This document shows positions 1-64,000 of a DNA stretch of 64,000 bases, piece by piece. This DNA comes from an uncultured Chloroflexia bacterium (lineage in GTDB: Bacteria > Chloroflexota > Limnocylindria > Limnocylindrales > CSP1-4), in NCBI GenBank assembly GCA_963760735.1, contig CAVXEB010000004.1, positions 519,995 through 583,994 of the forward strand, read 5' to 3'. The position numbers were made by a program, and so were the translations under genes. Positions within the stretch are counted from its first letter, which is position 1. Each line of letters opens with the position of its first letter. Under the pieces are notes generated by a model. The model did no database searches, was not told the DNA's origin, and saw only the letters and a program-made list of their open reading frames with translations.

Positions 1-2495
1 AGCGCTCCGTCGCGGTTCTCGACGGCGTGGATCTCGACATCCCCGCGGGCGAGCTCGTCGTCGTCGTCGGGCCGACCGGTGCGGGGAAGTCGACGCTCCT
101 CTCGGTCCTGCTGCGCTTCCTGGAGCCGACCGCCGGGCGGGTGACGGTCGACGGCCATCCGCTCGCGGCGATCGGCCCGCAGACCTGGCGCGCGTGCCTG
201 GCGTGGGTCCCGCAGGCACCGCACCTGGTCCACGCATCGATCGCGGACAACCTCCGGCTTGCCCGGCCGGACGCGACCGCCGACGGTCACGCCATCGCCA
301 CCCGCGACGCGGGCGCCGACGGCTTCATCGCCGGTCTGCCTTCCGGCCTCGACACGATCGTGGGGCCGGGCGGCCACGGGCTCAGCGGGGGCGAGATCCG
401 GCGGCTGGCCATCGCCCGCGGGTTCCTCGCGGAGGCGCCGTTCCTGATCCTCGACGAGCCGACCGCGGACCTCGACCCGGCCAGCGCCGCCCGGATCCAC
501 GGGGCCCTCGCCGCGATGCGCGGCGAGCGGACGATCCTCGTCGCCACCCACGACCGGGGCCTGATGGACGTCGCCGATCGGATCGTGGTCCTGGACGCCG
601 GCCGCGTGGTCGCGGCCGGCCCGCCGGCTGATGTCCTCCCGGTCCTGCCGTCCGCGATCGCCACGACCCTGCCCGCCCCGCCGGATGCCGCCGGCCCGGA
701 GCGGGACGCAGGCCCGGACGACGCCTCCGGCGGCCCATCCGACAACGTTGCGGACGCCGTCGCCGCCGGGCTGGGGCGACGGCGACCGCTGCTCCGCCGG
801 CTCGTCGGGCTCCTCCGGCCTCAGGGACGATGGATCGCGATCGGCGCCGGGCTGGGTCTGCTCGTCGTCGTCGCGAACGTCGCGCTCGCGGGCATGTCGG
901 CGTACCTCATCTCCCGCGCGGCGATCGTGACGAACGTCGCCGACGTTGCGCTCGCCGTCACGGCCGTGCGGGTCCTCGCGATCTCCCGCGCCGCCTTCCG
1001 CTACCTGGAGCGGCTCGTCACCCACCGCGCCACGTTCGAGGTCCTCACGACCCTCCGGACGTGGTTCTACCGCTCGATCGAGCCGCTCGCGCCGGCCCGC
1101 CTGGCCGGGATCCGGAGCGGCGACCTCCTGGCGAGGATCGGGGCGGACGTCGACACGCTCGAGACGTTTCCGGCCCGGGTCCTCCTGCCGCCCGTCGTCG
1201 CGATCGGGGTGGTCGGGTTCGGGGCTCTCGTCCTCGCTTCATTCGCACCCGCCCTCGGAGTCGCGCTGCTCGTCGGGTCACTGATCGCGGGGGTCGGCGT
1301 CCCGATCGCGGTTCGGGGTGCCGCCCGGGGTGTTGGAGAGGCCGCGATCGTCGCCCGGGCGGAGCTGAGTGCCGCGGCCGTCGACCTCGTGACGGCGGTC
1401 GGCGACCTCGCCGTCCTCGATCGCGAGGGGCGGTACCGCGCACGGATGCTCGCAATCGGCCGGGATCTGGACCGGCTCCGGCAGCGCGGCGGGATGCTCC
1501 GGACCGCGGGCGAAAGTTCGACCGTCCTCGTGGCCGGACTGACAGGTGCAGCGGTCCTGGCGATCGGCGCCGGCCTGGTGGCAGCCGGCCGACTCGACGG
1601 GGTCGCCCTCGCCGTCGTGACGCTCGCCGCGATCGCCTGCTTCGAGGCGTTCGGGCCGGTCGCCCAGGCCGTCGAGCTCCTGCCTCGCCACGAGCGGGCG
1701 GCGGCGCGGCTGTTCGACCTCGTCGACGTCGCCCCGGCGGTCGTGGATCCTGACCGACCGGCTCCCCGGCCGATCAGCCACGACCTCGACATCCGGCGAC
1801 TGTCCTTCGCCTACGACGGCGGACCGCTCGCGCTCGATGACGTCTCGCTGTCGATCCCGGCGGGCGGCCGGCTCGCCGTCGTCGGCGCGAGCGGAGCCGG
1901 GAAGTCGACGATCGCGAACCTCCTCCTTCGGTTCTGGGACTACGATCGGGGCGAGATCCGCGTCGACGGTCGCGACCTCCACGAGTACCGGATCGACGAG
2001 GTCCGGTCGTGGTTCGGCGTCGTCGACCAGCGCGTCCACCTGTTCAACGGGACGATCCGCGACAACCTCGCGGTCGCCGACGCCGACGCGACCGACGCGG
2101 ACATGGAGCGCGCGTGCCGGATCGCCCAGCTCCACGCCTTCATCGTCGGCCTGCCGGGCGGATACGGAAGCCGGATCGGCCACGACGGCCTGCAGCTGAG
2201 CGGCGGCCAGCGCCAGCAGCTGGCGGTCGCCCGGATGGTGCTGAAGGCCGCGCCGATCGTCGTGCTCGACGAGGCCACGGCCCACCTCGACGAGGCGACC
2301 GAGGCCCGGCTCCTCGAGGCGCTCGAGCCGTTCCTGGCACGCCGGACCGTCCTCTGGATCTCGCACCGTGCCGCGATCTCGCGGTACGTCGACCAGGTGG
2401 TCCGGTTCGACCACGGGCGCGTCGTCGGCGGTCCGGTCGGGCTCGTCCGGATCCGGCCCGATGACGACGGAGGCGACGAGAGCCGGACCGGCTGA
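1..2495 (+). CDS. cydDC: Thiol-reductant ABC exporter, fused CydD/CydC-type. It has NBD - 6TM - NBD, and the upstream part of the first NBD lies outside the window.
   Basis: The frame is open from nt 3, with upstream residues RSVAVLDGVDLDIPAGELVVVVGPTGAGKS (Walker A) and LSGGEIRRLAIARG (ABC signature). A TM block follows, then a second NBD (LSIPAGGRLAVVGASGAGKST, LSGGQRQQLAVARM, VVLDEATAHLD). Confidence 0.6.
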   Translation, partial: RSVAVLDGVDLDIPAGELVVVVGPTGAGKSTLLSVLLRFLEPTAGRVTVDGHPLAAIGPQTWRACLAWVPQAPHLVHASIADNLRLARPDATADGHAIATRDAGADGFIAGLPSGLDTIVGPGGHGLSGGEIRRLAIARGFLAEAPFLILDEPTADLDPASAARIHGALAAMRGERTILVATHDRGLMDVADRIVVLDAGRVVAAGPPADVLPVLPSAIATTLPAPPDAAGPERDAGPDDASGGPSDNVADAVAAGLGRRRPLLRRLVGLLRPQGRWIAIGAGLGLLVVVANVALAGMSAYLISRAAIVTNVADVALAVTAVRVLAISRAAFRYLERLVTHRATFEVLTTLRTWFYRSIEPLAPARLAGIRSGDLLARIGADVDTLETFPARVLLPPVVAIGVVGFGALVLASFAPALGVALLVGSLIAGVGVPIAVRGAARGVGEAAIVARAELSAAAVDLVTAVGDLAVLDREGRYRARMLAIGRDLDRLRQRGGMLRTAGESSTVLVAGLTGAAVLAIGAGLVAAGRLDGVALAVVTLAAIACFEAFGPVAQAVELLPRHERAAARLFDLVDVAPAVVDPDRPAPRPISHDLDIRRLSFAYDGGPLALDDVSLSIPAGGRLAVVGASGAGKSTIANLLLRFWDYDRGEIRVDGRDLHEYRIDEVRSWFGVVDQRVHLFNGTIRDNLAVADADATDADMERACRIAQLHAFIVGLPGGYGSRIGHDGLQLSGGQRQQLAVARMVLKAAPIVVLDEATAHLDEATEARLLEALEPFLARRTVLWISHRAAISRYVDQVVRFDHGRVVGGPVGLVRIRPDDDGGDESRTG

Positions 2496-2522
2496 CGCCG
2501 CGACCGCACCACCGAAGTGGCC

Positions 2523-2548
2523 GGCGGGGCGCGTGACCGCGCCCCGCC
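2523..2548. terminator. Perfect GC hairpin (11-bp stem, 4-nt loop) between convergent cydDC and tadG-like genes; likely a bidirectional terminator
   Basis: ggcggggcgcg-tgac-cgcgccccgcc, located between the cydDC stop at 2495 and the minus-strand stop at 2555. Confidence 0.45.
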
Positions 2549-2554
2549 CGGGGA

Positions 2555-3886
2555 TCAGGGCAGCTGGATGAGCTTCGTGCCGCCCGCCAGCTGGTTGGCG
2601 GCCTGCTTGAACAGCGCGGCCAGGTTGGTGCTGGCTCCGGCCGTCTTCGGGACGCAGAAGAAGTGGTCGCCGTCGTCGTTCGACGTGCCCGGGCAACCGG
2701 CGTTGACGGAGTTCGTGGCCATGGCCGCGAGCAGGGCCGTCGCCTTCTTCCCCTGCCATGCGCCCGACGTGTCGGGGCACATGATGTCGTTGGCGCCGTC
2801 GAGGCCGAAGCCGATCGTGAACAGCTCGATTCCGCTGCTCTTGACGGCGTTGGCCGCGGTGTTCGACAGCGCGCAGTAGTTGGGTCCGGCCTTGGTGGAC
2901 GCGTTCGGCTGACCGTCGGTCATCAGGATGATGCCCTTGGTCACGCCGGAGCGGCCGTTGTTCAGCAGGTCGTACGCCGCCGCGGTGATCGGATCGTTGA
3001 GGTCCGTTCCGGTGCTCGAGTTCGGGAAGCAGGCGACGGCCTGGGCGAACGTGCTGCCGGATGTCGTGTAGTCCTGGTTGACCGGTGCTCCGATCCCGCT
3101 GAGGCCGACCGGGACCCAGCGGCGCAGGTCGGCCGGGAAGTTCGCGGTTCCGATCGACGTGGCGGGGGTCGTGATGCAGCCGCCGCCGTTCGTGCTCGGT
3201 CCGAGCATTCCGAACCCCATCCACTGCCGGACCGGGTCGTAGGCCTTCCGGACCGAGTCGGCGGCGGAACGGGCGTTCGCCGTGTCGACGCCGCTCATGC
3301 TCGACGTCCGGTCGACGACGACCATGAGGTCGACCGGCGTGATCGGCTCCGTGCCGCACGGACCCCTGCAGGCGGCCGACGTCACGGCCCCGGTCGAGCC
3401 GCTGTCGACCCCGACGGCGACACCGAAGTTGTACTTGACCGTCGCGGCGGCCTGGAGAACGATCGTGTTGCAGGTGTCGCCGGCGGCCGGATCGCACACG
3501 GCCACGCAGATGGTCGAGTTGCAGGTCCAGGTCACGCCCGCGCCCGGGTCGCAAACGGCCGGCACGTCGGACATGCGCGGCGTGCTGCCGGTGCTCCCGA
3601 CGACGCAGCGGAACGCAACGGTGGTCCCGGCCGGCAGGCCGCCGGGGAAGTTGCTGGCGGCGTACTGCCGGGCGACCTTGTCGGCGTTCGTCCCGTCGGC
3701 GGGCAGCTGCGACGCGCCGGCGAGGGCGCCCGCATCGAGCGCGTTCCAGAGGTTCTGATTGGCGTTGCGGAGCACGCCGATATCGATCGCCAGCGAGGCG
3801 AAGCCCATGATCACGACGAGCGCGAGGACGAACAGGATGATGATCTGACCGCCCTCGCGGTCTCGCCTGCGCGATGACTCGGACAT
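2555..3886 (-). CDS. TadG-like pilus-assembly protein with a von Willebrand factor A domain
   Basis: N-terminal TM (IIILFVLALVVIMGFASLAIDIGV) typical of TadE/TadG family; VVVDRTSSM ... ILMTDGQPN (vWA MIDAS-like); start chosen at the internal Met MSESS. Confidence 0.55.
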   Translation of the reverse strand: MSESSRRRDREGGQIIILFVLALVVIMGFASLAIDIGVLRNANQNLWNALDAGALAGASQLPADGTNADKVARQYAASNFPGGLPAGTTVAFRCVVGSTGSTPRMSDVPAVCDPGAGVTWTCNSTICVAVCDPAAGDTCNTIVLQAAATVKYNFGVAVGVDSGSTGAVTSAACRGPCGTEPITPVDLMVVVDRTSSMSGVDTANARSAADSVRKAYDPVRQWMGFGMLGPSTNGGGCITTPATSIGTANFPADLRRWVPVGLSGIGAPVNQDYTTSGSTFAQAVACFPNSSTGTDLNDPITAAAYDLLNNGRSGVTKGIILMTDGQPNASTKAGPNYCALSNTAANAVKSSGIELFTIGFGLDGANDIMCPDTSGAWQGKKATALLAAMATNSVNAGCPGTSNDDGDHFFCVPKTAGASTNLAALFKQAANQLAGGTKLIQLP

Positions 3887-3926
3887 CGTGGTTCCCCCGA
3901 TTGAGCGCGGCCGATGCATGCCGTAC

Positions 3927-4406
3927 CTACTCGATCCGCATCTGGACGGTCGAGGTGAGGTTGAGCTGGGTGCCCATCGCGAGCGGCCAGATCATCCGGT
4001 AGGCGTAGTCGACCTGGACCACAACGGCGTCGCCGGACTGCCAGGACGGTGTGGAGCAGGCGACGAAGGCCGAACCGGAGGGCCGCTCGCAGCTGATCGC
4101 CACGTTCAGCTTCGACAGGTCGAGGCTGGTCGACATCGCCTTGACGCGGGCGTCGATGCCGGACACGTTGCCCGGCTCGACGACCCCGAGGCGGGCACCC
4201 TCGCGGGACGCGTTGATGATCGTCATCTGGGAGTAGAGGCCCAGACCGAAGTCGAGGATCCCGGCGAGGATCAGCAGGAAGACCGGCAGGACCACCGCGA
4301 ACTCGACGAGGGACTGACCGTGGGTCCTTCGGCTCGAGCGCCGTTGGGCCGACCGGGCTGCCCCGCCGTGGCGGAGCGACCTGGATGTCAAGCGTTCCGG
4401 AACCAT
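3927..4406 (-). CDS. TadE-like protein (Flp pilus assembly)
   Basis: SRRTHGQSLVEFAVVLPVFLLILAGILDFG matches the TadE N-terminal signature; it sits directly upstream of the TadG-like gene. Confidence 0.6.
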   Translation of the reverse strand: MVPERLTSRSLRHGGAARSAQRRSSRRTHGQSLVEFAVVLPVFLLILAGILDFGLGLYSQMTIINASREGARLGVVEPGNVSGIDARVKAMSTSLDLSKLNVAISCERPSGSAFVACSTPSWQSGDAVVVQVDYAYRMIWPLAMGTQLNLTSTVQMRIE

Positions 4407-4770
4407 CCCGACATGAACCCCCGGCTCCTGCTGGGGCTTGCGCCGGGTTCGACGCGTTGCGCCAGCAGACCGGACTTTCGGCTGCCGACATTGCGCCGTT
4501 CCTTGCGCCGTTGCGCGGGCGCATAGGCCAAAGGTCCGGGTCCAGGTGCGGTGAAGAACGGCCCGGGACCGGGCGGTGCGGTCTGGAGCCCGCGGTGCAG
4601 ACTGGGTTGATCGGCCTGATCGGGACGACGCGGACCACGACCCGCCCCGCCCGATCCGGCGATCGAGAAATCAGCGGCAGTGAGATGATGGCGGGCCCGC
4701 AACGGGGCCGAGATCGCGTTCCGGACCCGTTGCCCATGCGGGAGATGGCTTGCCACTGGAGGAGAGTGGG

Positions 4771-5595
4771 ATGACTTCCAATGCTGCGGGCGGCGCGACG
4801 GGCGAGCCCCTCCTGGCGTGGCTCGAACGACGCTCCGCCAGGGAACGTCAGGGCGAGACCGACTTCGATGATGCGAGTCTCGAGTACCGGCGTCTGTTCA
4901 GCGAGGTGTGGGGTACGTTTCTGCTGGTGCTCGTCGCGGCGGGCGGCGGGGTAGTCGGGGCGTTGCCCGTGGGTGGCGACCTGACCCTGGCGATGAAAGC
5001 CCTCGCGCCCGGAATGATGGTCATGGGCATCATCTTCTTCATGGGCACGATCTCGGGCGCCCATCTCAACCCGGCGGTCACGCTGGCCTTCGCGGTCCGT
5101 GGCAACTTCCCGTGGATGCGGGTGCCGGGCTACATCGTCGCGCAGGTCATCGGCGGCATCCTGGCCGCGCTGTTCCTGCAGTGGGCCTACGGTGGCATCC
5201 TCAACGGCGCCACCGAGCCCGGCGCGGGCATCAGCGACGGCACCGCCGTGCTGACCGAGGCGATCCTGACCCTCGGCCTGGTCAGCGTGATCCTGGGCAC
5301 CGCGTCCGGGGCGCGCAACGTGGGCTTCAACGGCGCGATTGCCGTGGGCGCCTACATCGGCCTGGTGTCGGTCTGGGGCGCACCGATCTCGGGCGCCTCG
5401 ATGAACCCCGGCCGCTCGTTTGCGCCGATGCTCGTCGGCGGCGACCTGGCCAACTACTGGGTGTACCTCGTCGGCCCGCTCCTCGGCGCGCTGGTGGCGG
5501 TCGGCTTCGAGACGATCCTGCGCGGCAGGCCGACCAAGTCCGGCGCAGAGGCGGCCCAGGGCATCCTCGACGAAGGAAACCAGGCGGCCCTCTGA
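4771..5595 (+). CDS. aqpZ: Aquaporin / MIP-family channel
   Basis: Two NPA boxes (HLNPAVTLAF and SMNPGRSFAP) and six TM segments. The ORF-table start at 4750 is a TTG; the ATG at 4771 has GGAGGA 9 nt upstream. Confidence 0.8.
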   Translation: MTSNAAGGATGEPLLAWLERRSARERQGETDFDDASLEYRRLFSEVWGTFLLVLVAAGGGVVGALPVGGDLTLAMKALAPGMMVMGIIFFMGTISGAHLNPAVTLAFAVRGNFPWMRVPGYIVAQVIGGILAALFLQWAYGGILNGATEPGAGISDGTAVLTEAILTLGLVSVILGTASGARNVGFNGAIAVGAYIGLVSVWGAPISGASMNPGRSFAPMLVGGDLANYWVYLVGPLLGALVAVGFETILRGRPTKSGAEAAQGILDEGNQAAL

Positions 5596-5619
5596 TGCCC
5601 ACGAGAGCGTAGGTCAACC

Positions 5620-6981
5620 GTGAGCGAGTGGCCCGCGGGCCGGCTGCCTTCGCGTGCGGACCGGACCGCGGCCGGTGTCAAGGCCCGGGCGAAGACGCCT
5701 CCGGCCGCCCTCGGGGCATGGGCGCCGAAGCGGGATCGGCCCGACCCGATCGGGCTGCTCGAGGAGCAGGCGACGACCCGCCTGCAGGCTCTCGTGCCGG
5801 TCCGCTATGGCCGGATGGCGATCTCGCCGTTCACCTTCTACCGCGGCGCGGCGCTGCCGATGGCAGCCGACCTCGCGACCGAGCCCAATTCCGGCATCAC
5901 CGTCCAGCTCTGTGGCGACGCCCACCTCTCGAACTTCGGGCTGTTCGCGTCACCCGAGCGTGACCTCCTGTTCGACATCAACGACTTCGACGAAACGCTC
6001 CCGGGGCCGTTCGAGTTCGACCTGAAACGCCTCGCGGCGAGTCTCGTGGTCGCCGCCCGCCAGCGGGGCGAAAGCGGCCACGACGCCAGGCACGTCGTGC
6101 ATCGTGCGATGCGCTCGTACCGCGAGCGCATGGCCGGCTTCGCGTCGATGAGCGCCATCGACGTGTACTACGCGCGTGTCGACGCGACGGAGATCCTCGC
6201 CTATGCCGACAAGCGGTCGAAGGCGATGATCGAGGGCACAGTCAAGTCGACCGCGCATCATGACTCCCTCCACGAGCTGCCGAAGCTCACGACGCTCGTC
6301 GACGGCAAGCGCCGGATCGTGGAGCATCCCCCGACGCTCATCAAGCTCCCTGACCTGACGCAGCCGCTGGCCGAAACGGCCCTCCGTGCGTACCGCCAGA
6401 CGCTGCAGGAGGACCGACGCGTTCTCCTCGACCGGTATCGGCTCGCGGACTATGCGCTGAAGGTCGTGGGTGTCGGCAGCGTCGGGCTCGCGGCCTACGC
6501 GGGCCTCCTCATCGGCGGCGCGGACGACGATCCGTTGTTCCTCCAGGCCAAGCAGGCGGAGGCGTCGGTGTACGAGCGATACCTCGGACCGAGCGAGTAC
6601 GACAGCCACGGCGAGCGGGTCGTCACGGGCCAGCGTCGGCTGCAGGCGACCAGTGACATCCTCCTCGGCTGGGCGGTCGGCGAACGCGGTCAGCACGCCT
6701 ACATCCGGCAGCTCCAGGACCAGAAGGGCAGCGCGGTCATCGACACGATGACGGTCGACGAGCTCACGACCTGGGGCGAGATCTGCGCGTGGGCTCTCGC
6801 CCGCGGTCACGCCCGGTCGGGCGACCCGGCCGTGATCTCGGGCTACCTCGGGACCGACGATGCGTTCGAGCATGCGATGGCGACGTTCGCCGAGTCCTAT
6901 GCGGACCAGAACGAGCGGGATCATGCGGCCCTGCTGACCGCCATCAAGAGCGGTCGGATCACGGCCGAGTACGGCGTCTGA
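5620..6981 (+). CDS. DUF2252-family protein (uncharacterised, widespread in Actinobacteria)
   Basis: 453-aa ORF with coding-like amino-acid usage; motifs QLCGDAHLSNFG ... DINDFDE recalled as DUF2252. Confidence 0.5.
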   Translation: MSEWPAGRLPSRADRTAAGVKARAKTPPAALGAWAPKRDRPDPIGLLEEQATTRLQALVPVRYGRMAISPFTFYRGAALPMAADLATEPNSGITVQLCGDAHLSNFGLFASPERDLLFDINDFDETLPGPFEFDLKRLAASLVVAARQRGESGHDARHVVHRAMRSYRERMAGFASMSAIDVYYARVDATEILAYADKRSKAMIEGTVKSTAHHDSLHELPKLTTLVDGKRRIVEHPPTLIKLPDLTQPLAETALRAYRQTLQEDRRVLLDRYRLADYALKVVGVGSVGLAAYAGLLIGGADDDPLFLQAKQAEASVYERYLGPSEYDSHGERVVTGQRRLQATSDILLGWAVGERGQHAYIRQLQDQKGSAVIDTMTVDELTTWGEICAWALARGHARSGDPAVISGYLGTDDAFEHAMATFAESYADQNERDHAALLTAIKSGRITAEYGV

Positions 6982-7012
6982 CGCTGGTCGACCGCGCGAG
7001 GATGGCCATCCC

Positions 7013-8374
7013 ATGACCGCCCTGCAATCCGTTCGCGGGCCGACCATCGATGGCCTCCCTCTGCGGAGCCACCTGGGCCTGTGGGTCGCGGCGCTCGCCA
7101 TGGGAAGCGTGACCGCTGTCGGAGTCTGGCTCTTCAACAAGGCCATCGATGCCGTCGGCTCGATCGTCAGTGACGTCCTGGAGCCTGCGCTGGGTCCGCT
7201 GGGAGCCTGGTCGATCGTGCCCATCCTGGCGCTGGCGGGCGTGCTCGTGGCGGCGATCGTGCGGTTCCTGAAACCCGGGAGGCTGGCCGCGATGGGCCAC
7301 ATCATCGATGGCGTGGCCGAGCGCGAGGGCCGCCTGGACCAGCGCAACGCCGTGGTGACCGTCGCCGGCGCAGCGGTCGGGCTGGGCATGGGCATGCCGG
7401 TCGGCGCGGACACCCCGTCGGCGATGATCGGCGGCCACGTCGGCTCGTGGATCGCCCTTCGGCTGGGGTGGCCGACCGTGTTCGTGCAGTCGCTCATCGT
7501 GGCGGGCGTGGCGGCCGGCATCTCCGCGACCTTCCTGGCCCAGCTGTCGGCCGTCTTCTTCGGCCTCGAGGTGGTGCTGGGCGGGATCGGAGGGCTCGTG
7601 TTCATCGTGCCGGCCCTGCTGGCCGTGGCGGCCGCGGCGGTGACGACGTTCCGGCTGACCGGCACGCCGCCGGTGTACGCCATCCCGCTCGACGCGGTCC
7701 ACTGGGACCTGAGCCTGCTCCTCTATCTGCTGCCGGCGCTCGTCGCCGCCGTCGCCGCCATCGCCTATGTGCGCCTGTTCCCGGTGCTCAAGGGTGCGTG
7801 GGCGGCGGTCACCTTGCCGGCCATCGCGCGGATGGCCATCGCCGGCGCCATCGTCGGGGTCGTGGCGGTCGCGCTGCCCGGTGTCACCGGTTCCGGCACG
7901 TCGACGATGAAGGAGCTCTTCGGCGGTGCGACCATCCCGTTGGCGACGCTTCTGGCACTGGCGCTGGCCAAGCTCGTGCTGACGCCGGGCAGCCTCGGTG
8001 CGGGGTTCGTCGGCGGGGTCATCGGACCGGCGATGCTGATCGGCTCGGCGCTCGGCGCCGCGGTCGGCACGATCGTCATCCCGATGTTCCCCCACCTCGG
8101 GCTGTCACCCGTCATCTTCGCCATGGTCGGCACGACGGCGATGCTCAGCGGGTCGCTTCACGCACCGCTCTTCGCGGCGCTCATCGTCTTCGAGATGGCC
8201 GGTGCCTACGAGATGCTCGTGCCACTGATCATGGCGGCGGCCATCGGCCTCGGGCTCGCGACGCCGTTCCAGCCCGGGTCCGTCTACACGTTCGGCTTCG
8301 GCAAGCTCGGCATCGATCTGCGGCCGGGCCGGTTCCGAGCGACGCCGACGACGCCGCGCGATGGCCCGACGTAA
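7013..8374 (+). CDS. ClC-family chloride channel / H+-Cl- antiporter
   Basis: Polytopic membrane protein; GLGMGMPVGADTPSAMIGG and the C-terminal FEMAGAYEMLVPLIMAAAIG resemble the ClC FELTG-Y...LPLM motif. Confidence 0.55.
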   Translation: MTALQSVRGPTIDGLPLRSHLGLWVAALAMGSVTAVGVWLFNKAIDAVGSIVSDVLEPALGPLGAWSIVPILALAGVLVAAIVRFLKPGRLAAMGHIIDGVAEREGRLDQRNAVVTVAGAAVGLGMGMPVGADTPSAMIGGHVGSWIALRLGWPTVFVQSLIVAGVAAGISATFLAQLSAVFFGLEVVLGGIGGLVFIVPALLAVAAAAVTTFRLTGTPPVYAIPLDAVHWDLSLLLYLLPALVAAVAAIAYVRLFPVLKGAWAAVTLPAIARMAIAGAIVGVVAVALPGVTGSGTSTMKELFGGATIPLATLLALALAKLVLTPGSLGAGFVGGVIGPAMLIGSALGAAVGTIVIPMFPHLGLSPVIFAMVGTTAMLSGSLHAPLFAALIVFEMAGAYEMLVPLIMAAAIGLGLATPFQPGSVYTFGFGKLGIDLRPGRFRATPTTPRDGPT

Positions 8375-10493
8375 GGCCTCCGTTCGGAGAATTGGCTCCG
8401 GCGGCAGGACTCGAACCTGCGACCAAGCGCCTCGTCGGTCGCGGTTTGCCGCACGGCCGGCGTGATCGAATGCGTTCGCGACGCCATCGCTGCGTTCCCG
8501 CGGACTTGCGTTCTAGCGCCAGTCGATACCAACGAACTTCGACCGGCTCGCGGACTCCCTTGAGGGTCAACGCGCGCGGCTCTGAGATCTTGAACCGGGT
8601 TCGCCCGGCCTGCTCGAGGACGTCGCTGGTGACCAGGATCTCCTGACCGGACGCCGCGCCGCCGACGCGGGCGGCGATGTGCACGCCCCGACCGCGATAG
8701 TCACGGCCATCCGCGCGTCGCCTCGGCTGCGTGCAGACCGATCCGCACCGGACGGGGCGAACCCGTGCTCGCGGCGGTGTCGCGTCAGACCGCCGCTGGA
8801 TGTCGACCGCGCATTCGATCCCCTCGCCAGCGCTGTCGAAGGTCACGAAGAAGCCGTCGCCGGTGCTGTTGACTTCCTCGCCGCGGTGACTTGCGAAGGC
8901 CGACCGAAGCTCTCTGTTGTGCCACGAGAGAAGCTCGGCCCACGCCTCGTCGCCCACGAGTCCGACCAGGTCCGTCGAGGTGACGATGTCGGTGAACATG
9001 AACGTCCTGGCGACTCGCGCCGTTGAGGCCGCGGGCCCCTGCTCCTGCCCGAGCAGCACGTCCACTCGCTGCAGGTCGAGCGTCGCGCCCAGCCGCTCGA
9101 AGACGGCCCGAGCCGCTCGGAGGTCCATCCGGGCCGTCGCCTGGATCGCCCTCGGCGGCGATCGCTTCGGCGTAGCTGAAGCCGAGCTCGCGCGCTCTCG
9201 TAGGGCAGATCGTTTTCCATCCACAGCCGCCACGATCGACCGAGGATCGGGGACGCCTCCGAAGGCCGGTCCTCCCCAAGCAGCAACTCGCCCTTCGCCA
9301 TCAGGGCGCCGCCCTCGAACAGCGGTCGCTTGTACCCCGCCGCGATCGACTCGAGCTCTTCGACAGCGCTGCGCGCAGCGTCCAGGTCGCCGACGGGCAA
9401 GGGCAATGTCGATCGCCGCGGGCAGGAGACGTCCCCGCGTGGCCTGATCCACCGGACCCTCGCCCGTCGTTGTCGCAGCCAGCGACCGCTCGATCGAGCG
9501 CCAGGCATCGTCGAGCTCGCCGCGGGCCAGGTGAAGAAGCGCCATGCCTGGCTGCCCGTCATCACCGAGCTCGTACGCGCGCTCGAGGGCATCGGCCGCG
9601 CCCTGCAGGTCGCCCATCCGAAGCCGGATCTCCCCGATCTCGTGGTGGGCGAATCCGAGGCTGTCGTTCAGGCCGAACTGCTGGAGCTCTTCGCAGGCCT
9701 GACGCGCCTCCAGCTCGGCCTCCGGCCATTGGCCGCGGAGCATCTTCAGCTCCGCTCGGTGAACCCGGCAGACGCCCGGATATCCGCCCACTCCCTGACG
9801 GCGCATCCAGCGCTCGCCCTCGTCGGCCCACTGGCCCGCGCGCTTCAGATCGCCGATGTTCCGACAGGCGGCGATCGTGTTGCACAGGATGTCGCTCGCG
9901 ACCCGGAGACCGAGCTGGCCGGAGGTCGCCGCTGCCGCCGCCTCATCGAGAAATGCCAGACCCTCCGGAATGTTGCCCTGGTGCATCTCGCCGTAGCCCT
10001 TGAAGCTCGTCGCCATGAACTGCACGTCGGCGTTGCCGTGCTCCCTGGCCACGGCGATCGCCCGGTCCGCGTGGGCGAGGCCGTCCACCATCCGATGGTC
10101 GAGCATGGCACTCATGCCTGCGAACAGATGGAGCCAGGCGTGCATCCCCGACTCGGGCGTGCCCTCGAGGAGACTCGCAGCGCGCCCCAACCACCCTGCG
10201 CCGACCGATGGCGCCTGACGGCGGAAGAACATGTATGCGAGAAGAAAGGCCGCGCCTGCAGCTTCGATCGGTCGACCGGCCTCCACGTAGGCCGTGAACG
10301 CCCGCTCGAGCATGTCGGACGCCTCATCGGGCTTGCCCACCCACCAGGCGGCCTCGCCCATCCGCTCGAGGTCGTCGGGCGACAGGCCACCTTCGCGGTC
10401 GGCCGCAGCGAATGCCTCCAGCGCCTCCGTCCAGGCGTGGCGCTTGATGGCGTCCCTGCCCAGCTCAATTGAACCGGCCGCCGCGGAATCCAT
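8229..10493 (-). pseudogene. TPR-repeat + class III adenylate/guanylate cyclase (CHD) protein. Its reading frame is broken by two compensating frameshifts (~9400, ~9150), and there is no stop after the CHD.
   Basis: N-terminal TPR-like region (MDSAAAGSIELGRD..., start ~10490), then a good frame-B segment (LPVGDLDAARSAVEELESIAAGYKRPLFEGG..., ORF 8843-9592). It then returns to frame A for the CHD (RTFMFTDIVTST ... GDGFFVTF ... RGRGVHIAARV ... EPVEVRWYRL, ending ~8520). The downstream 96 Arg-rich codons run through the tRNA-like fragment. Confidence 0.45.
8393..8437 (-). other. tRNA 3'-half-like fragment: T-arm + acceptor 3' strand + CCA, with no foldable 5' half. Candidate att core (copy A).
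   Basis: rc = ggtc-GCAGG-TTCGAGT-CCTGC-cgccgga-g-CCA. No complementary 5' acceptor strand lies downstream. A near-identical copy is at 40011-40055, including a compensatory T-stem change. Confidence 0.4.
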
Positions 10494-10566
10494 CTGTGCC
10501 TCGCCGTAATCGAGCAACTGCCGTCCGATTATCTGCGTGGTCCGCAACCCGCTTGAGGCGCCGGTC

Positions 10567-10960
10567 TCAGGTGGGCGCAGTCCGGCGCAGGCGCTCGAGC
10601 TCGCGTCGGAGACGCTTGCTGGGCCGGCCCTCCCCACGTACGGGCGAGATCGCAGGCCCCGTCTGCCGCACCACCGGCGGGCTGTGGTCCACGTAGCAGG
10701 TCGCGGCGACGGCGGCCCCGACACGCGACTCGATCGGCCGAACGACATCCACGAGACGCACGCGATCGGCGATGAACGCCTCCACTCGATCGCCTGCCCG
10801 AACCTTCGTCGACGGCTTCGCCGGTAATCCATTCACGCTGACGTGACCGCCATCGCACAATCGGGTCGCGATCGGGCGGGTCTTCGCGAGGCGCACCGCG
10901 CACAGCCAGCGATCGATGCGAACCTCGTCGCCAGCACGGGGATCGGTCACGCCTTCTAGG
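10567..10960 (-). CDS. S4 RNA-binding domain protein, Hsp15-like
   Basis: VRIDRWLCAVRLAKTRPIATRLCDGGHVSVNGLPAKPSTKVRAGDRV (S4 fold) followed by a basic RP..KR.RR tail; start codon uncertain. Confidence 0.45.
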
Positions 10961-11074
10961 ATCGCACGGGCCGAGAAGGCGCCGCAGCGCCCGCCACGGC
11001 GGGTGGTTTGCGTCGCGCAAGCCATCGGTGCCCGGCCAGGTCTCTCCCCAGTCGGAGCATGGGGCGGCCAGCCA

Positions 11075-13408
11075 TCAACCGTCGCGTCGAACCCGAGCTT
11101 CATTCCCCTGCAGTGGCGCAACCTTCGGAAGGAACGGCTCGAGGAGTCCGGCTTCGACGGCCTGGTCCACGGCGTCGCCGCGGGTCGCGGCGCCCAGCTT
11201 TCCGTAGATGGCGAGCACCTGCGACTTCACCGTCGTCTCTTTGACGCCGAGTCGCTGGCCGATCTCCTTGAAGGAGAGGTAGTAGGGCAGGAACGACAGC
11301 ACCCGGAGCTCCGCGACCGTGAGGCTCGTGGCACCCCTGCCCCTCCCGGGTGCCAGGGGGGCTACGGTCGCCCCGAGCGACCTCACATCGGCTGGCAGGA
11401 CGCCAAGGTCCGGGCGATCGCGGATCACGCCACTCGCCTGCGCGATCAACGCGCGCGCGCCAGTCGGGTCGTCGACCGCGAGGTGGGCGTGGGCGAGCGC
11501 GACGAGGAATTGGACGGCCCCTGCCGGGGCCGCGGCGGTCAGGAGGGGTCGCAGGCTCGTCGCGCGAGCGAGCTCGCGACGCGCCCCGGCGATGTCACCG
11601 CGGTGGATCATCAGCCTGATGCGGACGGTGCGGGACGGAACGCTCGAAAGGTAGCCGTCGATCGGGGGTGGCGGGTCGATGGCTTCGCTGTCCGCGATCA
11701 GGGCCGCGGCGACAGCCCAGTCGCCTCGTTCGACGGCCACGAGCGCGCGGTGTCCGAGCACGCAGTACAGGATCGCGAAGTGGGCCGACGATCGCGCAGC
11801 GGCGACGGCGTCGACCAACGCGGTGTCCGCGCCCGATTGATCACCGAGCGTGAGGCGCGCGAAGGCCAGCTGCCATAGCGCGAAGTCCCGCCAGGAGCCA
11901 GTCTCCCCTTCAAGCTCCACCGCTCGAGTGGCGTTCGCAAGGGCGTCGTCGGCCCCGTCGCGAGCCATGCCGGCTCGGAGCATTGCCCGCCCGGCCTCGA
12001 ATGAGGCGGTGCCGTCGGGCGGCCGGCCCTCGAACGTGCCGCGCTCGGCGATATCCGCGAACCGGATCGTCCCCGCGACATCGCCAGCGGCGATCTCCTC
12101 CCAGGCTGCCAGCACGGCCAGCCAGGGGCGTACCTCGAGCGCGCCGACACCCAGGCGCCTGGCCCAGGCTCGAATCGTCGACCGATAGCCGGACCAGTGA
12201 AATTGGACGAAGCCGTTGCCCACCAGCACGGCGGCGAGGTCCGTGTCGCCAGCCGCGAAGGCGTGATCGATGGCGCGATCGACGATCTGATTCGCCTGGT
12301 ACCACGCTGCGGCTCGCCGATGGAGGGTGGGCACCAGGTCGGGCTCGCGGACCGCGAGCTCCCTTTGGAGGAAGTCGCGCAGGAGCGCATGGTAGCGGTA
12401 TGACCCGCCATAGTCGTCCATCAGCAGCGTCGAGCCTGCCAGGCGCAGCAGGACATCGGTCGAACCTTGTCGATCCGCCACTACGTCGCACAGGGGCGCG
12501 GGCAGTTGGTCGAGGATCGAGGTCCGGGTCAGGAACGTGATCTCGGCCGCGGAGCGTCGCTCGAGCAACTCCGATCGCAGGTAGTCGTCAACGAGGTGGT
12601 CGGTGCCCGCGTCGAGACCCCCTGGATCCGCACTCGCTCCGAGCATCGCCAGCGCGAGCAACGCCGGCCATCCCTCCGTCTCGCGGGTCAGGCGCGCTGC
12701 GGCGTCCACCGGCAGCCGCAGGCCGAGTTCGCGGCCCAGCCCGACGGCCTCGCGCTCGTCCATTGCCAGCTCAAGGGGACCGATCTCGAGCACCGAACCG
12801 GCGGCGCGCCAGCGGGCCAACGGAAGCCGCGTCCGGTCGCGTCCCGCGATCGCCACCTGCGACCGTTCCGGCAGGTGCTCGATCAACTCCGCAAGGATGT
12901 CGAGACACGCCCGTGAGGTGATCTGGTGCCCGTCGTCGATGGCGATCCGGAGCCGTTCCGGGGGAAGGGAGATCGCTGCGAGCAATCGCCCGACGACCGT
13001 CCGGTGCGACATCGTGGCTGATGCGATCGCCGTGAACAGCTCCGCGCCCACCGGCTCGAGGCGATCGATCGCCAGCGCGAGGTCATTGAGGAATACGACC
13101 GGGTCGTTGTCGCTGCGGTCGGCCGTCAGCCAGGCAACAGGCCGCGAATCTTCGGTCGCCCACTGGACGAGGAGGCTCGTCTTGCCGTAACCCGGCGGTG
13201 CCACGATCGAGATCGCGGGTCGGTTCCGATCCGACCGCAGATGGCGCAGCAACCTCGTGCGGCGTAGCGTCCCCACGTGCCTGCGTGGCAGGACGAACCT
13301 GGCCTCGAGGAGCGGACCTGGGCGGCCTTCATCTCGGGCGAGGTTTCCACCTTTGATCTCGACAGCCGAGGCGGAGGCAGGTGCGGAGGCAGATGCGGAG
13401 GTGGGCAT
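11075..13408 (-). CDS. LAL/MalT-type LuxR-family regulator (AAA/NB-ARC ATPase + TPR + C-terminal LuxR HTH)
   Basis: IVAPPGYGKTSLL (Walker A) ... C-terminal LTVAELRVLSFLPYYLSFKEIGQRLGVKETTVKSQVLAIYGKLG. Confidence 0.75.
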   Translation of the reverse strand: MPTSASASAPASASAVEIKGGNLARDEGRPGPLLEARFVLPRRHVGTLRRTRLLRHLRSDRNRPAISIVAPPGYGKTSLLVQWATEDSRPVAWLTADRSDNDPVVFLNDLALAIDRLEPVGAELFTAIASATMSHRTVVGRLLAAISLPPERLRIAIDDGHQITSRACLDILAELIEHLPERSQVAIAGRDRTRLPLARWRAAGSVLEIGPLELAMDEREAVGLGRELGLRLPVDAAARLTRETEGWPALLALAMLGASADPGGLDAGTDHLVDDYLRSELLERRSAAEITFLTRTSILDQLPAPLCDVVADRQGSTDVLLRLAGSTLLMDDYGGSYRYHALLRDFLQRELAVREPDLVPTLHRRAAAWYQANQIVDRAIDHAFAAGDTDLAAVLVGNGFVQFHWSGYRSTIRAWARRLGVGALEVRPWLAVLAAWEEIAAGDVAGTIRFADIAERGTFEGRPPDGTASFEAGRAMLRAGMARDGADDALANATRAVELEGETGSWRDFALWQLAFARLTLGDQSGADTALVDAVAAARSSAHFAILYCVLGHRALVAVERGDWAVAAALIADSEAIDPPPPIDGYLSSVPSRTVRIRLMIHRGDIAGARRELARATSLRPLLTAAAPAGAVQFLVALAHAHLAVDDPTGARALIAQASGVIRDRPDLGVLPADVRSLGATVAPLAPGRGRGATSLTVAELRVLSFLPYYLSFKEIGQRLGVKETTVKSQVLAIYGKLGAATRGDAVDQAVEAGLLEPFLPKVAPLQGNEARVRRDG

Positions 13409-13733
13409 GCGGACTACCGGCTGGCGGCGCGGCCCCAGTGACCGAGCCCGCCCGTCAAGGCTGGCATCCTAGCGGGACAACCACACCCGGTCCAATGGCG
13501 TCGCCGGTCACCGCGCCGGACGATGTCGTGACCGGCCCTGGTGACCGTTCTTCCTCCGACGGGGAGGATGCGGCCAGCTGGCGTGCCACCTAGCGTGCTG
13601 GTGATCTCTACCAAGCCGTCGGCCGACGTCAGGCGCACCGCAGAACGACGGAACCAGTCGGCGAACACAGGATTGGGTGGTCTGCTGCGTGCGCCGATCC
13701 CGATCGAACGGCGCCAAGCAGAGGAAATTCCCC

Positions 13734-14270
13734 ATGCGCAATCGCATTCACCTTCTTGCCCCAGTGCTCGTCTTGAGCGTTGTCGTCGCAGCGTGCGGTG
13801 CTGCTTCATCGCCGACCCCAGGAACGTCAACAACGCCGGCCACGCCGGCCACGCCGGTCGCGTCGTTGGTGCCCAGCGCTTCAAGCGCGTCCGCGACGCC
13901 GGAGTCATCGTCGGTGCCCACGTCTTCGGGCGCGTCCGCCATCTGCGCCGACGTGGCCCGTCTCCGCACCTCCCTGACGGCGCTCACCAATCTCCAGCTC
14001 GCCAGCGTCGGCGTGAGCGGCGTTACCGTGGCACTGACCGACGTCCAGTCGGCCGCTCAGGCCCTCGCCGTGTCGGGCCACGATCTCGTCGGCCTGCCGG
14101 TCAGCAATCTGCTCGCCTCCGTCCAGGCGCTCCAGACCACTCTCACCGGGCTCGGCACTCAGCCGAGCCTTGGCGCTGCGCTCGTCGCCGTCAAGGCGGC
14201 GATCGAGCAGATCAAGGCGTCAGCCGCCGATGTCGAGTCCGCGCTCGGGAATGCCTGCCCGGCCGATTAG
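13734..14270 (+). CDS. Secreted lipoprotein, hypothetical
   Basis: MRNRIHLLAPVLVLSVVVAACG lipobox; AGGAAA RBS 8 nt upstream of the ATG; Ser/Thr/Pro-rich linker. Confidence 0.5.
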   Translation: MRNRIHLLAPVLVLSVVVAACGAASSPTPGTSTTPATPATPVASLVPSASSASATPESSSVPTSSGASAICADVARLRTSLTALTNLQLASVGVSGVTVALTDVQSAAQALAVSGHDLVGLPVSNLLASVQALQTTLTGLGTQPSLGAALVAVKAAIEQIKASAADVESALGNACPAD

Positions 14271-14499
14271 TGACGCGCTCTCGCGCGCAGCTTCCGATGA
14301 AGAGTCCGCATTCGCCGCGATTCAACGAGCGACGGCCCTGTCGCTTGAGCATCGGCAAGATGAGTCGATCCGTTTGCCGCGGGTCGACCGCCTTCCGTCA
14401 CTCCGTCGACTCCTCTCGCCCGAAGGACGTGTCTCTCGCCGCCGAGGGTTCCTGAACGCGGGTGAGCGGCCTGGACGCGGCTCGAGTTGCAGCGCGGGG

Positions 14500-15801
14500 T
14501 TACGACCCCTTCCCGCGGCCGCCGACCGCCGCTCGCTCCGGCGTCCCGAGCCGATGACGGAGCTGCGGCTCGTCGGCCTCCCCGAGCTCCCACGTGCCGG
14601 TGGGCGCCATGGCCACTCGCCGACCGTACAGCGCGCCGATCGGGCCCGCGCTCAGCCCGTGGAGGAAGATGGACATGAGCACCGTCCAGGTCACCACATG
14701 GCTGAGCGTGAGACTGGCCGGATGAGCCGGACCCATCTGGTCGAAGGCAACAAGCAGGAAGACCACCGATGCGAGACCGCGCGGCCCAAACCAGCCGATC
14801 AGCGCGACCGTGTCAGCGCGAAGCGGGAAGCTCACCATCGATAGTGCCACCGGACCCATCCGGACGATCGTGAGGCTCAGGACCGCGTAGACGAGGACAG
14901 CCGGGTCAACGCCTGCCGCGAGCACCGGACCAACCAAGCCGATGCCGAAGATGAGCCACACCAGGTAGGACCCCGCGACCCCGATCCAGTCGGCGAACTC
15001 GACGGATGGCTCGGCGGCCGCCGTCGCGGTCCGGTAGAAGACCCCAGCCGCGAACGCGGCAACGAACCCGTTGCCTCCGATCGTCGTTGCGCCCGCATAG
15101 GCGAGGACCGATAGGGACACCACGGCGAGTGATTCGGACGCCGGCGAAGCCCAGCCACGGCGACGAGCCTGAGCGATGACCTGGCCGCCGAATCCGCCGG
15201 TCACGATCGCGACCACGATCGCCAGTGCGATCTCGAGGGTGGCGTCGATGAGCCAGTGCTGACTCGCGGAAGCCTGCTCGGCGACCACGACCGCCAGGAA
15301 CAAGGTGACGAACGGCGTCGCGATGCCGTCGTTCAACCCGCTCTCGATGTTGATGGCCCGCCGGACCCGGACCGGGATCGCCCGATCCACGAGCAGGGGC
15401 AGGCTGAGCGCCGCGTCAGTCGGCGCCAGGATTGAGCCCATCAAGAGGGCGAATGCCAGGCCGAGCGCCGGGAACAGGAGCCAGGCGATCAACGCCCCGG
15501 CGCCGATCGTCAGAGGCAGCCCGATCGCGAGGAGCCGCGCCGGGACCCAGGCGATGCTGCCAGCCTGCTTGAGGCCGATGGACGAGGCATCCGAGAACAG
15601 CAGCAGGGCCAGCGTCAACTCGGCAAGCAGCTGGACGGACTCCGAAGTCAGCGGGGCCGCAAACGCTCCGACCCCTGACGGCCCGAGGACCGCGCCGATC
15701 GTCACAAGGATCATCGGGCCGCTGACCGACAGCCGGTCGAGCCGGGCCGCGAGGAGGGTGTAGCCAAGGATCACGAGCGCGGCGATGGCGAGCTGCGGCA
15801 C
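14500..15801 (-). CDS. Na+/H+ antiporter, CPA1 (NhaP-type)
   Basis: ~12 TM segments; APTDAALSLPLL, ESGLNDGIATPF motifs typical of cation:proton antiporters. Confidence 0.7.
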   Translation of the reverse strand: MPQLAIAALVILGYTLLAARLDRLSVSGPMILVTIGAVLGPSGVGAFAAPLTSESVQLLAELTLALLLFSDASSIGLKQAGSIAWVPARLLAIGLPLTIGAGALIAWLLFPALGLAFALLMGSILAPTDAALSLPLLVDRAIPVRVRRAINIESGLNDGIATPFVTLFLAVVVAEQASASQHWLIDATLEIALAIVVAIVTGGFGGQVIAQARRRGWASPASESLAVVSLSVLAYAGATTIGGNGFVAAFAAGVFYRTATAAAEPSVEFADWIGVAGSYLVWLIFGIGLVGPVLAAGVDPAVLVYAVLSLTIVRMGPVALSMVSFPLRADTVALIGWFGPRGLASVVFLLVAFDQMGPAHPASLTLSHVVTWTVLMSIFLHGLSAGPIGALYGRRVAMAPTGTWELGEADEPQLRHRLGTPERAAVGGRGKGS

Positions 15802-15977
15802 GGGTCCTCCTCGGTGTACTCGCGATCGTCAGCTCCCGGGGGTGGTCAAGGCAATCCGTCCTGCCACGATCTGACCTCGTCCGGTGCGACCCCCGGAGCG
15901 CACCGATTCGACTCGAACGTGTCTCGCAGCCGGCTTCCCTGCTCCCACCTGATGGTGTCGCCAGCCGGCGGCGCGAT

Positions 15978-16343
15978 TCAGCTCGCGATCGTCTTGGCCT
16001 TGAGCTGGTCGTACTCGGCCTGGGTGATCGTGCCGGCATCCTTGAGCTGCTGCAGCTTGGCCAGTTCGTCCGCGGTGGACACGCCGGCGACCGCCTTGTT
16101 CGCCGCGTCCGCCTGGGCCATCATCTGCACGTCGCCGGGCGTGACCTTGGGTCGGGCGATGATGTAGATCAGGCACCCAAGGAACGGCAGGATGAAGATC
16201 AGCAAGATCCAGCCGGCCTTCGCGCCGCCGTGGATGTCCGTCCGGCGGAAGATGTCCGAGAAGATCGCGATGAAGACCCAGATCGCGAGGATCAGGAAGA
16301 ACACCTCGATCGACCAGATCAGAAAATCGCCCAGGTTGTTCAT
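15978..16343 (-). CDS. Membrane protein with PLD-N-like TM region and C-terminal SHOCT domain
   Basis: ILPFLGCLIYIIARPK ... STADELAKLQQLKDAGTITQAEYDQLKAK (SHOCT). Confidence 0.6.
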   Translation of the reverse strand: MNNLGDFLIWSIEVFFLILAIWVFIAIFSDIFRRTDIHGGAKAGWILLIFILPFLGCLIYIIARPKVTPGDVQMMAQADAANKAVAGVSTADELAKLQQLKDAGTITQAEYDQLKAKTIAS

Positions 16344-16507
16344 GGGATTGCAGCTCCTATGTGCATGTCACCGACGTCACGTCGGTCTGATCCGCGGGCG
16401 CCCCCACGCTCATGGCTCGGAGGCGACCCGGGTCGTTTGGCACGATCCCCAGGTCGCCTCCATGGCTCGCTCAGGTCCCGGACGGGCCTCTCGCCGCCGG
16501 GGTGCCG

Positions 16508-17074
16508 TCAGCCGGCCGCCTTGTCGCCTCCGGCCTTGGCGGCCTGCTTGACCGCAGCAGCGGCCTCGTCGCTGACCGGAGCGGACTTGACTACCTTGGC
16601 GTCCGGGATCGTCGCCTCGACGGCGTCGACCGCCGTGATGGACACGAGGGCCACGATGCCCGACGTGCCCGGCGTGATGACTCCGGCGAGCTCGTCGGCC
16701 ACGTCGCTCTTCAGGAGCACATTGCCTGCCTTGCCAACCGCCGCCCCGGCGATGCCGACGCCGACGGCGCCCGCGATGATCGTGGGCGGGAAGATCAGGC
16801 CAATGACTGCGCCGCCCACGGCGCCCCACAGGAAGCCATTCCGCGTCTTGTGGTCGGTCATCTTCTGGATGTGGATCTTGCCCTGATAGTCCGCGTTGGC
16901 CACCAGGACGCCGTCGATGTCGACGGCCCGCTTGACCTCGGCGTCGACAAGCGCGTAGTAGGCCGCTTTGGCGGAGTCCATGTCGGCGAACTGCGCCACG
17001 ATGAGCGCCTGGTTGCCCTGGACGGCGATCCCGGCCACGGCTTCGACACCGAGGTCGTCACTGACCGTGGCCAC
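16508..17074 (-). CDS. DUF1269-family membrane/stress protein (paralogue 1)
   Basis: LIVAQFADMDSAKAAYYALVDAEV ... VANADYQGKIHIQKMTDHKTRNGFLWG ... TPGTSGIVALV; strongly similar to 18294-18929. Confidence 0.55.
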   Translation of the reverse strand: MATVSDDLGVEAVAGIAVQGNQALIVAQFADMDSAKAAYYALVDAEVKRAVDIDGVLVANADYQGKIHIQKMTDHKTRNGFLWGAVGGAVIGLIFPPTIIAGAVGVGIAGAAVGKAGNVLLKSDVADELAGVITPGTSGIVALVSITAVDAVEATIPDAKVVKSAPVSDEAAAAVKQAAKAGGDKAAG

Positions 17075-17211
17075 AGCCGCGTCGATCGGCTGATCCGGCG
17101 CTGCCGTCGTGTTCTTCGTCTCGCTCGGTCATGTCTGAGACCTCTCCATCATCCTGTGAGTGCCGTGTCGGGCACTCACAACTCGCGGTGGTCCCCCGGG
17201 TAGTCCCTCGC

Positions 17212-18246
17212 TCAGCTCACGCCGACTTCGACCCTCTCGGCGGCGAGCATCGACGCGAGAGCCTCGTCCGCGGCTTCCTGCTCGATCAAGTCGGCGGCGA
17301 CAAGCGCATCGACCGCCTCCTGGGCGGCCTCCCGCTCGACGAGGTCCGCCGCGATGAGCGCTCGAACGGCGCGAAGGGCGGCCGCGGCTTCGATCTCGTC
17401 GGCCGCGGCGACGGCCTCCTCTGCCTCTTCCGTCGCGGCCTCCTCGACCTCGAGCGAAGTCCGGACGACGTCCTCGGCCTCCTCCTTTGCCGCCTCCTCG
17501 ATGAGGTCGGCCGCGAAGAGCGTGTCGACGACGTCCTCGGCGGCGGCATCCTCGACCGCGAGCGCCGTGGCCACGACATCGGCCGCCTCGGCGATGGCAG
17601 CCTCCTCGATGAGCTCGGCCTCGACGAGCGTCTGGGCGATCTCGATCGCGGCAGCCAGCTTGATCTCCTCGGCCGCCTCGATGGCGTCCTCGGCTTCCAT
17701 CTTGACCCGCAGTTCGTCGCCCACGATGGCGAGGGCGTCGGGCGCGATCATCGCCTGCATGAGTGTCCGGCCGCCGGCATCCACGATCGCATCGCGGAGG
17801 CTCGCCGCCCAGTGGTGCTCGATGACGAGGATCGCCGCGGCGCTGCCGGCGGGGATCGACCCGGCGAGCTCCTGCATCCGGTCGCCCGAGAGGCCGGCGT
17901 CTCGCTCGGCAACGGCGAGTGCGCCGAGCTCCGCACCTTCGACCATGCCCTCGGCGCCACCCGCGTGGAGCCCGATGAGTCCACCGGCGATCGCGCCGAG
18001 ACGCATCCGCTCGGTCTCGGACAGGTCGGTCAGGTGCATCGAGTTCTCGATGCCGCCCTGGCGATCCTTCTGGACGAAGATGACGTCGACGAGGCGGATC
18101 ACGCCGCGCTTCCGCGCGCGGCGCAGCTCGGCCATGATCCGGCCGGTCGCCTCGAACTTGTCGAACCCGATCACGAAGACCTGGATCGGGCCGGTCACGT
18201 GCTTGTCAGTCATGTCGCTCTTGTCTCCTTCGACCATGTTCTGCAT
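17212..18246 (-). CDS. DUF1269-like N-terminal domain protein with ~150-aa Ala/Glu-rich imperfect-repeat C-terminus
   Basis: Start MQNMVEGDK at 18246; IQVFVIGFDKFEATGRIMAELRRARKRGVIRLVDVIFVQKD ... GGLIG; tail AEDAIEAAEEIKLAAAIE ... ADLIEEAAKEEAEDVV repeats. Confidence 0.5.
   Translation of the reverse strand: MQNMVEGDKSDMTDKHVTGPIQVFVIGFDKFEATGRIMAELRRARKRGVIRLVDVIFVQKDRQGGIENSMHLTDLSETERMRLGAIAGGLIGLHAGGAEGMVEGAELGALAVAERDAGLSGDRMQELAGSIPAGSAAAILVIEHHWAASLRDAIVDAGGRTLMQAMIAPDALAIVGDELRVKMEAEDAIEAAEEIKLAAAIEIAQTLVEAELIEEAAIAEAADVVATALAVEDAAAEDVVDTLFAADLIEEAAKEEAEDVVRTSLEVEEAATEEAEEAVAAADEIEAAAALRAVRALIAADLVEREAAQEAVDALVAADLIEQEAADEALASMLAAERVEVGVS
17250..17700. repeat. Imperfect in-frame tandem repeats encoding the Ala/Glu-rich tail of the 17212-18246 gene
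   Basis: Recurring gcggcctcctcg/gacgacgtcctcggc units visible on the + strand. Confidence 0.4.
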
Positions 18247-18293
18247 TGTCCGGCGCCGATCGCGTCGTCGGACCTGGACGTCGCGTTGCCGGT

Positions 18294-18929
18294 TCAGGCC
18301 GGCGTGGCGGGCACGGCCTGCGCCGCTGCAGCGCTTGCGGCCGCCTTGATCGCCCCGGCGGTGTCGTCGTCGACCGGGACCGTCTTGACTTGTTCCGCCG
18401 CCGGCATCTTCTGGGCGACGGCATCCGCGTCCATCGCGGAGACCAATGCCAGGATGCCCGAGGTGCCCGGCGTGATGACGCCGGCGAGCTCCTTCTCGAC
18501 CTCGGCGCGGTGGTGGAGATTGCGTGCCTTGCCGGCCGCCGCGCCTGCGACGCCGAGCGCAACGGCACCCGCCACGATCGTGGCGGGCAGGAAGACCGCC
18601 GCAACAACACCCCCGACGATGCCCCACTTGAGACCCGTGCGCGTGCTGTGGTCGGTCATCTTCTGGACGTGGAGCTTGCCGGACGAGTCGGCGTTGACGA
18701 CCAGGACACCGTCAATCTGCAGGAGACCCGCGACCTCGGCGTCGATGAGATCGTCATAGGTGCTCATCGCGAGGGTCGGGTCCGCGAAGCGGGCGACCAT
18801 GAGCGCGTCGGTCCCTTGGGCCGCGACGGCGCCCTCAGCGAGCACACCCTGGTCGTCCGCGACTTGGCCCGCGACGACGACGGCGTCATCGCTCGGCGTC
18901 GTCTCGGGTGTTGTCCGTTGTTCTGTCAC
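18294..18929 (-). CDS. DUF1269-family membrane/stress protein (paralogue 2)
   Basis: GTG start with GGAGCGAGG RBS; LMVARFADPTLAMSTYDDLIDAEV ... SSGKLHVQKMTDHSTRTGLKWG ... TPGTSGILALV. Confidence 0.55.
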   Translation of the reverse strand: MTEQRTTPETTPSDDAVVVAGQVADDQGVLAEGAVAAQGTDALMVARFADPTLAMSTYDDLIDAEVAGLLQIDGVLVVNADSSGKLHVQKMTDHSTRTGLKWGIVGGVVAAVFLPATIVAGAVALGVAGAAAGKARNLHHRAEVEKELAGVITPGTSGILALVSAMDADAVAQKMPAAEQVKTVPVDDDTAGAIKAAASAAAAQAVPATPA

Positions 18930-19348
18930 ATCGATACCTCGCTCCTGGCGGTCGACGCGAGCATGTCCCCTTCGGCAGACCGCGCCTCGTGCGCGGCACG
19001 ATCCGGTCTCGCTCGCCATCACGGTCCAGGCACCTCGACTGCATGTGGGACCACCTGGACGATCCCCACCGTAGGCCACGTCGCGGCCCGGCCGCATCCT
19101 CCGCGCCGGAGGAAGGCGATCCGGGGCGAGTGTCCATCGCCCTGGGACCTCGACCTGGGGCAATCCCAGGCATGCACCGGCCGAACAAACGCGGCCCGGT
19201 GGGTCCGCTCGGATGCCGCCTTGACGAAGCGGGCCGCGGATACTGGACATCGCCGCCAGCCGCGGAGGCCTGAACCCCAGCGAGGCTCTCGCGGCCCCGA
19301 CGGCAGTCAGCCCCGATGCCCTGATCGCGCCAGGAGTTCATCGCCGCC

Positions 19349-20929
19349 GTGCGCCGCCCCGGACTGCCCTCCTCCATCACCGGCCTGTTCACCGATCCGG
19401 TGGCACGAGGCGCGTTGCTCGTCGGCTCCGTCGCCCTCGTTGCCGCTGCGATGGATCCGCAGGTCTGGGCTCCCACGCAGCCGTCCGTCCAGGAGGCCGT
19501 CCGAGAGAACCCACAATTCGAGACCCTCGTCCTCCTGGCTTCGATCGGCGCGTCGGGACTGATCCTCCTCGGCGGCGCCGTGGGCGATTCGAGGCGAGCC
19601 AGGTCGGTCATCCTCGGCGGTCTAGTCGTGGAATTGCTCGCGACCTTCGTGAGCCTGATCGTGCCCGCCGGTCCGATCTTCGTGGTCGGGCGTCTCATCG
19701 GGCATGCCGGTGCCGCATTCGTCATTCCGGTGTCGATCGCCCTCGTCGCCACGAGCTACCAAGGTCCGGTGCGGGCAACCGCGATCGGCGTGGCCTATGG
19801 CGCGTACGGGGCAGGTGGCGCCGCCGCGTCGATCCTGCTTCGAGTGGTACCGGGAGAGCAATGGCCCGCGATGCTCGCCGCGATCGCCGCCTGCGCCCTG
19901 GCGCTCCGCCTTGCCTGGACGCGCACCCTTGAACTGCGTCGGCCATCCCAGGCGGAGCGTCCGCTCGTGGTCGAGGTTGCCGTCTCGGCGTTCGGGATCA
20001 TCGTCTTCACGGTGGGGCTGACCTGGATCGGCGGCGGCCTCGACAACCCGTTGCGCTGGGCGATGATCGTCGGCGGTCTCGCGCTCGTGATCGGCTACCA
20101 GGGCCTCAACCGCGCGCGGACGGCCGGCCCGGCCCGGATCATCCGGCGGCGCGTGACGGTCGCGCTGTTCGTCGGCGTCACGATCGCCGTCTCAGAGACG
20201 GCTGCGGTGCTCAACCTGCCGCTCTACTTCCATCTCGTCCTCCGCTACGAGCCGCGGCTGGCCGCCGTGGCCATCGCCCCCCTTGCGGGCGCCCTGCTGC
20301 TGGCCGGGCCCGTCGCCGGGGTCTTGCTCAAGCGGGTCCCGCCGCGCTGGCTCGTCGGCTTTGGCGTCATCCTCGTCGGGATCGGGAACCTGGTGCTTGC
20401 GGCCGTCGCGACGGAGTCCGCGTCGTATCTCGCCTTCATCCTCCCGTGCCTGCTTGTGGGCGCGGGGTTCGTCGTGGCGACGACCGTCCGCACGGCGATC
20501 ATCTTCGCCAGCGTTCCGGACGGGTTGCCGGCGTCGGCGGCGGCGCTGAACGAGTCGTCGATCTCGCTCGGGCGGCGGATCGGGATCGTGCTCGTCAGCG
20601 CCGTCGTCGCGAACGTGGCCATGACCACCTATACGGCCTCCGTCGCGGGGCTGCCGCCGGCCGATGCCACGGCGGCGATCAATGCCTTCCGATCCGTCCT
20701 CGTCGCCGTCGGCACGCCGTCGTTCGAACAGCTTGCGACCACCGTTACCCCCGCCGACATCCAGCCCTATCTCGACGCCTACGCGGCCGGCCTCAACGCA
20801 GCCTTCCTCCTGTGCGGAGCTGTTGGGGTCGTCGGAGGGACCGTCGCGCTGCTCGCATTCGGCCGCGCCGATCCGCTCAGGACGAAGTGGTCGTATCGGG
20901 GCGAACGCGCGTCGGCCGGGTCCACATGA
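19349..20929 (+). CDS. MFS transporter (14-TM, DHA2-like)
   Basis: GTG start with AGGAG upstream; polytopic hydrophobic profile, conserved Arg/Gly loops. Confidence 0.65.
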   Translation: MRRPGLPSSITGLFTDPVARGALLVGSVALVAAAMDPQVWAPTQPSVQEAVRENPQFETLVLLASIGASGLILLGGAVGDSRRARSVILGGLVVELLATFVSLIVPAGPIFVVGRLIGHAGAAFVIPVSIALVATSYQGPVRATAIGVAYGAYGAGGAAASILLRVVPGEQWPAMLAAIAACALALRLAWTRTLELRRPSQAERPLVVEVAVSAFGIIVFTVGLTWIGGGLDNPLRWAMIVGGLALVIGYQGLNRARTAGPARIIRRRVTVALFVGVTIAVSETAAVLNLPLYFHLVLRYEPRLAAVAIAPLAGALLLAGPVAGVLLKRVPPRWLVGFGVILVGIGNLVLAAVATESASYLAFILPCLLVGAGFVVATTVRTAIIFASVPDGLPASAAALNESSISLGRRIGIVLVSAVVANVAMTTYTASVAGLPPADATAAINAFRSVLVAVGTPSFEQLATTVTPADIQPYLDAYAAGLNAAFLLCGAVGVVGGTVALLAFGRADPLRTKWSYRGERASAGST

Positions 20930-21159
20930 TGGGCTCATCGTGGGCTTATCGGCTTCGGCGGACGTCCAACGGGGTTCCCAGCCCTAACGGGGGGGCCCTC
21001 CCCTCGTTTCCCTGAATAGAGGCTCTCGCGTCATCCGTGCGCTGTCCCCCCGGCGGTGTGCTCGATGGCGGGAGCCTCGCTCACTCGTCGACCGATCGGC
21101 TCCGGCGGTCGCCGCCGTCGCCCGACTGGCCCTTGGGACGAGACCAAGGTGGGGTTCCC

Positions 21160-21387
21160 ATGGATGCTCTTCGCCCACGGGCCAGGGGACGGGCCGTTCC
21201 GGCCGGACCGAGCGGATCTGTGGCTGGTTGGCTGTTCGTTCGCGTCGTCTGGCCCGTTGTCGTCGCGATCGCCGTCATCAGCCTGATCGCGTGGCCACTC
21301 ATCGTCGACCCGATCAGCACGTTGGCCGCGGCGGTCGTCATCGCCATCCCCTGCGTGATCGTGTGGCTCAGGCGCGCGACGTACTGA
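21160..21387 (+). CDS. Small (75-aa) two-TM membrane protein, hypothetical
   Basis: ATG preceded by AAGGTGG; WLFVRVVWPVVVAIAVISLIAWPLIV. Confidence 0.4.
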   Translation: MDALRPRARGRAVPAGPSGSVAGWLFVRVVWPVVVAIAVISLIAWPLIVDPISTLAAAVVIAIPCVIVWLRRATY

Positions 21388-21570
21388 GTCATCGGCAAGG
21401 ATTCGGGCTAGATACCCAGGCGTGCCATGCTCGCCAGCCGGGCAGCGGCGGCCCCCACCACCGCGCGGGGGCGTGAACCATCCGGTCAGAGCGGCGGGCC
21501 GCGGCGAGTCGAGGAGCATGTGCTCCGCGGTCGACGCTCAGGGCGCGCCGACGGTGTGATCCGGCGAGGT

Positions 21571-23310
21571 TCAGCCCTCGGTCGAAGCCCGCTGGCGCTG
21601 GCTCCGGTACTCGTGGATCTGGCGAATGGCCGTCGACCCGTCGCCGACGGCCGCAGCCACGCGCTTGACGGGGCTGAGGCGAACGTCGCCTGCGGCGAAC
21701 ACGCCGGGCATGGTCGTGGCGAGGCTCAGCCCGTCGCCGGGATCCTGCCGCTGCTCGCCAGTGAGGATGAAGCCGTGGTCGTCGCGGACCAGCTCGGCCG
21801 GCAGCCAGCCGGTATGCGGCGCCGCCCCGATGAGGATGAACGCCGCGGCGGCCGTCATCTCGTCCGAGGCGCCGGTCGTCCGATCCCGCAGGACGAGGCC
21901 CTCGAGCCGGAGGTCGCCGCGGACGTCGACGATCTCCGTGTTGAACCGGATGTCGACGTTGTCGGCGTTGTCGAGCTCACGGACGAGGTAGTCGGACATC
22001 GTCTCGACGATGGATCCGCCGCGAACGAGGACCGTCACATGGGAGGCATGACGGGCGAGATGCATCGCGGCTGACCCGGCGGAGTTGGCGCCCCCCACGA
22101 CAACGACCCGCTCGCCCTTGATCGCCGGCGCCTCGCTCGTGCCGGAACCGTAGTACACCCCTCGACCGACGAGCGCCTCGAGACGCTCGATGCCCACCCG
22201 ACGATAGGACACGCCCGTTGCGACGACGACGGCGCCCGCCCGGAGCACGGACCCGTCATCGACCGCCACGAGAAGATCCTCGCCCTCGGATCGGAGGCCC
22301 GTCGCGGTCCGCCCGAGGACGAACTTCGCCCCGAAGGTCAGGGCCTGCTGGAACCCCCGCGCGGTGAGCTCGGCTCCCGTGACGCCCGCCGGAAAGCCGA
22401 GGTAGTTCCGCATCATCGGGCTGGAGCTCGCCTGGCCCCCGATGGCCGTCGACTCGATCACGGTCACGCTCATGCCCTCGGACGCGGCGTACACGGCGGC
22501 TGCCAGCCCGGCCGGACCGCCGCCGATCACGGCGACGTCGACAGGGCTCTCGACCACGGAGGTCTGGATTCCGAGCGCCATCGCCAGGTCGGCTTGCCCC
22601 GGTTGCACGAGGGTTCGCCCGTCGGCCAGGACCACGACCGGCAGCGGACCATTGGTCCCGGCCGCCTCGAGCAGAGCGCGGCCGTCCGGCGACTGGGCGT
22701 CGCGGAACGCGAACGGCAGCAGCAGCCGCGCGAACACGTCCCGGAGCTCACCCGCCGCCGTGTCCCACGGATTGCCGACGATCGTGAGGGCAATGCCGGC
22801 CCGATCACTCTCGTGCGTCCAGCGCGCGAGTGCGGCCGTCAGAACGGCATGGAACTCCTCGTCAGCCGGCCCGAACGGCCGGGGGAGCCACGTGTCGATC
22901 TCGTCGAGGATGATCCCGTGGACGGTGGCGTCGATCGCCGTGAAGTCGGACCAGTCAGTCAGGAGCAACCGCTGGGCAATCGGATGCAGCCGCCGGGACC
23001 GAGCGAGGAGCGAAGCACCGGTTTCCCCCGGCATCCACTGGTCGGCCACGATCATCGCGACGAGCCGCCCGGCCGAATGGAGATCCTCCAGACGAGCCAT
23101 GGCATCCGCGGCGGACGATTCGGCGGTGACGTCATAGTCGTGGCCGTACCGCCGGTCGACGGCCTCCAGAAGCAGGCCACGCGACACGCCGTCGTCGTCG
23201 ACAAGGAGGATGACCGGAAGCGGGTCGGGGATCGGGTCACGGCAGGTATCCTCAGGAGCGGCTCGACCTGGCGACTTCGGGCTGGAGCCGAGGCGTCGCA
23301 TCGTCTCCAA
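21571..23310 (-). CDS. Response-regulator receiver domain fused to a thioredoxin-reductase-like FAD/NAD(P) oxidoreductase
   Basis: VILLVDDDGVSRGLL ... MIVADQWMPGETG (receiver with phospho-Asp context), then VAVIGGGPAGLAAAVYAASEG ... VVVGGANSAG ... GVFAAGDVR (two dinucleotide folds). Confidence 0.65.
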   Translation of the reverse strand: METMRRLGSSPKSPGRAAPEDTCRDPIPDPLPVILLVDDDGVSRGLLLEAVDRRYGHDYDVTAESSAADAMARLEDLHSAGRLVAMIVADQWMPGETGASLLARSRRLHPIAQRLLLTDWSDFTAIDATVHGIILDEIDTWLPRPFGPADEEFHAVLTAALARWTHESDRAGIALTIVGNPWDTAAGELRDVFARLLLPFAFRDAQSPDGRALLEAAGTNGPLPVVVLADGRTLVQPGQADLAMALGIQTSVVESPVDVAVIGGGPAGLAAAVYAASEGMSVTVIESTAIGGQASSSPMMRNYLGFPAGVTGAELTARGFQQALTFGAKFVLGRTATGLRSEGEDLLVAVDDGSVLRAGAVVVATGVSYRRVGIERLEALVGRGVYYGSGTSEAPAIKGERVVVVGGANSAGSAAMHLARHASHVTVLVRGGSIVETMSDYLVRELDNADNVDIRFNTEIVDVRGDLRLEGLVLRDRTTGASDEMTAAAAFILIGAAPHTGWLPAELVRDDHGFILTGEQRQDPGDGLSLATTMPGVFAAGDVRLSPVKRVAAAVGDGSTAIRQIHEYRSQRQRASTEG

Positions 23311-23419
23311 CCCCGCCGCGAAGGTCCGCGCAGCGTCGCGCCGGAGCGTGAATTATCGGTCGCCGAGTACCGGCGCGCGACCCCGTCGCGCCTCGGGCGA
23401 AAACGGGCGACGCAGTCGT

Positions 23420-23860
23420 CGAGCCTGGCCCGGAGCAGCCGAAGATCGGGCCGTTCGTGCGTGAAAATGGCTCCGGCGGGCGGGAGCCGGCCGTGTACTG
23501 AATCTGCAGGGGCCCGCGGCGAGCGTTATCCCGCTCGCCCACCCCGGTCGTTCGCGTGAGTGGCTTGCGGCGGCGGCGTTCGAGTGCGCCCGGTGCCACC
23601 AGGTGGTCGAACGACGGTCGCCGGTCCAGCGACACTGCCTGGAATGTCGCGCCTCCCTGAAGGGATCCAGGAGCCTTGCAGCCGTGGCGCGCGCAAGGGG
23701 TTCGGGGCATCCTGCGCGCCCGCTACGTGACCCGAGCTGACCCGCGGGACACTGAGGTCGGAGGCTCAAGAGGGATAGCCCCGCCACCACCGACCTTCCG
23801 ATCACGATGCGGCTCGCCGAGCCTCCGGAGCCCTTCGACTGGCTGCGGAGCGCATGACGC
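23420..23860. repeat. Repeat-family copy 1: 3' part of a Zn-ribbon gene + ~100-bp conserved leader (uORF ...DLPITMRLAEPPEPFDWLRSA) preceding a small LuxR gene
   Basis: Aligned by eye to 46900-47320 (longest copy) and 31591-31680. Confidence 0.6.
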
Positions 23861-24144
23861 GCCGGCCTCGCTACCGGGCCGAACGCGCCACGGACCGTGA
23901 GGTCGGGGTGGTCGCAGCCGTGCTGCTGACCGGGTCGGAGAAGGCAGCCGCCCACCGCCTCGGCCTGGCGCACTCGACCGTGAAGCACCACCTGGCGAAT
24001 GCCCGGTCGAAGGTGGGGGTGGCGACGACCGCACAGCTCGTGTGGATCCTAGCCCCGCGTCTGCCCGAGCGAGAGGACTCCGATCATCAGAACGAGACGC
24101 CTGAACGTCGGTCTCCGGCGCCGGATCTCTCCGGATCAGGCTGA
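23854..24144 (+). CDS. Small single-domain LuxR/GerE-type HTH regulator (cassette copy 1)
   Basis: EREVGVVAAVLLTGSEKAAAHRLGLAHSTVKHHLANARSKVGV; its ATG overlaps the uORF stop (gcATGAcg). Confidence 0.55.
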   Translation: MTRRPRYRAERATDREVGVVAAVLLTGSEKAAAHRLGLAHSTVKHHLANARSKVGVATTAQLVWILAPRLPEREDSDHQNETPERRSPAPDLSGSG

Positions 24145-24270
24145 GTGGCACTGGTCCACCGCCAGGCAAACGGACAGACTTGCCAGAGGCCTCGGGGCGC
24201 TTTGACGTGCGGTCCTCCAGGTATGGACCCGGTTCAAGCGCGTCCGCAGCCGGGAGGCCTCCGTCCAGCG

Positions 24271-24996
24271 ATGCCCCACCGTGTCGGCTTCTGGGCGGCC
24301 ATCCTGACCGTGCTCCTCACGGCAGCGACCGCCGTCGCAGGGGTCGCCACGCCCGCCAGGAGTGGCCCGTTCTGTGGCCCGACGACCTGGGCCTGCGTCC
24401 CCGCCCCGTACACCGACGTCGCCCAGTTCATTCCCGGCGACTACCTGTGGCTCATCCCGGCGATCCTGCTGGTGCCCGTCTTCGTCGTGCTCATGGCCGC
24501 GGTCCACGACTACGCATCTGAGCCGCGGAAGATCTTCAGCCGGATCGCCCTGGCCTTCGCGCTCGCCTACGCGGTCGTGATCGGCATCGACTACTTCGCC
24601 CAGTTCGCGGTGGTCATCCCGAGCCTGCGGGCCGGTGAGACCGAGGGCTTGTCGCTGTTCACCCAGTACAACCCGCACGGACTGTTCATCGCCGGCGAGG
24701 CGTTCGGCTACCTCGCGATGAGCCTCGCGCTCCTGTTCCTCGCACCCGTCTTCGCCGGCGGCCGGATCGAGGGCGCCATCCGCTGGCTGTTCATGGGCGG
24801 CTTCGCCCTGGCCGTCCTGGCATTGGTCGGGCTGTGGATCGTCGGCGGCGACCTCATCGCCTTCGAGGTCGCGGTCCTATCGATCAACTGGATCGTCCTC
24901 ATCGCCTCGGGCGTGCTCCTGAGCCTCGTCTTCCGGCGCGCGCTGCGGAACACGAGGGCGAGGCCGATCGGCGAGCCGGAGGCGAGAGCGACATGA
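24271..24996 (+). CDS. Hypothetical polytopic membrane protein
   Basis: ATG at 24271 with GGGAGG 13 nt upstream; six or more hydrophobic segments. Confidence 0.4.
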   Translation: MPHRVGFWAAILTVLLTAATAVAGVATPARSGPFCGPTTWACVPAPYTDVAQFIPGDYLWLIPAILLVPVFVVLMAAVHDYASEPRKIFSRIALAFALAYAVVIGIDYFAQFAVVIPSLRAGETEGLSLFTQYNPHGLFIAGEAFGYLAMSLALLFLAPVFAGGRIEGAIRWLFMGGFALAVLALVGLWIVGGDLIAFEVAVLSINWIVLIASGVLLSLVFRRALRNTRARPIGEPEARAT

Positions 24997-25442
24997 TCCA
25001 CATCAAGGGAGACATCGTTATCGACCGTCCCGTGGAGGTTGTGTTCGACTACGTCGCCGACGAGTGCAACGAGCCGAGCTACAACCCGCAGATGCGCGTC
25101 GCCGAGAAGATCTCGGACGGACCCATCGGTGTGGCCACGCAGTACCGGGCGGAGGTCGTGAGCGGGGGCCGGCCCGTCTCGATGGTCATCGAGTTCACGG
25201 CGTACGAGCGACCCCGGCGGCTCGCATCCAGGACCACGATGTCGTCCATGGACATCGCATACACCCTGACCTTCGAGCCCGTTCCGGAGGGGACCCGGAT
25301 GCGCTGGTCGGGGGAGATCGAGCCGCACGGCATGCTCAATCTGATGGGCCCGCTGGTCGGGTGGATGGGTCGGCGACAAGAACTGCGAATCTGGACCGGC
25401 CTGAAGGACCTCCTCGAAGGGAAGGAAGCCTCGGCCCCCTAA
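24993..25442 (+). CDS. SRPBCC (START/Bet v1-like, polyketide-cyclase/AHSA1-type) protein
   Basis: MIHIKGDIVIDRPVEVVFDYVADECNEPSYNPQM ... ; ATGA overlap with the upstream gene. Confidence 0.55.
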   Translation: MIHIKGDIVIDRPVEVVFDYVADECNEPSYNPQMRVAEKISDGPIGVATQYRAEVVSGGRPVSMVIEFTAYERPRRLASRTTMSSMDIAYTLTFEPVPEGTRMRWSGEIEPHGMLNLMGPLVGWMGRRQELRIWTGLKDLLEGKEASAP

Positions 25443-25509
25443 GCCCGGTCGGAAACCCACCGACCCCGGGCACTGTTGCCCGTTCACCGTCGCTGCAAGG
25501 AGTACGCAC

Positions 25510-25884
25510 GTGTCCGATCAGGCCGTTCGAGTCGTCTGGTTCGGCGTGCTGCTGGTGCACGGTCTCGGACACTTCGGCGCCCTAGCGGCCCTGGCGTGGC
25601 TGGCCGCCCGCCCGGGGACCTCGACTGGCGCGTGGACCGCGGCGCGGTCGTGGCTCGTGCCCTCACTCTCTCCAGGCACCGCGACCATCGTGGCGAGCGT
25701 GTTCTGGATCGCGGCGCTCGTCGGATTCGTGGCGGCCGCGCTGTTGTTCTGGTTCGGTAGCGGAGACGCGTGGCAGCCCCTCGCCATCGCATCGGCCGTC
25801 GTCTCGACGCTTGGGATCGTCCTCTTCTTCGGGACCTGGCCGATGTTCAACACGGTCGCCGCGCTTATGAGCCACGCTCGATGA
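25510..25884 (+). CDS. Hypothetical 4-TM membrane protein
   Basis: GTG start with AAGGAG RBS; VVWFGVLLVHGLGHFGAL ... Confidence 0.4.
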   Translation: MSDQAVRVVWFGVLLVHGLGHFGALAALAWLAARPGTSTGAWTAARSWLVPSLSPGTATIVASVFWIAALVGFVAAALLFWFGSGDAWQPLAIASAVVSTLGIVLFFGTWPMFNTVAALMSHAR

Positions 25885-26126
25885 GAGACGGGCACCTGCG
25901 AGGCTCGATTCCGACGACGCCGACCGCCCGTCAGGTCGACGTCCTCGCCGCCTTCGTTGCCGCCGGAGGATCCGTATCGGACGCGGCCGCGCGCGTCGGC
26001 ATCCGGCCGAGCACAGCGAAACGCCATCTCGCCGATCTGCGGGCGCGGTCGGGCCTGACCACGGAGCAGCTGATCTACCGAGGCAGGGCAGCAGGCTGGC
26101 TGGTCGTCCCGTCCCTGGATAGCTAA
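25881..26126 (+). CDS. Small LuxR-type HTH protein, translationally coupled to 25510-25884
   Basis: QVDVLAAFVAAGGSVSDAAARVGIRPSTAKRHLADLRARSGLTTEQLIY; ATGA overlap. Confidence 0.45.
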   Translation: MRDGHLRGSIPTTPTARQVDVLAAFVAAGGSVSDAAARVGIRPSTAKRHLADLRARSGLTTEQLIYRGRAAGWLVVPSLDS

Positions 26127-26887
26127 GGCGTCGCCTCGGCTGGGTGAGCCTTGAGTGCCCGCGGGAGCGGTGGCCCGACGAGCCGAGCGTACTCGTCGCG
26201 GATGAACGCGTAGCACTCGCACGTCGCGGCCTCGAGTCCGGGCCGATCGACGATCTCGATGAAGCCACGGCGGGTCGCGATGAGGCCCTGCCGGCTCAGG
26301 TCGGACGCCACCGCCGACACGGTCTGGCGGCGCACTCCGAGCATCAACGCGAGGAACTCATGAGTCATCGTGAACTCGTCCTGCGCCACGCGGTCGTCCA
26401 TCTCGAGCATCCATCGAGCTGCCCGAGCCTCCACGGCGTGGAAGCGCTCACAGCCGATGATCTGGCCGCGGATCTCCAGGACGGCCTGGGTGTACCCATG
26501 GAGCACCCTGAGGAGCGGCGCATTCCGGGCGACCTCGGCCTGGAAGGCCGCAGCGCGAAGGCGTAGGAACGCTCCCGGCGCCTGGCAGATGGCCTCCATG
26601 GGATAGGTGAGCGCACCGAGATAGACGCCGAGACCCACCATGCCGTCGCTGCCAACCAGGTTGACAGCGACGGACGACCCGTTGCGCATCTGCTGGAGCA
26701 CGGACAGGACCCCGGTCTCGGGGAAGTAGACATGCCGGATCGGGCGGTCCGGCCGCATGACCTTGACATGCCCCTTAAGGACGACCGGCTCGAGGCCTGC
26801 CCGTAGCTGCGCCTCGGCTGCCGGGTCCGCAATGCGGAGAGCCGCGAGGAGGCGGTTTCGTGGCGGGAGGTAGTCCACCAGCTGCAT
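26123..26887 (-). CDS. Crp/Fnr-family transcriptional regulator
   Basis: cNMP-binding fold (VLKGHVKVMRPDRPIRHVYFPETGVLSV) plus C-terminal HTH (RQTVSAVASDLSRQGLI). Confidence 0.75.
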   Translation of the reverse strand: MQLVDYLPPRNRLLAALRIADPAAEAQLRAGLEPVVLKGHVKVMRPDRPIRHVYFPETGVLSVLQQMRNGSSVAVNLVGSDGMVGLGVYLGALTYPMEAICQAPGAFLRLRAAAFQAEVARNAPLLRVLHGYTQAVLEIRGQIIGCERFHAVEARAARWMLEMDDRVAQDEFTMTHEFLALMLGVRRQTVSAVASDLSRQGLIATRRGFIEIVDRPGLEAATCECYAFIRDEYARLVGPPLPRALKAHPAEATP

Positions 26888-27162
26888 CCGACCCTTTCCG
26901 AGCGGCCCACAACAAGACCAGCGTGGCCTACATGGCTACCGATCGTCGGATCCCCATTTTGCCTTCCGCCACCGAGTGTCGCCCAACAGGCAGACGCGTA
27001 CCCGTGCGAGGCGCAGGTTAGCGAGTCAGACGTGCCACTGGCGTTTGTACGCCTAGGGCCAAATGGCTCCAAACACGTTCTTCCGCCGGGGAGGGGCTGG
27101 AGTCTGGCGCTCATTTGGAGCAAGCGGAAGCCCGCTCAGCGCACTACGAAAGGACACCCCTC

Positions 27163-27957
27163 ATGTCTATCGCTTCGCGAGCATCCGCAATGAGCTCGAT
27201 GCGGAAGACCGCGCTCGTCGCGGGCATCCTCTACCTGATCACCTTCATTTCGGTCGCGACACTGACCCTCTACAGCCCGGTGCTGAAGGACCCGGCCTAC
27301 ATCCTGAGCTCCGGAAGCGACGCCGGCCTGCGCTGGGGCGCCCTCATCGATGTGATCGTCGCGCTCGCCGGCATCGGCACCGCCATCACGCTGTACCCGG
27401 TCGTCAGGCGCCAGAACGAGGCCGTCGCCCTTGGGTTCGTTACCTCCCGCGTCATCGAGGGCGCGATGCTCCTCACGGGTGTCGTGAGCCTTCTCTCGCT
27501 CGCGTCCCTGCACCAGGTGGGCGCCGCGGCCGGCGCCGACTCGACCGCGCTTCTCACCAGTGGCGCCTCGTTCGTCGGGACGTACAACGCGGCGTTCCTG
27601 ATCGGCGGGACCCTCATGCCCGCGATGAATGCCCTCCTGCTCGGGTACCTGATGTACCGATCCAGCCTCGTGCCGCGACTCATTCCCGTGATCGGACTCG
27701 TCGGCGGCGTCTTGATGACGTCTTCCGTGATCGGACAGATCCTCGGCATCAACGAGAAGATCTCGGTGTGGTCTCTCATCGCGCTCCTCCCGATCTTTCT
27801 CTGGGAGCTGTCGCTCGGCCTGTGGATGACGTTCAAGGGCTTCCGCAAGGACGCACCGCTCATGGTCGAGGCTGCTGCCGAAGACGCGAGCCTGGTGGGC
27901 CCGGCAGCGCCACTGCCTTCACGACCCATCGTGGCGCCGCTGGCAGGCCCGGCATGA
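27163..27957 (+). CDS. DUF4386-family membrane protein
   Basis: ATG with AAAGGA RBS; MRKTALVAGILYLITFISV ... (recalled DUF4386 N-terminus). Confidence 0.5.
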   Translation: MSIASRASAMSSMRKTALVAGILYLITFISVATLTLYSPVLKDPAYILSSGSDAGLRWGALIDVIVALAGIGTAITLYPVVRRQNEAVALGFVTSRVIEGAMLLTGVVSLLSLASLHQVGAAAGADSTALLTSGASFVGTYNAAFLIGGTLMPAMNALLLGYLMYRSSLVPRLIPVIGLVGGVLMTSSVIGQILGINEKISVWSLIALLPIFLWELSLGLWMTFKGFRKDAPLMVEAAAEDASLVGPAAPLPSRPIVAPLAGPA

Positions 27958-28421
27958 CCGCCGGGCAGGAGCGGACTGCCAAGATCCCTCCCCGGGTGTT
28001 CGCTCGCACCGCCTGGGTGCTGCACCGCGCCCTCCTTCGGCTCAGCGGGGGCCGGATCGGTCTCAGGCCCCCGGGCAAGACGTTCGGGATGCTCAAGCTC
28101 TCGACGGTTGGGCGGCGCTCGGGCCAGGCCCGGGTCGCGATCGTGGGCTACTACGAGGACGGGCCCAACCTCGTCACGCTGGCCATGAACGGCTGGGGCG
28201 AGGCCGAGCCCGCGTGGTGGCTCAACCTCCAGGCGCAGCCGAATACGACGGTCGAGCTGAACGAGGGTCGCCGGGCCGTCCGCGGTCGCGCCGCGGAAGG
28301 CGAGGAGCGCGATCGTCTCTGGGCGCGGTGGGGCGAGTTCAGCCCCGACTACGACGCCTGGGCGGCGATGCGCTCCGGGCAGACCGCGGTCGTGGTGCTC
28401 GAACCTCGCGCCGCCGTCTGA
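27954..28421 (+). CDS. Deazaflavin (F420)-dependent nitroreductase-family protein (DUF385-type)
   Basis: GRRSGQARVAIVGYYEDGPNLVTLAMNGWGEAEPAWWLNLQAQP signature; ATGA coupling to DUF4386. Confidence 0.65.
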   Translation: MTAGQERTAKIPPRVFARTAWVLHRALLRLSGGRIGLRPPGKTFGMLKLSTVGRRSGQARVAIVGYYEDGPNLVTLAMNGWGEAEPAWWLNLQAQPNTTVELNEGRRAVRGRAAEGEERDRLWARWGEFSPDYDAWAAMRSGQTAVVVLEPRAAV

Positions 28422-28586
28422 TGGGAAGGGGCCCGGATGCACGCTTCTGGGTCCCTCATCCCTGGGCTCTTGCCTCTTTCTGACGGGGTGTCGATCGCAA
28501 CGGTCGCGTCCCACCTCGTCGTGATCCCACAGGCGTAGCACCGCAGGCGAATAGACCGGCCAGCCACGCCTGCGGACGATCTGCGG

Positions 28587-29062
28587 GTGAAGCTGTGCAC
28601 GGTCTGCGGTGTCGTCACCAGCCGCGCTGGTAGCCGCTGCACCGAGCACGCTCGCCAGTCCAACCGCAGCCGGCACAACGCCCTGTACAGCACGCGGGCC
28701 TGGCAACGGCTCAGCGCCCGCGTCCTTCGTGCCTGGCGCGGCGAGCACGGCGACTGGTGTCCGGGCTACAGCGCGCCGCCCACCAAGCGTCGGACCTGAC
28801 CGTCGATCACGTCGTCCCGCTCGCCGCTGGCGGTGCGCCGTTCGACATCGCCAACGCCGTCGTGCTGTGCCGCTCGTGCAACTCGACGAAGGGTGCGTCG
28901 ACCGACCGGGGCGGGGTAGCCCATGTGGCGACGCGGATGCCCGCAGACCGCGCCCGGCGACTGTGTGCACGCGGCCGGGTTTCGCGGATTATCCCGGTCG
29001 CCGATCGGGGATCGGGGCAGGTTCGCCCGTGGGCGCCCACGTTGGCCCACGTGCCGCGATGA
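28587..29062 (+). pseudogene. HNH endonuclease, frameshifted (~28790)
   Basis: Frame 1: CTVCGVVTSRAGSRCTEH ... YSTRAWQRLSARVL; frame 2: DLTVDHVVPLAAGGAPFDIANAVVLCRSCNSTKG. Confidence 0.5.
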
Positions 29063-29148
29063 GCCCGACCGTGGCCACAGACGCGACCGAACGGAGAAGG
29101 GCCCCGGGTTCGCGCCCGGGGCCCGAGGGTGCGCTGGGGGTGACCGGG

Positions 29149-29439
29149 CTATCCGGCGTCGCCCTGCGCGCCGGCCTCCGGCGTGATCGGCTTGGGTCCG
29201 CTCTTGCTGCGCTTCTTGATCGGCTCCGCGATGGGCTCCGGCTCGGCCGCCTCGCCCTCGGCCGCCTTGCGGGCCAGGGCCGCCTTGCGCAGCGCGTTCG
29301 TGTACTGGTTCCAGTGGGTCTTGCACATCCGCCCGAGGCCGTCCTTCTGGCTCGGCTGGACCGGGAACTCGTCGGTGGGCGCCTCGTGCGCCTCGATCCC
29401 GAACTTGGTCGACCCGATGCACTTCCGCATCTCTGCCAT
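29149..29439 (-). CDS. Small basic hypothetical protein (96 aa), phage-like
   Basis: ATG with AAAGGA RBS; MAEMRKCIGSTKFGIEAHEAP ... MCKTHWNQYTNALRK. Confidence 0.4.
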   Translation of the reverse strand: MAEMRKCIGSTKFGIEAHEAPTDEFPVQPSQKDGLGRMCKTHWNQYTNALRKAALARKAAEGEAAEPEPIAEPIKKRSKSGPKPITPEAGAQGDAG

Positions 29440-29540
29440 GTTGTTCGTCCTTTCGCTCGCCAACGCCGACCTGGCGTTGCGGCGGACATCCATCACGCTG
29501 CCGGCGCGACGATGCAAGGCCGACGATCGGCGGCCGCCCG

Positions 29541-30050
29541 ATGACCACGACCCGGGTGGCCGCCCCGACGGCGTCCTGGCGCAACCGGATCACCGGGTCC
29601 GGTGAGGAGGCGCCCGACCAGCTCCTGGCCAACCCCGCGAACTGGCGGATCCATCCGAAGGCGCAGCAGGACGCGCTCGCTGGCGCGCTCGATGCGGTGG
29701 GCTGGGTCCAGCAGGTGCTCGTCAACCGGAGCTCCGGCTTCGTCGTCGACGGCCACGCTCGTGTCGCGCTCGCGCTCAGCCGCGGCGAGCCGACCGTACC
29801 GGTCCTGTACGTCGACCTCGCGCCCGAGGAGGAGGCGCTCGTTCTCGCGACCCTGGACCCGATCGGCGCGATGGCCGGCCGCGACGACGAGAAGCTCAAG
29901 GCCCTCCTGGCAGACGTCACAGTCGACGACGCCGGGCTCCTCGCCTTGCTCGGCGACCTCGGCGGCCACGAGCCGAAGGCCGGACTCACCGATCCCGACG
30001 AGGTCCCCGAGCCGCCCGAGGAGCCGTCCGTCAAGCCGGGCGAGCTCTGG
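29541..30050 (+). pseudogene. ParB-like nuclease N-terminal domain, truncated by the 450-bp duplication
   Basis: NPANWRIHPKAQQDALAGALDAVGWVQQVLVNRSSGFVVDGHARV ... PGELWRLG; the sequence diverges into repeat-derived junk from ~30040. Other members of this family usually continue as a DNA methylase domain. Confidence 0.5.
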
Positions 30051-30495
30051 CGGCTCGGTAGCGCCCGGTTCATCGACAGGCTGCCGTGCGAGCGCAGAGG
30101 CACGTTGGACTCCTCCTTGAGCCGGGCGACCACGTCGACGGCGTCGCCGCGCACGAGGGTCGCGTCGGGCCAATCGAGGGGTTCTTCGAGCGTCGTCGAG
30201 ACGACCGTGGTCGGCAGGTTCCTCAGCGCGCCGTTGACCGGGTCGACGTCCTTCAAGAACCCGGTTCGCGGGCCAATGGACTGCATGAACATCCGAATTG
30301 TGCTCGCGCCGAGGACCAGCCGCTGCGGCTCCCGATAGAGGGCGAGACGGCGGTCGAGGAACTCCGGCCCCTGCTTGCCCCAGTAACCGCCCCAATCGCC
30401 TTCGGCGCCGTAGGAGCCGTAGCCGTCGAGGGTCGAGAACACGTCGTAGGTGTAGAGAGCGGTCAAGATGGTTTCCTCGCGTTTCCGGCCTAACT
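30040..30495. repeat. ~450-bp segmental duplication of 46000-46445 (DHFR-family gene 5' end plus ~25 bp upstream)
   Basis: Near-identical nucleotide sequence. Boundaries are agcgcccggttcat(c/t)gacagg at the low end and gtttcctcgcgtttccgg at the high end. Confidence 0.6.
30055..30466 (-). pseudogene. 5' fragment (~137 codons) of a DHFR-family (RibD C-terminal-like) gene. It duplicates 46009-46420.
   Basis: MTALYTYDVFSTLDGYGSYGAEGDWGGYWGKQGPEF ... SLSMNRAL is identical to the start of the 45836-46420 gene, then diverges. Confidence 0.55.
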
Positions 30496-30611
30496 GCTCG
30501 CGCCGACGCTTTCCGACTGGTCGTGGTCACCCGAGGCGCCCAAGCTCGGAGTGACGTGACTCGGGGCCCGTGGGAGTAGCATCACCGCCTCGCGGGAGGA
30601 GGTCGCTGTCG

Positions 30612-31478
30612 ATGTCGACATCGGAGGCTCGGGTCTTCGACCCAGTCGCATACAAGAACACGACCCGCGAGCAATGGCAGACGGCCGCGGAGGCCTGGCA
30701 CCGGTGGGGGCCGACGCTGGAGGCCTGGCTTGGCCAAGCGACCCAGGCGATGCTTGACATGGCTGGCGTCAAGGGCGGCGCTCGGGTCCTTGACGTGGCC
30801 GCGGGTGCGGGCGGGCAGACGGTCGCGGCGGCCCGACGGGTCGGGCCGAGCGGGACAGTTCTTGCCACCGACATCTCCCCTGCGATCCTGGGATATGCGC
30901 AGGCTGAGGCCTCGACGGCCGGACTGTCGAACGTGACGACCCGGGTGACGGACGGCGAGGACCTCGAGGTGGAGCCGGGATCGTTCGATGCCGTGATCTC
31001 GCGCCTCGGACTGATGTATTTCCCCGACCTGCAAAAGGCACTCCGGGAGATGCGCCGCGCATTGCGCGAGGGCGGACGGGTCGCGGCCATCGTCTACTCG
31101 ACGCCCGAACGCAATCCGTTCAACTCGATCCCGATGTCGATCATCAGGCGACGTGCCGCGCTACCGCCGCTGCTGCCCGGACAGCCTGGGCCGTTCCGCC
31201 TCGGGGCGCCGGGCGTGGTCGCGGCCGCCTTGGAGACCGCCGGCTTTCATGACGTCGAGACCCGCCTGGTCGACTCGTTACTTCGGCTGACGTCAGCCGC
31301 CGAGTGTGTTCGATTCGAGCGAGAGTCGTTCGGAGCGCTGCGCCAGATGCTCTCCGGCTTGTCCGAGTCCAAGCGCAACGAGGCCTGGGTCGAGATCGAA
31401 ACGGCGTTGGCCACGTTCGAGGGTCCACACGGTTTCGTTGGGCCGTGCCAGCTGGTCGTCGCCGCAGGGATCAGGTAG
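30612..31478 (+). CDS. Class I SAM-dependent methyltransferase
   Basis: GGGAGGAGG RBS; VLDVAAGAGGQTVAAARRVGPSGTVLATDIS (motif I) ... ISRLGLMYFPD. Confidence 0.65.
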   Translation: MSTSEARVFDPVAYKNTTREQWQTAAEAWHRWGPTLEAWLGQATQAMLDMAGVKGGARVLDVAAGAGGQTVAAARRVGPSGTVLATDISPAILGYAQAEASTAGLSNVTTRVTDGEDLEVEPGSFDAVISRLGLMYFPDLQKALREMRRALREGGRVAAIVYSTPERNPFNSIPMSIIRRRAALPPLLPGQPGPFRLGAPGVVAAALETAGFHDVETRLVDSLLRLTSAAECVRFERESFGALRQMLSGLSESKRNEAWVEIETALATFEGPHGFVGPCQLVVAAGIR

Positions 31479-31590
31479 CCCGGCAACGATGGCAGAGTGC
31501 GAGCTCGGCGCGGACGCGATCCGTCTCCGACTCGACGCTACCGCCCGTCATCGAGCTCAACGGGCAACGCTGCTGAGTTTGGTTGGGGCG

Positions 31591-31930
31591 AGAGGCATAG
31601 CCCCGCCACCACCGACCTTCCGATCACGATGCGGCTCGCCGAGCCTCCGGAGCCGTTCGACTGGCTCAGAAGCGCATGACGCGACGGTCCCCTCGCGACG
31701 GCGCCGATCGCGCGACCGAGCGCGAGGTCGGCGTGGTCGCGGCTGTTCTTGTTGCCGGGTCGGAGAAGGCGGCCGCCCACCGCCTCGGTCTCTCGCACTC
31801 GACCGTGAAGCACCACCTAGCGAACGCGCGATTGAAGGTCAGGGCGGCGACCATGGCGCAGCTCATCTGGATCCTGGCGGCCCGGCTGCCGGAGCCCGCA
31901 AGCCGAGTGGAGACGGACGAGTAGCGATCC
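31591..31930. repeat. Repeat-family copy 2 (leader/uORF + small LuxR gene)
   Basis: gaggcatagccccgccaccaccgaccttccgatcacgatgcggctcgccgagcctccggagcc... is near-identical to 23770-23860 and 47231-47320. Confidence 0.6.
31676..31924 (+). CDS. Small LuxR/GerE-type HTH regulator (cassette copy 2)
   Basis: EREVGVVAAVLVAGSEKAAAHRLGLSHSTVKHHLANARLKV. Confidence 0.55.
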   Translation: MTRRSPRDGADRATEREVGVVAAVLVAGSEKAAAHRLGLSHSTVKHHLANARLKVRAATMAQLIWILAARLPEPASRVETDE

Positions 31931-31978
31931 GCTCGACGTCGGTCTCGGCGCGGGAACGACGGGGTGTAGCCTGCGGCC

Positions 31979-32545
31979 ATGGACTTCGGATTCACGCTCA
32001 AGCCTGACCAGGGCATCGAACGGGGACGAGGAGGCACAGGTGGAGGACTGGCCCGGCTCAAGGTCGCGACCGTCGCCGAGGCGACGCGGTCCGCTCCAGA
32101 GGGCAGCGACGTCCTGGCGCGGGCCCGCATCAGCAGGGAGCGGGACCAAGCGGCGCTCCGGTTCGCGAAGGATCGCGACCTCGGTCGGCTGGAGGCGACG
32201 ATGGCGCGCCTCGACGCCGAGGCAGAGGCGGCGGTGGTCCGCCCGTCACGGGTCCCGACCGCAGCCGAGGCGCGCGCGTACCTCGAGTCGCTGCCGGAGC
32301 CGTGGGCAAAGACATCGGACGCCGGGCGGCACGCGATCGCAGAGGCCGTGTTCGAGCGGATCGACGTCCTGGGGGTGACCGACTACACGCTCACGCTGAC
32401 CGCTCGCGCGACGGCCCACGGATGGGATGTGGCCTTCGGGGCCGGCGTCGTACGCGCGACAGAAGGTCGATCTGGTCGGGGCGAGACGGACCAGACCCCG
32501 CGGAACCTACCTCATCAAGCCGGGCCGACCACCCGCTCCTCGTAA
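31979..32545 (+). pseudogene. C-terminal fragment of a large serine recombinase (coiled-coil/C-terminal region only)
   Basis: ...ATMARLDAEAEAAVVRPSRVP ... HAIAEAVFERIDVLGVTDYTLTLT; no catalytic, recombinase or zinc-ribbon domains upstream. Confidence 0.4.
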
Positions 32546-32651
32546 CGGCGCTCCTGCTCGCAACCCTTCACCTCCGTGACGAGATTGAAGGCGTATGGCG
32601 ATGATGCTGGCGTATTCCTTCATTGTCGATGCGCACATGAAGGGTGGCCGG

Positions 32652-34198
32652 TCAGGACGTCACCGGATGGTCGCCGCGTGCCGCGGGCTCGAGCCGCAGC
32701 ATCGACCACGAGACCGGGGGCAGCGTCACCGGGTGCAGGCCGTCGATCGCGGCGGCCGGCGACACGCGCCGAGGCTCGACGCGGGTTGGGGCGTCGGTCG
32801 TGTTCCGCGCGTGCGGATCGTCGTCAGCCAGGACGACGTGCTCGACGATCTGCATGGGGCCGAGGCCATCCAGGGCGAGTTCGAGCGTGACCGGCTCCGC
32901 GGCATCGCGGTTCACGAGGAACACCGACACGGCATCCGAGGCCGCGTCGTACGTCGCGACGCCGTCCACGGCGGGGACGGGTCCGTGCTCAGCGGTGTCG
33001 ACCATCGGCACCTCGAGCACCAGCGGCACCACGGTCCCCCTGGCGTGGCGGGCGGTCAGCGAGAACGGGAAGAACGTGGTCTGGCGCCATGCCGGCCCGC
33101 CCGCCTCCGCGTGGATCGGCGAGATCACGTTGACGAGCTGGGCGAGGCAGGCGCACGTCACCCGGTCCGCGTGGCGGAGCAGCGAGATCAGCAGGGCGCC
33201 CACGACGACGGCGTCGGCGACCGAGTAGTCGTCCTCGGCCAGGCTTGGCGCCACCGGCCAGTCGCCCGGGAGTGGCTGCGCCTGGAAGCGGCGCAGGTAC
33301 CAGACGTTCCATTCGTCCACCGAGACCTGGATCCGCTTGGCGCTGCCCAGCGCGTCACCGACGCTATCGGCCGCCTCGACCACCGCGTCGATGAACCGGT
33401 CCAGCACGACGCCGGAGGCCAGGAAGCTGGCGAGATCACCGGCCTCGCCCTCCTCGAAGTACGCGTGCAGGGACACGTAGTCGACGAGGTCGTAGGCGTG
33501 CTGAAGGACCGTCCGCTCCCACTCGATGAAGGTGGGCATCCAGCCGCCCGAGCTGCCGCAGGCGACCAGCTCGAGTCCGGGGTCAACCATGCGCATCGCT
33601 CGCGCGGTCTCGGCGGCGAGGCGCCCGTACTCGCCCGCGGTCTTGTGCCCGAGCTGCCACGGCCCATCCATCTCGTTGCCCAGGCACCACATCCGAATGT
33701 CGTACGGCGCGGCGCTCCCGTTGACGGGGCGCTCGTCCGACCGCGTCGTGCCGCCGGGTACGTTCGTGTACTCGAGGAGCGCGACCGCCTCGTCCACGCC
33801 GTGCGTCCCGAGGTTGACCGCCAGCATCGGCTCCACGCCTGCCCGCGCGGCCCAGCGCACGAACTCGTCGAGGCCGAACTCGTTGGTCTCCGTCGAGTGC
33901 CAGGCGAGGTTCAGCCGGCGCGGTCGCGCCGCGGGAGGTCCCACCCCATCCTCCCAGCGATAGCCGGATACGAAGTTGCCGCCTGGATAGCGCACGATGG
34001 TGACGCCCAGCTCGCGGACGAGGTCAAGGACGTCCTCGCGGAACCCTGCGGCGTCGGCGCGTGGGTGGCCGGGCTCATAGATGCCGGTGTAGACGGACCG
34101 GCCCATGTGCTCGACAAAGGAGCCGAAGAGGCGGCGATGCACCTCGCCGATGGGTTCGCCGATCCGGATCGTCGCTCTGGCCTTCACCAATCGATCCA
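32652..34198 (-). CDS. GH51 alpha-L-arabinofuranosidase
   Basis: FGSFVEHMGRSVYTGIYEP ... IVRYPGGNFVSGYRWEDGVGP ... MWCLGNEMDGPWQLG (catalytic acid/base Glu context); GTG start ~34186-34198. Confidence 0.65.
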
Positions 34199-34200
34199 CA

Positions 34201-34680
34201 TCAGGCGCCTCCCGGCGATGCGGCCTTGATGGCGGGGTGCGTGTCGATGATCCCGGCCAACGCGAAGAACCCGACGTATGAGATGCCGTAGATGCCGACC
34301 CGTCCGTTGTGGTTCGGCACGTGCGCGAGCAGCCAGTCGATCGTGTCGCGCGTGTCGGTGCTCTCGTCGACGTCATCCGGGCCCCTGGCCGGCAAGTGTG
34401 GCCGCACGTGCGTGAACTTGCCCTCCGACATCAGCCGTCCGCGTACGTCCTGCCGCACGAAGATGTAGCGCGCCTCGAGGAGTGCCCCGGTCTGACGCCC
34501 GATCGGCACGTCCTCGTCCGGTCCGTACGGCCCAAGCCCGAACGGCGTCCGCATGAGCAGGATCGGGTACGGGCGGGCGTCGTCCTTCGGCACCAGGACG
34601 GACGTGAAGAGCCGAACGCCGTCTCGCATCGGGATCCGGTGCTCGTACTTCGTGTAGTGTCCGCGGACATCGAACGTCAT
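34201..34680 (-). pseudogene. N-terminal ~160-aa fragment of a CocE/NonD (S15 X-Pro dipeptidyl-peptidase-like) hydrolase
   Basis: MTFDVRGHYTKYEHRIPMRDGVRLFTSVLVPKD ... GIYGISYVGFF then stop; full-length members of this family are ~550 aa. Confidence 0.4.
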
Positions 34681-34810
34681 CGGTTCTCCCCAACTGATGG
34701 CGGGCCTCGCGGCGCGCCGCAAGGATAGGCGCCGCGGGGGGGTAGCTGTCGCGCAGAACGGGGATGCTCACGACAGACGCGAGCACGGCGAGGAGACAAC
34801 GAGCGTGCGC

Positions 34811-35590
34811 ATGCCGAAGCCGCTGACTGGATCAGTTCTCTCGCGGCTGGCCGCGGAGGCGCTGGCGACCTACCTCGGCCAGGCGGAGGCGTTCGAGCTC
34901 GCGATGCACCCGGGGTGTTGCCTGGTGCTCTCCGGCGAACCCGTCGCCGACTTGAACTACCTCGTGGCAGGCCGAGGCGCCGCGGATGGTGATCACTTTG
35001 CCGCAGCCTGCATGAGCGGCATCTCGCGCGGCCTCCCGTTCCTTGCCATCGTCTTTCCGGAGGCCGGTGACAGTGTCGAGCGGACCGCGGGCGACCTCGG
35101 GCTCGTCCACGTCGTGGATTTTCCGTTCATGGTGCGCGACGGCGTCGCGATCGAGCCCGAGGGAAACGACTCCGTCATCGTGCGGCGCGCGGACGGGCCT
35201 GGCGATGCGGAAGCCAACGTGACCGTGCTGAGTTCGGCATTTGCGATCCCTGAGGATCCCGTCCGGCGCGTGCTGCCGGCGTCACTGGCTGACAGCCCGA
35301 ACGTCGACATCTTCCTTGCCTCGATCGACGACGAAGTGGTCGGAACCGTCACCCTCATTCATCAGGGCGACACATCCGCTATCTGGTCGATGGCAACCGA
35401 CGCTGGTCGTCAGCGTTCCGGGATCGGCCGGCGGCTGTTGTCGACGGCGATGGCTGAGGCTCGGACCCGGGGGACAGACCGCTTCTACCTGGGTGCGACG
35501 CCGGCTGGCTATCGGCTGTACGAGAGCCTTGGCTTCACGACCCGTACCACAGCGAGGGTCTGGGCATCGGGCGAGACGCACCAGGCCTGA
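34811..35590 (+). CDS. GNAT-family N-acetyltransferase
   Basis: VVGTVTLIHQGDTSAIWSMATDAGRQRSGIGRRLLSTAMAEAR (acetyl-CoA binding motif A). Confidence 0.6.
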   Translation: MPKPLTGSVLSRLAAEALATYLGQAEAFELAMHPGCCLVLSGEPVADLNYLVAGRGAADGDHFAAACMSGISRGLPFLAIVFPEAGDSVERTAGDLGLVHVVDFPFMVRDGVAIEPEGNDSVIVRRADGPGDAEANVTVLSSAFAIPEDPVRRVLPASLADSPNVDIFLASIDDEVVGTVTLIHQGDTSAIWSMATDAGRQRSGIGRRLLSTAMAEARTRGTDRFYLGATPAGYRLYESLGFTTRTTARVWASGETHQA

Positions 35591-35714
35591 CCTGGGTGTT
35601 CGGGAGAACAGGCCCTGCGCACAGGGGGCGACCGAGGAGCGCGAAACGGAAGTTTCCGGTGACCTCCCGGAGCACCGCTCGACGATCATGTAGGTTTGGT
35701 CGGGGCGAGAGGAG

Positions 35715-36266
35715 TCAGGGCGACGATTTCGATGGCGCCTTAGCGGTGCGTGCCGACTTCCTTGCGTCACCCCTAGGGAGCCCGCGCTTGGCCAGGGCGG
35801 CGGCGAAGCCCTCGATGTCCTCGACTGTCAGATAGAGGGCCGGGACTCGGACGCCCAGCTGAGAGACTGGTTCCCTGAAGTCGATCCGAACGCCTCCCCG
35901 ATTCGTGCCGCCGAATGAGGTCGTGGTCGCGGACGCTAAAGCGGACGCCGATCGCGGTGATCCATCGCCAGGGGCCCATCGATGCGCCAAGAGGCGAGGT
36001 TGCTCGTCGGTGTTGCGGACCATCCGGCTCCCGATAACACTCGACGATGCGGTCGCGGCAGTCGTCGGGCTCCTCGGCTCCGGAGAGAGGCCCGTCCGCT
36101 GAATCGCGGACGGTCCAGCTCGAACTGCCCAGTAACCTGTCGGCCCATTCGTTCGGCACCTAACGGCTAACGCGCTCGGCGCGCACACCCTGCATGACCG
36201 CGCTGCGAGCGGTGGGACGAGGCGACCGCCGATGTAGCCGCTGGTGCCGACGACGAGGATCCGCAT
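35715..36266 (-). pseudogene. Gene remnants: N-terminal 25 codons of an NAD(P)-binding epimerase-like protein joined to non-coding-like sequence and a glyoxalase-like C-terminal fragment
   Basis: MRILVVGTSGYIGGRLVPPLAA then Arg/Ser junk; ...GVRIDFREPVSQLGVRVPALYLTVEDIEGFAAALAKRG. Confidence 0.25.
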
Positions 36267-36284
36267 GACGTCCCTTGTCGAGAC

Positions 36285-37154
36285 CTACGCCAGGAACCGG
36301 TCGATCACGGCCGCGGTCTCATCCGGCTGCTCCAGCTGGGGGAGATCCCCGGCGTGCTCGATCGTGATCCGTTCGAGGGTGCCGTTCGCAGCGACGAGCG
36401 CTTCCGCGGCCGCGGGGTCGGTGAAGCGCGGATGATCCCCGAAGACGAGAAGCGTCCGGTTCGAGAGGCGCCGGTAGGCGCCCTCCGCTCGAGGATCGTT
36501 GAGTAGCCCGGCGACGAACGCCAGCGGAGCCCGGTAGGCACCTGGCTGCTGGCAGCTTCGCCAGCAGTACCGCTCGTACTCCGTTGGGACTTGCTCCGGA
36601 TCCGCGAAGGTCTGCCGAAGGAACCAGCGGATCACCTGGCGCCGAGCGAGGACCGCGAAGAGCAGCCGCCCGATCCCCGTCAGGCGAAGGAACCGGTGGA
36701 TGTTCCGGGAGGTTCGCCCAGCGCTGCCCTTGAAGCGGCCGAATCCGGTCGGACTGATCAGGACGATGCCGCCGAACCGCTCCGGATGCTCCGCGGCGGC
36801 GACGACGACATACTGCCCCGGCAACGAGAGCGCGACGACCTCGATCGAGGCCTCGCCCGGCTGCAGGGCGGCAAGCCGGATGCGCTCGAGCTGCTCGCCG
36901 AAGAGAGCCCAGCCGTACGGCGCGTCGGGCCGATCCGATGTGCCGAATCCGAGCCAGTCGACGAGCACGACCCGCCGGTGTTCGGCCAGCCGCGACGCCA
37001 GCGGCGCGAGCTCGATGCCCGAACCGGCCGCGTTGAAACTATGCAGGAGCAAGACCGTCCGACCCTCGCCCAGCTGGTAGGCGCTGACCCGGCCGGCAGC
37101 GGTCTGGACGTCAAACGGGACACCCGCGACGGGAGCGGGCAGGGACTGCGTCAT
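36285..37154 (-). CDS. Alpha/beta-hydrolase fold protein; last gene of the HeR operon
   Basis: TVLLLHSF ... VVLVDWLGFGTSDRP ... IVLISPTGFG; ATGA overlap with the upstream regulator. Confidence 0.6.
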   Translation of the reverse strand: MTQSLPAPVAGVPFDVQTAAGRVSAYQLGEGRTVLLLHSFNAAGSGIELAPLASRLAEHRRVVLVDWLGFGTSDRPDAPYGWALFGEQLERIRLAALQPGEASIEVVALSLPGQYVVVAAAEHPERFGGIVLISPTGFGRFKGSAGRTSRNIHRFLRLTGIGRLLFAVLARRQVIRWFLRQTFADPEQVPTEYERYCWRSCQQPGAYRAPLAFVAGLLNDPRAEGAYRRLSNRTLLVFGDHPRFTDPAAAEALVAANGTLERITIEHAGDLPQLEQPDETAAVIDRFLA

Positions 37155-37999
37155 GCCCGTGCCCTGAGCGCTTCGATCAGGTCGCCGAGCCCTCGCGGAT
37201 CCGCGACCCACCCGTCCGCACCGAGATCGAGCGCCACGCGTTCGTCCGGAACCGCGTTTCCGCCGACCAGGCGCGGAACCGACGGTCGTTCCCGACGCGC
37301 GGCGGCCAGGAGGCGTCCGGCTGCCGGACGCCTCTCGATGTCGACGACACTCACGACGACCGCCGCGAGAGATCCCGCATCGCGCATGGCAGCGACAAGG
37401 GACGCCGTCGGCGTGTCGGGGCCCAGGTTGAGGACCTCGTATCCGGTGTCGGTAAGGATGTCGGCGAGCATCGCGACCCCGAGTCCGTGACGCTCACCGG
37501 GCGGCATCGCCACGATGACGACGCCCTTCTTGCGGCCCGCGTGCACGAACCGGGGGCCCAGCCGTCCGATCAGCGTCGCCGCCACACTGCTCGCGAGATG
37601 CTCCTGGTCGACGGAGACGCGACCCGATTTCCACGACGCCCCGATGGAGTGCAGCGACGGCGCAAGGATGCGGACATGGATCTCGCCTGGCTCGAATCCC
37701 GAGGCCATGGCAGCCTCGATGACCTGCCAGCTACCCGCGACGTCACCACCGAGCATCCGCGCCTGAAGTCGTTCCTGCCAGATCGATACTCGCGGATGGC
37801 TGCCCCCGCGACGGCGGCGACCACGGTCCGGCGTTGTTGTCGCCTGCTCGAGATCGGCAGGATCGACCAACCACGTGCCGCCGATCTTGCGGGCCGGCAG
37901 GATCCCCAGCCGGACGCGACGGTAGACCGTCATGTAGTGGACGCCGAGGCGATCGGCCGCTTCGTGCAGGCTCAGATGGTGGGACGGGTCCGGCGGCAT
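37151..37999 (-). CDS. CarH/LitR-like photoregulator: MerR-type HTH + cobalamin (B12)-binding domain
   Basis: LSLHEAADRLGVHYMTVYRRVRLGILPARKIGGTWLV (MerR HTH); GKKGVVIVAMPPGERHGLGVAMLADILTDTGYEVLNLG with the E-x-H-x-x-G B12 lower-ligand motif; its start overlaps the HeR stop. Confidence 0.6.
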   Translation of the reverse strand: MPPDPSHHLSLHEAADRLGVHYMTVYRRVRLGILPARKIGGTWLVDPADLEQATTTPDRGRRRRGGSHPRVSIWQERLQARMLGGDVAGSWQVIEAAMASGFEPGEIHVRILAPSLHSIGASWKSGRVSVDQEHLASSVAATLIGRLGPRFVHAGRKKGVVIVAMPPGERHGLGVAMLADILTDTGYEVLNLGPDTPTASLVAAMRDAGSLAAVVVSVVDIERRPAAGRLLAAARRERPSVPRLVGGNAVPDERVALDLGADGWVADPRGLGDLIEALRARA

Positions 38000-38805
38000 C
38001 AGCCCGCCAGGGTTCCTGCGAACACCTGCCAGGCGAGCGCCGACTTCGCGACCAGGCTGAGCATGAAATAGGCCCTCTCGCCGAAGACGTACGCCTTCCA
38101 GGGACCGATCCGCCGGTACTGGAGCCACATGTTAAGCGCGAAGATGTTGAAGAAGACGAAGAGCGAGACGAAGATCGCGTAGACGAAGGCGGGCGGCTCG
38201 GCAGTGCTACCGGGCGACCAAAGGTAGACGCCGACGGCCAGCCACGGCGCGATGCCCACGACGCACCCGAGCCAGAACGGCCACAGTGAGCCTCCCGGTC
38301 GCTCGTATCGTTCCTGGACCGCTCCGAAGAAGATCATGGCCGCGTTGGCCGCGAAGATGCCGATCAGCGCCGCGACATCGCTGATCCCGGTGAGCATCGC
38401 GATGAGCACGATCATCACCGACGATGAGAGCGAGTACTCGGCCCAGCGAAAGTAGTTGTGCTGCGCAGTCAGGCCGGAGGTGTAGCGCCCGAAGACGCCG
38501 GGCAGCACCACGAGCCAGTGGAAGACGGCCGACAGCAGCAGGAACAGGGCGACGCCCCACGCCACGGAGACTTCGAACAGGGTGGTCGGCGCGCCGGCCG
38601 CAGTGCCCGGCGGCCCCTCCATGAACGTCGCCGTGACCGGCAGCGCGAAGGCCGTGGCGAGTGCGAGGACGGCGACGGCCTGGGCGGCATGGATGAGGCC
38701 GAGTCCGAGGTTCCAGCGCCGCAGGGAGGCAGCCCGCGAAGCCGGGAGCTCCACCATCGGGGTGGAGATGAGCTGGTTGCTGGCGATCACGATGTTGTCC
38801 TTCAC
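37999..38805 (-). CDS. Heliorhodopsin (inverted-topology retinal protein)
   Basis: FRWAEYSLSSSVMIVLIAM (counter-ion Glu helix) and GERAYFMLSLVAKSALAWQVFAGTL (Schiff-base Lys). Both align almost residue-for-residue with heliorhodopsin 48C12 as I recall it. Confidence 0.8.
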   Translation of the reverse strand: MKDNIVIASNQLISTPMVELPASRAASLRRWNLGLGLIHAAQAVAVLALATAFALPVTATFMEGPPGTAAGAPTTLFEVSVAWGVALFLLLSAVFHWLVVLPGVFGRYTSGLTAQHNYFRWAEYSLSSSVMIVLIAMLTGISDVAALIGIFAANAAMIFFGAVQERYERPGGSLWPFWLGCVVGIAPWLAVGVYLWSPGSTAEPPAFVYAIFVSLFVFFNIFALNMWLQYRRIGPWKAYVFGERAYFMLSLVAKSALAWQVFAGTLAG

Positions 38806-38813
38806 GGGACGAG

Positions 38814-38846
38814 GGTGGGGCCTGGAGGAGAGACAGGCCCCACCCT
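38814..38846. terminator. 10-bp perfect inverted repeat (gggtggggcc ... ggccccaccc). It could be a fasciclin-gene terminator or an operator at the HeR promoter.
   Basis: Located in the 65-bp gap between the fasciclin stop and the HeR start. Confidence 0.3.
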
Positions 38847-38870
38847 CGGGTGGAATGGGTCGCGGGAGGG

Positions 38871-39452
38871 TCAGTTCGAGGGCGGCAGGATGACCTTGTC
38901 GATGACGTGGATGACGCCATTCGACGCCATCAAATCGGGCGTCACGACCTTGGCGCTGTCGTTCAGATAGACGGTTCCGTCCTTGACGGAGATGGCGACG
39001 GGCGATCCTTCGACCGACGTGGCTGACGTGAGTCCGACGACCTTGTCAGCGGTGACTGAACCCGAAACGACGTGGTACAGCAGGACCTTCTTGAGCGCGG
39101 CTGGATCCTTGAGGAGGCCGTCGAGCGTGCCGGCCGGCAGTGCGGCAAAGGCCGCATCGGTCGGTGCGAACACGGTGAAGGGACCCTTGCCCTGGAGCGT
39201 CTCCACGAGGCCGGCAGCCTGGACCGCCGTCAGCAGGGTCTTGAACGAGCCAGCCTCGGTGGCGGTCTCGACGATGTCCTTGGCCATGGCAGCAGCCGAA
39301 GCCGAAGGCGCGATGCTCGGCGATGTGGCAGCGGTGGATGCCGGGGTCGCCGTGGGAGCGGTGGTGGGCGCCGCGCTCGGTGAGGCCGCGCTGGAGCAGG
39401 CCGCGATCGCGATGGCGAGCGCTGGCACGAGGAGGGCGATGGATTGTTTCAT
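38871..39452 (-). CDS. Fasciclin (FAS1) domain lipoprotein
   Basis: [21 protein letters not shown] lipobox; [14 protein letters not shown] ... [13 protein letters not shown]. Confidence 0.7.
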
Positions 39453-39500
39453 GACTAATGACTTCCCTTCAGGCTTCGGACTGGATGTTGTCGGGTCGGG

Positions 39501-40024
39501 TTGACTCGACATGCCGAATTATTTAGCACTAAATCCAGATTGTCAAGCACGGATCTGAGGGAGTGCCTGCTGGACGAAGGCATGACCTACGACAAGATCG
39601 TCGCCGCAACCGGCATCTGCGAGAACAAGTCCAGCCTGGCCGCGATCCTCGCCAACCCGATCTATCGCGGCGTTCGCGTCTTCAACCGTGCTCACGCAGC
39701 GCCGGCCCGAGAGCTTCCGAGCGGATCAACGTCGAGATCGAGGCGGTTGCGGCCGAGCTTGAAGCGGCCCAGGCGAGAATCGCCGAGCTGGACCAGGCGG
39801 AGCGGCCACTCCGGATCACAACGAAGCTCGTTCGGCCGACGATCGACGACATGAACGGGATCCTCGACCACGCGCCGTTGGCGACGCGGGTGGAGTGGGT
39901 CCGAGACCTGTTCGAGCGGATCGACGTCGACAGTCGCGACGAGAAGGCTGTCGCCGTCTGGAGGGCCGCGACCGACGAGGGTGTTAACCGGTCGGATTCC
40001 GTATACGAGTGGATCCGGCGGTAG
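39501..40024 (+). pseudogene. Large serine recombinase C-terminal fragment, frameshifted (~39700). It abuts tRNA-like fragment B.
   Basis: Frame 3: LAAILANPIYRGVRVFNR; frame 2: INVEIEAVAAELEAAQARIAELDQAERPLRITTKLV ... VEWVRDLFERIDVDSRDEKAVAVW. Confidence 0.4.
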
Positions 40025-40055
40025 GACTCGAACCTACGACCAAGCGCTCCGGCCA
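40011..40055 (-). other. tRNA 3'-half-like fragment, copy B (candidate att core)
   Basis: rc = ggtc-GTAGG-TTCGAGT-CCTAC-cgccgga-t-CCA. It is a direct repeat of 8393-8437 with compensatory T-stem changes. No 5' half could be folded from the downstream sequence. Confidence 0.4.
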
Positions 40056-40336
40056 GAGCGACGTGCTCCCGTGCGTGGAGCACCAACCGTAGGGGCCTCC
40101 GTTAGTTGCACAGTTTCCGCGACGGCCCTCGGCCTGGCCCACGATGTCCCACGGACGCTCTGCCGCCACTCGAGCTGCTGCCCAAGCGTCGACGTCGCGC
40201 CCGGACTGCCCAGCGTGCGCCAGACACGCATGACTGGCGAACAAGGCCGTTACCTGACCACGAGAGCCGGTGCGCGGAAGGTGGCCTTGGCGTTGGCCGC
40301 CGGTGGCGTATCGACCTCGTTGTTAATCTTCGGGCC

Positions 40337-40726
40337 ATGGCGGAACCCAAGAAGCACACGAGCGCGGCTGACCTGCTCGCGGACTGGCGGTCGGCCGGGC
40401 GGGACGCCGCAGCCGCTCATGCCGCAGAGAAGGTTGCCGAGATGGCGCTCGTTGCGGCCGCCCACGCCGAGGAGGCGGCCGACGAGGTCGCGATTGCCGC
40501 GGCCGCGGCGTTGGAAGCGGTCGATCGAGCACAGATCGCCGCGAATCGGGCACGAGCTGCCGCTCTCCAGGCAGGTGAGGCGGCCCACCTCGCGCTCACC
40601 ACTGCCGAGGGCGACCGGGTACGCGCCAGCGAAGGTGTGCAAGACGCGGAAGCGGCAGAGGCAGCAGCGCAGGAGCGATACCGCGGTGCGTCCGAGAAGG
40701 GATTCCCTCGCGGCCGCACAGGCTAG
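40337..40726 (+). CDS. Ala-rich hypothetical protein (129 aa)
   Basis: ATG at ~40337; MAEPKKHTSAADLLADWRSAGRDAAAAHAAEKVAEMALVAAAHAEEAADE... Confidence 0.35.
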   Translation: MAEPKKHTSAADLLADWRSAGRDAAAAHAAEKVAEMALVAAAHAEEAADEVAIAAAAALEAVDRAQIAANRARAAALQAGEAAHLALTTAEGDRVRASEGVQDAEAAEAAAQERYRGASEKGFPRGRTG

Positions 40727-40961
40727 CGGCCAGCGGTCGCCTCCCGGTCTTGCTGTCACACAAAGCCGGGAGCGCAGAGCGGCGGGACGGTGGTGACCCT
40801 AGCGCGGGTCGCTCATCTGCCAGTTATGTGGGTGACTGCGACCATCAGCAGGCGTACGGTCCGCGCCCACCCCGGCGCGCAGGTCTTCCCCCCGTCGTCG
40901 CGTCGGGGCGTCACCACGGTCGCCGGAGTACCGGCCGCGACCCCACCGTCAGGAGGTCGCG

Positions 40962-41200
40962 ATGTCCCGCCGATCCACGCCCGAACGTCTCCACGCGCCC
41001 GCCGCGAGGCAACGCGACAGCGCCTCATGGGCGAGGGCGAACTACCGGATCAGGCCGAGCACCTGGTCGCTCGGTGGGAGCTCCAGGCGGCTCAGGACGG
41101 CCTCGAGCGCGACGGTCGGTACTGGGAGAGGCCGGTCGGGCGTGGATGCTCGCCCAGCGGCGCTAGTCCGGAGACGGTTCACGGCGCCCAGGCAAGGTAG
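40962..41200 (+). CDS. Small repeated hypothetical gene, copy A (needs a 1-nt frame correction)
   Basis: MSRRSTPERLHA...RQRLMGEGELPDQAEHLVARWELQAAQDGLERDGRYWE; paralogue at 45596-45830 with a conserved 35-bp upstream. Confidence 0.3.
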
Positions 41201-41493
41201 GTCGTGCCGACCCACTGGAGGATGATTGCGACCGGCACCGACACGACCGGAACGAAGAACGAACGCAGCGGATGGTCTCGCCACCAGGCGATCGTGAGCC
41301 CGACCAGGATGAACCACGCTGCGAAGAAGAGATAGCTCGCCGGCGACGGGACGACCAGCAGCGGGTAGAGGAGGTACCAGTAGGCGCTCGCCACCTGGCC
41401 GACGATGCCGGCGATCCCGGCGAGGTGGGCCAGCGGCCGGTCGCGTATCACCTGTGTCACTTGATCGCCCTCACGGTGCCCGCCGCTCGGCAT
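41179..41493 (-). CDS. Small 3-TM membrane protein, hypothetical
   Basis: AGIAGIVGQVASAYWYLLYPLLVVPSPASYLFFAAWFILVGLTIAWW. Confidence 0.35.
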   Translation of the reverse strand: MPSGGHREGDQVTQVIRDRPLAHLAGIAGIVGQVASAYWYLLYPLLVVPSPASYLFFAAWFILVGLTIAWWRDHPLRSFFVPVVSVPVAIILQWVGTTYLAWAP

Positions 41494-41689
41494 GGGTTTG
41501 ACCTCGCGTCGGAGTTGCAACTCCCTGTGGTCCTGCCGTCAAGGAGACGCTTCGTTCGCCCGTCCGTTACGCAGTCGCAGCCAAGCGGCGGCCCGCCGTC
41601 GCCGTCGGTCCAGCCCGAGGGCCGGCCGCTGGATCTCTCGCTACTGGAGGGCTCGGTAACAATGGCGCCCCACTCTGCGTTCCAGTGAC

Positions 41690-42262
41690 GTGACGAACGT
41701 ACAGAGTCAACTCGAGGCTGGGGACCAACCGCCTGCCCTCGAACGGCCAAGGAGTTCCCGGGCCGACGAGGCCACCCTCACCGCGCTCTACGAGGAGCAC
41801 AGCAGCGAGATCCTTGGGTTCCTCGTTCGGATGACTCGGGATCGCGGCGCGGCCGAGGACGTGCTCCAGGAGACCTTCGTCAGCCTGATCTCCGAGTCCC
41901 GTGCCGGCAAGATGCCCGACCTCGTCAGGCCTTGGCTGTATCGAACCGCTACGAACGCGGTGATCAGTCGCTCGCGCCGTCGGTTGGCACTTGCGCGTCT
42001 CCTGCCACGCCTCCTCGACCGCCGCGAGCCGGAACAGCCGGAGGCCGAATCACTCCGGCTTGAACGCGAGTCCGACCTCCATGCTGCGCTGGCGCGGCTC
42101 GTTCCCGATGCACGTGCAGCCCTCCTGCTTGCCGCCCAGGGGTTCGCCGGCGCCGACATCGCACTTGCGATCGGACGGTCCGAGGGCGCCACCCGGACCC
42201 TGATGTGCCGAGCGCGCGAGGATCTCCGCCACGAGCTCGAAGCCGCGGAGGATCCGCGATGA
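41690..42262 (+). CDS. ECF-subfamily sigma-70 factor
   Basis: Region 2 (LQETFVSLI ... PWLYRTATNAVISRSRRR) and region 4 (LPDARAALLLAAQGFAGADIALAIGRSEGATRTLMCRAREDLR). Confidence 0.8.
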   Translation: MTNVQSQLEAGDQPPALERPRSSRADEATLTALYEEHSSEILGFLVRMTRDRGAAEDVLQETFVSLISESRAGKMPDLVRPWLYRTATNAVISRSRRRLALARLLPRLLDRREPEQPEAESLRLERESDLHAALARLVPDARAALLLAAQGFAGADIALAIGRSEGATRTLMCRAREDLRHELEAAEDPR

Positions 42263-43935
42263 CTCTTTCCCAGCGCTCGGTCCATGACCGCGCCCTTGAG
42301 CGTGCTGCGCGTGCCATCGACGGTCCGCTCTCCCCCGCCGAGGCAGCCGACCTCGAGGGCCACATCGCAAGCTGCCTCGCTTGTGCCCGCAGGGCGTCTG
42401 CCTTCCGGGCAGACGCGGCGGCCCTTTCGCTGCCCCTTGATCTCGAGCCCGGCCACCGCGTCGACCAAACGATCCGCGCGGCGATCATGCGGCCCGACAC
42501 CGGGCTCGGCGGCCGCCCCGGACGCTCCCTGCTGCTGGTGGTGGCGGCAGCCCTCATCGTCGTCGCGCTCGTGAGCGCAATGGCCGTTGGCGGCTTCTTC
42601 CTGCGCTCATTGCAGAGACCGCCGATCTCGGTCGATCCGAACCCGCCGCCGGTCGCCGTGGTGAGCCCCGCGCCGACCACCCCACCGATCGAGGTTGGCG
42701 AGACGTGGGACGCGATGGACTTCCAGGTTGGTTCGGACGGACTGCTCGAGGCCATCACGTTCGACGGGACGAGCCTCGTCGGTGTCGGTCGCGGGAGCTG
42801 CGTGGTCGACTCCAACGCCTCGGGCTCGTGCCATGGCGCTGCCTGGACGGCGGGACCGGGGGAGCCATTGGCCGGCGCACCCGAGCAACCCGGGCTCGAG
42901 ATGGGGACCGGGACGGCGCCGAGTGGTCCTGAGAAGGGGATCTTCGATGTCGTCGCCGGACCGGCGGGTCTGGTCGCCGTCGGGTACGACTACAACCCTC
43001 CGCGCTCCTCGTGCACGATCGCACCGTGCACGTCCGGGCCTGCTGTCTGGCGTTCGGCGGACGGCCAGACGTGGGAGCGGATCCCGATCGATCTCGGGCC
43101 GGGCGTCATCGATCGGTTCTCCGATCCGATCGCGGCGATTGCCGCTGGGCCGCACGGCTACATCATGGTTGGGTTCGCGTCGGATCAGGGGGTACCGGGT
43201 CCGGATGTTCGAGCCCGAGCCACCGCATGGACGTCTCCGGACGGCACGACCTGGACCCGAGCAATCGACTCTGCCGAGATGGACGTCGGGCCGTGCGTGG
43301 ACACCCGCGAGACGCGAAGCTGCGGTGGCATGCGCGCCGTCGCCGTCACGCCGAGCGGGTTCGTCGCGGTCGGTGAGGTGCGAACGAGCTCGGCGCCGGA
43401 CCAGCCACCCCAGCCGGCGGCATGGACCTCGCTCGACGGCCTGAGGTGGACGAGGGTGTCCGACGGGCTCGGCTTCGGTGCTGAGACCGTCAACGTCGGC
43501 GGCTCCCTGTCGGGCGTGACGGCAGGCGGGCCGGGCCTCGTAGCGGTCGGCAGTGCCTGCAGGCCGGATTGCGGTTCGGCCTACGCCAACGGATTGGTCG
43601 CCACATCGGTCGACGGGTCGACATGGAGCCTCACCATTCTGGACGCCGCGAGCGAGCTGATCGACGTCACCACGAGTGGCCGATCATTGTTCGCCCCGGG
43701 CGTGCGACAGTCTGCGAGCGGGCCTGCGGAGCTCCAGCTCTGGCGATCCGATGACAGCGGCGTCACCTGGCAGCGGGTGACCGGCCTCCCAACAACCCCC
43801 GATGCCCTCGGCTACAGGGCCGTCGATATCGCCGCAACTGCGAATCGGGTGGTCATCGCTGGCTGGGCAGAGGTCACGGGCGGCGACACCTTCCGGAACT
43901 TCGGCTTCTCCAGCCCGGCGGCTCGATCGACATAA
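42259..43935 (+). CDS. Anti-sigma factor (zinc-finger type) with one TM and a large extracytoplasmic BNR/Asp-box beta-propeller domain
   Basis: HIASCLACARRASAF (ZAS-like); TM LLLVVAAALIVVALVSAMAV; five S-x-D-G-x-T-W repeats (WRSADGQTWERI, WTSPDGTTWTRA, WTSLDGLRWTRV, ATSVDGSTWSL, WRSDDSGVTWQRV); start overlaps the sigma stop. Confidence 0.6.
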   Translation: MTLSQRSVHDRALERAARAIDGPLSPAEAADLEGHIASCLACARRASAFRADAAALSLPLDLEPGHRVDQTIRAAIMRPDTGLGGRPGRSLLLVVAAALIVVALVSAMAVGGFFLRSLQRPPISVDPNPPPVAVVSPAPTTPPIEVGETWDAMDFQVGSDGLLEAITFDGTSLVGVGRGSCVVDSNASGSCHGAAWTAGPGEPLAGAPEQPGLEMGTGTAPSGPEKGIFDVVAGPAGLVAVGYDYNPPRSSCTIAPCTSGPAVWRSADGQTWERIPIDLGPGVIDRFSDPIAAIAAGPHGYIMVGFASDQGVPGPDVRARATAWTSPDGTTWTRAIDSAEMDVGPCVDTRETRSCGGMRAVAVTPSGFVAVGEVRTSSAPDQPPQPAAWTSLDGLRWTRVSDGLGFGAETVNVGGSLSGVTAGGPGLVAVGSACRPDCGSAYANGLVATSVDGSTWSLTILDAASELIDVTTSGRSLFAPGVRQSASGPAELQLWRSDDSGVTWQRVTGLPTTPDALGYRAVDIAATANRVVIAGWAEVTGGDTFRNFGFSSPAARST

Positions 43936-44062
43936 GGGGGCTTCCGAGATGGCCGCGCCGCGATCTTGGTTCGGAGCCGCGGTTCGCACACGGACGGTTC
44001 AGCCTCGAGGGACGTAGCCGACGGCGGCGCGGAGCGGCGGGCCGGTCGCCGACGGCGACTCG

Positions 44063-44530
44063 TCAGACTTGATCCCTACCGGCGGGTCTGCTGGCCCTCG
44101 CGAGCCACCGGGCCATGGAGCGGATGCCCGTCACGATCACGTAAATGGGAGCGCCGAGGAACCCCAGCCAGAACGCGTAGTAGAACGCTGCGAAGACCGC
44201 GTAACCGAGGTCGTGCCCGCTGGCAATGGCGGCGGCGATGCCGACAGTCGCGCCCGCGGTCAGGAAACCGAGGACGAGCGTCAACATCCCCAGCCACGTA
44301 CGCGACGCGATCGCCGCGACGAACCCGATCGCCAGGCCCGCGAAGATCTCGGCAGCGAGGTACCCGGTGAGCGGGTTGTAGACGCCGAGGAACTTGCCGA
44401 GCGTCGACTCGAAAAGCAGCGCCAGGGCACCACCGGCCCAGCCCATGACAAACGGCGCCCAGATCCGGAGACGACTCGCGTCGCGAACGATAACGTCGTG
44501 GGCGGGGTCCTCTTCCATGGCAGGCAGCAT
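44063..44530 (-). CDS. Hypothetical 4-TM membrane protein
   Basis: Coding-like ORF with four hydrophobic helices (FVMGWAGGALALLF..., IFAGLAIGFVAAIA...). Confidence 0.4.
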   Translation of the reverse strand: MLPAMEEDPAHDVIVRDASRLRIWAPFVMGWAGGALALLFESTLGKFLGVYNPLTGYLAAEIFAGLAIGFVAAIASRTWLGMLTLVLGFLTAGATVGIAAAIASGHDLGYAVFAAFYYAFWLGFLGAPIYVIVTGIRSMARWLARASRPAGRDQV

Positions 44531-44647
44531 ATAAGCCCGCCGTCGCGGCCGGTCTAGCTGTCACACGTAGCCGGCGCGCGGCGCGGGGGGCCGACGAGAC
44601 GGTAGCGGCGGTGGCCTACCTGCGGCCTATCGGCGTTCGCTGCGACC

Positions 44648-45235
44648 CTACGGCTTGGGGCCCTTTGGACCGTGACCGTTGCCCATGATCCAGCCGATGC
44701 CGGGACCGATCGAGAGCTTGAGCTCGTGCTTGATCTGGCCCCAGCCCTTGCCGGCTTCGCGCATGGCCAGGATCTGCGCGGGCGTCTTGCCGCCCGCGTG
44801 CGCGAAGGCGAAGACGCGGACCGCGCCACCGACCCCGACCTTACCGGCAAGGTCGCTCACCTGGGCGGGTGTCGCGGTGATACCAGCATCCTTCAGCCGA
44901 CTCACGATCCGCGCGATCTCATCGGCAGACGGCGGAGCCTCTGGTGCCTCCGTAGCCTCGGCGGCCTCGGGTGCCTCCGACTCTTTGGACTGCGCAGTCG
45001 CGCTGGGCGCGGTCGACGATGCGGCGGGGATCGCAGCGGAGGCACGCGGTGACGCAACGGTGCCAACGGAAGCGCTCGGCGACGTAGACGGCACAGCGGA
45101 AGGTGTCGAGCCGGCAGATGCGTCGGGACTGCCGCTCGGAGACGCGGAAGGATCGGCAGCGAGAACGGTGCCCGTGAGGAGGACCAACGCGGCGAGGGCA
45201 GCCGTGCCCCGTGCCGCGCTGGATCGGACCTTCAT
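44648..45235 (-). CDS. Secreted Ser/Pro/Ala-rich protein with conserved C-terminal domain, hypothetical
   Basis: ATG at 45235 with GGAGG RBS; signal peptide MKVRSSAARGTAALAALVLLTGTVLAA; C-terminal IARIVSRLKDAGITATPAQVSDLAGKVGVGGAVRVFAFAHAGG. Confidence 0.45.
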   Translation of the reverse strand: MKVRSSAARGTAALAALVLLTGTVLAADPSASPSGSPDASAGSTPSAVPSTSPSASVGTVASPRASAAIPAASSTAPSATAQSKESEAPEAAEATEAPEAPPSADEIARIVSRLKDAGITATPAQVSDLAGKVGVGGAVRVFAFAHAGGKTPAQILAMREAGKGWGQIKHELKLSIGPGIGWIMGNGHGPKGPKP

Positions 45236-45595
45236 CGCATCGAACCTCCGCTGCGATTGTCGCCAGCCACAGACTGGGCCGGGTAGTTGTCCAGTTCGAA
45301 AAACGGTGCGAGCCTGCACCGTGTGATCGAGGCCAAACCGCCCGCCGGGTGAGCCGACGGGCGGGTCCGACCCCCCTGTCGGCACCATCGAGAACGAACT
45401 GCCGGATGACCCGTTAGGGCGCGGGTGTGCGGCACAGCGGTTCACAAACCCGCGTTGCGTGGGGCTTATTCGAGCGTGATCCGACGCGTAGAGTCCTCGC
45501 CAACCCCGGCGCCCAGTGTCCCCCCGCACTGCCGCGATGGGGCTGATCCACGGTCGCCGGAGTACCGGCCGCGACCCCATCGCAGGAGGTCGCCC

Positions 45596-45830
45596 GATGT
45601 CTCGCCGATCGACGCCCGAACGTCTCCACGCCGCCCGCCGCGAGGTCACGCGGCAGCGCCTCATGGGCGAGGGCGGGCTACCGGATGAAGCCGAGCGGCT
45701 GGTTGCCTAGTGGGAGCTCCAGGCGGCGCGTGACGGCCTCGAGCGGGACGGGCGGTACTGGGAGGCGGGCTGGGCGTCGATGCTCGCCAAGCGGCGCCTC
45801 GTCTGCGGCTGACCTCGGCCTCGCGATCAA
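45596..45830 (+). pseudogene. Small repeated hypothetical gene, copy B, with an in-frame TAG where copy A has CGG
   Basis: MSRRSTPERLHAARREVTRQRLMGEGGLPDEAERLVA*WELQAARDGLERDGRYWEAGW... Confidence 0.3.
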
Positions 45831-45835
45831 CGAGA

Positions 45836-46420
45836 TCAGCCGTGCAGCGTTGGCCGGTAGATGAGCTCCAGGGTGTGGCCGTCGAGTGTTCGGCTCTCGA
45901 TCAACTCGAGGTCGAAGTCGGCCGCATCCTCGAAGATCCGGCGCGTTCCGGTCTGACCCGTGACGACGGGGAAGATGGTGACCTGCACGCGGTCGACCAG
46001 GCCGGCGGCCATGAGCGCCCGGTTCATTGACAGGCTGCCGTGCGAGCGCAGAGGCACATTGGACTCCTCCTTGAGCCGGGCGACCACGTCGACGGCGTCG
46101 CCGCGCACGAGGGTCGCGTCGGGCCAATCGAGGGGTTCTTCGAGCGTCGTCGAGACGACCGTGGTCGGCAGGTTCCTCAGCGCGCCGTTGACCGGGTCGA
46201 CGTCCTTCAAGAACCCGGTTCGCGGGCCAATGGACTGCATGAACATCCGAATCGTGCTCGCGCCGAGGACCAGCCGCTGCGGCTCCCGATAGAGGGCGAG
46301 ACGGCGGTCGAGGAACTCCGGCCCCTGCTTGCCCCAGTAACCGCCCCAATCGCCTTCGGCGCCGTAGGAGCCGTAGCCGTCGAGGGTCGAGAACACGTCG
46401 TAGGTGTAGAGAGCGGTCAA
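45836..46420 (-). CDS. Dihydrofolate-reductase-family protein (RibD C-terminal-like, YwjB-type)
   Basis: 194 aa; LVLGASTIRMF ... GHTLELIYRPTLHG; full-length source of the duplicated 5' fragment at 30055-30466. Confidence 0.7.
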   Translation of the reverse strand: MTALYTYDVFSTLDGYGSYGAEGDWGGYWGKQGPEFLDRRLALYREPQRLVLGASTIRMFMQSIGPRTGFLKDVDPVNGALRNLPTTVVSTTLEEPLDWPDATLVRGDAVDVVARLKEESNVPLRSHGSLSMNRALMAAGLVDRVQVTIFPVVTGQTGTRRIFEDAADFDLELIESRTLDGHTLELIYRPTLHG

Positions 46421-46612
46421 GATGGTTTCCTCGCGTTTCCGGTTTGATCCGTGTGATGTTCGAGACTGGAAGCGACTCCGAAACTCGTCGGGCTTCGTCT
46501 ATCGCCCGTGTTCGAACACGGGCTGGTGCGTTGCCGCCAGTTGCATGGACACCTTCGTCCCAAGCGTGCGCGTCAGTGACCCGGTCCGCATGACCTCCCA
46601 CGGCCAGCGTCC

Positions 46613-47197
46613 ATGAGCGATCTGGCGATGTCAGCTACGAACGCCGCGTACCAGTCAGAACGACGGACTTTCGCTCATCGATGCGGAGCCTTACCGCCCG
46701 GGCATCCAACGAACTGCGGAAGGCCGAGTATCAATGCAAGGGAAAGGTTCATCGAGCCGCGACTGGTGCTCGCCTCGGAGTCCCGGGGCCGTCCGTTGGA
46801 ACTAGTCGGAGGGCAACGGTGGGACGCGATCCGGGACGACGTGTGCGGACCCCTGGCGATCCCGTCTGTGGGTCCGCTCAGGGGTCCGCTCGTATCTCGC
46901 GAGGGGTCCGGATGGCCGGTTTCCCGATCAGATTGGCTCCGGCGGGCTGGAGCCGGCCGTGTACTGAATCCGCAGGGGACCGCGGCGAGCGAGATCCCGC
47001 TCCCCCACCCCAGACGCTCGCGTGAGTGGCTTGAGGCGGCGCTGGTCGAGTGCGCCCAGTGCCACCAAGTGGTGGAACGACGCTCGCCGGTCCAGCGACA
47101 CTGCCGGGAGTGTCGTGCCTCACTGAAGGGATCCAAGAGCCGAGCAGACGCGGCGCGTGCACGACGTTCGGGACATCGTGCGCGCCCTGCTACCTGA
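46613..47197 (+). CDS. Hypothetical protein with C-terminal CxxC...CxxC zinc-ribbon (full copy of the cassette-associated gene)
   Basis: ...REWLEAALVECAQCHQVVERRSPVQRHCRECRASLKGSK; the 3' half is conserved at 23430-23640 (copy 1, N-terminally truncated). Confidence 0.4.
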   Translation: MSDLAMSATNAAYQSERRTFAHRCGALPPGHPTNCGRPSINARERFIEPRLVLASESRGRPLELVGGQRWDAIRDDVCGPLAIPSVGPLRGPLVSREGSGWPVSRSDWLRRAGAGRVLNPQGTAASEIPLPHPRRSREWLEAALVECAQCHQVVERRSPVQRHCRECRASLKGSKSRADAARARRSGHRARPAT

Positions 47198-47320
47198 CCC
47201 CAGAACTGACGAACGGGACAATGAGGTTCAAGAGGCATAGCCCCGCGACCAGCGACCTTCCGATCACGATGCGGCTGGCCGAGCCGCCCGAGCCCTTCGA
47301 CTGGCTGCGCAGCGCATGAG
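46900..47320. repeat. Repeat-family copy 3 (the longest): Zn-ribbon gene 3' end + conserved leader/uORF
   Basis: Aligns with 23420-23860 and 31591-31680. Confidence 0.6.
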
Positions 47321-47732
47321 GCGACGGGCTACCCGCCGCGCAGCCGAGCGCGCCTCCGACCGCGAGGTCGGCGTCGTTGCGGCCGTCCTCGCCGCCGGGT
47401 CGGAGAAAGCGGCTGCCCACCGACTCGGGCTGTCGCACTCGACCGTGAAGCACCACCTTGCGAATGCGAGGTCGAAGGTCGGGGCGGAGACGATGGCGCA
47501 GCTGGTGTGGATCCTAGCGGAGCGGCTGCCGGATCCCGAGGGCATGGTGCAGGACGGCCCGGTCTGGCCGCAGAAACGTGGGACCGGCGGTCGACGCAGG
47601 GCGGCGGAGTCGCGCGGTGAGGCGAAGCATGGTTTCCGAACATCTCGATCCGATGCCATCGCGGAATTCGGTGACGCCCTGAGCCCGAAATCGGTCCGAG
47701 CGGCAGGGTCCAGCGGCCCCAATCGTCTGTAG
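47316..47732 (+). CDS. Small LuxR/GerE-type HTH regulator (cassette copy 3, with a longer C-terminal tail)
   Basis: DREVGVVAAVLAAGSEKAAAHRLGLSHSTVKHHLANARSKVGAETMAQLVWILAERL. Confidence 0.5.
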   Translation: MRRRATRRAAERASDREVGVVAAVLAAGSEKAAAHRLGLSHSTVKHHLANARSKVGAETMAQLVWILAERLPDPEGMVQDGPVWPQKRGTGGRRRAAESRGEAKHGFRTSRSDAIAEFGDALSPKSVRAAGSSGPNRL

Positions 47733-47741
47733 TCTCAGAGA

Positions 47742-50097
47742 ATGACCCAGATCCTACGGGCGCTCAGCGTTCTCGCCGAGCGCACGATGCTCCCCCTCAC
47801 CGCCGGCGGGCTGGTGCTCGGCCTCGTGGCGACACTCGGCGGCAACGATGCCCTCGCCTGGTGGGCCTGGACCCTCCCGGCCCTGCTCGTCGCCGTCTGG
47901 CTCGCCGCGTCGATCGTCGCCGACCTGATCAAGCATGAGGCGGGCGTCGACATCATCGCGGTCCTGGCGATCGGCGGAGCTCTCCTGCTCGATGAGTCGC
48001 TCGCCGCCGCCGTCATCGCGGTGATGCTCGCCACCGGAAACTGGCTCGAACGCTTCGCGGCGGGCCGCGCCCATCGCGAGCTCTCCGCGCTGATCTCGCG
48101 GGCTCCGCAGACCGTCCATCGCCACGAACGGGGCACGATCGTGGATCACCCAATCGCAGTCGTCGAGGTCGGTGACCGGATCCTCGTGAAACCGGGCGAG
48201 GTTGTGCCGGTGGACGGCGCCGTGACGGGCGTTCCGGCGATCCTCGATGAGTCGGCGCTCACGGGGGAATCGCGGCTCGCCACCCGCCAGCCAGGCGACC
48301 CTGTCAGCTCCGGGACCCTCAACGCTGGGGCTCCGTTCGACCTTGTCGCCGCCGCGACGGCGGAGCGCAGCACGTACGCGGGCATCGTGCGCCTGGTCGA
48401 GGAGGCGCAGTCGTCGAAGGCGCCATTCGTCCGTGTTGCGGACCGCTATGCGCTGTTGTTCGTCCCGCTCGCGCTGGGCCTGGCCGCGCTGGCGTGGATC
48501 CTTTCCGGGGACCCGGTCCGCGCGCTCGCGGTCCTCGTCGTCGCGACTCCGTGCCCGCTGCTGCTCGCCGTGCCAATCGCGATCGTGGCCGGGATCAGCC
48601 GGGCGGCGCGCCGAGGGATCATCGTGAAGGGCGGGGGCGCTCTGGAGTCCATCGCACGGGCGCGCGTTCTCCTGTTCGACAAGACCGGAACGCTCACGGC
48701 CGGGCGCCCCCAACTTGCCGATGTCGTGACTGCGCCCGGCCAAACCGAGCACGATGTGCTGCGGATCGCCGCCTCACTCGAGCAGGTCTCGCCACATGTC
48801 CTCGCGTCCTCGATCGTCGCCGGCGCCCGTGAGCGCGGCGTCGCGCTCGTGCTGCCTGAGAGCGTTGTGGAGGTCCCGGGCTCTGGCGTCTCGGGTGGCG
48901 TCGCCGGTCACACGGTCCTGGCGGGCACATCGGACTTCGCGAGTGGAGGAGCCGGCCTGCCTGGCTGGGCGCGGGACGTCCGACGCCGGGTGAGCCTGGA
49001 AGGCGCGACGAGCGTGTTCGTGGCCATCGACGGGGTCCTGCTCGGGGCACTCGTGCTCGAGGACCCGATCCGCCCCGAGACGCCCAGGGTCATCCGATCG
49101 CTGCGCCGGGCCGGTGTGCGCCGGACCGTCATGGTGACCGGCGACCAATACGGCGTCGCCGACATGGTGGCTGAGGCGATCGGCGTCGATGCCGTGCTGG
49201 CGGAGCGCACGCCCGCCGACAAGGTGGACGCGGTCACGGGCGAGCGAGTCGAGGCCCGCGGCGTCCTCGTCATGGTCGGCGACGGGATCAACGACGCGCC
49301 GGCCCTCGCGGCTGCCGATGTCGGCGTTGCCATGGGCGCCCGCGGCGCGACGGCAAGCTCCGAGGCCGCGGATATCGTCATCACCGTCGACCGGCTGGAC
49401 CGCCTGCCGGAAGCGATCCGGATCGCCCGCCGGTCGCGCACGATCGCCGTCCAGAGCGTGGCGGTCGGGATGGGCCTGTCGATCGCGGCGATGCTGGCGG
49501 CGATGACCGGCGCATTAGCGCCTGTCGCCGGCGCGCTCCTCCAGGAGGCCATCGATGTCGTCGTGATCCTCAACGCTCTGCGGGCGCTGGGCGGTGGCCT
49601 GGAGAAGGTCCCCAAGATCCCGGGCTGGACGGAGATCAGCACCCGGCTGCGCAACGAGCACCGCGTGCTCGCGCCGTCGATCGCGCGGCTCCGAGCGGTG
49701 GCGGACGGGCTGGGCGACTTGCCGGCGGGTTTGGCCCGCGACGAGCTCGAGGAGATTCGCTCGTTCCTCCTGACGACGCTCATTCCCCACGAGGAGGCCG
49801 AGGACCGGGAGGTGTTCCCGCTCCTCGCCGTGGCGATCGGAGAACGACGACGTGACGGCCTCCCTGCACCGCACCCACACCGAGATCTTCCACCTGATCC
49901 GATTGATGGACCGTCTCGTAGCGGAGGTCTCCGAGGAGGGTCCGGGGCCCGAGGACCTCACGGACCTGCGACGCGTCCTCTACGGTCTCGACGCGATCCT
50001 GCGCCTGCACATGGCCCAGGAGGAGGAGCTCTACTCGGCGCTCGGGGACGAGCACCCCGATGCTTCTGCCTCTCCCGCCATCACCGAAGCGGCCTGA
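47742..50097 (+). CDS. P1B-type heavy-metal ATPase, P1B-5-like (TPCP motif, no N-terminal HMA), with C-terminal hemerythrin-like domain. There is an apparent frameshift at ~49850 inside the hemerythrin domain.
   Basis: LTGESRL, ATPCPLLLA (TM6 TPCP), FDKTGTLT, MVGDGINDAPAL. Hemerythrin-like HEEAEDREVFPLL continues in the next frame as TEIFHLIRLMDRL ... LRLHMAQEEELY (ORF 49852-50097). Confidence 0.6.
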
Positions 50098-50479
50098 TGA
50101 TGGGCCACTCTCGAACGATAAGCCGCTCAAGGGTCGCACCGTTTCGTGACCAACGGCGCTTGGAGCGCCGCCGTTCCCGGGCTACCGTCATGGACAGAGG
50201 AAGGCGCGCCTCGCGCCGAATCAATGGGCCGACCTCGTCGTCAGCCGCCTATCGACTGAGGGATCTCATGACGCCACCCACAACTTCCACTCCGCGCGGA
50301 GTCGGAGTCGGCATCGGGGCCGGGATCGGCGCCGGCGTCGGCCTCGTTGTTGCGCTTCTGGTCGGGGTTGAGGTCGGGCTTGGGCTCGCCTTCGGGGCGG
50401 CACTCGGCGTCGTCGCGGGACTCTTGCTCGATTCCGCCTGGACCTAGGCGGACCGCGGGTACGACCTGAGAGGACCTCG

Positions 50480-51229
50480 ATGGCAACGCACGCCGACGAA
50501 GTGAAATCAGCTCCATTCCCTGGGGGCATGTCGCGCGCGCACTCGAGTCCCGGAGCTCGCACCGTCGGACGGTCGGGCCTCGCGATTCGGTGGCTCGCAA
50601 CCGCCGCCATCCTTGTCGGCGCCGTCGCCGGCGCGACCGCCGTCGCAGTCCTCAATGGCGTCTGGTTCGACCTCGTGAACGGAATCGTGCACGCGACCGG
50701 GAGCATCGCCCGCGGGCTCGTGTACTCGTCGTGGCTCATCGTGATCGGCGTGCCAATCGTCGTTCGGCGGCCACGCGCCTTCGGCTTCCGAGTCGCTCAG
50801 ATATCGGACCACCTGACCCTCGTGGCGGGTGTCGTCGTCTTGGCCACCGCCGGGACCGTGTTCCTGCTCCAGCTCATCGGCTCGACGCCGTACAGCGACG
50901 CATCGCTCTTCATCGAGGTCGTCGACGTGCCGTTCACGGAGGAACTCGTCTTCCGGGCGGTCCTGCTGACGGCACTACTCGTCGTCCTCCGCCGACTGTG
51001 GTCGCCGGCGACGACGGTGGCCCTGGCGATCATCATCGACGCGATCGCATTCGGCACGGCGCACCTCGCGAACCTCACGGCCACCGCGACGATATTCACT
51101 CTCGGTCAGGCCGTATTCGCCACCGTCCTCGGCGGGCTCTGCGCCGTCTTGATGGTGCGGACGAAGAGCGTCTACCCGGCGATCGCACTCCACGCTGCCG
51201 TAAACGCCGCGGTCGTTCTCGCCTCGTGA
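50480..51229 (+). CDS. CPBP-family intramembrane metalloprotease (CAAX protease / Abi-like)
   Basis: EELVFRAVLL, FGTAHL, HAAVNA motifs. Confidence 0.65.
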   Translation: MATHADEVKSAPFPGGMSRAHSSPGARTVGRSGLAIRWLATAAILVGAVAGATAVAVLNGVWFDLVNGIVHATGSIARGLVYSSWLIVIGVPIVVRRPRAFGFRVAQISDHLTLVAGVVVLATAGTVFLLQLIGSTPYSDASLFIEVVDVPFTEELVFRAVLLTALLVVLRRLWSPATTVALAIIIDAIAFGTAHLANLTATATIFTLGQAVFATVLGGLCAVLMVRTKSVYPAIALHAAVNAAVVLAS

Positions 51230-52353
51230 CGGTCGTACGGTCGGACGATGCGTCTGGCGCTGACCCGCTGCTCCGCTCCGCCGGCCCGCTGCTCACGATT
51301 GGCGGGTTCGCCCTCGTCCTCGTCGCCGCGCTCGCCCTCCGCGAGGTGGCGTCGCTCGTCGTGCCGGTACTGTTTGGGCTCTTCATCGCTCTGATCGCCT
51401 GGCCGATGGTAGGCACCTTCGAACGGCGCGGCGTTCGACACGCGCTCGCGCTGGCGGGCGCGATCGTGGTCGTTCTCGCCGTCCTTCTTCTCGCGGGGTT
51501 TATCGTCGCGCTCTCGGTCGGTGAGCTCGTCGTCCAGGTCCCCAGGTACGAGAGCGAGCTGAACGCGGCTTTGGTGGCACTCCGCGATCTCCTCGCACAG
51601 GTCGGGATCAACGCCGATGCCGGCGCCATCACAGCGATCATCTCACCGGAGCAGGTCTTCGCCGTCATCCGGCCAGTGGCTTCGGCCGTCTCCGGGGCCG
51701 GCGCCGCGCTGTTCGTCCTCGCCCTCACGATGATCTACGCGCTGGCGGGCGGATCGTCGCTCCGGGCGCGGGCGGCGGCGGCGTTCGGCGAGCAGCATCC
51801 GCTTCTGGTCGGCATGGAGCGCTTCGGCGCCGATCTGCGTCGATACCTCGTCGTGCGCGCGGAGCTCGGGCTGTTCGCGGCGGTGCTCTCGTTCCTGCTC
51901 CTGTTCGTGCTCGGCGTGCCGTTCCCGGTCCTGTGGGCGATCCTCGTGTTCGCGGCCAGCTTCGTCCCGAATGTCGGCACCTTCATCGCCGTCATCCCGC
52001 CGACGATCCTCGCCTACCTCGACAGCGGACTGGGGGTGGCGGTGCTCGTCGTCGTCGGCTACACCCTCATCAACGTCGCGCAGGACCAGTTCCTCCAGCC
52101 GGTGGTCGTGGGGAGCGAGCTCAACCTGAGCCCGCTGGTCGTCTTCCTTTCGGTCATCGTCTGGGCGTGGATCCTCGGCCCGGCCGGCGCGCTCCTCGCG
52201 GTCCCGCTGACCATCGGGCTGGTCATGCTCCTCGAGGCATTCCCGTCCTCGCAGGGCGTCGCGGCCCTGCTCCGCAACAAGGTCGAGCCGCAGCCTGGGA
52301 TCGTCGACGAGGCAGCCGCGCTGGCTCGGTCAGCCTCGGATCTACCGACATGA
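51226..52353 (+). CDS. AI-2E family transporter (UPF0118/PerM-like)
   Basis: GTG start overlapping the upstream stop; 8 TM; conserved PFPVLWAILVFAASFVPNVGTFIAVIPP and LSPLVVFLSVIVWAWILGPAGALLAVPLT. Confidence 0.65.
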   Translation: MTVVRSDDASGADPLLRSAGPLLTIGGFALVLVAALALREVASLVVPVLFGLFIALIAWPMVGTFERRGVRHALALAGAIVVVLAVLLLAGFIVALSVGELVVQVPRYESELNAALVALRDLLAQVGINADAGAITAIISPEQVFAVIRPVASAVSGAGAALFVLALTMIYALAGGSSLRARAAAAFGEQHPLLVGMERFGADLRRYLVVRAELGLFAAVLSFLLLFVLGVPFPVLWAILVFAASFVPNVGTFIAVIPPTILAYLDSGLGVAVLVVVGYTLINVAQDQFLQPVVVGSELNLSPLVVFLSVIVWAWILGPAGALLAVPLTIGLVMLLEAFPSSQGVAALLRNKVEPQPGIVDEAAALARSASDLPT

Positions 52354-52474
52354 GGAGTCTCTGCGGTCGTCGAGCCGGGCCGACCAACCGGTGAAGATGA
52401 CAAACAGCCCTGCTGCCGTACATGCCGGCGGGAGGATCATCTAACGAGAGTCGATCCCCCTCGGAGGGCAACCG

Positions 52475-53380
52475 GTGCGGATTCTCCTAGCGATCGACGG
52501 CTCGCCGTCGTCGATCCAGGCTCGCGATCTGGTCGCATCGCTGTCGGTCCCGAGTGGGTCGTCCGTGACGTTGCTCACGGCGTACGACTTTCCCCTTGCC
52601 TGGTTTGGCGATCCGGTGACGTCTGGAGGGGCCGGCCTGGCGGAGGCCGAGGAAGCGGTGCGCCGCGAGGCGGACGCCACCCTGGTCCGGTTGGCCGCGC
52701 CCTTCAGCGGCCGCGACTGGTCGGTCGACCGACGGGTTGTCCGCGGCCGCGCGCCGGGCGTGATCGTCGAGGCGGCCGCCGACGTGGGCGCTGATCTCAT
52801 CGTGCTCGGCTCCCGAGGTCACGGCCCGATCGCATCGATGCTGCTCGGTTCCGTGTCCGCCGAGGTCGCCGAGCGGGCCAGCTGTTCGGTCCTGGTCGCT
52901 CGAGGGTTGGGCGTGTCTCGTCTGCTCGTGGCAACCGACGGCTCGCCGTGCGCGGAGCTCATTCCTGACTTGCTCACCACGTGGGGAGCATTCGAAGGGC
53001 TTCCTGCGGTCGCCGTCAGCGTCACGCCGGTCGATTCGCCCGCCTTCGATTTGTTGGTGAGCCTGTACACATTCGGCAGCCTGACGCTCGAGCCCGAACG
53101 CGAGGAAATGCGGAAGCGCCACCAGGAGCACGCCGCGGCGATGGCTACACGGCTCTCGGAGAAGGGAATCCCGGCCAAAGCGGAGGTTCGGACCGGGGAC
53201 GCGGCACACGAGATCATCGCCGCGGCTGCCGAGCGCCAGGTGGACCTCGTCGTGACCGGCTCGCGCTGCCTGCACGGCCTCGACCGATGGCTTCTCGGAA
53301 GCGTCTCGCGAAACGTGCTCCTGCACGCGGGCGTTTCCGTCCTGATCGTCCGGCGGAGCGCCTCAGCCAGCGGATCGTGA
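52475..53380 (+). CDS. Tandem universal stress protein (two UspA domains)
   Basis: MRILLAIDGSPSS ... DLIVLGSRGHGPIASMLLGSVSAEV and a second LLVATDGSPCA ... DLVVTGSRCLHGLDRWLLGSVS. Confidence 0.75.
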   Translation: MRILLAIDGSPSSIQARDLVASLSVPSGSSVTLLTAYDFPLAWFGDPVTSGGAGLAEAEEAVRREADATLVRLAAPFSGRDWSVDRRVVRGRAPGVIVEAAADVGADLIVLGSRGHGPIASMLLGSVSAEVAERASCSVLVARGLGVSRLLVATDGSPCAELIPDLLTTWGAFEGLPAVAVSVTPVDSPAFDLLVSLYTFGSLTLEPEREEMRKRHQEHAAAMATRLSEKGIPAKAEVRTGDAAHEIIAAAAERQVDLVVTGSRCLHGLDRWLLGSVSRNVLLHAGVSVLIVRRSASASGS

Positions 53381-53421
53381 CCCCGACTTCCTGGGACACG
53401 TCCCGGCCAGGGTGGGGAATG

Positions 53422-56220
53422 TCAACCGGCGGCACGATCACCGTGGCGTGCGACTCGCGGCTCGGACCCGTGGACCTGCGCCGACGCTCTCGGTGCCCGG
53501 CCGGCGTGCGGCCCGGACGTCCGGCGCCCGACCCACTTCTCGACCTCGACGGCCGTGAAACCGAGGGTCGAGGCGACCAGGACCAGTAGCAGTTGGGGCA
53601 GGGTCAAGGCGACCGTCCCGAAGATCGGCTGCAGGGCCGGGACGAAGATGAGGGCCATCTGCACGACGAACGGTGGCCGCCACCGCGATCGTCAGCGGCA
53701 GGTTCGATCGGAGGCCGAGCCGGAACAGGCTGTCCGTCTCCGACCGGATGGCCAGCGCGTGCCCGAGTTGGAGGAGCGCCAGGGTCGCGAAGACCATCGT
53801 CTGCCACGGCCAGCCCCGGCCGATCGCGTATGCCTGGACCGCGAGAGCGACGGACGCCATCAGCAGCCCGACCCAGATCGTGTGCTGCCACAGGCCGCGG
53901 GCGAAGAGCGATTCGGACGGCGATCGCGGCGGCCGGCGCATCGTGCCGCGCTCCGTCGGCTCCACGCCGAGGGCGAGGGCCGGCAGCCCGTCGGTGACGA
54001 GGTTGACCCACAGGATCTGGACCGCGAGCAGCGGGAACGGGAGGCCGAGGAACGGGGCGAGCGTCATCACCCAGATCTCAGCGGAGTTGGTGGTCAACAG
54101 GTAGCGTACGAAGCGCCGGATGTTGTCGTAGATCCGGCGGCCTTCCTCGACGGCGGCGACGATCGTCGCGAAGTCGTCGTCGGCGAGGACCATGTCGGCC
54201 GCCTCCTTGCTGACCTCGGTCCCGGTAACGCCCATCGCGACGCCGATGTCGGCCAGTCGCAGGGCCGGAGCGTCGTTCACGCCGTCGCCCGTCATCGAGA
54301 CGACCGCCCCACGGCGCCGCCAGGCGTCCACGATGCGGAGCTTCTGTTCGGGGCTCGTCCGCGCGTACACGGCCACATCGGCCACGATCGCGTCGAAGGC
54401 GGTCGTCGTCGAGCTGCTCGAGCTCGGCGCCGGTCAGGCTGCGTCCGCCCTCGCGCAGGACGCCGATCCGTCGCGCGATCGCGTTGGCTGTCAGCGGGTG
54501 ATCGCCGGTGATCATGATCGGCGTGATGCCGGCCGCACGGCAGGCCGCGATCGACGGGGCCGCGGCCTCGCGCGGTGGGTCCGCCATCCCGACGATCCCC
54601 AGAAGATGGAGACCGTGCTCGGCGTCGTCGAGCCGGGCAGGGACGTCGTCGATCGTGCGCTCCGCGAATGCGAGCACGCGGTAGCCGTCGACGGCGTAGC
54701 GCTCGGCGACGCGCTCGGCCCGCCGCAGCACGTCGGCCTCGATCGGATCGAGAAGGGGTCCCATCGCCTCCAGCGCGCCCTTCACCGCGACCCAGACCTC
54801 CGCACCGGCCCGGTGGATGGTCGCCATCCGTCGCCGCTCGGAGTCGAATGTCAGCTCTTCGACCCGCGGGCGGGCGGCCGTGACCACCTGCGGATCCACG
54901 TCGAGCTTGGCGGCGAGGGCGAGCAGCGCTCCCTCGGTCGGATCGCCGCTGATGGTCCATGAATCACCGCTGGTCGCCGGGGCGTGGAGCGATGCGTCGT
55001 TGCAGGCCGCGGCGACCGCGGCGAGTCGCTCCAACGCGGTGTCGTTCGCCGGCTGGGGATCGAACCGTCCGGTCGGCGCGTAGCCATCGCCGCTCACGCG
55101 ATAGTCGCCGCTCGGCGTCCAGACCCGCTCGGCCAGCATCCGGTTCTCGGTCAGGGTGCCGGTCTTGTCGCTGCAGATCACGGTGACCGATCCGAGGGTC
55201 TCCACGGCCGGCAGCTTGCGGACGAGCGCGTGTCGCTGGGCCATTCGTCGGGCACCCAGCGCCAGGGCGATCGTCACGACGGCCGGCAGCCCTTCCGGGA
55301 TGGCCGCCACCGCGAGACTCACCGCTGTCAGGAACATCACGTCGGCCGGCTCGCCACGGGCGACGCCGCTGACGAACACGAAGATGCACACGAGGAACGC
55401 CGCGACTGCCAGTCGCTTGCCGAGTGTCGACAGCCGCCGTTGGAGCGGCGTCCGGCCACTGCCGTGTTCCTCGAGGAGTTCGGCTACGCGCCCGAGGGCC
55501 GTCTCCATCCCGGTCGCCACGACCAGGCCCAGGCCGCGCCCATAGGTCACCGCGGTGCCACTGAAGGCCATGTTCCGTTGGTCGGCGAGGACCGCCGCGG
55601 TGACATCCGAGATCGGAGCCGTGATCTTGCTGGCGGGCTCCGATTCCCCCGTCAAGGCCGCCTCGTTGATCCTCAGGGATCGAGCCTCGATCAGGCGCAT
55701 GTCGGCGGTTACGACGTCCCCCGGGTCGAGCCGCACGAGGTCACCCGGAACGAGCTCGGCCGCCGGGACGACGATCGTGACCCCGGCGCGAATGATCCGC
55801 GCCGACGGGCTGGTCATCCGTTTGAGCGCGTCCATCGCCTGTTCAGCCCGGTATTCCTGGACGAACCCGATGATCCCGTTGAGCGCGACGATGATCAGGA
55901 TGATGGCGGTGTCCTTGAGGTCGCCGATGGCCGCGGTGATGGCGGCGGCGGCAAGCAGGACCAGGATCATCGCGTTCGTGAACTGCTCGGCCAGCAGGCG
56001 CCAGGCGGGCTTGGCGGCACGCTCCTCGAGCTCGTTCAGCCCGTGGGTGATCAGACGACGACGAGCCTCATCGGGATCGAGGCCCCGGTCCGCATCGGAG
56101 CCGAGGGCGGAGACGACCTCCAGGGCGTCGAGCGCCCACGGGTTCGGGACGCGGTCCACCTCCGCTACGTGCAAGGTCTGCACGCCCGAGGATCCGCCAG
56201 CGGCCGGGAGCACGCTCATG
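53422..56220 (-). CDS. P2-type cation-transporting P-type ATPase (Ca2+/Mg2+-like) that needs two single-nt frame corrections (~54390 and ~53670)
   Basis: [24 protein letters not shown], (frame 2) [14 protein letters not shown] ... [13 protein letters not shown], (frame 3) [27 protein letters not shown]; start MSVLPAAGG ~56220. Confidence 0.6.
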
Positions 56221-56467
56221 TTGTCGGTTCCAGTTCGTCGCACGCGGCGTAGTCGGGGCGACGTCGGCCGGTACGATCCTGAGCCTCGACGCCGAGACGC
56301 GCCCGGCAAAAGTGCCGATCGGACCGATCGGCCGCATCGGCCGTCCTGAATCAGGCGATCCGGCACTTCGCGCCGAAGTCGGACCACCCTGGCGTTGGGC
56401 TCGGATCGGCCTCGACCGCGCCAGCGGACAGGTCCTGGTTCCAACGGAGACGAGATGGACGGCCCGT

Positions 56468-57198
56468 ATGCGTAGCGCGGCGCTCGACGCTCGATCGCTG
56501 CCGCAGGCCTCGGATCCACACGAGACACGGGCGAACAGCGTCCTTCGACCGATCGTCTTCGGTGCGAACGATGGGCTGGTTTCCAACCTCGCCCTGGTGA
56601 TGGGCGTCGCTGGCGCGACGTCGGACAACGGGATCATCGTGCTCGCCGGGGTGGCAGGGCTCATCGCTGGCGCCTTCAGCATGGGCGTCGGCGAGTACGT
56701 CTCGGTCCAGAGCCAGCGGGAGCTGCTCGACTACCAGCTGGCGTTCCAGCGCAAACAACTCCGTGAGGCCCCCGACCAGGAGCGGGCGATCCTGGCCAAG
56801 CTGTATGTCGAGCGTGGGTTCGGCCGCGACGAGGCCGACCGGTTCGTCGACGCCGTCTTCGCCGATCCGGACCATGCCGTTCGCTTGCTCATCTTCGAGG
56901 AGGTCGGCCTTGATGCCCGGTCGATCGGCTCGCCGCTGGCCGCCGCCGCCGGTTCGTTCGTCGCGTTCACGACCGGCGCGTTCATTCCGCTCGTCCATAC
57001 CTCCTCGGCGCCGGGATGCCCGCGTTCGTGGCCAGCCTGCTGGTCAGCCTGGCCGCGCTGGCGTTCCTCGGGGCGGGGATCGCCACACTGACCCGCCGAC
57101 CGGGCTGGTACGGGGCTTTGCGGCAGGTCTGCCTCGGCGCCGTCGCGGCCGGGTTCACCTACGCCGTCGGCGTTGTGATCGGGGTCGGCGCCCGTTGA
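56468..57198 (+). CDS. VIT1/CCC1-family iron/manganese transporter, with a frame break at ~56995 caused by a C-homopolymer contraction
   Basis: RPIVFGANDGLVSNLALVMGVAGA; a C-terminal helix appears only after a +1 shift (PYLLGAGMPAFVASLLVSLAAL ..., ORF 57016-57198). Confidence 0.6.
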
Positions 57199-57489
57199 GG
57201 CGATGTCACGATTCGAGAGCTAGCGCGATTCGGCAGACGGTGGGGACCGCGACGTTCGGCGGTACGGCAGGGAGGCCGCAAGACTTCTCCACTCGGCCCC
57301 ACCGACATAGCGGGTCAGCATTGTCGCGCCACGTCGATCGAGCGGTAGCCTGCCTGGCAGGCACCGGGGCGCTCGGACTGGCCGCCGGAATCCCGAGCGT
57401 GATCTTGATCCTCTGCTGTCCGGTGAGAAGGCCATAGCTGGAAGCGGTGCCAAGGGCAGTGCCAGCGGCTGGCAACCTCCATGCCGCGC

Positions 57490-58293
57490 TCAGCGCAGGA
57501 GGTCGCGGCGACTGAAGAGCCACAGCGCGGCCGCCCAACAGACGGTTGCTAGGGCACCGAAGATCGCGAGGCCCTCCAACGGCAGGCTGCCAGCGTTGAT
57601 CACCGGTGCCGGTGAGAAGTACCGAAAGGCGCTCAGGTACGAAACCCACGACACTTCTGGCGCCAGCTTGGCAATCGTCTGGCCTAGATACATCGTGACG
57701 AGGAGCCCGGCGACGAGACCGCCAGCGAGCGAGCGGCTGAGCGTGACCACCGACAAGAGGGTGGTCAGCGACGCGATCGCGCAGGCAAATGTCAGAGCCA
57801 GGACGGCGACGACAGACCAGCGAGCAAGATCGACCGGGACACCGACGACGAGGAGCGTTCCGACGATTGCGGCCACCATCACGACCACGAGCGCGCCCAG
57901 CACGACGAGCTGGGCCGCAATCGCCGTCATGAGGTAACTCGTCCGTGAGATCGGCGTTGCGTGCGATAGCTCGAGGACGCCGTGATCGAGATCCGCCCCA
58001 AGTGTCCGGGTCGGGATCAGGATGGCCGCGATGGCAGCGAGCAGCGGCCATAGCATCGAGAGCAGGTATACATTGAAGTAGGTCCCCTGTTCCGCCAGGT
58101 TCCCCTCGAGACCAAATGCAGCGCTCATCGCCTTGGGGAAGTTCTTGATCATCGTCTCGACGAGCTCGGTATCGGCAGCGAGCGTCGGGTAGTACGCGGC
58201 GATGAACACGGCGTAGAGAATCGCCGTGAGGCCGAGCCAGAACGACAGGACCCGGCTTCGGCGGAGCTCGAGACGGAGGACAAACGCATTCAT
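57490..58293 (-). CDS. ABC-2 type transporter permease
   Basis: 6 TM, ABC-2 family profile; start overlaps the ATPase stop. Confidence 0.65.
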   Translation of the reverse strand: MNAFVLRLELRRSRVLSFWLGLTAILYAVFIAAYYPTLAADTELVETMIKNFPKAMSAAFGLEGNLAEQGTYFNVYLLSMLWPLLAAIAAILIPTRTLGADLDHGVLELSHATPISRTSYLMTAIAAQLVVLGALVVVMVAAIVGTLLVVGVPVDLARWSVVAVLALTFACAIASLTTLLSVVTLSRSLAGGLVAGLLVTMYLGQTIAKLAPEVSWVSYLSAFRYFSPAPVINAGSLPLEGLAIFGALATVCWAAALWLFSRRDLLR

Positions 58294-59222
58294 CAGGCGA
58301 TCTCCCGAGTCACAGCGGGTCCCGCGGCGCCGTTGCCGGTCGCGTCGGACTCGTAGAAGCGAAGGAAGACGTCCTCGACGTCGGGGGTGGTGATGGCCAC
58401 GTCCCGGAGTTCCAACTCGACGATCCGCCGCAGTAGCGGACGTACGTCGCCCCGGACCATGAGGTGCACCTCGCGGCCCGTGTCCGCGATCACCTCCACG
58501 TCGGGCATCTCAAAGACACCTGGATCGTGCGCCTCGGCGAGGGCGAGGTTGACCGATCGCCAGTGCTCGCCGAGGAGTGCCTGCACCGGTCCCACTTCAG
58601 TGAGGCGCCCCTCCCGGATGACTGCGACGCGGTCACAGCATCGCTCCACCTCGGGCAGGTTGTGCGAGGAGAGGAAGACCGTCCGACCCTCGGACCGCGC
58701 CTCGGAGACCAGGCTAAGGAACTCACGCTGCATCAGCGGGTCGAGACCGCTGGTGGGCTCGTCCATGATCAGCAGCTTCTCGCGACCCATGAAGACGGAG
58801 ACCACGCCGACCTTCTGACGATTGCCGCGCGATAGCTTTCGAATCTGGATGCTGCGGTCGAGCTCGAGTCGCTCGGCCAGCCGCCTCCAGGCGCCCGCGG
58901 GAAGCCCACGCAACCCGGCGAGGTAGTTGAGCTGCTCCGCCACAGTCAGCTCGCCGAGGAACCCAGGATCACTCCCGAGATAGGCGAGGTTGCGGTGGAC
59001 AGCTGCCGCCTGCGCCCAGGTGTCCAGTCCGAAGATGCGGGCCATGCCCCCGTTCGGACGGATCGCCCCGAGAAGCAGCCGGATCGTCGTCGTCTTGCCG
59101 GCGCCGTTCGGCCCGAGGAAGCCGAAGACCTCTCCTTCGTCGACCCCAAAACTCAGCTCGACGACGCCCCGACGGGAGCCATATCGCCTGGTTAAGCCTG
59201 TCGCCTCGATGACCTCGGACAT
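58293..59222 (-). CDS. ABC transporter ATP-binding protein
   Basis: GFLGPNGAGKTTT, LSRGNRQKVGV, LLIMDEPTSGLD. Confidence 0.8.
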   Translation of the reverse strand: MSEVIEATGLTRRYGSRRGVVELSFGVDEGEVFGFLGPNGAGKTTTIRLLLGAIRPNGGMARIFGLDTWAQAAAVHRNLAYLGSDPGFLGELTVAEQLNYLAGLRGLPAGAWRRLAERLELDRSIQIRKLSRGNRQKVGVVSVFMGREKLLIMDEPTSGLDPLMQREFLSLVSEARSEGRTVFLSSHNLPEVERCCDRVAVIREGRLTEVGPVQALLGEHWRSVNLALAEAHDPGVFEMPDVEVIADTGREVHLMVRGDVRPLLRRIVELELRDVAITTPDVEDVFLRFYESDATGNGAAGPAVTREIA

Positions 59223-59720
59223 TGCCGCATCCTTTCAATCTGCAGCGAAGTGTCGGACGCGAGTTCGCCCTTCGTCCTGCTCGGAGCCGGCTCAGCCGGG
59301 GACGGTGGCAACTCGTCACCGGGTACATCGATCGGTCTCGCCGGCACCCTGGTCGATCGATTTGGCCGTGCGCTCGCGCCGATCAGGTTGATGCGGCGTT
59401 CGACAGCCGGGGCGACGCGCGGCCCGAGGATGATCCCGATCGGAAGCGCCACGATCGCCGGGACCCCGATCAGGAGCAAGGCTGCGTAGGGAACCCCCAC
59501 GACGCTGAGCATGATGCTGATCGCGCCGATCTCTCCACCTAGTGAGGTGGCCGACGCAAGCGCCCGCGTCATCCGCGCCGAGACATAGATGACGCCGGCC
59601 GCGAGGCCCAGGGCAAAGGCCCGGATGCCCCGTCCACCGATCCACGGCGTACCAGATGCCGATGCCTGCCAGCGGCCCTGCGATCGCGACGCCGAGCGCG
59701 GGGAGATTCATCGCCTCCCG
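59192..59720 (-). CDS. Hypothetical small membrane protein, apparently frameshifted (two partial ORFs 59192-59572 / 59316-59801)
   Basis: MNLPALGVAIAGPLAGIGIWYAVDRWTG (frame a) and SLGGEIGAISIMLSVVGVPYAALLLIGVPAIVALPIGIILG (frame b). Confidence 0.3.
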
Positions 59721-59856
59721 CTCGCGCATCTCGTCCTCCTTCTGCCCAAGGAGACTTCCGGTGAAGAGGACGCTACGGGACTCGGGACGGCACGGCGTCA
59801 CCCCGATCGGGGAAGTCCGTCACCCGTATGGGTGAAATCAGGCCGTATGGGTGAAA

Positions 59857-60487
59857 TCAGGCCCGACGGATCAGTCCGAGTTCGCGGGCGCGCGCTGTCG
59901 CCTCGAGTCGTGACGAGACGCCGAGCTTCCCGTACAGGTGCTCAAGGTGCGTCTTCACCGTGTTCCCGGACACGACGAGATGTTGGGCGATCTGGCGATT
60001 CGACATTCCAGCCACGAGCAGACCGAGGATCTCCCGCTCCCGTGCAGTCAGCGGCTCAACAAGGCTCGTCGATGACTCGATCTCAATCTGACTGCCAATC
60101 GCTGCACGGCCTGGTCGCGTGACCGCCGACGCACCCAACACGACGACAAGGAGGAACAGGGACAAGGGCGGCCAGGTCCTCGATCGTCCCAACCGGAAGG
60201 CCGCCGGCCGGCCGAATAACCAGCACGACGATCACGGCCGCTGCGCCGAATGCGACAAGCACGGACGGCCAGAAGCCGACCTGACGGGCGAGCAGGATGA
60301 GGACGGCCGCGGCTCCGAGCCAGATGGCATCGACCTCATCGCCGGGGATCAGCATCTCGACGGCCACGACCACGACGAGGACGCCGATGGCCGCGAGCGC
60401 CAGTCGGCCGAGGAATCGCTCGAGCGAGCCGCCGACGAGGGCTCCGTCGCGCAGCTCGTTGACGGTGGCGAATGTGAGACCGGGCAT
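59857..60487 (-). CDS. Membrane-anchored LuxR-family regulator (N-terminal TM domain + C-terminal LuxR HTH), with a frame break at ~60150
   Basis: Frame 1 TM: LAAIGVLVVVVAVEMLIPG ...; frame 2: LTAREREILGLLVAGMSNRQIAQHLVVSGNTVKTHLEHLYGKLGV. Confidence 0.5.
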
Positions 60488-60845
60488 GCGTTGGTCCTTG
60501 CGTGTTGATTCAACACACTCGGGAGGCTAACCGACAGGGCCAGATGGACTCACTTCGCCCTCCGCTTCACCCGTCGGGGCGATGGACTTCGGGCGTCCTC
60601 GTTACGACCATCGCGTCACGGCTGCCGAGCCTCGACGCGGGCCTGCGCATAGCGCGACCGAGATCCCGGGCCGCAGGATTCCGGGGCGTAATCACCCCTT
60701 CGGGTGAACGATCTCGCCCATCCTCCGGACGAGGATTCGTCTCGTCACAGATAACGTCGATGTCGGCGGACGGTGACTCTCATTGAAGCACCCTCCGGCC
60801 ATCACTCGCGCAAATGCCACGGTCCGGCGATGGGAACGGACGGTG

Positions 60846-61025
60846 ATGGGGAGACCACAGGCGATGCAGGTGAACCCACGGTCCTTGGGCGTTCCGATCG
60901 CGGCCGGCACCGGCGCCGCACTCGGGCTGTTGTTCGGCTTGCTGCTCAACGAGGTGATCCTCGGCGTCGCGTTCGGGATCATGGTCGGCGCCCTCGTCGG
61001 TCGACTCGCGGCGGCAGCGCGATGA
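60846..61025 (+). CDS. Small (59-aa) two-TM membrane protein coupled to the ABC ATPase
   Basis: MGRPQAMQVNPRSLGVPIAAGTGAALGLLFGLLLNEVILGVAFGIMVGALVG; stop overlaps the ATPase start. Confidence 0.35.
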   Translation: MGRPQAMQVNPRSLGVPIAAGTGAALGLLFGLLLNEVILGVAFGIMVGALVGRLAAAAR

Positions 61026-61972
61026 CGCTCGTGATCGACGGGCTGAGGAAGCGGTTCGGAGACATCGTCGCACTCGACGGCGTCGGGTTCAGCGTCGGTT
61101 CCGGCCAGGTCTTCGGGTTCCTGGGACCGAACGGAGCCGGCAAGACCACGACGATGCGGATTGTCCTCGACATCCTTCACCCGGACGAGGGCACGGTCAC
61201 TTGGAACGGCGTCAACGTGACGACCGTGCCACGTCGGACGTGGGGGTACCTGCCGGAGGAGCGCGGGCTCTATCCGCGGATGGGCGTCCTCGAACAGCTC
61301 GTCTTCGTGGGATCGCTGTATGGCGTCCGGCGCGACGAAGCCGCCCGACGGGCGCGGTCGTGGCTCGCGCGCTTCCGGATCGCGGACTATGCGGATCGGC
61401 CCGCAGAGCAGCTCAGCAAGGGCAACCAGCAGAAGGTGCAGTTCATCGCCGCGATCCTCCATGACCCCGACGTCCTATTGATGGACGAGCCCTTCACCGG
61501 CCTCGATCCGATCAACGCGGCCCTCGTGCGGGACGCATTCCTCGAGTTGCGTGACCGGGGCAAGGCGCTGATCTTCAGCACCCATCAGATGGAGGCGGTC
61601 GAGGAGCTCTGCGACGCGATCGCGATCATCGACCGCGGACGACTCGTTGTCTCCGGCGCGACAGCGGACGTCAAGCGTGCGAGCGGCCGGCGCGTCGTCC
61701 GCCTTGGGGTTGCGGGCGATCGTGATCTCGAGTGGCTCGACGCCCTGCCAGACGTGACCGTCCGTCGCTCGGGCCTCGACTTCCATGAGGTGGAGCTCCG
61801 CGATGGGCGAGATCCGGAGCGGATCCTTGCCGAGGCGCTCGCCCGTCACGAGTACGTGACGCGGTTCGAGATCGCCGAGCCGTCGATCGAGGACATCTTC
61901 GTCGAACGCGTGGGGGCGCCGACAACGGACGAGCGGACGCTTGCGGCTGATCCGGCCGGGCTGGCGGCATGA
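61022..61972 (+). CDS. ABC transporter ATP-binding protein
   Basis: GFLGPNGAGKTTTMRI, LSKGNQQKVQF, LLMDEPFTGLDP. Confidence 0.8.
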   Translation: MTLVIDGLRKRFGDIVALDGVGFSVGSGQVFGFLGPNGAGKTTTMRIVLDILHPDEGTVTWNGVNVTTVPRRTWGYLPEERGLYPRMGVLEQLVFVGSLYGVRRDEAARRARSWLARFRIADYADRPAEQLSKGNQQKVQFIAAILHDPDVLLMDEPFTGLDPINAALVRDAFLELRDRGKALIFSTHQMEAVEELCDAIAIIDRGRLVVSGATADVKRASGRRVVRLGVAGDRDLEWLDALPDVTVRRSGLDFHEVELRDGRDPERILAEALARHEYVTRFEIAEPSIEDIFVERVGAPTTDERTLAADPAGLAA

Positions 61973-63302
61973 GTGCGTTCACGCGCGCCGACCTTCGGAA
62001 CATCCTCGCCGTCGCACGGCGCGAGTTCACCGTCCGCGCACGAACCCGGACGTTCCTCGTCTCGACCGCGGTCCTCGTGCTCGTGGCGCTCGCCGTCGGC
62101 TTCGCGCCCGTCGTGATCTCGTACTTCAACCGGGAGTCCACGCACGTGGCCGTGTACGTCGGCGCGAGCGACCTGCACGGGGATCCGGTGGCCACCCTCG
62201 ATGCCCTCCTCAACCCCGCGGATAGCGGCGAGCACGGGCGCGAACAACGCTCCAGCGTTCAGCGTGCGGCGATCGACGGACCTCGCCGCCGACCGCGAGC
62301 TCGTCCGCACTGGGCAGCTCAATGCCGTGCTCGACGTCGAACGGGGCGCGACCGGCGATGTCGCCTTCACGGTGTATACGAATGAGCCGAGCAGCAGCCG
62401 CACCGCCGCCATCAGCCGCCAGGCGGCGACGTCGATCGCCGTCGCCGACCGGCTCGGACGCCTCGGCCTCGATCCGGCATCGCAGACAAGCCTGTTCGTT
62501 CCGCCGGATCTCGCATTCCGGTCGCCCGATCCAACAGCCTCATCAGTGGTTCCCGACACGCTCGCCCAGGAGGTGGCCGACCTCGCGGTCATCTCGGCGC
62601 TCGAGATGTTCCTCTTGCTGGCGATCATCATGTACGGGACCTGGATCGCCCAGAGCGTCGTCGAGGAGAAGAGCAGCCGGATGATGGAGATCATCCTGGC
62701 GGCCGCGACGCCCATGCAGATTCTCGCCGGTAAGGTCCTCGGCGTGAGCGGGGCGGCCCTGCTCCAGTTCGGCGCGGTCCTCGCGGCGGTCGTGGCTGCG
62801 TTGCTCTTGCAGGGTCAGGTCGCCGCCGTCGTGCTCGGCGACAGCCAGGCCGGCGTACCGTCCGGCCTGACGGCCGAGTTGCTCATCACTTTCTCGGTGT
62901 TATTCGTCCTCGGGTTTGTCCTCTACGCGGTTCTGTTCGCCGCGATCGGCTCCCTCGTCAGCCGCCAGGAGGACGTCAGCCAGATCGTTACGCCGCTAAC
63001 GCTCGCCGCGTCCGCGGGCTACTTGGTAGCCGTCTACACCTCGATCGGGACGTTCGACCCGAACGCGCCTTGGGTGGCCGCGCTGTCCTGGGTGCCGTTC
63101 CTGTCGCCCGTACATGATGCTGTCGCGCCTGGGCGTCGGTACCGCCGGGATCCCAGAGGTCGCCCTTTCGGTACTGATCCTGCTGGTCACGATCGTCGCC
63201 GCCACGTGGATCGCCGGTCGCGTCTACGCCGCGGGCGTTCTCATGTACGGGCAGAAGCCGAGCATTCGCGGGATGTGGAAGGCGGTTCGGGAGGCCAGCT
63301 AG
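61969..63302 (+). CDS. ABC-2 type permease with large extracytoplasmic loop, needing two frame corrections (~62230, ~63110)
   Basis: Three consecutive ORFs (61969-62385, 62201-63625 useful part to ~63110, 63114-63302) give a continuous permease: N-terminal TM, loop, ISALEMFLLLAIIMYG ... EEKSSRMMEIILAA ... C-terminal LSVLILLVTIVAATW. Confidence 0.5.
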
Positions 63303-63381
63303 ATGCGGACAGCGTTTCGCAGGATCAGGTCCCGCGCGTGGACACGGCGTGTGGGCCCGCCCAGCGAGGGGAGAGAAGAAG

Positions 63382-63897
63382 ATGCCTGTCACCGGAACGC
63401 GTGAGCAGTCTCCGCACCTGCAGCCGCGTTGGTTCATCCGCTCGTTCTGGGTGGCTCACCGGGCCCTCTATCGAACCACCGGGGGTCGGGTCGGGCTTCG
63501 ACGCCCGACACCCACGCGCTGGGGCATGCTGCGCCTCCGGACGCTCGGGCGTCGCACGGGCGAGGAGCGCAGCGCGATCCTCGGCTACTACGAGGACGGC
63601 CCCAACCTGGTCACCCTGGCGATGAACGGCTGGGCCGAGGGCGAGCCGGGCTGGTGGCTCAACCTCCAGGCACGCCCCGATGCGATGGTCGATCTGGTCG
63701 ATGGGCCGCGCAAGGTCAGGGCGCGCGCCGCCGTGGGCGATGAACGCGCGCGCCTCTGGGCCGGGTGGCGCGACGTTGGCGACGATGTCGACGCCTACGC
63801 GCCATTACGGTCCTCCGAGACAGCCGTCGTGGTCCTGGAGCCACTGCCAGCCGATAGCAGTCAGACGCATACGGCAGATGAGCCTGCGCAACGCTAG
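63382..63897 (+). CDS. Deazaflavin (F420)-dependent nitroreductase-family protein, paralogue of 27954-28421
   Basis: GRRTGEERSAILGYYEDGPNLVTLAMNGWAEGEPGWWLNLQARP. Confidence 0.65.
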   Translation: MPVTGTREQSPHLQPRWFIRSFWVAHRALYRTTGGRVGLRRPTPTRWGMLRLRTLGRRTGEERSAILGYYEDGPNLVTLAMNGWAEGEPGWWLNLQARPDAMVDLVDGPRKVRARAAVGDERARLWAGWRDVGDDVDAYAPLRSSETAVVVLEPLPADSSQTHTADEPAQR

Positions 63898-63908
63898 GAG
63901 CGGAGAAG

Positions 63909-64000
63909 GTGAATACAAGTCGAACGATCGCCGAAGCGGCGAGGGCGCCGGGCATGAGTGCGGATCGGAAGGTCGCCATCTGGGTCGGCGTTCTGTACAT
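63909..64000 (+). CDS. 5' end of a probable DUF4386-family gene (runs off the window)
   Basis: GTG ... MSADRKVAIWVGVLY resembles MRKTALVAGILYLITF of 27163-27957; this gives the same nitroreductase/DUF4386 pairing in reversed order. Confidence 0.3.
   Translation, partial: MNTSRTIAEAARAPGMSADRKVAIWVGVLY

Follow-up and report, generated by a model that had tools for sequence, protein, structure and literature searches.

Single-base frame breaks in eight conserved genes of a Chloroflexota metagenome assembly: probable consensus errors

When conserved domains in one stretch of bacterial DNA repeatedly leave one reading frame and continue in another, are the genes decaying or is the sequence wrong? 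This question is raised by a window of 64,000 nucleotides (64 kb, the whole stretch of DNA analysed) from an uncultured Chloroflexia bacterium. The original prediction counted at least 12 genes in need of single-base correction, although its own list named 10, and preferred assembly indel errors to mass pseudogenisation. Codon-usage Viterbi decoding, Pfam profiles and DNA alignment placed a frame change at or near each of the 13 sites listed, and the breaks are thereby confirmed as real features of the deposited sequence. Alignment to relatives revealed at least 17 single-base indels in eight otherwise well-conserved genes, and these very probably arose as consensus errors when long reads of a metagenome were assembled; all eight genes are most likely intact and functional in the organism itself.

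Frame breaks in the deposited sequence

The Viterbi analysis was run unbiased over the window, independently of the listed sites. It switched frame on the same strand at 9395, 9190/9147, 39718, 49838, 54401, 53671, 56997, 59642, 62233 and 63107, in each case with an upstream frame free of stops. Two further switches, at 24953 and 27902, were dropped as extra frameshifts since they are ordinary gene boundaries, between an unassigned ORF and a Polyketide_cyc2 gene and between DUF4386 and F420H2_quin_red, respectively. With a lower penalty, short compensated excursions were suggested as candidates at 37786-37825 and 42997-43058. Pfam profile coordinates ran on from one frame to the next in the P2 ATPase and VIT1, and joining frames raised the matches of ABC2_membrane_3, Hemerythrin and Guanylate_cyc. 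For the HNH shift homologues were decisive, as joining left its Pfam score unimproved. When five corrected proteins were searched as one chimeric query, homologues were obtained solely for the HNH protein and the recombinase; those of the LuxR regulator and the small membrane protein came from separate searches. Rfam gave no match over the window, and the single ARAGORN call, a tRNA-Arg at 1644-1735, falls within a long ORF and is probably a false positive. A plasmid megablast with the 39-64 kb region returned short ATPase matches only, and thus no close plasmid relative.

Indels were called as one-nucleotide differences private to the window in DNA alignments to relatives of 82-96% identity, and every break in the eight genes coincides with one (Table 1). 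Fourteen of the 17 are +1 insertions and three are -1 deletions, a density of about one frameshift per kb over the roughly 15.6 kb of coding sequence for which an alignment to relatives was possible. Their spread is uneven: an 863-bp stretch of the cyclase gene contains seven, and several fall where the relatives themselves vary. All lesions in the eight genes are one-nucleotide indels, and nonsense mutations and larger lesions are absent. Correction restores full-length ORFs, as expected of an artefact; internal stops are absent from these, and each native stop examined was recovered.

Table 1. Features with frame changes in the 64-kb window.
Feature	Coordinates	Strand	Lesion
TPR-adenylate/guanylate cyclase gene	8513..10493	-	seven private +1 insertions: 9394, 9177, 9144, 8788, 8749, 8714, 8532
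HNH endonuclease N-terminal region	28587..28951	+	-1 at 28769
Large serine recombinase remnant	39572..40036	+	~470-bp internal deletion 39687-39690, 5' truncation
Small gene copy A	40852..41163	+	relative to paralogue copy B (45486-45797, 84% nt): -1 near 40996, +2 near 41130
P1B-type ATPase with C-terminal hemerythrin domain	47742..50097	+	+1 at 49841
P2-type cation ATPase	53422..56285	-	+1 at 54403 and 53669
VIT1-family iron/manganese transporter	56393..57198	+	-1 at 56994 (CCC to CC)
Small membrane protein (164 aa in homologues)	59235..59729	-	+1 at 59615, -1 at 59270
Membrane-anchored LuxR/GerE regulator (about 210 aa)	59857..60487	-	+1 at 60157
ABC-2 permease (443 aa corrected)	61969..63302	+	+1 at 62233 and 63106

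The affected genes and their relatives

The sites listed in the original prediction were found, but five others had been missed (8788, 8749, 8714, 8532 and 59270). Four of these lie in the cyclase gene. Here both predicted breaks are present, but the one given as about 9150 consists of two insertions (9177 and 9144), and the total is seven by alignment to the contig L081 (93% nucleotide identity). The corrected gene encodes 657 amino acids and ends at its native stop; most of the homologues listed measure about 654-660 amino acids. Once the frames are joined, coverage of the Guanylate_cyc profile grows from 10-73 to 10-173 of 183. A public gene call on a 2,099,827-bp contig, P0001, is 754 amino acids long and 100% identical to the mis-framed version in the window. 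The intact orthologue, 93% identical, differs mostly at third codon positions. The dN/dS is 0.18 overall and 0.15 over the 113 codons that the assembly puts out of frame, where the differences are distributed 2/4/16 by codon position.

Among the metal transporters, the P1B ATPase insertion reads CGGAGAAC in the window and CGG-CAAC in relatives. It is the sole frame-breaking indel relative to four JGI short-read contigs, and the true stop (TGA, 50095-50097) is common to the relatives. Hemerythrin is matched in both frames, with 23 and 27 bits apart and 51.6 bits joined (profile 4-123 of 127). In the P2 ATPase, the successive frames carry Hydrolase 2-137, then Hydrolase 147-191 with Cation_ATPase_C 1-128, and then 129-175 of the latter. 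Neither insertion is found in L001, L008 or L009. The orthologues are single ORFs in L001 (937 amino acids), L009 (947 amino acids) and the short-read contig L005, and the corrected ORF terminates at the L009 stop. Over 245 codons past the first shift, dN/dS is 0.05-0.08. The VIT1 break had been predicted as a contraction of CCC to CC, and this reading was exact: the window has GT-CCATACC, and the extra C is carried by four relatives (GTCCCATACC), including the short-read contig L002 (GTCCC). The VIT1 profile runs from 1 to 159 in one frame and from 154 to 213 in the next, and dN/dS is 0.21 upstream of the shift and 0.26 downstream.

The HNH break is likewise a contraction, from CC to C (TA-CAG in the window, TACCAG in a relative). 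The homologues P0127 and P0130 match frame 3 up to about 28763-28778 and frame 2 thereafter, and alignment to the JGI contig L155 (85% nucleotide identity) contains one gap, with the HNH Pfam match in the second frame. In the small membrane protein, a break had been expected near 59550; it is present, but lies at 59615, where a three-way DNA alignment resolves TT to TTT on the gene strand. The homologues P0144-P0149 place the tblastn frame break at 59607-59644 and the C-terminus in another frame. For the LuxR regulator, the coding score passes between frames at about 60175 and tblastn breaks at 60164/60165, and in the homologues P0139, P0141 and P0142 a single polypeptide contains both the membrane domain and GerE. 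The insertion at 60157 is a +1 relative to both L153 and L154. The same two contigs hold intact 443-amino-acid gene calls for the ABC-2 permease, with both insertions private to the window. Joining its frames raises ABC2_membrane_3 from 98.5 to 128.7 bits and extends the profile match from 53-312 to 3-345 of 347.

Origin of the indels

The indels exist and are confined to this assembly, and the codons in which they lie remain under purifying selection. Values of dN/dS range from 0.05 to 0.33, also in segments that the assembly leaves out of frame, and selection there is undiminished. The comparison with orthologues that the original prediction had called for found single ORFs in Illumina assemblies. 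Contigs of short-read style are intact at the tested sites (L002, L005, L082-L086 and L155), the Flye-named contig L081 is intact at the cyclase sites, and L001, L008, L009, L153 and L154 likewise lack the indels of the window. Some of these reference relatives are error-prone long-read contigs themselves. L153, at 96% nucleotide identity, has its own private +1 insertions at 57464, 58710, 58775, 59323 and 63895, with an ABC ATPase called in two pieces of 166 and 143 amino acids. L001 has a private +1 at 51416 and a split ABC-2 permease, and mis-framing is plain to see in the database proteins P0136 and P0140. The nearest genomes are Nanopore MAGs of Microflora Danica, assembled with Flye --meta and polished once with Medaka, in an account whose consulted parts describe no short-read polishing (PMC12313526).

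Taken together, the lesion spectrum, the retained constraint, the intact short-read relatives and the private errors in long-read relatives favour consensus error over pseudogenisation, in agreement with the original prediction. The deposited sequence would then be a long-read MAG of a high-GC, Limnocylindrales-like Chloroflexota with uncorrected single-base errors, in which 14 extra and three missing bases split each of the eight genes into pieces in different frames. We infer that the indels are absent from the organism's own DNA. Their clustering and their occurrence at variable sites may have a local origin, for instance in low coverage or in the co-assembly of strain variants.

If transporters and regulators had been widely pseudogenised in the very recent past, as might happen in a +1-prone mutator lineage, this would explain why the indels stand in the deposited sequence and recur in the public gene call. 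True gene remnants do occur in the same window, and the LuxR gene of L154 has an in-frame stop. Nevertheless, gene decay should bring relaxed constraint and mixed lesions. These were found in the recombinase, whereas the eight transporter, regulator and HNH genes have neither, and their out-of-frame segments are as constrained as the rest. Seven insertions in a 2-kb gene would require long neutral evolution, yet the intact orthologue is 93% identical, and the 96%-identical relative has other private insertions in other genes. Bacterial pseudogenes are known for a deletional bias; 14 insertions against three deletions are the opposite, and this was counted in favour of artefact. Pseudogenisation is therefore very unlikely. 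Even less likely is its specific form, in which a soil Chloroflexota mutator has just begun to inactivate its metal transporters, ABC exporter, LuxR regulator and cyclase by real +1 insertions, before relaxation becomes visible.

Two other readings keep the window sequence as it is. Programmed ribosomal frameshifting or transcriptional slippage could yield full-length proteins, and each break is indeed a single +1 or -1 step with an open downstream frame. But orthologues at 82-96% nucleotide identity are unshifted at every site, which means that the shift lacks conservation, and no motif is common to the sites. We know of no recoding pattern with seven shifts in one gene, and such recoding is scarcely conceivable here. 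Alternatively, the window could be correct and the relatives in error, and private errors can be demonstrated in L001, L081, L153 and L154, all of them long-read contigs. Yet at each site all relatives side against the window, including Illumina-based JGI and megahit/SPAdes-style contigs, and their version gives full-length ORFs that match Pfam end to end and fits the common length of the cyclase homologues; the chance that all of them are wrong is negligible.

Consensus error, the preferred reading, does not carry its usual mark. The textbook Nanopore signature is homopolymer deletion, and the original prediction had attributed the breaks mainly to homopolymer contractions. That attribution does not hold for the set as a whole: nine of the 14 insertions are not beside an identical base (the other five extend one), and errors are not concentrated in homopolymers. 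Two of the three deletions are CC or CCC contractions, and clear run contractions are confined to VIT1 and HNH. Insertion bias and non-homopolymer context depart from the textbook signature and count against the preferred reading. As a lead, the inserted base and its neighbour equal two alleles among the relatives at 63106, 54403 and 53669; this 'allele-merging' pattern misfits 49841.

Genuine decay, consequences and known parallels

Not every lesion in the window is an artefact, and mobile-element remnants are ordinary there. The break in the serine recombinase near 39700, originally predicted as a single-base error, is due to the ~470-bp deletion, and the alignments show the gene to be a genuinely degraded remnant. 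Window positions 39572-39690 correspond to 796-914 of L156 (96.6%) and 39687-40036 to 1385-1735 (97.4%). By tblastn with P0126, residues ~210-247 and ~396-516 of 516 remain, and the 5' 623 nucleotides are missing. The frame change predicted near 41000 in copy A is present, but its support comes solely from its own paralogue, copy B, which has an in-frame TAG. Copy A had no attributable match in the chimeric search and no Pfam family above threshold, and both copies are possibly decayed. An ABC ATPase tail elsewhere in the window has an 11-nt deletion.

The importance of these results is practical rather than biological: intact genes should be annotated for two P-type ATPases, VIT1, the ABC-2 permease, the LuxR regulator, the TPR-cyclase, the HNH protein and the small membrane protein. 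Public calls such as P0001 are chimeric, mis-framed proteins that pollute databases and clustering, and further mis-framed relatives are present in the 50%-identity representative set. At about one frameshift per kb in the regions checked, pseudogene counts, metabolic reconstruction and coding density of the MAG are unreliable until it is polished. Insertion-biased, clustered errors outside homopolymers may also interest those who tune long-read metagenome polishing.

Three known systems invite comparison. Decayed integrative elements leave truncated large serine recombinases beside tRNA-derived, att-like fragments. Here the catalytic N-terminus of the recombinase is gone, as is an internal stretch of 470 bp; tRNA 3'-end fragments occur at 8393-8430 and 40010-40047, and partial gene duplicates lie nearby. 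This likeness fits the mobile-element genes at ~23-47 kb only, not the transporters and regulators. Mycobacterium leprae and recently host-restricted symbionts underwent mass pseudogenisation in reductive evolution, and they resemble the window in having many broken genes per unit length, transporters and regulators included. However, real pseudogenes combine nonsense mutations with large deletions and IS insertions, have a deletional bias and drift in dN/dS towards 1, none of which applies to the eight genes. Residual indels in Nanopore or PacBio CLR assemblies split and truncate predicted proteins and are a recognised problem of long-read-only MAGs. The usual account, of deletions in long homopolymers, differs from the present insertions, mostly outside runs, and from their strong clustering. 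The window is like such assemblies in its private one-nucleotide indels in conserved ORFs, at about one per kb assessed, in its Flye-named relatives with the same kind of error and in the megabase size of its source contig.

Frame breaks in codon usage and protein profiles

Because the G+C content of the window is ~70%, long spurious open reading frames (ORFs) are common, and ORF length by itself tells little. Frame breaks were located with codon log-odds trained on nine long, high-GC3 ORFs and a seven-state Viterbi segmentation (six frames plus non-coding) across the window, which made no use of the list in the original prediction. Same-strand frame switches at 9395, 9190/9147, 39718, 49838, 54401, 53671, 56997, 59642, 62233, and 63107 essentially matched the predicted coordinates, and no upstream-frame stop was found at these positions. 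The remaining switches mark ordinary boundaries between genes, where a stop lies at the junction. Switches at 24953 and 27902 were rejected as frameshifts, as Pfam shows separate genes on either side. With a lower switching penalty, short excursions to another frame at 37786-37825 and 42997-43058, within two otherwise continuous genes, could represent pairs of mutually compensating indels, or simply noise.

Pfam profiles are divided among frames. In the P2 ATPase, frame A matches Hydrolase 2-137, frame B Hydrolase 147-191 and Cation_ATPase_C 1-128, and frame C Cation_ATPase_C 129-175; the VIT1 profile runs across two frames (1-159, then 154-213). Joining frames extended Guanylate_cyc from profile positions 10-73 to 10-173 of 183 and raised ABC2_membrane_3 from 98.5 to 128.7 bits (53-312 to 3-345 of 347). 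Hemerythrin, matched by both frames of the P1B ATPase tail, scored 23 and 27 bits as pieces and 51.6 bits when joined (4-123 of 127).

Single-base differences from relatives

Species-representative genomes were scanned with the P2 ATPase for relatives. The closest are uncultured Chloroflexota: 'MFD...bin' MAGs with Flye-style contig names, and short-read MAGs of Candidatus Limnocylindrales. In total, 17 single-base indels were found in eight genes, comprising 14 insertions and three deletions. The original prediction thus understated the sites and overstated the genes, claiming at least 12 while listing 10.

Single-base indels of the window by gene (window coordinates; L numbers are contigs of relatives)
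Gene	Insertions (+1)	Deletions (-1)	Comparison
TPR-cyclase	9394, 9177, 9144, 8788, 8749, 8714, 8532		Private to window vs L081 (93% nt)
HNH		28769	vs JGI contig L155
P1B ATPase	49841		Sole frame-breaking difference vs four JGI short-read contigs (81-82% nt)
P2 ATPase	53669, 54403		Private to window vs L001, L002, L008, L009
VIT1		56994	Private to window vs L001, L002, L008, L009
Small membrane protein, membrane LuxR, ABC-2 permease	59615, 60157, 62233, 63106	59270	Private to window vs L153, L154

Over 53.4-57.2 kb, L001, L002, L008, and L009 align at 87-89% nt identity, and VIT1 is intact in all four. The P2 ATPase ortholog is a single ORF in L001 (937 aa), L009 (947 aa), L008, and the short-read contig L005. 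The base reading predicted for VIT1 was exact, with GT-CCATACC in the window and GTCCCATACC in the relatives. Over 57.4-63.9 kb, L153 aligns at 96% and L154 at 91%. Homologs of the small membrane protein continue uninterrupted through 59615, and homologs with both parts within one 215-231-aa protein prove the membrane-LuxR fusion (tblastn break, 60164/60165).

The seven cyclase insertions form two triplets, each arithmetically restoring frame, and one that abolishes the native stop. The cyclase query retrieved P0001, a 754-aa database protein 100% identical to the as-assembled frame, on a 2,099,827-bp NCBI/ENA contig. Evidently, this protein is how the locus itself was called in the public annotation; the homologs among the matches listed mostly have ~654-660 aa. 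The P1B ATPase stop at 50095 is common to the window and the four JGI contigs. Once corrected, this gene ends at 50097, whereas the as-assembled ORF had 901 aa; the leftover tail at 50266-50447 (+) resembles a separate small glycine-rich membrane protein (…GVGVGIGAGIGAGVGLVVALLVG…).

Degraded elements, repeats, and other differences

The serine recombinase, originally listed as a single-base error, is genuinely degraded relative to the intact 516-aa gene of L156. The remnant retains nt 796-914 and 1385-1735 of that gene at 97% identity, with an internal deletion of 470 bp and the 5' part absent. Copy A of the small gene (40852-41163, +) differs from its paralog copy B (45486-45797) by one -1 and one +2, which may be errors or decay; copy B itself contains a TAG in frame. 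A homolog search with a chimeric query found no outside homolog of copy A.

Two 38-nt minus-strand segments (8393-8430 and 40010-40047), 92% alike, are tRNA 3'-end fragments (T-arm, acceptor strand, CCA), neither within a complete tRNA. The latter overlaps the end of the recombinase remnant, and the C-terminus of the homolog P0125 is the tRNA-derived peptide 'QDSNLRPSD'. The fragments resemble att-site remnants, and a degraded integrated element of 31.6 kb may lie between them. Three copies (83-84% nt) of one segment, at 23468-24076, 31591-31898, and 46934-47541, are non-coding in the codon model; in L155, the matching DNA holds a weak HTH/GerE gene of 105 aa, with a resolvase gene upstream of it. 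The copies appear to be repeated units of a serine-recombinase mobile element. The stretch at 32051-32485 (+) matches residues 185-329 of P0132 at 87% identity; the N-terminus of P0132 matches the HNH gene at 28551-28754. The stretch probably derives from the C-terminus of another recombinase-like protein and would then be a further mobile-element remnant.

A 429-bp direct repeat (30060-30488 and 46014-46442) is 99.3% identical and ungapped. Its copy at ~30.1-30.5 kb duplicates, in truncated form, the 5' part of a putative RibD_C-like gene (45839-46498). Because this copy abuts a putative ParB-like ORF (29541-30076) that also looks truncated, a rearrangement junction seemingly lies near 30077. 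Pfam gave no match to either the RibD_C-like or the ParB-like ORF.

In its 3' tail, the ABC ATPase gene (58293-59222, minus) is shorter than in L153 and L154 by 3 nt and 11 nt (58312, 58338); the last ~13 residues are replaced, and the stop now overlaps the ATG of the next gene. This is probably a real variant of a non-conserved tail, as it exceeds the size of a consensus slip. An 18-19-nt tandem duplication between the small membrane gene and LuxR (59828-59864; GGGTGAAATCAGGCC GTAT GGGTGAAATCAG) is absent from both contigs. The L154 LuxR ortholog (locus 9263-9960) has an in-frame TGA within its GerE domain (GMSN*QIAEHL), arising from substitutions with no indel, which reflects either genuine nonsense mutation or an erroneous substitution in L154. 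A 92-nt tRNA-Arg(CCT) called by ARAGORN at 1644-1735 (+), inside the strongly coding ORF 27-2495, is probably a false positive and is without Rfam support.

Assembly error weighed against gene decay

The original prediction favored assembly errors over mass pseudogenisation, a preference upheld by the corrected ORFs, coding constraint, relatives, insertion excess, and error density in the cyclase. The corrected ORFs have no internal stops; the cyclase recovers its family's stop codon, the P2 ATPase terminates at the L009 stop, and the P1B ATPase TGA is common to relatives. Segments that the assembly puts out of frame show no loss of constraint: differences in those of the cyclase fall 2/4/16 by codon position (dN/dS 0.15, versus 0.18 for the whole gene), and dN/dS is 0.05-0.08 over the 245 P2 ATPase codons past the first shift. 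In the proposed ortholog comparison, the indels were private to the window and the short-read relatives unbroken, with no coding frameshifts across the aligned genes.

Long-read relatives carry their own breaks. L153 has private +1 insertions at 57464, 58710, 58775, 59323, and 63895, and its ABC ATPase is annotated in two pieces (166 and 143 aa); in L001, the ABC-2 permease is split and a private +1 lies at 51416. The database homologs P0136 and P0140 are visibly mis-framed, and P0146, a 15-member cluster in which the small membrane protein has 137 aa, owes this form to the L153 insertion at 59323. These insertions and mis-framed calls indicate that the problem is widespread in the lineage's public data. 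The nearest relatives belong to the Microflora Danica long-read catalog, whose methods, as described, comprise Flye --meta and one Medaka polishing round and mention no short-read polishing; where coverage is lower, its authors report errors associated with Nanopore sequencing (PMC12313526).

Contrary to the original proposal, most of the errors are something other than homopolymer contractions. Two of the three deletions (VIT1, HNH) are such contractions, but nine of the 14 insertions have no adjacent identical base. Seven of the 17 errors lie inside 863 bp, where ~0.94 are expected (Poisson, ~15.6 kb of assessed coding sequence; P(>=7) ~6e-5, uncorrected for post-hoc choice), and such clustering suggests a local cause. 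The inserted base and its neighbor together equal the two alleles seen among relatives at 63106, 54403, and 53669; collapsed strain variation would fit these sites, although 49841 does not follow the pattern and the idea is no more than a lead.

We infer, with strong support, that the single-base frame breaks are assembly errors and not a biological feature. The value of this finding is a warning about the assembly and the mis-framed proteins it gave public databases. Real bacterial pseudogenes show a deletional bias; the insertion excess found here is the opposite and points to artifact, and seven insertions in a gene 93% identical to an intact ortholog are irreconcilable with neutral decay.

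Follow-up and report, generated by a model that had tools for sequence, protein, structure and literature searches.

Displaced tRNA-Asn 3' fragments and a serine recombinase remnant suggest a decayed tandem array of integrative elements on a Chloroflexota chromosome

Introduction

Do two tRNA-like direct repeats 31.6 kb apart on a Chloroflexota chromosome (Limnocylindria-like, high G+C) mark the two ends of one integrated element? An earlier note on this DNA took them for possible att scars, one of them abutting a serine recombinase. The whole stretch analysed, 64,000 nucleotides in length, is referred to here as the window; the repeats are called copies A and B, and the features under discussion are collected in Table 1. 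We believe that at least three or four elements, now decayed, lie here in tandem at a tRNA-Asn hotspot, and we would assign this reading a probability of roughly 0.65.

Table 1. Positions of the features discussed, in window coordinates
Feature	Position	Strand	Description
Cyclase domain	8501..9071	-	adenylate/guanylate cyclase domain within long minus-strand ORF 8229-10832
Copy A	8393..8437	-	3' fragment of tRNA-Asn(GTT), about tRNA position 40 to CCA; GCAGG/CCTGC T-stem variant
J2 flank	23428..23467	-	homologous to the sequence directly 3' of the intact tRNA-Asn in L003
J2	23468..23740	+	12-nt tRNA-Asn tip TGGCTCCGGCGG (tRNA sense on the minus strand) and 90-codon zinc-ribbon tail ORF; attR-type
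Repeat module, first copy	23468..24076	+	tail and small HTH gene 23908-24144; 83% identical to 46934-47541
ParB-like and methyltransferase block	29541..31478	+	ParB-like nuclease-domain ORF 29541-30338; methyltransferase 30612-31478
Repeat module, third copy (partial)	31591..31924	+	HTH part only (ORF 31733-31924); no tip, no tail
"Second recombinase fragment" of the earlier note	31979..32545	+	ORF not supported as a recombinase
Large serine recombinase remnant	39572..40024	+	two frames; tblastn, codon periodicity
Copy B	40010..40055	-	3' fragment of tRNA-Asn(GTT); GTAGG/CCTAC variant; discriminator T
Copy B 5' arm	40056..40122	-	homologous to the arm beside the second tRNA-Asn fragment in L003
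J1	46934..47197	+	second 12-nt tRNA-Asn tip and 87-codon zinc-ribbon tail ORF; attR-type
Repeat module, second copy	46934..47541	+	tail and HTH gene 47316-47732

Results

Copies A and B are displaced 3' fragments of tRNA-Asn. On the minus strand, copy A (8393-8437) reads GCAGG-TTCGAGT-CCTGC-CGCCGGA-G-CCA and copy B (40011-40055) reads GTAGG-TTCGAGT-CCTAC-CGCCGGA-T-CCA, exactly as had been described, and the comparison with tRNA-Asn bears out their interpretation as tRNA-derived att scars: the T arm, the 3' acceptor strand, the discriminator and the CCA are those of real tRNA-Asn genes. Both copies start at the same point of the tRNA (about position 40) and have about 41 nt of identity in common, GCGCTTGGTCG...CCA. 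Self-blastn of the window gives 92% over 38 bp (8393-8430 against 40010-40047), and the 21-mer GGTTCGAGTCCTRCCGCCGGA occurs twice, with 0.01 occurrences expected by chance. At least 120 genome loci match a 28-mer that covers the T arm and the acceptor strand. Of the 23 loci scanned, 22 have it within a tRNA-Asn(GTT) gene; the exception (L021) is a fragment about 300 bp 3' of the tRNA-Asn gene. A tRNA-Asn fragment in L064 matches the 41 nt at 8389-8429 with 100% identity; in the alignment of copy B to L112, which has an intact tRNA there, identity begins exactly at CGCTTGG. The T-stem difference between the copies, rightly called compensatory in the earlier note, reflects two functional tRNA-Asn variants, GTAGG/CCTAC and GCAGG/CCTGC, both of which are present in real genes.

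Neither copy is a functional tRNA gene, there being no complete cloverleaf with a GUU anticodon. In agreement with the earlier note, ARAGORN finds no complete tRNA at A or B, and Rfam at the gathering threshold gives no match at either; in the E-value mode, copy A obtains a 17-bit tRNA-Sec-like match only and copy B no tRNA-like match. The 5' half of tRNA-Asn is absent throughout the window. It would be tempting to regard the 45-mers as functional tRNA-like RNA elements (3' tRNA-like tags or mini-helices), considering that the T arms are intact, the changes compensatory and the CCA encoded, and that an anticodon-like hairpin can be drawn for copy A. We nevertheless find this highly improbable: no Rfam family is matched, the sequences upstream of A and B are unrelated, both T-stem variants are ordinary ones for tRNA-Asn, and B runs seamlessly into a large serine recombinase (LSR) gene, as is the case at intact tRNA loci.

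To judge from its sequence, the gene that abuts copy B is a true LSR, now decayed and a dead member of its family. Residues 218-271 of a full-length relative map to 39576-39755 and residues 379-524 to 39617-40021 (tblastn, E 1.5e-41), and codon periodicity over the remnant shows two plus-strand frames. Its stop codon is inside copy B: the last codons, W-I-R-R and the stop, are the complement of the tRNA acceptor and T-stem, and the last 12 nt of copy B are the LSR common core. We consider the remnant dead because it is without the catalytic N-terminus (about residues 1-217, hence without the PF00239 resolvase domain), while full-length relatives have it. Also gone are about residues 272-400, zinc ribbon included; the match to PF07508 (Recombinase) is weak, 17.7 bits where the cut-off is 21.1. 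The remnant keeps the C-terminal 146 residues (E 1.5e-41). The remnant protein is near-identical to P0223 and P0238; its residues 218-271 are almost the same as in P0223 and give a 57% alignment to the LSR of L023. The expression "old, eroded" is wrong for the recombinase, because its DNA is 94-97.5% identical to LSR genes at metagenome loci, and its damage consists of a 479-bp internal deletion relative to L133 and a 5' truncation; the gene decayed by deletion, not by age.

The register between LSR and tRNA-Asn is conserved in dozens of loci. In 30 of 71 metagenome loci there is a 12-bp overlap between the end of the LSR and an intact tRNA-Asn, and the same overlap is found in L023, L056, L112, L070 and L108, as well as in L201 and L204-206; at those loci the LSR converges on the tRNA, with its last four codons in the acceptor end. 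Members of the family contain PF00239, PF07508 and PF13408, and the L023 protein is a 524-aa ORF with a YVRVSTEHQ motif. At the attL-type loci the LSR frame ends within the tRNA at TAG, which comes from the GTAGG/CCTAC T-stem, or at TAA, which comes from the anticodon loop in the GCAGG/CCTGC variant. The attP class (LSR-core-tail) comprises 10 loci, whose arms are inverted repeats of 25 nt on either side of GG (76% complementary in L141). In most of the attP-type loci the LSR frame crosses the core into a tail of 67-88 codons, a zinc-ribbon of about 80 aa conserved as CxxC-13-CxxC, with 1152, 958 and 1791 differences at the codon positions and no match to a Pfam family. The attR class (flank-core-tail) includes L131, L132, L198, L108 and two sites in the window; it lies on the same contig as the attL tRNA in L131, 2.7 kb away, and in L108, 4.8 kb away. 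The 12-bp core, TGGCTCCGGCGG, is common to all four site classes (attP, attB, attL and attR) in related loci, and the features expected of attP/attB-type sites (palindrome, central dinucleotide, short core) appear to be present there. The arrangement points to an integration-dependent cut of the gene, with a predicted attP in the ORF and a host-derived stop at attL; since the LSR reads across attP into the tail, integration would remove the latter.

The window contains four tRNA-Asn 3' tips, at 8393 (A), 23468 (J2), 40010 (B) and 46934 (J1), all with the tRNA sense on the minus strand. At J1 and J2 the repeat begins exactly at the tRNA tip. A same-species contig (L125) has the same arrangement as the window, J1 included. 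The homology of the J2 flank to L003 has a score of 21 (shuffle maximum 15), and the J1 flank gave no match in the same comparison. The B arm aligns to the arm of the L003 fragment with a local score of 32 (shuffle maximum 16); because L003 has this homologous arm, the B arm represents a conserved att arm, not the chance endpoint of a deletion. The A arm gave no match, being unrelated to the B arm and not homologous to the L003 arm. The downstream flank of A, compared with native tRNA-Asn flanks, scores 15, which is marginal (null 95th percentile 14, null maximum 16). Copy A is located 19 bp past the stop of a convergent CLC channel gene.

These junctions bear on the proposal that A and B are the ends of one island. 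Under it, a single element of about 31.6 kb was made by the adjacent recombinase, with A as attR and B as attL, and the tRNA 5' half at B was lost later. The two copies do have the same orientation and the same tRNA start position, the recombinase remnant is just inside B, and the T-stem variants differ as would be anticipated if one copy came with the element and the other from the host. Still, a single element seems to us quite improbable: at the best-supported attP, the LSR family has only the 12-bp core in common with the tRNA; an attR-type junction of this family stands inside, at 23468, with a flank homologous to what lies 3' of an intact tRNA-Asn at another locus; in place of the 5' half, B has an att arm that is conserved in L003, not a deletion endpoint; and A and B have unrelated arms. 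J1 is present as well, and no intact tRNA-Asn closes the array.

The genes of the interval are mostly ordinary metabolic and transport genes, and its G+C content, a check that the earlier note proposed, does not deviate and is host-like. Self-comparison reveals many segmental repeats in the window. The "phage-like debris" fared unevenly. The ParB-like ORF is real (PHROG E 6e-23 and 3e-13), and a 429-bp fragment between it and the methyltransferase is 99.3% identical to the RibD_C gene region 46014-46442; this block is mobile-element-type debris inside the proposed LSR element. The HNH domain did not reappear in the ORFs scanned. The "second recombinase fragment" has no Pfam or PHROG match and no tblastn match to the LSR; against the true remnant it reaches only E 0.042, and its homolog is absent from the LSR loci. 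The long ORF that carries the cyclase domain runs through copy A into the antisense of the CLC gene, and the cyclase gene seems to have lost its own end at junction A.

The search for the parent tRNA, suggested in the earlier note, yielded its identity, tRNA-Asn(GTT), and no intact gene. Neither an intact tRNA-Asn nor a second LSR is found in the window up to 64 kb, and L126-L128, relatives with 93-95% identity, have neither in about 7 kb past its right end, so the array is without a demonstrated head. The window, which has fragments only, does not show the Islander signature, in which a cognate fragment and an intact tDNA of the same orientation enclose the island. No tyrosine integrase remnant able to explain A and B was found in the window, and there is no integrase trace beside A, J1 or J2. 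No close relative without any of the proposed elements was found: for the 93-95% relatives, the alignment to the window starts only at about 52.4 kb or 57.4 kb and extends to the right, and relatives with 85-88% identical CLC proteins have only the MIP and CLC genes in common with it.

Discussion

We presume that several integrative elements were stacked in tandem at tRNA-Asn(GTT) and then decayed. The attP would lie within the LSR's own frame and would consist of LSR codons, the 12-bp core (equal to the complement of the tRNA acceptor/CCA end) and the zinc-ribbon tail of about 80 aa. Recombination in the core would set the LSR gene against the tRNA, which would give the stop codon, and the tail would pass to the far end of the element as attR. 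From left to right, the layout would be the CLC gene, A, an island V (8438-23467), J2, an LSR element Y (23468-40055: tail, cargo and LSR remnant), B, an island W (from 40056), J1 and a further LSR-type element U (from 46934). We infer the order of events and the pairing of J2 with B; any assignment of A and B to a recombinase is likewise presumptive. In this connection, four LSR loci (L188, L198, L140 and L200) have 49-nt tRNA blocks, which could be alternative attP forms and not tandem junctions; an LSR origin for A and B would then be allowed. Identical LSR proteins adjoin an intact tRNA-Asn in L201 and an incomplete one in L200.

The fragments might, on the other hand, be at least two scars of independent origin, never situated at a local tRNA-Asn gene. 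They and the LSR remnant would have come as internal att sites (attP or hybrid junctions) by other routes or via rearrangement between repeated modules, which the many segmental repeats could drive. There is no intact tRNA-Asn nearby; relatives of the CLC gene are followed by tRNA-Pro or other content, never by tRNA-Asn; and other loci, too, have junctions of an LSR with a tRNA fragment that lacks the 5' half. Yet all four junctions have one orientation and alternate as tandem integration predicts, and the J2 flank matches the sequence right after an intact tRNA-Asn in L003. We therefore regard independent scars as unlikely and retain the tandem array.

Taken alone, the window is a piece of ordinary genome archaeology: an array of islands that decayed at a tRNA gene, with the lesson that paired tRNA fragments need not bound a single island. 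What is out of the ordinary concerns the recombinase, a member of a family from soil bacteria that would insert into the very tip of the tRNA-Asn gene. Its target in a tRNA gene is precisely conserved, in a niche that was called exclusive to tyrosine integrases (PMC4383910), and its reading frame crosses attP, so that on integration the conserved zinc-ribbon tail would give way to a stop codon carried by the tRNA. Should the tail influence activity, a serine integrase would be made directional in a new and simple manner. One could go further and propose, although we doubt it, that an LSR family of soil Chloroflexota targets the tRNA-Asn 3' tip with a gene that spans attP, the excised form having about 600 aa with the zinc-ribbon tail and the integrated one 524 aa with a tRNA stop; the detachable tail would then be a built-in direction switch set by the integration state, a task that usually falls to a separate directionality factor. 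For integrase tools, the short tRNA-tip attB would offer a landing site that is natural and conserved; genomes from several phyla are among the listed matches to the tRNA-Asn 3' sequence.

Comparison with known systems

According to Hudson, Lau and Williams (2015; PMC4383910), only tyrosine-family integrases were known to target tDNAs. The islands of the Islander type described there resemble our locus in the displaced 3' tDNA fragments of the same orientation, in the presence of several elements at one tDNA, in the identity blocks that extend from the anticodon side to the 3' end, and in the predicted restoration of the tRNA on integration. The array in the window differs in that it is without an intact tDNA head and its sole integrase trace is a serine recombinase; moreover, two sublocations, about position 40 and the extreme 3' tip, occur here side by side.

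Phage-type large serine integrases (phiC31, Bxb1 and those of M. abscessus Int-S prophages; PMC8092301) have the same Resolvase, Recombinase, zinc ribbon and coiled coil parts, and their attP, too, is imperfectly palindromic over about 50 bp, with a dinucleotide at the centre. Both have a short common core, 12 bp in the tRNA-Asn LSR family versus the 5-8 bp reported for the phage type (PMC8092301). Unlike those integrases, the tRNA-Asn family targets a tRNA 3' tip and not a protein-coding ORF, and the gene would be left undisrupted because attP restores the tip; its integrase ORF spans attP, so that the C-terminus would change on integration.

In the integration-dependent immunity of mycobacteriophages, attP is inside the repressor gene and a stop codon is located at attL (PMC8092301). 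The likeness to our loci is that attP lies in an ORF beside a tRNA attB and the product is cut at a stop near attL. The original work on this immunity is reportedly that of Broussard et al. in 2013. The differences are that here the split gene is the recombinase itself, a serine and not a tyrosine one, and that a conserved zinc-ribbon domain of about 80 aa would be removed in place of a short degradation tag.

Archaeal integrases of the SSV1 type are tyrosine recombinases whose gene is split by integration, with essential parts of the enzyme separated. They, too, have attP within the integrase gene, which is split on integration, and a tRNA gene as the target. In the LSR family considered here, the catalytic and DNA-binding domains would stay intact and only the C-terminal tail would be detached.

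Origin of the two 45-mers

Copies A (8393-8437) and B (40011-40055), both on the minus strand, read as a T arm, the 3' acceptor strand, the discriminator and CCA, as the earlier note proposed from the sequence. Self-blastn of the window agrees, aligning 8393-8430 with 40010-40047 at 92% identity over 38 bp, and the 21-mer GGTTCGAGTCCTRCCGCCGGA occurs twice in the window against 0.01 expected. The note found no foldable 5' half in either copy and regarded a complete tRNA at either site as refuting its reading; ARAGORN, run on the window, predicted no tRNA at A or B, and the tRNA-Asn 5' half is absent from the whole window. In Rfam searches (E-value mode), copy A drew only a 17-bit, tRNA-Sec-like match, and copy B gave nothing tRNA-like. 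The sole ARAGORN call, a 92-nt tRNA-Arg(CCT) at 1644-1735 (+), lies inside an ABC-transporter ORF (3-2495), has no Rfam match and is probably spurious; in loci L126 and L127 an 89-nt "tRNA-Asp" call likewise falls within the S8 peptidase gene.

The exact 28-mer GGTCGYAGGTTCGAGTCCTRCCGCCGGA was searched in one genome per species and matched at least 120 loci, mostly in Chloroflexota, with some in Alphaproteobacteria and Latescibacterota. Of 23 loci scanned, 22 carry it as the 3' part of a tRNA-Asn(GTT) gene; the exception, L021, has it in a fragment about 300 bp 3' of the gene. The T stems GTAGG/CCTAC (copy B) and GCAGG/CCTGC (copy A) are both found in real tRNA-Asn genes, which accounts for the compensatory differences that the note saw between the copies. 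Both copies start at the same tRNA position, about 40, at CGCTTGG, immediately 3' of the anticodon loop.

On a Chloroflexota contig (L019, 648-722 and 3110-3172), an intact tRNA-Asn is accompanied, 2.4 kb off, by a second fragment, which extends back into the anticodon stem and has a mutated loop (CTGTCAA). The intervening DNA carries a FIST-like gene and a cyclase gene; this looks like a small island without an integrase.

The recombinase remnant next to copy B

Taken singly, the ORFs at 39501-40024 have no Pfam match, and their merged translation matches PF07508 below threshold; more could be learnt from a blast of the 120 tRNA-Asn loci against the window. In L112, L023, L056, L070 and L108, all with intact tRNA-Asn genes, the tRNA end is contiguous with DNA homologous to 39.7-40.0 kb of the window. 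The 524-aa protein encoded on the opposite strand of L023 contains YVRVSTEHQ, a motif of serine recombinases, and a zinc ribbon rich in cysteines; its long C-terminal region ends in ...EWLRR, with the stop codon inside the tRNA. By tblastn (E 1.5e-41), its residues 218-271 align with 39576-39755 and residues 379-524 with 39617-40021. PF00239, PF07508 and PF13408 are present in members of this large serine recombinase (LSR) family. Judged by sequence homology, the window gene is a true LSR remnant, and the decayed serine recombinase that the note saw abutting copy B is thus upheld.

The catalytic domain and the zinc ribbon are missing from the remnant. At the DNA level it is 94-97.5% identical to the LSR genes of the metagenome loci, and its protein is nearly identical to the proteins P0223 and P0238. 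Compared with L133, it has lost 479 bp internally; it decayed through deletion and not through long divergence. Neither the remnant nor the LSR had a match in plasmid and viral collections. The second recombinase fragment that the note reported at 31979-32545 was rejected, and the interval does not deviate in G+C.

Attachment-site classes of the LSR family

A search of metagenomes with an LSR C-terminal alignment yielded 71 loci, which were sorted into site classes. In the attL class (30 of the 71, and also L201 and L204-206) the end of the LSR and an intact tRNA-Asn share 12 bp, always in the same register. In the attP class (ten loci, with diverged versions in several more) TGGCTCCGGCGG comes after the LSR, then GCCGGAGCCGGCCGTGTACTGAAT, and there is no tRNA; the site is an inverted repeat centred on GG, its two arms being 25 nt long and, in L141, 76% complementary. 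The attR class, with the same 12-mer and the same downstream sequence after unrelated left flanks, includes L131, L132, L198, L108 and two window sites; on their contigs, L131 and L108 also have an intact tRNA-Asn with an LSR, 2.7 and 4.8 kb, respectively, from this junction. The attB class is represented by native tRNA-Asn loci that lack an LSR. Only the 12-bp core is common to all four classes, as would be expected if a serine integrase crossed over within the 3' strand of the acceptor.

In most attP-type loci the LSR frame runs through the core for 67-88 further codons. The consensus of this tail is WLRRAGAGRVLNRLG..EI.LP.P.RSREWL..ALVEC.RCHQVVER.SPIQRHC..CR, followed by a basic end, and no Pfam family matched it. 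Pairwise codon differences number 1152, 958 and 1791 at positions 1, 2 and 3, which fits coding constraint on the tail. At attL the frame ends at a TAG supplied by the tRNA T stem or, with the GCAGG variant, nine codons farther on at a TAA from the anticodon loop (for example P0220, C-terminus ...EWLRRQDSNLRPSG). It follows from these sequences that integration would swap the tail for a tRNA-borne stop codon, and the swap may have a functional consequence.

Four loci (L188, L198, L140 and L200) have 49-nt tRNA blocks adjoining the LSR, which could be tandem junctions, tRNA pseudogenes or a second form of attP; the L200 block resembles a tRNA with the D arm deleted. A and B may therefore be of LSR origin. 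The motif TTCTGAGCACGAAT/TGACTCTCA of the L188-type loci, sought in the arms of A and B, does not occur anywhere in the window even when up to 3 mismatches are allowed.

L200 and L201 share an identical 513-aa LSR (P0236) and identical left-hand element genes. This LSR adjoins an intact tRNA-Asn in L201, with rhodanese and sigma-70 genes, and in L200 a tRNA-Asn without the D-arm region, followed by Kelch-like genes; the two are states of one element in different samples. The larger LSR-carrying elements of L204-206 contain a DUF87/TrwB-type ATPase, which suggests that they are conjugative. Protein P0240 (409 aa, JGI contig) joins an LSR recombinase/zinc-ribbon region to a tyrosine-recombinase C-terminal catalytic motif (...HDLRH...LGHS...Y), suggesting that serine and tyrosine integrases collide at the tRNA-Asn hotspot.

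Junctions and the proposed array

The 12-mer tip occurs on the plus strand at 8393 (A), 23468 (J2) and 46934 (J1), and with one mismatch at 40010 (B). The repeat 23468-24076/46934-47541 (83% identical) begins exactly at the tip; J1 and J2 are junctions of the attR type. The left flank of J2 is homologous to what immediately follows the intact tRNA-Asn of L003 on its 3' side (score 21, against a maximum of 15 for shuffled sequence). L003 also has a second tRNA-Asn fragment, whose arm is homologous to the 5' arm of B (40056-40122); this fragment is cut at the same position as B and lies 5.5 kb from the intact tRNA. Pfam found no integrase among the ORFs of the L003 island. The arm of A and the flank of J1 had no match. 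The downstream flank of A was dropped as a clear sign of a native tRNA end, its score being borderline.

These junctions fit a tandem array, whose order would be the CLC gene, A, island V, J2, LSR element Y (tail, cargo, LSR remnant), B, island W, J1 and element U. The cargo of Y would include a ParB-like/methyltransferase pair, an arabinofuranosidase, heliorhodopsin and other genes; the ParB-like gene that the note placed between the repeats is indeed there. Four integrase queries (tblastn and phmmer) found no tyrosine integrase remnants in the window. Rightwards, there is no intact tRNA-Asn or second LSR in the window, nor to about 7 kb beyond it in relatives of 93-95% identity.

Relatives

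A same-species contig (L125), 97-99% identical to the window, shares B, the remnant and J1; no relative was found in which even one of the proposed elements is missing. The anti-sigma gene next to B is present only in the same-species contig, the next best match (76% identical) being on a 5-kb contig. Relatives found through the CLC gene (85-88% identical proteins) have only MIP and CLC in common with the window and continue with tRNA-Pro or unrelated islands, and therefore say nothing on the junctions. In such relatives tRNA-Pro(TGG) follows CLC (L121, 11975-16576; L123, 11738-11814). In L121 the two are separated by an island that contains Fic, Replic_Relax and a fragment of a tyrosine integrase, so the site after CLC is variable in this lineage.

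Other genes and repeats

Other features are collected in the table. The HTH and B12-binding protein beside heliorhodopsin has a light-sensor-type regulator architecture; a fasciclin gene adjoins both genes, and all three lie within the proposed LSR element. The ParB-like ORF and the methyltransferase have the 429-bp RibD_C copy between them, which suggests that duplication or gene conversion took place recently within the array. The ORF containing copy A, which runs on into CLC antisense, shifts in codon periodicity at about 9100-9400 and is probably two fused gene remnants.

Features of the window: junctions, repeats and accompanying genes
Feature	Position	Strand	Remarks
Long ORF	8229-10832	-	MalT-like TPR region and cyclase domain, unusual order
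Three tandem paralogous DUF1269 genes	16508-18929	-	16539-17059 vs 18337-18857, 69% identical
J2	23468	+	12-mer tip, then 90-codon tail ORF
429-bp segment	30060-30488 and 46014-46442		99.3% identical; part of RibD_C gene 45836-46420
Heliorhodopsin gene	37151-38805 region	-	PF18761, E 1e-96; directly upstream of and abutting HTH and B12-binding gene
Direct repeat, 312 bp, 84% identical	40852-41163 and 45486-45797		Flanks sigma/anti-sigma pair 41690-43935
J1	46934	+	12-mer tip, then 87-codon tail ORF
P-type ATPase, first	47742-50447	+	C-terminal hemerythrin-like domain
P-type ATPase, second	53438-56219	-	Seemingly split: ORFs 54078-56219, 53438-54385

Discussion

The observation made in the earlier note is confirmed and its interpretation is partly supported: the repeats are tRNA-Asn fragments and the gene abutting B is a serine recombinase remnant; the old, eroded state that the note proposed for the island does not hold for the recombinase, which decayed by deletion. 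What the window shows is best read as a decayed tRNA-Asn hotspot of several elements, an already known kind of structure; tRNA islands, fragments and tandem arrays are described in the Islander paper (PMC4383910). According to the same paper, serine-family integrases were not known to target tRNA genes, and in a later survey tyrosine integrases again predominate there by a wide margin (PMC10484663). The serine-integrase prophages of Mycobacterium abscessus use 5-8-bp cores and disrupt ORFs, and integration-dependent immunity involves an attP within phage genes and a stop at attL (PMC8092301). We believe that the LSR family behind the window hotspot is worth an experiment. Recent large LSR surveys may already list tRNA-targeting members, and the family behind copy B may be a new variation on a known theme; it combines three traits, in that the integrase is of the serine type, the target is a tRNA tip that integration restores, and the integrase's own ORF spans attP.

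Follow-up and report, generated by a model that had tools for sequence, protein, structure and literature searches.

Gene organization of the heliorhodopsin locus

The DNA analyzed, hereafter the window, is a 64,000-nt stretch (GCA_963760735.1, contig CAVXEB010000004.1, positions 519,995–583,994 of the forward strand) from an uncultured Chloroflexia bacterium, a soil Chloroflexota (GTDB Limnocylindria; Limnocylindrales; CSP1-4). A preliminary description of this DNA had reported three minus-strand genes with overlapping stop and start codons, encoding a heliorhodopsin (HeR), a regulator with helix-turn-helix (HTH) and B12-binding domains, and an alpha/beta-hydrolase. The three genes are arranged as reported, and Pfam profiles confirm the heliorhodopsin, B12-binding, and hydrolase domains. 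The HeR stop codon TGA (38001–37999) shares bases with the regulator ATG (37999–37997) in TGATG, and an overlap of this stop with this start is found at 37 of 57 related loci. The regulator stop codon TGA (37153–37151) likewise shares bases with the hydrolase ATG (37154–37152) in ATGA. The operon is larger than described, since it starts at a sigma-70 promoter (39546–39518) upstream of a fasciclin gene. The predicted order is promoter, fasciclin, RNA hairpin, HeR, B12 regulator, and alpha/beta-hydrolase, with the genes noted earlier as the distal part.

The first cistron (38871–39452, minus strand) encodes a fasciclin (FAS1) lipoprotein, as had been proposed for the gene upstream of HeR (PF02469, E = 3e-41, 140.8 bits against a cut-off of 22). 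The start formerly placed at 39512 nearly coincides with the predicted transcription start, and the ATG at 39452 (MKQSIALL...) is adopted instead. This ATG (MKQS/MKR) and its ribosome-binding site (RBS) GAAGGGAAG are conserved in relatives. The signal peptide with its lipobox (...AIAAC) was read off the sequence, the lipobox being judged by eye. In most loci, the fasciclin gene is co-directional with, and upstream of, HeR or the regulator.

The second cistron (37999–38790, minus strand) encodes a HeR of 263 aa counted from GTG 38790. The protein matches PF18761 (E = 1.2e-96, 323 bits, cut-off 26.7), NF038020 in NCBIfam (307.6 bits, cut-off 100), and, across its whole length, HeR 48C12 (6su3; E = 2.9e-81). 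The Schiff-base Lys in TM7 (SLVAKSALAW) and the counter-ion Glu in TM3 (FRWAEYS), both pointed out before, align with the same residues in 48C12. In the segments glIHaaq, savfHwlv, frwaEys, and slvaKsalawq, the His residues of TM1/TM2, the Glu, and the Lys all match identical 48C12 residues. The start codon given previously, GTG 38805, lacks conservation in homologues. GTG 38790 is likelier, judging from the homologue comparison and the called 263-aa genes at loci L001 and L002, and it is preceded by a conserved RBS, GAAGGA (38803–38798). Compared with 48C12 and the other solved HeRs, the protein itself is unremarkable; what is new is its setting under a predicted B12/light operator.

The suspected synteny of HeR and the regulator is borne out, as 49 of 80 species-level genomes from Chloroflexota and Acidimicrobiia have an intact HeR gene immediately 5' of the regulator. 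Thirteen regulator loci are without an intact HeR: eight carry deletion remnants of HeR, and five have only fasciclin followed by the regulator. Judging from these loci, HeR appears to be dispensable to the regulator. In the deletions, the HeR 3' end adjoining the regulator start is always kept, a retention that translational coupling would explain.

The fourth cistron (36285–37154, minus strand) encodes a clade-specific alpha/beta-fold hydrolase of 289 aa that scores above the Pfam cut-offs of Abhydrolase_6 and Abhydrolase_1. NCBIfam gives only weak sub-threshold matches, to PcaD, HsaD, and BchO-like models, and no equivalog. The nucleophile-elbow-like motif ALSLPG is invariant and may hold the nucleophile. 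Treated as a core component in the preliminary description, the hydrolase gene is not supported in that role, being intact downstream of the regulator at only 20 of 80 loci and fragmentary at 5. Next to it, a remnant of the first 23 codons of an NmrA/epimerase gene is found at 36198–36266 (minus strand), where tblastn with the L002 epimerase matches residues 1–23 only. In relatives, this gene follows the hydrolase, and L002 and L071 have the full NmrA/epimerase gene plus DUF2867.

Domain structure and motifs of the B12 regulator

The third cistron (37151–37999, minus strand) encodes a B12 photoreceptor-type transcription regulator of 282 aa, assigned with Pfam, NCBIfam, an alignment with CarH, an AF2 model, and Foldseek. 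It is built from a winged HTH (HTH_17), an Arg-rich linker, a four-helix bundle with a Wx9EH motif, and a Rossmann B12 domain. The Pfam domains are HTH_17, B12-binding_2, and B12-binding (PF02310, 46 bits, cut-off 32; PF02607, 37.8 bits, cut-off 23). Relatives are encoded in 309 GTDB species.

In CarH proteins, D/ExHxxG...SxT/V...GG is the lower-ligand motif, and Wx9EH caps the adenosyl group (PMC9304148). The regulator has both of these photoreceptor signatures. The lower-ligand motif recognized earlier, E169-R-H171-G-L-G174, is invariant in 17 homologues, and H171 aligns with the lower-ligand His of Thermus thermophilus CarH. The full classic motif, E169xH171xxG174-x42-S217xV219-x26-G246G247, is invariant or nearly so in the same homologues, with residue positions counted by hand from their alignment. 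W123-x9-E133-H134 is also intact, E133 and H134 being invariant and W123 nearly invariant, and it pairs with WHRGEIGVAEEH of T. thermophilus CarH. In that alignment, W123, E133/H134, and H171 pair with W131, E141/H142, and H177, respectively, in what we take to be the numbering of Jost et al. 2015. The best PDB sequence matches (E about 1e-15 to 1e-16) are all B12 photoreceptors, namely CarH, photocobilins, and a Chloracidobacterium MerR-family B12 domain, and the Foldseek matches are also B12 photoreceptors. The AF2 model gives the DNA-binding fold as a winged HTH but is only moderate in quality (pLDDT 77, pTM 0.51). The regulator does not represent a new kind of photoreceptor.

The DNA-binding domain should be noted. 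The earlier designation as a MerR-HTH plus cobalamin regulator of the CarH/LitR type stands for the B12 module, which is CarH/LitR-like, and fails for the HTH. This domain best matches HTH_17 (1.3e-9) and TIGR01764 ("excise", excisionase), the latter above its cut-off, and no MerR profile in Pfam or NCBIfam at E ≤ 0.01. The recognition-helix motif RxWERRY is absent from the regulator, in which the helix reads HYMTVYRRV. The CarH profile NF052513 gives 81.3 bits, the equivalog cut-off being 400, and covers only residues 55–269. The residue after the motif Trp also differs; the regulator has K124 where T. thermophilus CarH has a His, and the position varies (K/R/Q/E) across homologues. This His, found in many CarH proteins though not in every one, forms a bis-His adduct after photolysis. 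With Lys in place of the upper-ligand His, the light-state chemistry of the regulator may differ.

Operon promoter and a conserved palindrome

The promoter consists of the −35 hexamer TTGACA (39541–39546) and the −10 hexamer AATAAT (39518–39523; AATACT in most relatives), both on the minus strand and separated by 17 nt. With 11 of 12 matches, it is the sole scan match in 35500–40500. The cross-locus consensus is cTTGACA-N6-ATTTAGTGCTAAATAcT. The optimal spacer and the near-consensus hexamers suggest that the promoter needs no activator.

A 14-bp palindrome, ATTTAGTGCTAAAT (ATTTAG-TG-CTAAAT; 39521–39534), fills the spacer and overlaps the −10 hexamer by 3 nt. It is the single match in the 64-kb window at ≤2 mismatches, where 0.03 would be expected. 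Exactly one exact copy is present in 48 of 83 related loci, always ahead of the module's leading gene, as against about 6e-4 chance exact matches in all loci together by our own base-composition estimate. The spacing of TTGACA and palindrome seen here recurs in about 66 related loci. With at most one mismatch allowed (two for some distant loci), the palindrome stands ahead of the first module gene, or else of the regulator, in nearly all loci covering the region. It precedes HeR where fasciclin is missing (L003, L020, L021, L025, L027, and L037) and precedes fasciclin followed by the regulator where HeR is missing. In distant Acidimicrobiia, it is found 30–90 bp ahead of the regulator's own gene, and tandem pairs of it precede a cluster of ECF sigma, anti-sigma, acyltransferase, and photolyase genes.

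A gene-blind metagenome scan with the promoter/operator pattern yielded 54 contigs. Fasciclin is the first gene downstream in all 49 informative contigs, that is, those with at least 200 bp downstream of the pattern, and HeR and then the regulator follow where the length suffices. Over about 130 loci in two phyla, the position of the palindrome co-varies with the regulator gene, which makes the palindrome a candidate operator; gene order, domains, motifs, promoter, and palindrome are all observed to be conserved together with the regulator. No second operator site is seen in the Chloroflexota promoter. The ECF sigma gene in the window (41690–42262) has no palindrome, and in the window and close relatives the palindrome is present only at the fasciclin-HeR operon. 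Neither a cobalamin riboswitch nor any other Rfam family was found in the 64-kb window.

Hairpin between the fasciclin and HeR cistrons

The 10-bp inverted repeat formerly noted at 38814–38846, and thought to be a CarH-type operator or a terminator, is part of a longer structure. The stem is really 14 bp, with 38847–38834 pairing with 38824–38811, and forms a GC-rich RNA hairpin with a 9-nt loop and no U tract (38811–38847, minus strand). The 90-nt intergenic fold that includes it (38786–38875) has an MFE of −41 kcal/mol (z = −5.1 against shuffles). Hairpins of 12–18 bp are present in every locus having a fasciclin-HeR junction, and alifold on 22 loci gives compensatory changes in 12 of 13 pairs. 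Pairing is maintained across freely varying stem sequences, and the hairpin stays with fasciclin when HeR is missing, which argues against an operator. As for a terminator, no T run of the kind that defines an intrinsic terminator follows the hairpin, and the scan did not call it. The repeat, at the 3' end of the fasciclin cistron, is a covarying RNA hairpin and not an operator. In Chloroflexota, only about 10–30 nt separate it from the HeR RBS; no promoter-like site between the hairpin and HeR was found in the scan of 35500–40500, and there is no room for one.

Comparison with known systems

The regulator shares with CarH/LitR of T. thermophilus, Bacillus megaterium, and Myxococcus xanthus the three-part build of winged HTH, four-helix bundle, and Rossmann domain, and CarH is among its best PDB matches in sequence and fold. 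The candidate operator overlaps core promoter elements, as in these systems. The M. xanthus carB operon has carA-carH at its 3' end, and the regulator gene here has a similar 3' position in the operon that it would control. Unlike CarH/LitR, the regulator has an HTH_17/excisionase domain without RxWERRY, and Lys instead of the T. thermophilus His follows the motif Trp. The cargo is fasciclin and HeR (plus the hydrolase), whereas that of CarH/LitR is carotenoid-related. In LitR-LitS of Streptomyces coelicolor, a B12-type regulator adjoins an ECF sigma factor in a light response. The distant Acidimicrobiia regulators resemble this system in that they adjoin the ECF sigma/anti-sigma pair, which follows tandem palindromes and is itself followed by a DNA photolyase; the window and close relatives differ in having the palindrome at the fasciclin-HeR operon only. 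Characterized CarH proteins are repressors with an RxWERRY-containing MerR domain that bind tandem 11-bp direct repeats, nnnnTnnACAn (PMC9304148), in contrast to the 14-bp palindrome of the present candidate operator.

Photocobilins, which bind B12 and biliverdin, are, in the PDB, the nearest relatives of the B12 module (8j2w) and are a precedent for a B12 photoreceptor with a second chromophore, both in one polypeptide (PMC10979010). HeR, in contrast, is a membrane protein distinct from the B12 regulator, and the observations favor regulation over joint sensing.

The view that such a module had not been described needs qualification, because Chazan et al. (bioRxiv 10.1101/2021.02.16.431466) had already recorded, on statistical grounds, cobalamin-binding proteins as one of the light-using families in HeR neighborhoods. 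In Dataset S3 of that study, B12-binding_2 and HTH_17 are each found in 3 of 57 Chloroflexi group-A HeR neighborhood windows, and B12-binding and Fasciclin in 18 and 11 of 876 Actinobacteria group A windows, respectively. Pfam families were counted there and none of these was singled out. The module itself was not dissected; the regulator architecture, the photoreceptor motifs, the promoter/operator, the fasciclin-HeR-regulator order, and the hairpin do not appear. Our literature searches found no regulator of any heliorhodopsin gene.

Proposed regulation of the operon

We consider it rather probable that the locus is a CarH-like, autoregulated, light-derepressed operon of four genes, in which HeR is cargo and not a partner chromophore of the regulator. 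Of the two options raised in the preliminary description, light-gating of the operon by the CarH-type protein is favored by the conserved palindromic candidate operator inside the operon promoter. We infer that the regulator binds the palindrome and represses the promoter under the control of adenosylcobalamin (AdoCbl) and light, and that the hairpin acts on the transcript. In the dark, the regulator would bind AdoCbl, oligomerize like CarH/LitR, and sit on ATTTAGTGCTAAAT in the spacer and at the −10 edge of the strong sigma-70 promoter, so that RNA polymerase is blocked and the whole operon, including the regulator's own gene, is repressed. Light would break the Co-C bond and the repressor would leave the DNA, after which the cell would make surface fasciclin, HeR, fresh repressor, and hydrolase. 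Behind the fasciclin cistron, the hairpin probably stabilizes or partly terminates the transcript, and we propose that fasciclin is therefore made in excess over the downstream proteins. The stop/start overlap would couple translation of the regulator to that of HeR. Because the regulator would switch on the whole operon in light, HeR looks like regulated cargo and not a second sensor.

Several observations stand against this reading. The candidate operator is palindromic, the HTH is not MerR by profile, and the CarH equivalog score is far below its cut-off. The Lys in place of the bis-His ligand and the moderate AF2 model also count against it. One 14-bp palindrome is small for a tetramer, and transcription might stop completely at the hairpin, an unseen internal promoter then serving HeR and the regulator.

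To our knowledge, heliorhodopsin function has been an open question since 2018. The cargo reading predicts that Chloroflexota and Acidimicrobiia of a widespread soil group produce HeR in light alone, controlled by a B12 photoreceptor and alongside a secreted fasciclin lipoprotein, with a specific 14-bp operator within a specific promoter as the control element. The vague picture that HeR is probably sensory thus becomes directly testable. The locus would also extend the CarH/LitR paradigm to an excisionase-type HTH, a palindromic operator grammar, and non-carotenoid cargo, features that could serve B12-based optogenetic switches.

Alternative explanations

The preliminary description had raised a two-chromophore sensing module, in which illuminated HeR, through its retinal, would bind or modulate the B12 regulator and so tune or extend the spectral response. 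Such contact would suit the tight coupling of the pair (overlap at 37 of 57 loci), the position of intact HeR directly upstream of the regulator in two phyla (49 of 80 species genomes), and the survival, in every HeR deletion, of the 3' part that adjoins the regulator start. It also has a precedent in PMC9769723, which reports that HeRs regulate soluble enzymes such as photolyase. However, the regulator has the complete photoreceptor motif set itself, and the retained 3' end is accounted for by translational coupling. The regulator and the palindrome persist at the 13 loci with HeR deleted or absent, and in distant relatives they serve ECF-sigma/photolyase clusters without HeR. In the Chazan census, moreover, B12-binding neighbors are near only about 1–5% of HeRs and are equally near proton pumps. 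We find joint sensing quite unlikely, and less likely than HeR as regulated cargo. A partnership of another kind would join HeR to fasciclin, the two forming a conserved functional pair co-expressed only in light, with FAS1 as the extracellular partner that, for example, captures retinal or carotenoid and delivers it to HeR, or links HeR with the cell envelope. Carotenoid binding by FAS1 domains is known from algal AstaP (PMC10147662). In the data of Chazan et al. (bioRxiv 10.1101/2021.02.16.431466), blh is rare beside HeRs, and fasciclin is enriched near HeRs and near proton pumps, which have only retinal and light in common. On the other hand, AstaP-type binding is a neofunctionalization, a cyanobacterial FAS1 homologue bound no carotenoids, and fasciclin stays where HeR has been lost; the pairing is speculative and, in our judgment, unlikely. 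If true, it would give HeR its first conserved operon-encoded partner, with a B12-gated on-switch as an experimental handle.

The remaining alternatives concern how the operon is switched. The space between −35 and −10 is the classic site of MerR proteins, and the DNA-binding domain folds as a MerR-like winged HTH, so that the regulator on the spacer palindrome might switch the promoter on, MerR-style, in light or in the dark. MerR-activated promoters, however, have over-long spacers of 19–20 bp, whereas the present one has the optimal 17 bp and hexamers near consensus, and the palindrome overlaps the −10 hexamer. Characterized CarH proteins, too, are repressors (PMC9304148), and we give activation little credence. 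The B12-binding fold is common to corrinoid proteins and methionine synthase, which leaves room for a regulator that reports cobalamin availability and not light, HeR being linked only incidentally with an envelope function that depends on B12. The Wx9EH cap, the photoreceptor signature, is intact, the relatives' cargo (HeR and DNA photolyase) is light-related, and the window is without a cobalamin riboswitch or other Rfam family, all of which make a sensor of B12 status most improbable. Finally, the hairpin, though lacking a U tract, might fully terminate the fasciclin transcript, with HeR, the regulator, and the hydrolase transcribed from an internal promoter independent of the palindrome. 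The hairpin is strong and conserved, and an AT-rich element just 5' of the regulator start in Acidimicrobiia could be a second promoter. This arrangement is very unlikely in view of the short distance from the hairpin to the HeR RBS in Chloroflexota, the empty promoter scan there, and the palindrome-bearing promoter that directly precedes HeR where fasciclin is missing.

Organization of the heliorhodopsin gene block

The window has a G+C content of about 70%, and three ORFs on its minus strand are arranged head to tail. The stop codon of the first (TGA, 38001-37999) overlaps the start of the second (ATG, 37999-37997), and the stop codon of the second (TGA, 37153-37151) overlaps the start of the third (ATG, 37154-37152). 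Pfam assigns the first product to Heliorhodopsin (HeR; PF18761, E=1.2e-96), the second, a regulator, to HTH_17, B12-binding_2 and B12-binding, and the third to Abhydrolase_6 and Abhydrolase_1, while the gene upstream of HeR encodes a Fasciclin protein (E=3e-41). The HeR also scores 307.6 bits against the NCBIfam profile NF038020 (cut-off 100) and is closely related to 48C12, the founding HeR (E=2.9e-81); the two proteins align at the His residues of TM1 and TM2, at the counter-ion Glu and at the Schiff-base Lys. Since the ORF layout, the Pfam and NCBIfam matches and the 48C12 residues agree, the three-gene observation of the preliminary description is confirmed, with slightly corrected coordinates.

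The start codons should be noted. HeR most likely starts at GTG 38790 to give a predicted protein of 263 aa, because a GAAGGA followed 7-10 nt later by a start codon is conserved among relatives, whereas the codon equivalent to GTG 38805 is often ACG or AAC. The 263-aa form is the gene as called in two related contigs, L001 and L002. The fasciclin gene starts at ATG 39452, 3' of a conserved GAAGGGAAG; ATG 39512 was rejected, since it is positioned only 5 nt past the −10 element; transcription is predicted to start near 39511.

Promoter and candidate operator

Scanned against the promoter consensus, 35500-40500 contains a single promoter-like site, TTGACA-17 nt-AATAAT (11/12 matches; 39546-39518, minus strand), which lies 5' of the fasciclin gene. 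Inside this promoter lies the palindrome ATTTAG-TG-CTAAAT (39521-39534), which takes up 11 of the 17 spacer nucleotides and extends over 3 nt of the −10 element. It is the sole match in the window at two or fewer mismatches (0.03 expected). The exact palindrome is found once, and only once, in 48 of 83 related loci, and about 66 loci have it at the equivalent place with at most one mismatch; the common consensus of promoter and palindrome is cTTGACA-N6-ATTTAGTGCTAAATAcT.

The position of the palindrome tracks the first gene of the module, whichever gene that is. It precedes fasciclin, or HeR where fasciclin is absent, or the fasciclin-regulator pair where HeR is absent. Distant Acidimicrobiia loci have a palindrome with one or two mismatches 30-90 bp upstream of the regulator gene itself. 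The same loci carry tandem palindromes about 33 bp apart (L068:7399-7444, L070:7026-7072, L071:2873-2920 and L072:6894-6941) before genes for an ECF sigma factor, a zf-HC2/RskA anti-sigma factor, an acyltransferase and a DNA photolyase. This cluster resembles, by analogy, the LitR-LitS circuit, and the tandem sites hint at binding of the regulator as a dimer of dimers. For a gene-blind test, JGI metagenomes were scanned for TTGACA-N6-ATTTAGTGCTAAAT, and 54 contigs were retrieved. Of these, 49 extend 200 bp or more downstream, and in every one the first downstream gene is fasciclin; HeR and the regulator come next on contigs of sufficient length. Taken together, the comparisons strongly support the palindrome as the operator of the regulator and the operon as autoregulated.

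In the Acidimicrobiia loci L050 (3971-4058), L051 (2223-2293), L052 (5928-6000) and L054, an AT-rich TTTAGTGATAATAT-like element is present in the HeR-regulator spacer, just 5' of the regulator start. It may represent a second, regulator-proximal promoter and operator.

Structural features of the regulator

Judging from its sequence, the regulator has a photoreceptor-type B12 module. Its highest-ranking sequence matches in the PDB, with E values of about 1e-15 to 1e-16, are to photocobilins, to a Chloracidobacterium MerR-family B12 domain and to Thermus thermophilus CarH/LitR. In the alignment with T. thermophilus CarH, W123 corresponds to the motif Trp, E133-H134 to EH, and H171 to the lower-ligand His. 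Among 17 homologues, E133, H134, E169, H171, G174, S217, V219 and G246 are invariant, and W123 and G247 are nearly so. The regulator thus combines Wx9EH with ExHxxG-x42-SxV-x26-GG, and exactly the combination of Wx9EH and ExHxxG-SxV-GG defines light-sensing CarH as opposed to B12-independent CarA (PMC9304148). The AlphaFold model (pLDDT 77) consists of a winged HTH, a disordered Arg-rich linker, a four-helix bundle and a Rossmann domain; Foldseek retrieves B12 photoreceptors with it, and full-length CarH is alignable over about 290 columns.

The DNA-binding domain is different from that of CarH. CarH has a MerR domain, whereas the regulator matches HTH_17 and the TIGR01764 'excisionase' profile, with no match to any MerR profile in Pfam or NCBIfam. 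The RxWERRY sequence in the recognition helix of CarH is missing from the corresponding helix, and the His following the Trp in T. thermophilus CarH, which forms the bis-His adduct, is replaced by Lys. The NCBIfam CarH profile covers only residues 55-269, with 81 bits against a cut-off of 400. The assignment as a MerR-HTH and cobalamin-binding protein of the CarH/LitR type therefore stands for the B12 module, including the His ligand located by alignment, but not for the HTH. With its photoreceptor-type B12 module the regulator probably acts in a CarH-like manner, but given the differing HTH, the low profile score and the different residue after the Trp, it is not a CarH equivalog.

Conservation of the module among relatives

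A protein search gave 580 homologues, the best 120 of which are all at least 70% identical; in some of the gene calls, the regulator is fused to HeR or to the hydrolase. On three long contigs with otherwise unrelated flanks, HeR is immediately 5' of the regulator in all, and the hydrolase is found in one only. When each GTDB species was represented by one genome, relatives of the regulator occurred in 309 genomes, and for the best 80 loci, six-frame ORFs were searched with the proteins of the window. These 80 loci fall into two groups, Chloroflexota MAGs (labelled Chloroflexia, Limnocylindrales or Thermomicrobiales; 55-94% identity) and Acidimicrobiia MAGs (44-59%).

An intact HeR adjoins the regulator directly upstream in 49 of these 80 loci. 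Eight loci have only a deletion remnant of HeR, five have fasciclin followed by the regulator without HeR, 13-14 have neither gene upstream, and about four are truncated in this region where the contig stops. Most loci with HeR, in Chloroflexota and Acidimicrobiia alike, begin with a co-directional fasciclin gene. At 37 of 57 loci the stop codon of HeR overlaps the start codon of the regulator; the others have spacers of 13-64 nt or, in two loci, larger insertions. The hydrolase was rejected as a core component, being intact downstream of the regulator at only 20 of the best 80 loci (fragmentary at five), all in the closest Chloroflexota clade.

The HeR remnants are true deletions without Ns, and the 3' end of HeR is always retained. 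Internal deletions are seen in L005, L007, L013, L015, L016 (2995-3230) and L024, and also in L030 and L057. The HeR-deleted loci belong to several closely related Chloroflexota MAGs in which fasciclin, the regulator and the hydrolase are still intact, and always keep the last 50-70 HeR codons, where the overlap with the regulator start is located.

The intergenic hairpin

The inverted repeat between fasciclin and HeR forms a 14-bp stem, in which 38847-38834 pairs with 38824-38811, with a loop of 9 nt, and the 90-nt intergenic stretch folds with −41 kcal/mol (z = −5.1). All loci in which fasciclin adjoins HeR have a 12-18-bp hairpin at this junction, and its stem sequence differs from locus to locus; an alignment of 22 loci gives compensatory changes in 12 of 13 pairs. 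Since the stem varies with compensation, this covariation is the signature of an RNA structure and not of a protein-binding DNA site. The hairpin lies only 10-30 nt from the HeR ribosome-binding site, has no U tract on its 3' side, and still follows the fasciclin gene at loci without HeR. The proposal that the repeat at 38814-38846 is a CarH-type operator was consequently abandoned: the stem drifts freely, and it stays with fasciclin when HeR is gone. The hairpin may instead stabilise the fasciclin cistron at its 3' end or act there as a partial terminator, setting the expression ratio.

Mode of regulation and previous work

The most likely reading, which we hold with somewhat better than even confidence, is that the operon is CarH-like, AdoCbl-dependent, light-derepressed and autoregulated. 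Its cargo would be a surface fasciclin lipoprotein, the heliorhodopsin and, in this clade, the α/β-hydrolase. Activation by the regulator has a low probability: the near-consensus promoter, its optimal spacer and the overlap of the site with the −10 element argue for repression over MerR-style activation. A sensor of B12 status, which would use the same B12-binding domains, is likewise improbable beside the light-sensing motif set. Separate transcription of HeR, regulator and hydrolase, for which the strength of the hairpin and the AT-rich element of the Acidimicrobiia spacers might speak, has little probability, as the stretch between the hairpin and the HeR ribosome-binding site is short and the consensus scan finds no promoter-like site in it. 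The frequent adjacency of HeR and regulator could also reflect a two-chromophore co-sensor of both proteins; we regard this as quite unlikely, the regulator being found with its palindrome at loci lacking HeR.

Literature searches found no paper in the library covered that pairs heliorhodopsin with 'B12-binding' or with 'fasciclin', and those for 'LitR' with 'rhodopsin' gave only irrelevant matches. Bulzu et al. (PMC8612252) nowhere mention B12, MerR, LitR or CarH. Chazan et al. (bioRxiv 10.1101/2021.02.16.431466) name 'cobalamin-binding proteins' among light-using families near HeRs and stress that those families are also near proton pumps. HeR-centred counts are taken from their Dataset S3; for group-A HeR windows, the Chloroflexi entries give B12-binding_2 3/57, HTH_17 3/57 and DUF2867 5/57, and the Actinobacteria entries B12-binding 18/876, Fasciclin 11/876 and HTH_17 9/876. 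The HeR-B12 association was statistically visible before, though not dissected, and is limited to a minority of all HeRs; each of these observations is consistent with HeR as light-induced cargo of the regulator's operon. With low probability, the FAS1 protein might be the conserved partner of HeR, maybe in chromophore capture; carotenoid binding by FAS1 proteins is known only for algal AstaP (PMC10147662), and a cyanobacterial homologue did not bind. The proposed light-switched HeR operon is of solid interest to specialists in rhodopsins and B12 photobiology, if less exceptional than first proposed.

Surroundings of the operon

On the 3' side of the hydrolase, no more is left of the relatives' NmrA-type epimerase than its first 23 codons (36198-36266, minus strand). 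The 183-aa ORF at 35715-36266 was rejected as a real gene, as the rest of it is unmatched. An NmrA/epimerase + DUF2867 gene is recurrent beside the module (L002:9731-11182; L071:1213-2682). Of the Peptidase_S15 profile, the ORF at 34201-34722 (minus strand) matches just the first half, positions 1-125 of 262. Taken with the epimerase remnant, this is suggestive of local decay or rearrangement of genes on the downstream side of the operon.

In the segments 40010-40037 (minus strand) and 39501-40024 (plus strand), inspection by eye shows a sequence resembling a tRNA 3' half, GTAGGTTCGAGTCCTAC-CGCCGGA-T-CCA, for which neither ARAGORN nor Rfam makes a call, beside frameshifted ORFs that look recombinase-like and have no Pfam match. 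These features may be what an integrated element has left behind next to the operon promoter. Some 2 kb upstream of this promoter, the plus strand encodes an ECF sigma factor and, as the putative anti-sigma factor, a zf-HC2 protein (41690-43935); no palindrome is found near them, giving no sign of regulon membership. Rfam at its gathering threshold reports no tRNA at 1644-1735 (plus strand), where ARAGORN calls an unusually long, 92-nt tRNA-Arg (CCT) within overlapping long ORFs.

Rfam finds neither a cobalamin riboswitch nor any other RNA family in the window, and a search for a regulator paralogue, a photolyase, an Acidimicrobiia-type ECF sigma factor or a small B12 protein found nothing beyond the known genes. 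Some relatives encode, at a distance of a few kb from the module, stand-alone B12-binding proteins of about 150 aa that have no DNA-binding domain (L002:11432-11884, L011:8015-8422 and L029:7001-7441 on the minus strand; L017:10994-11431 on the plus strand).
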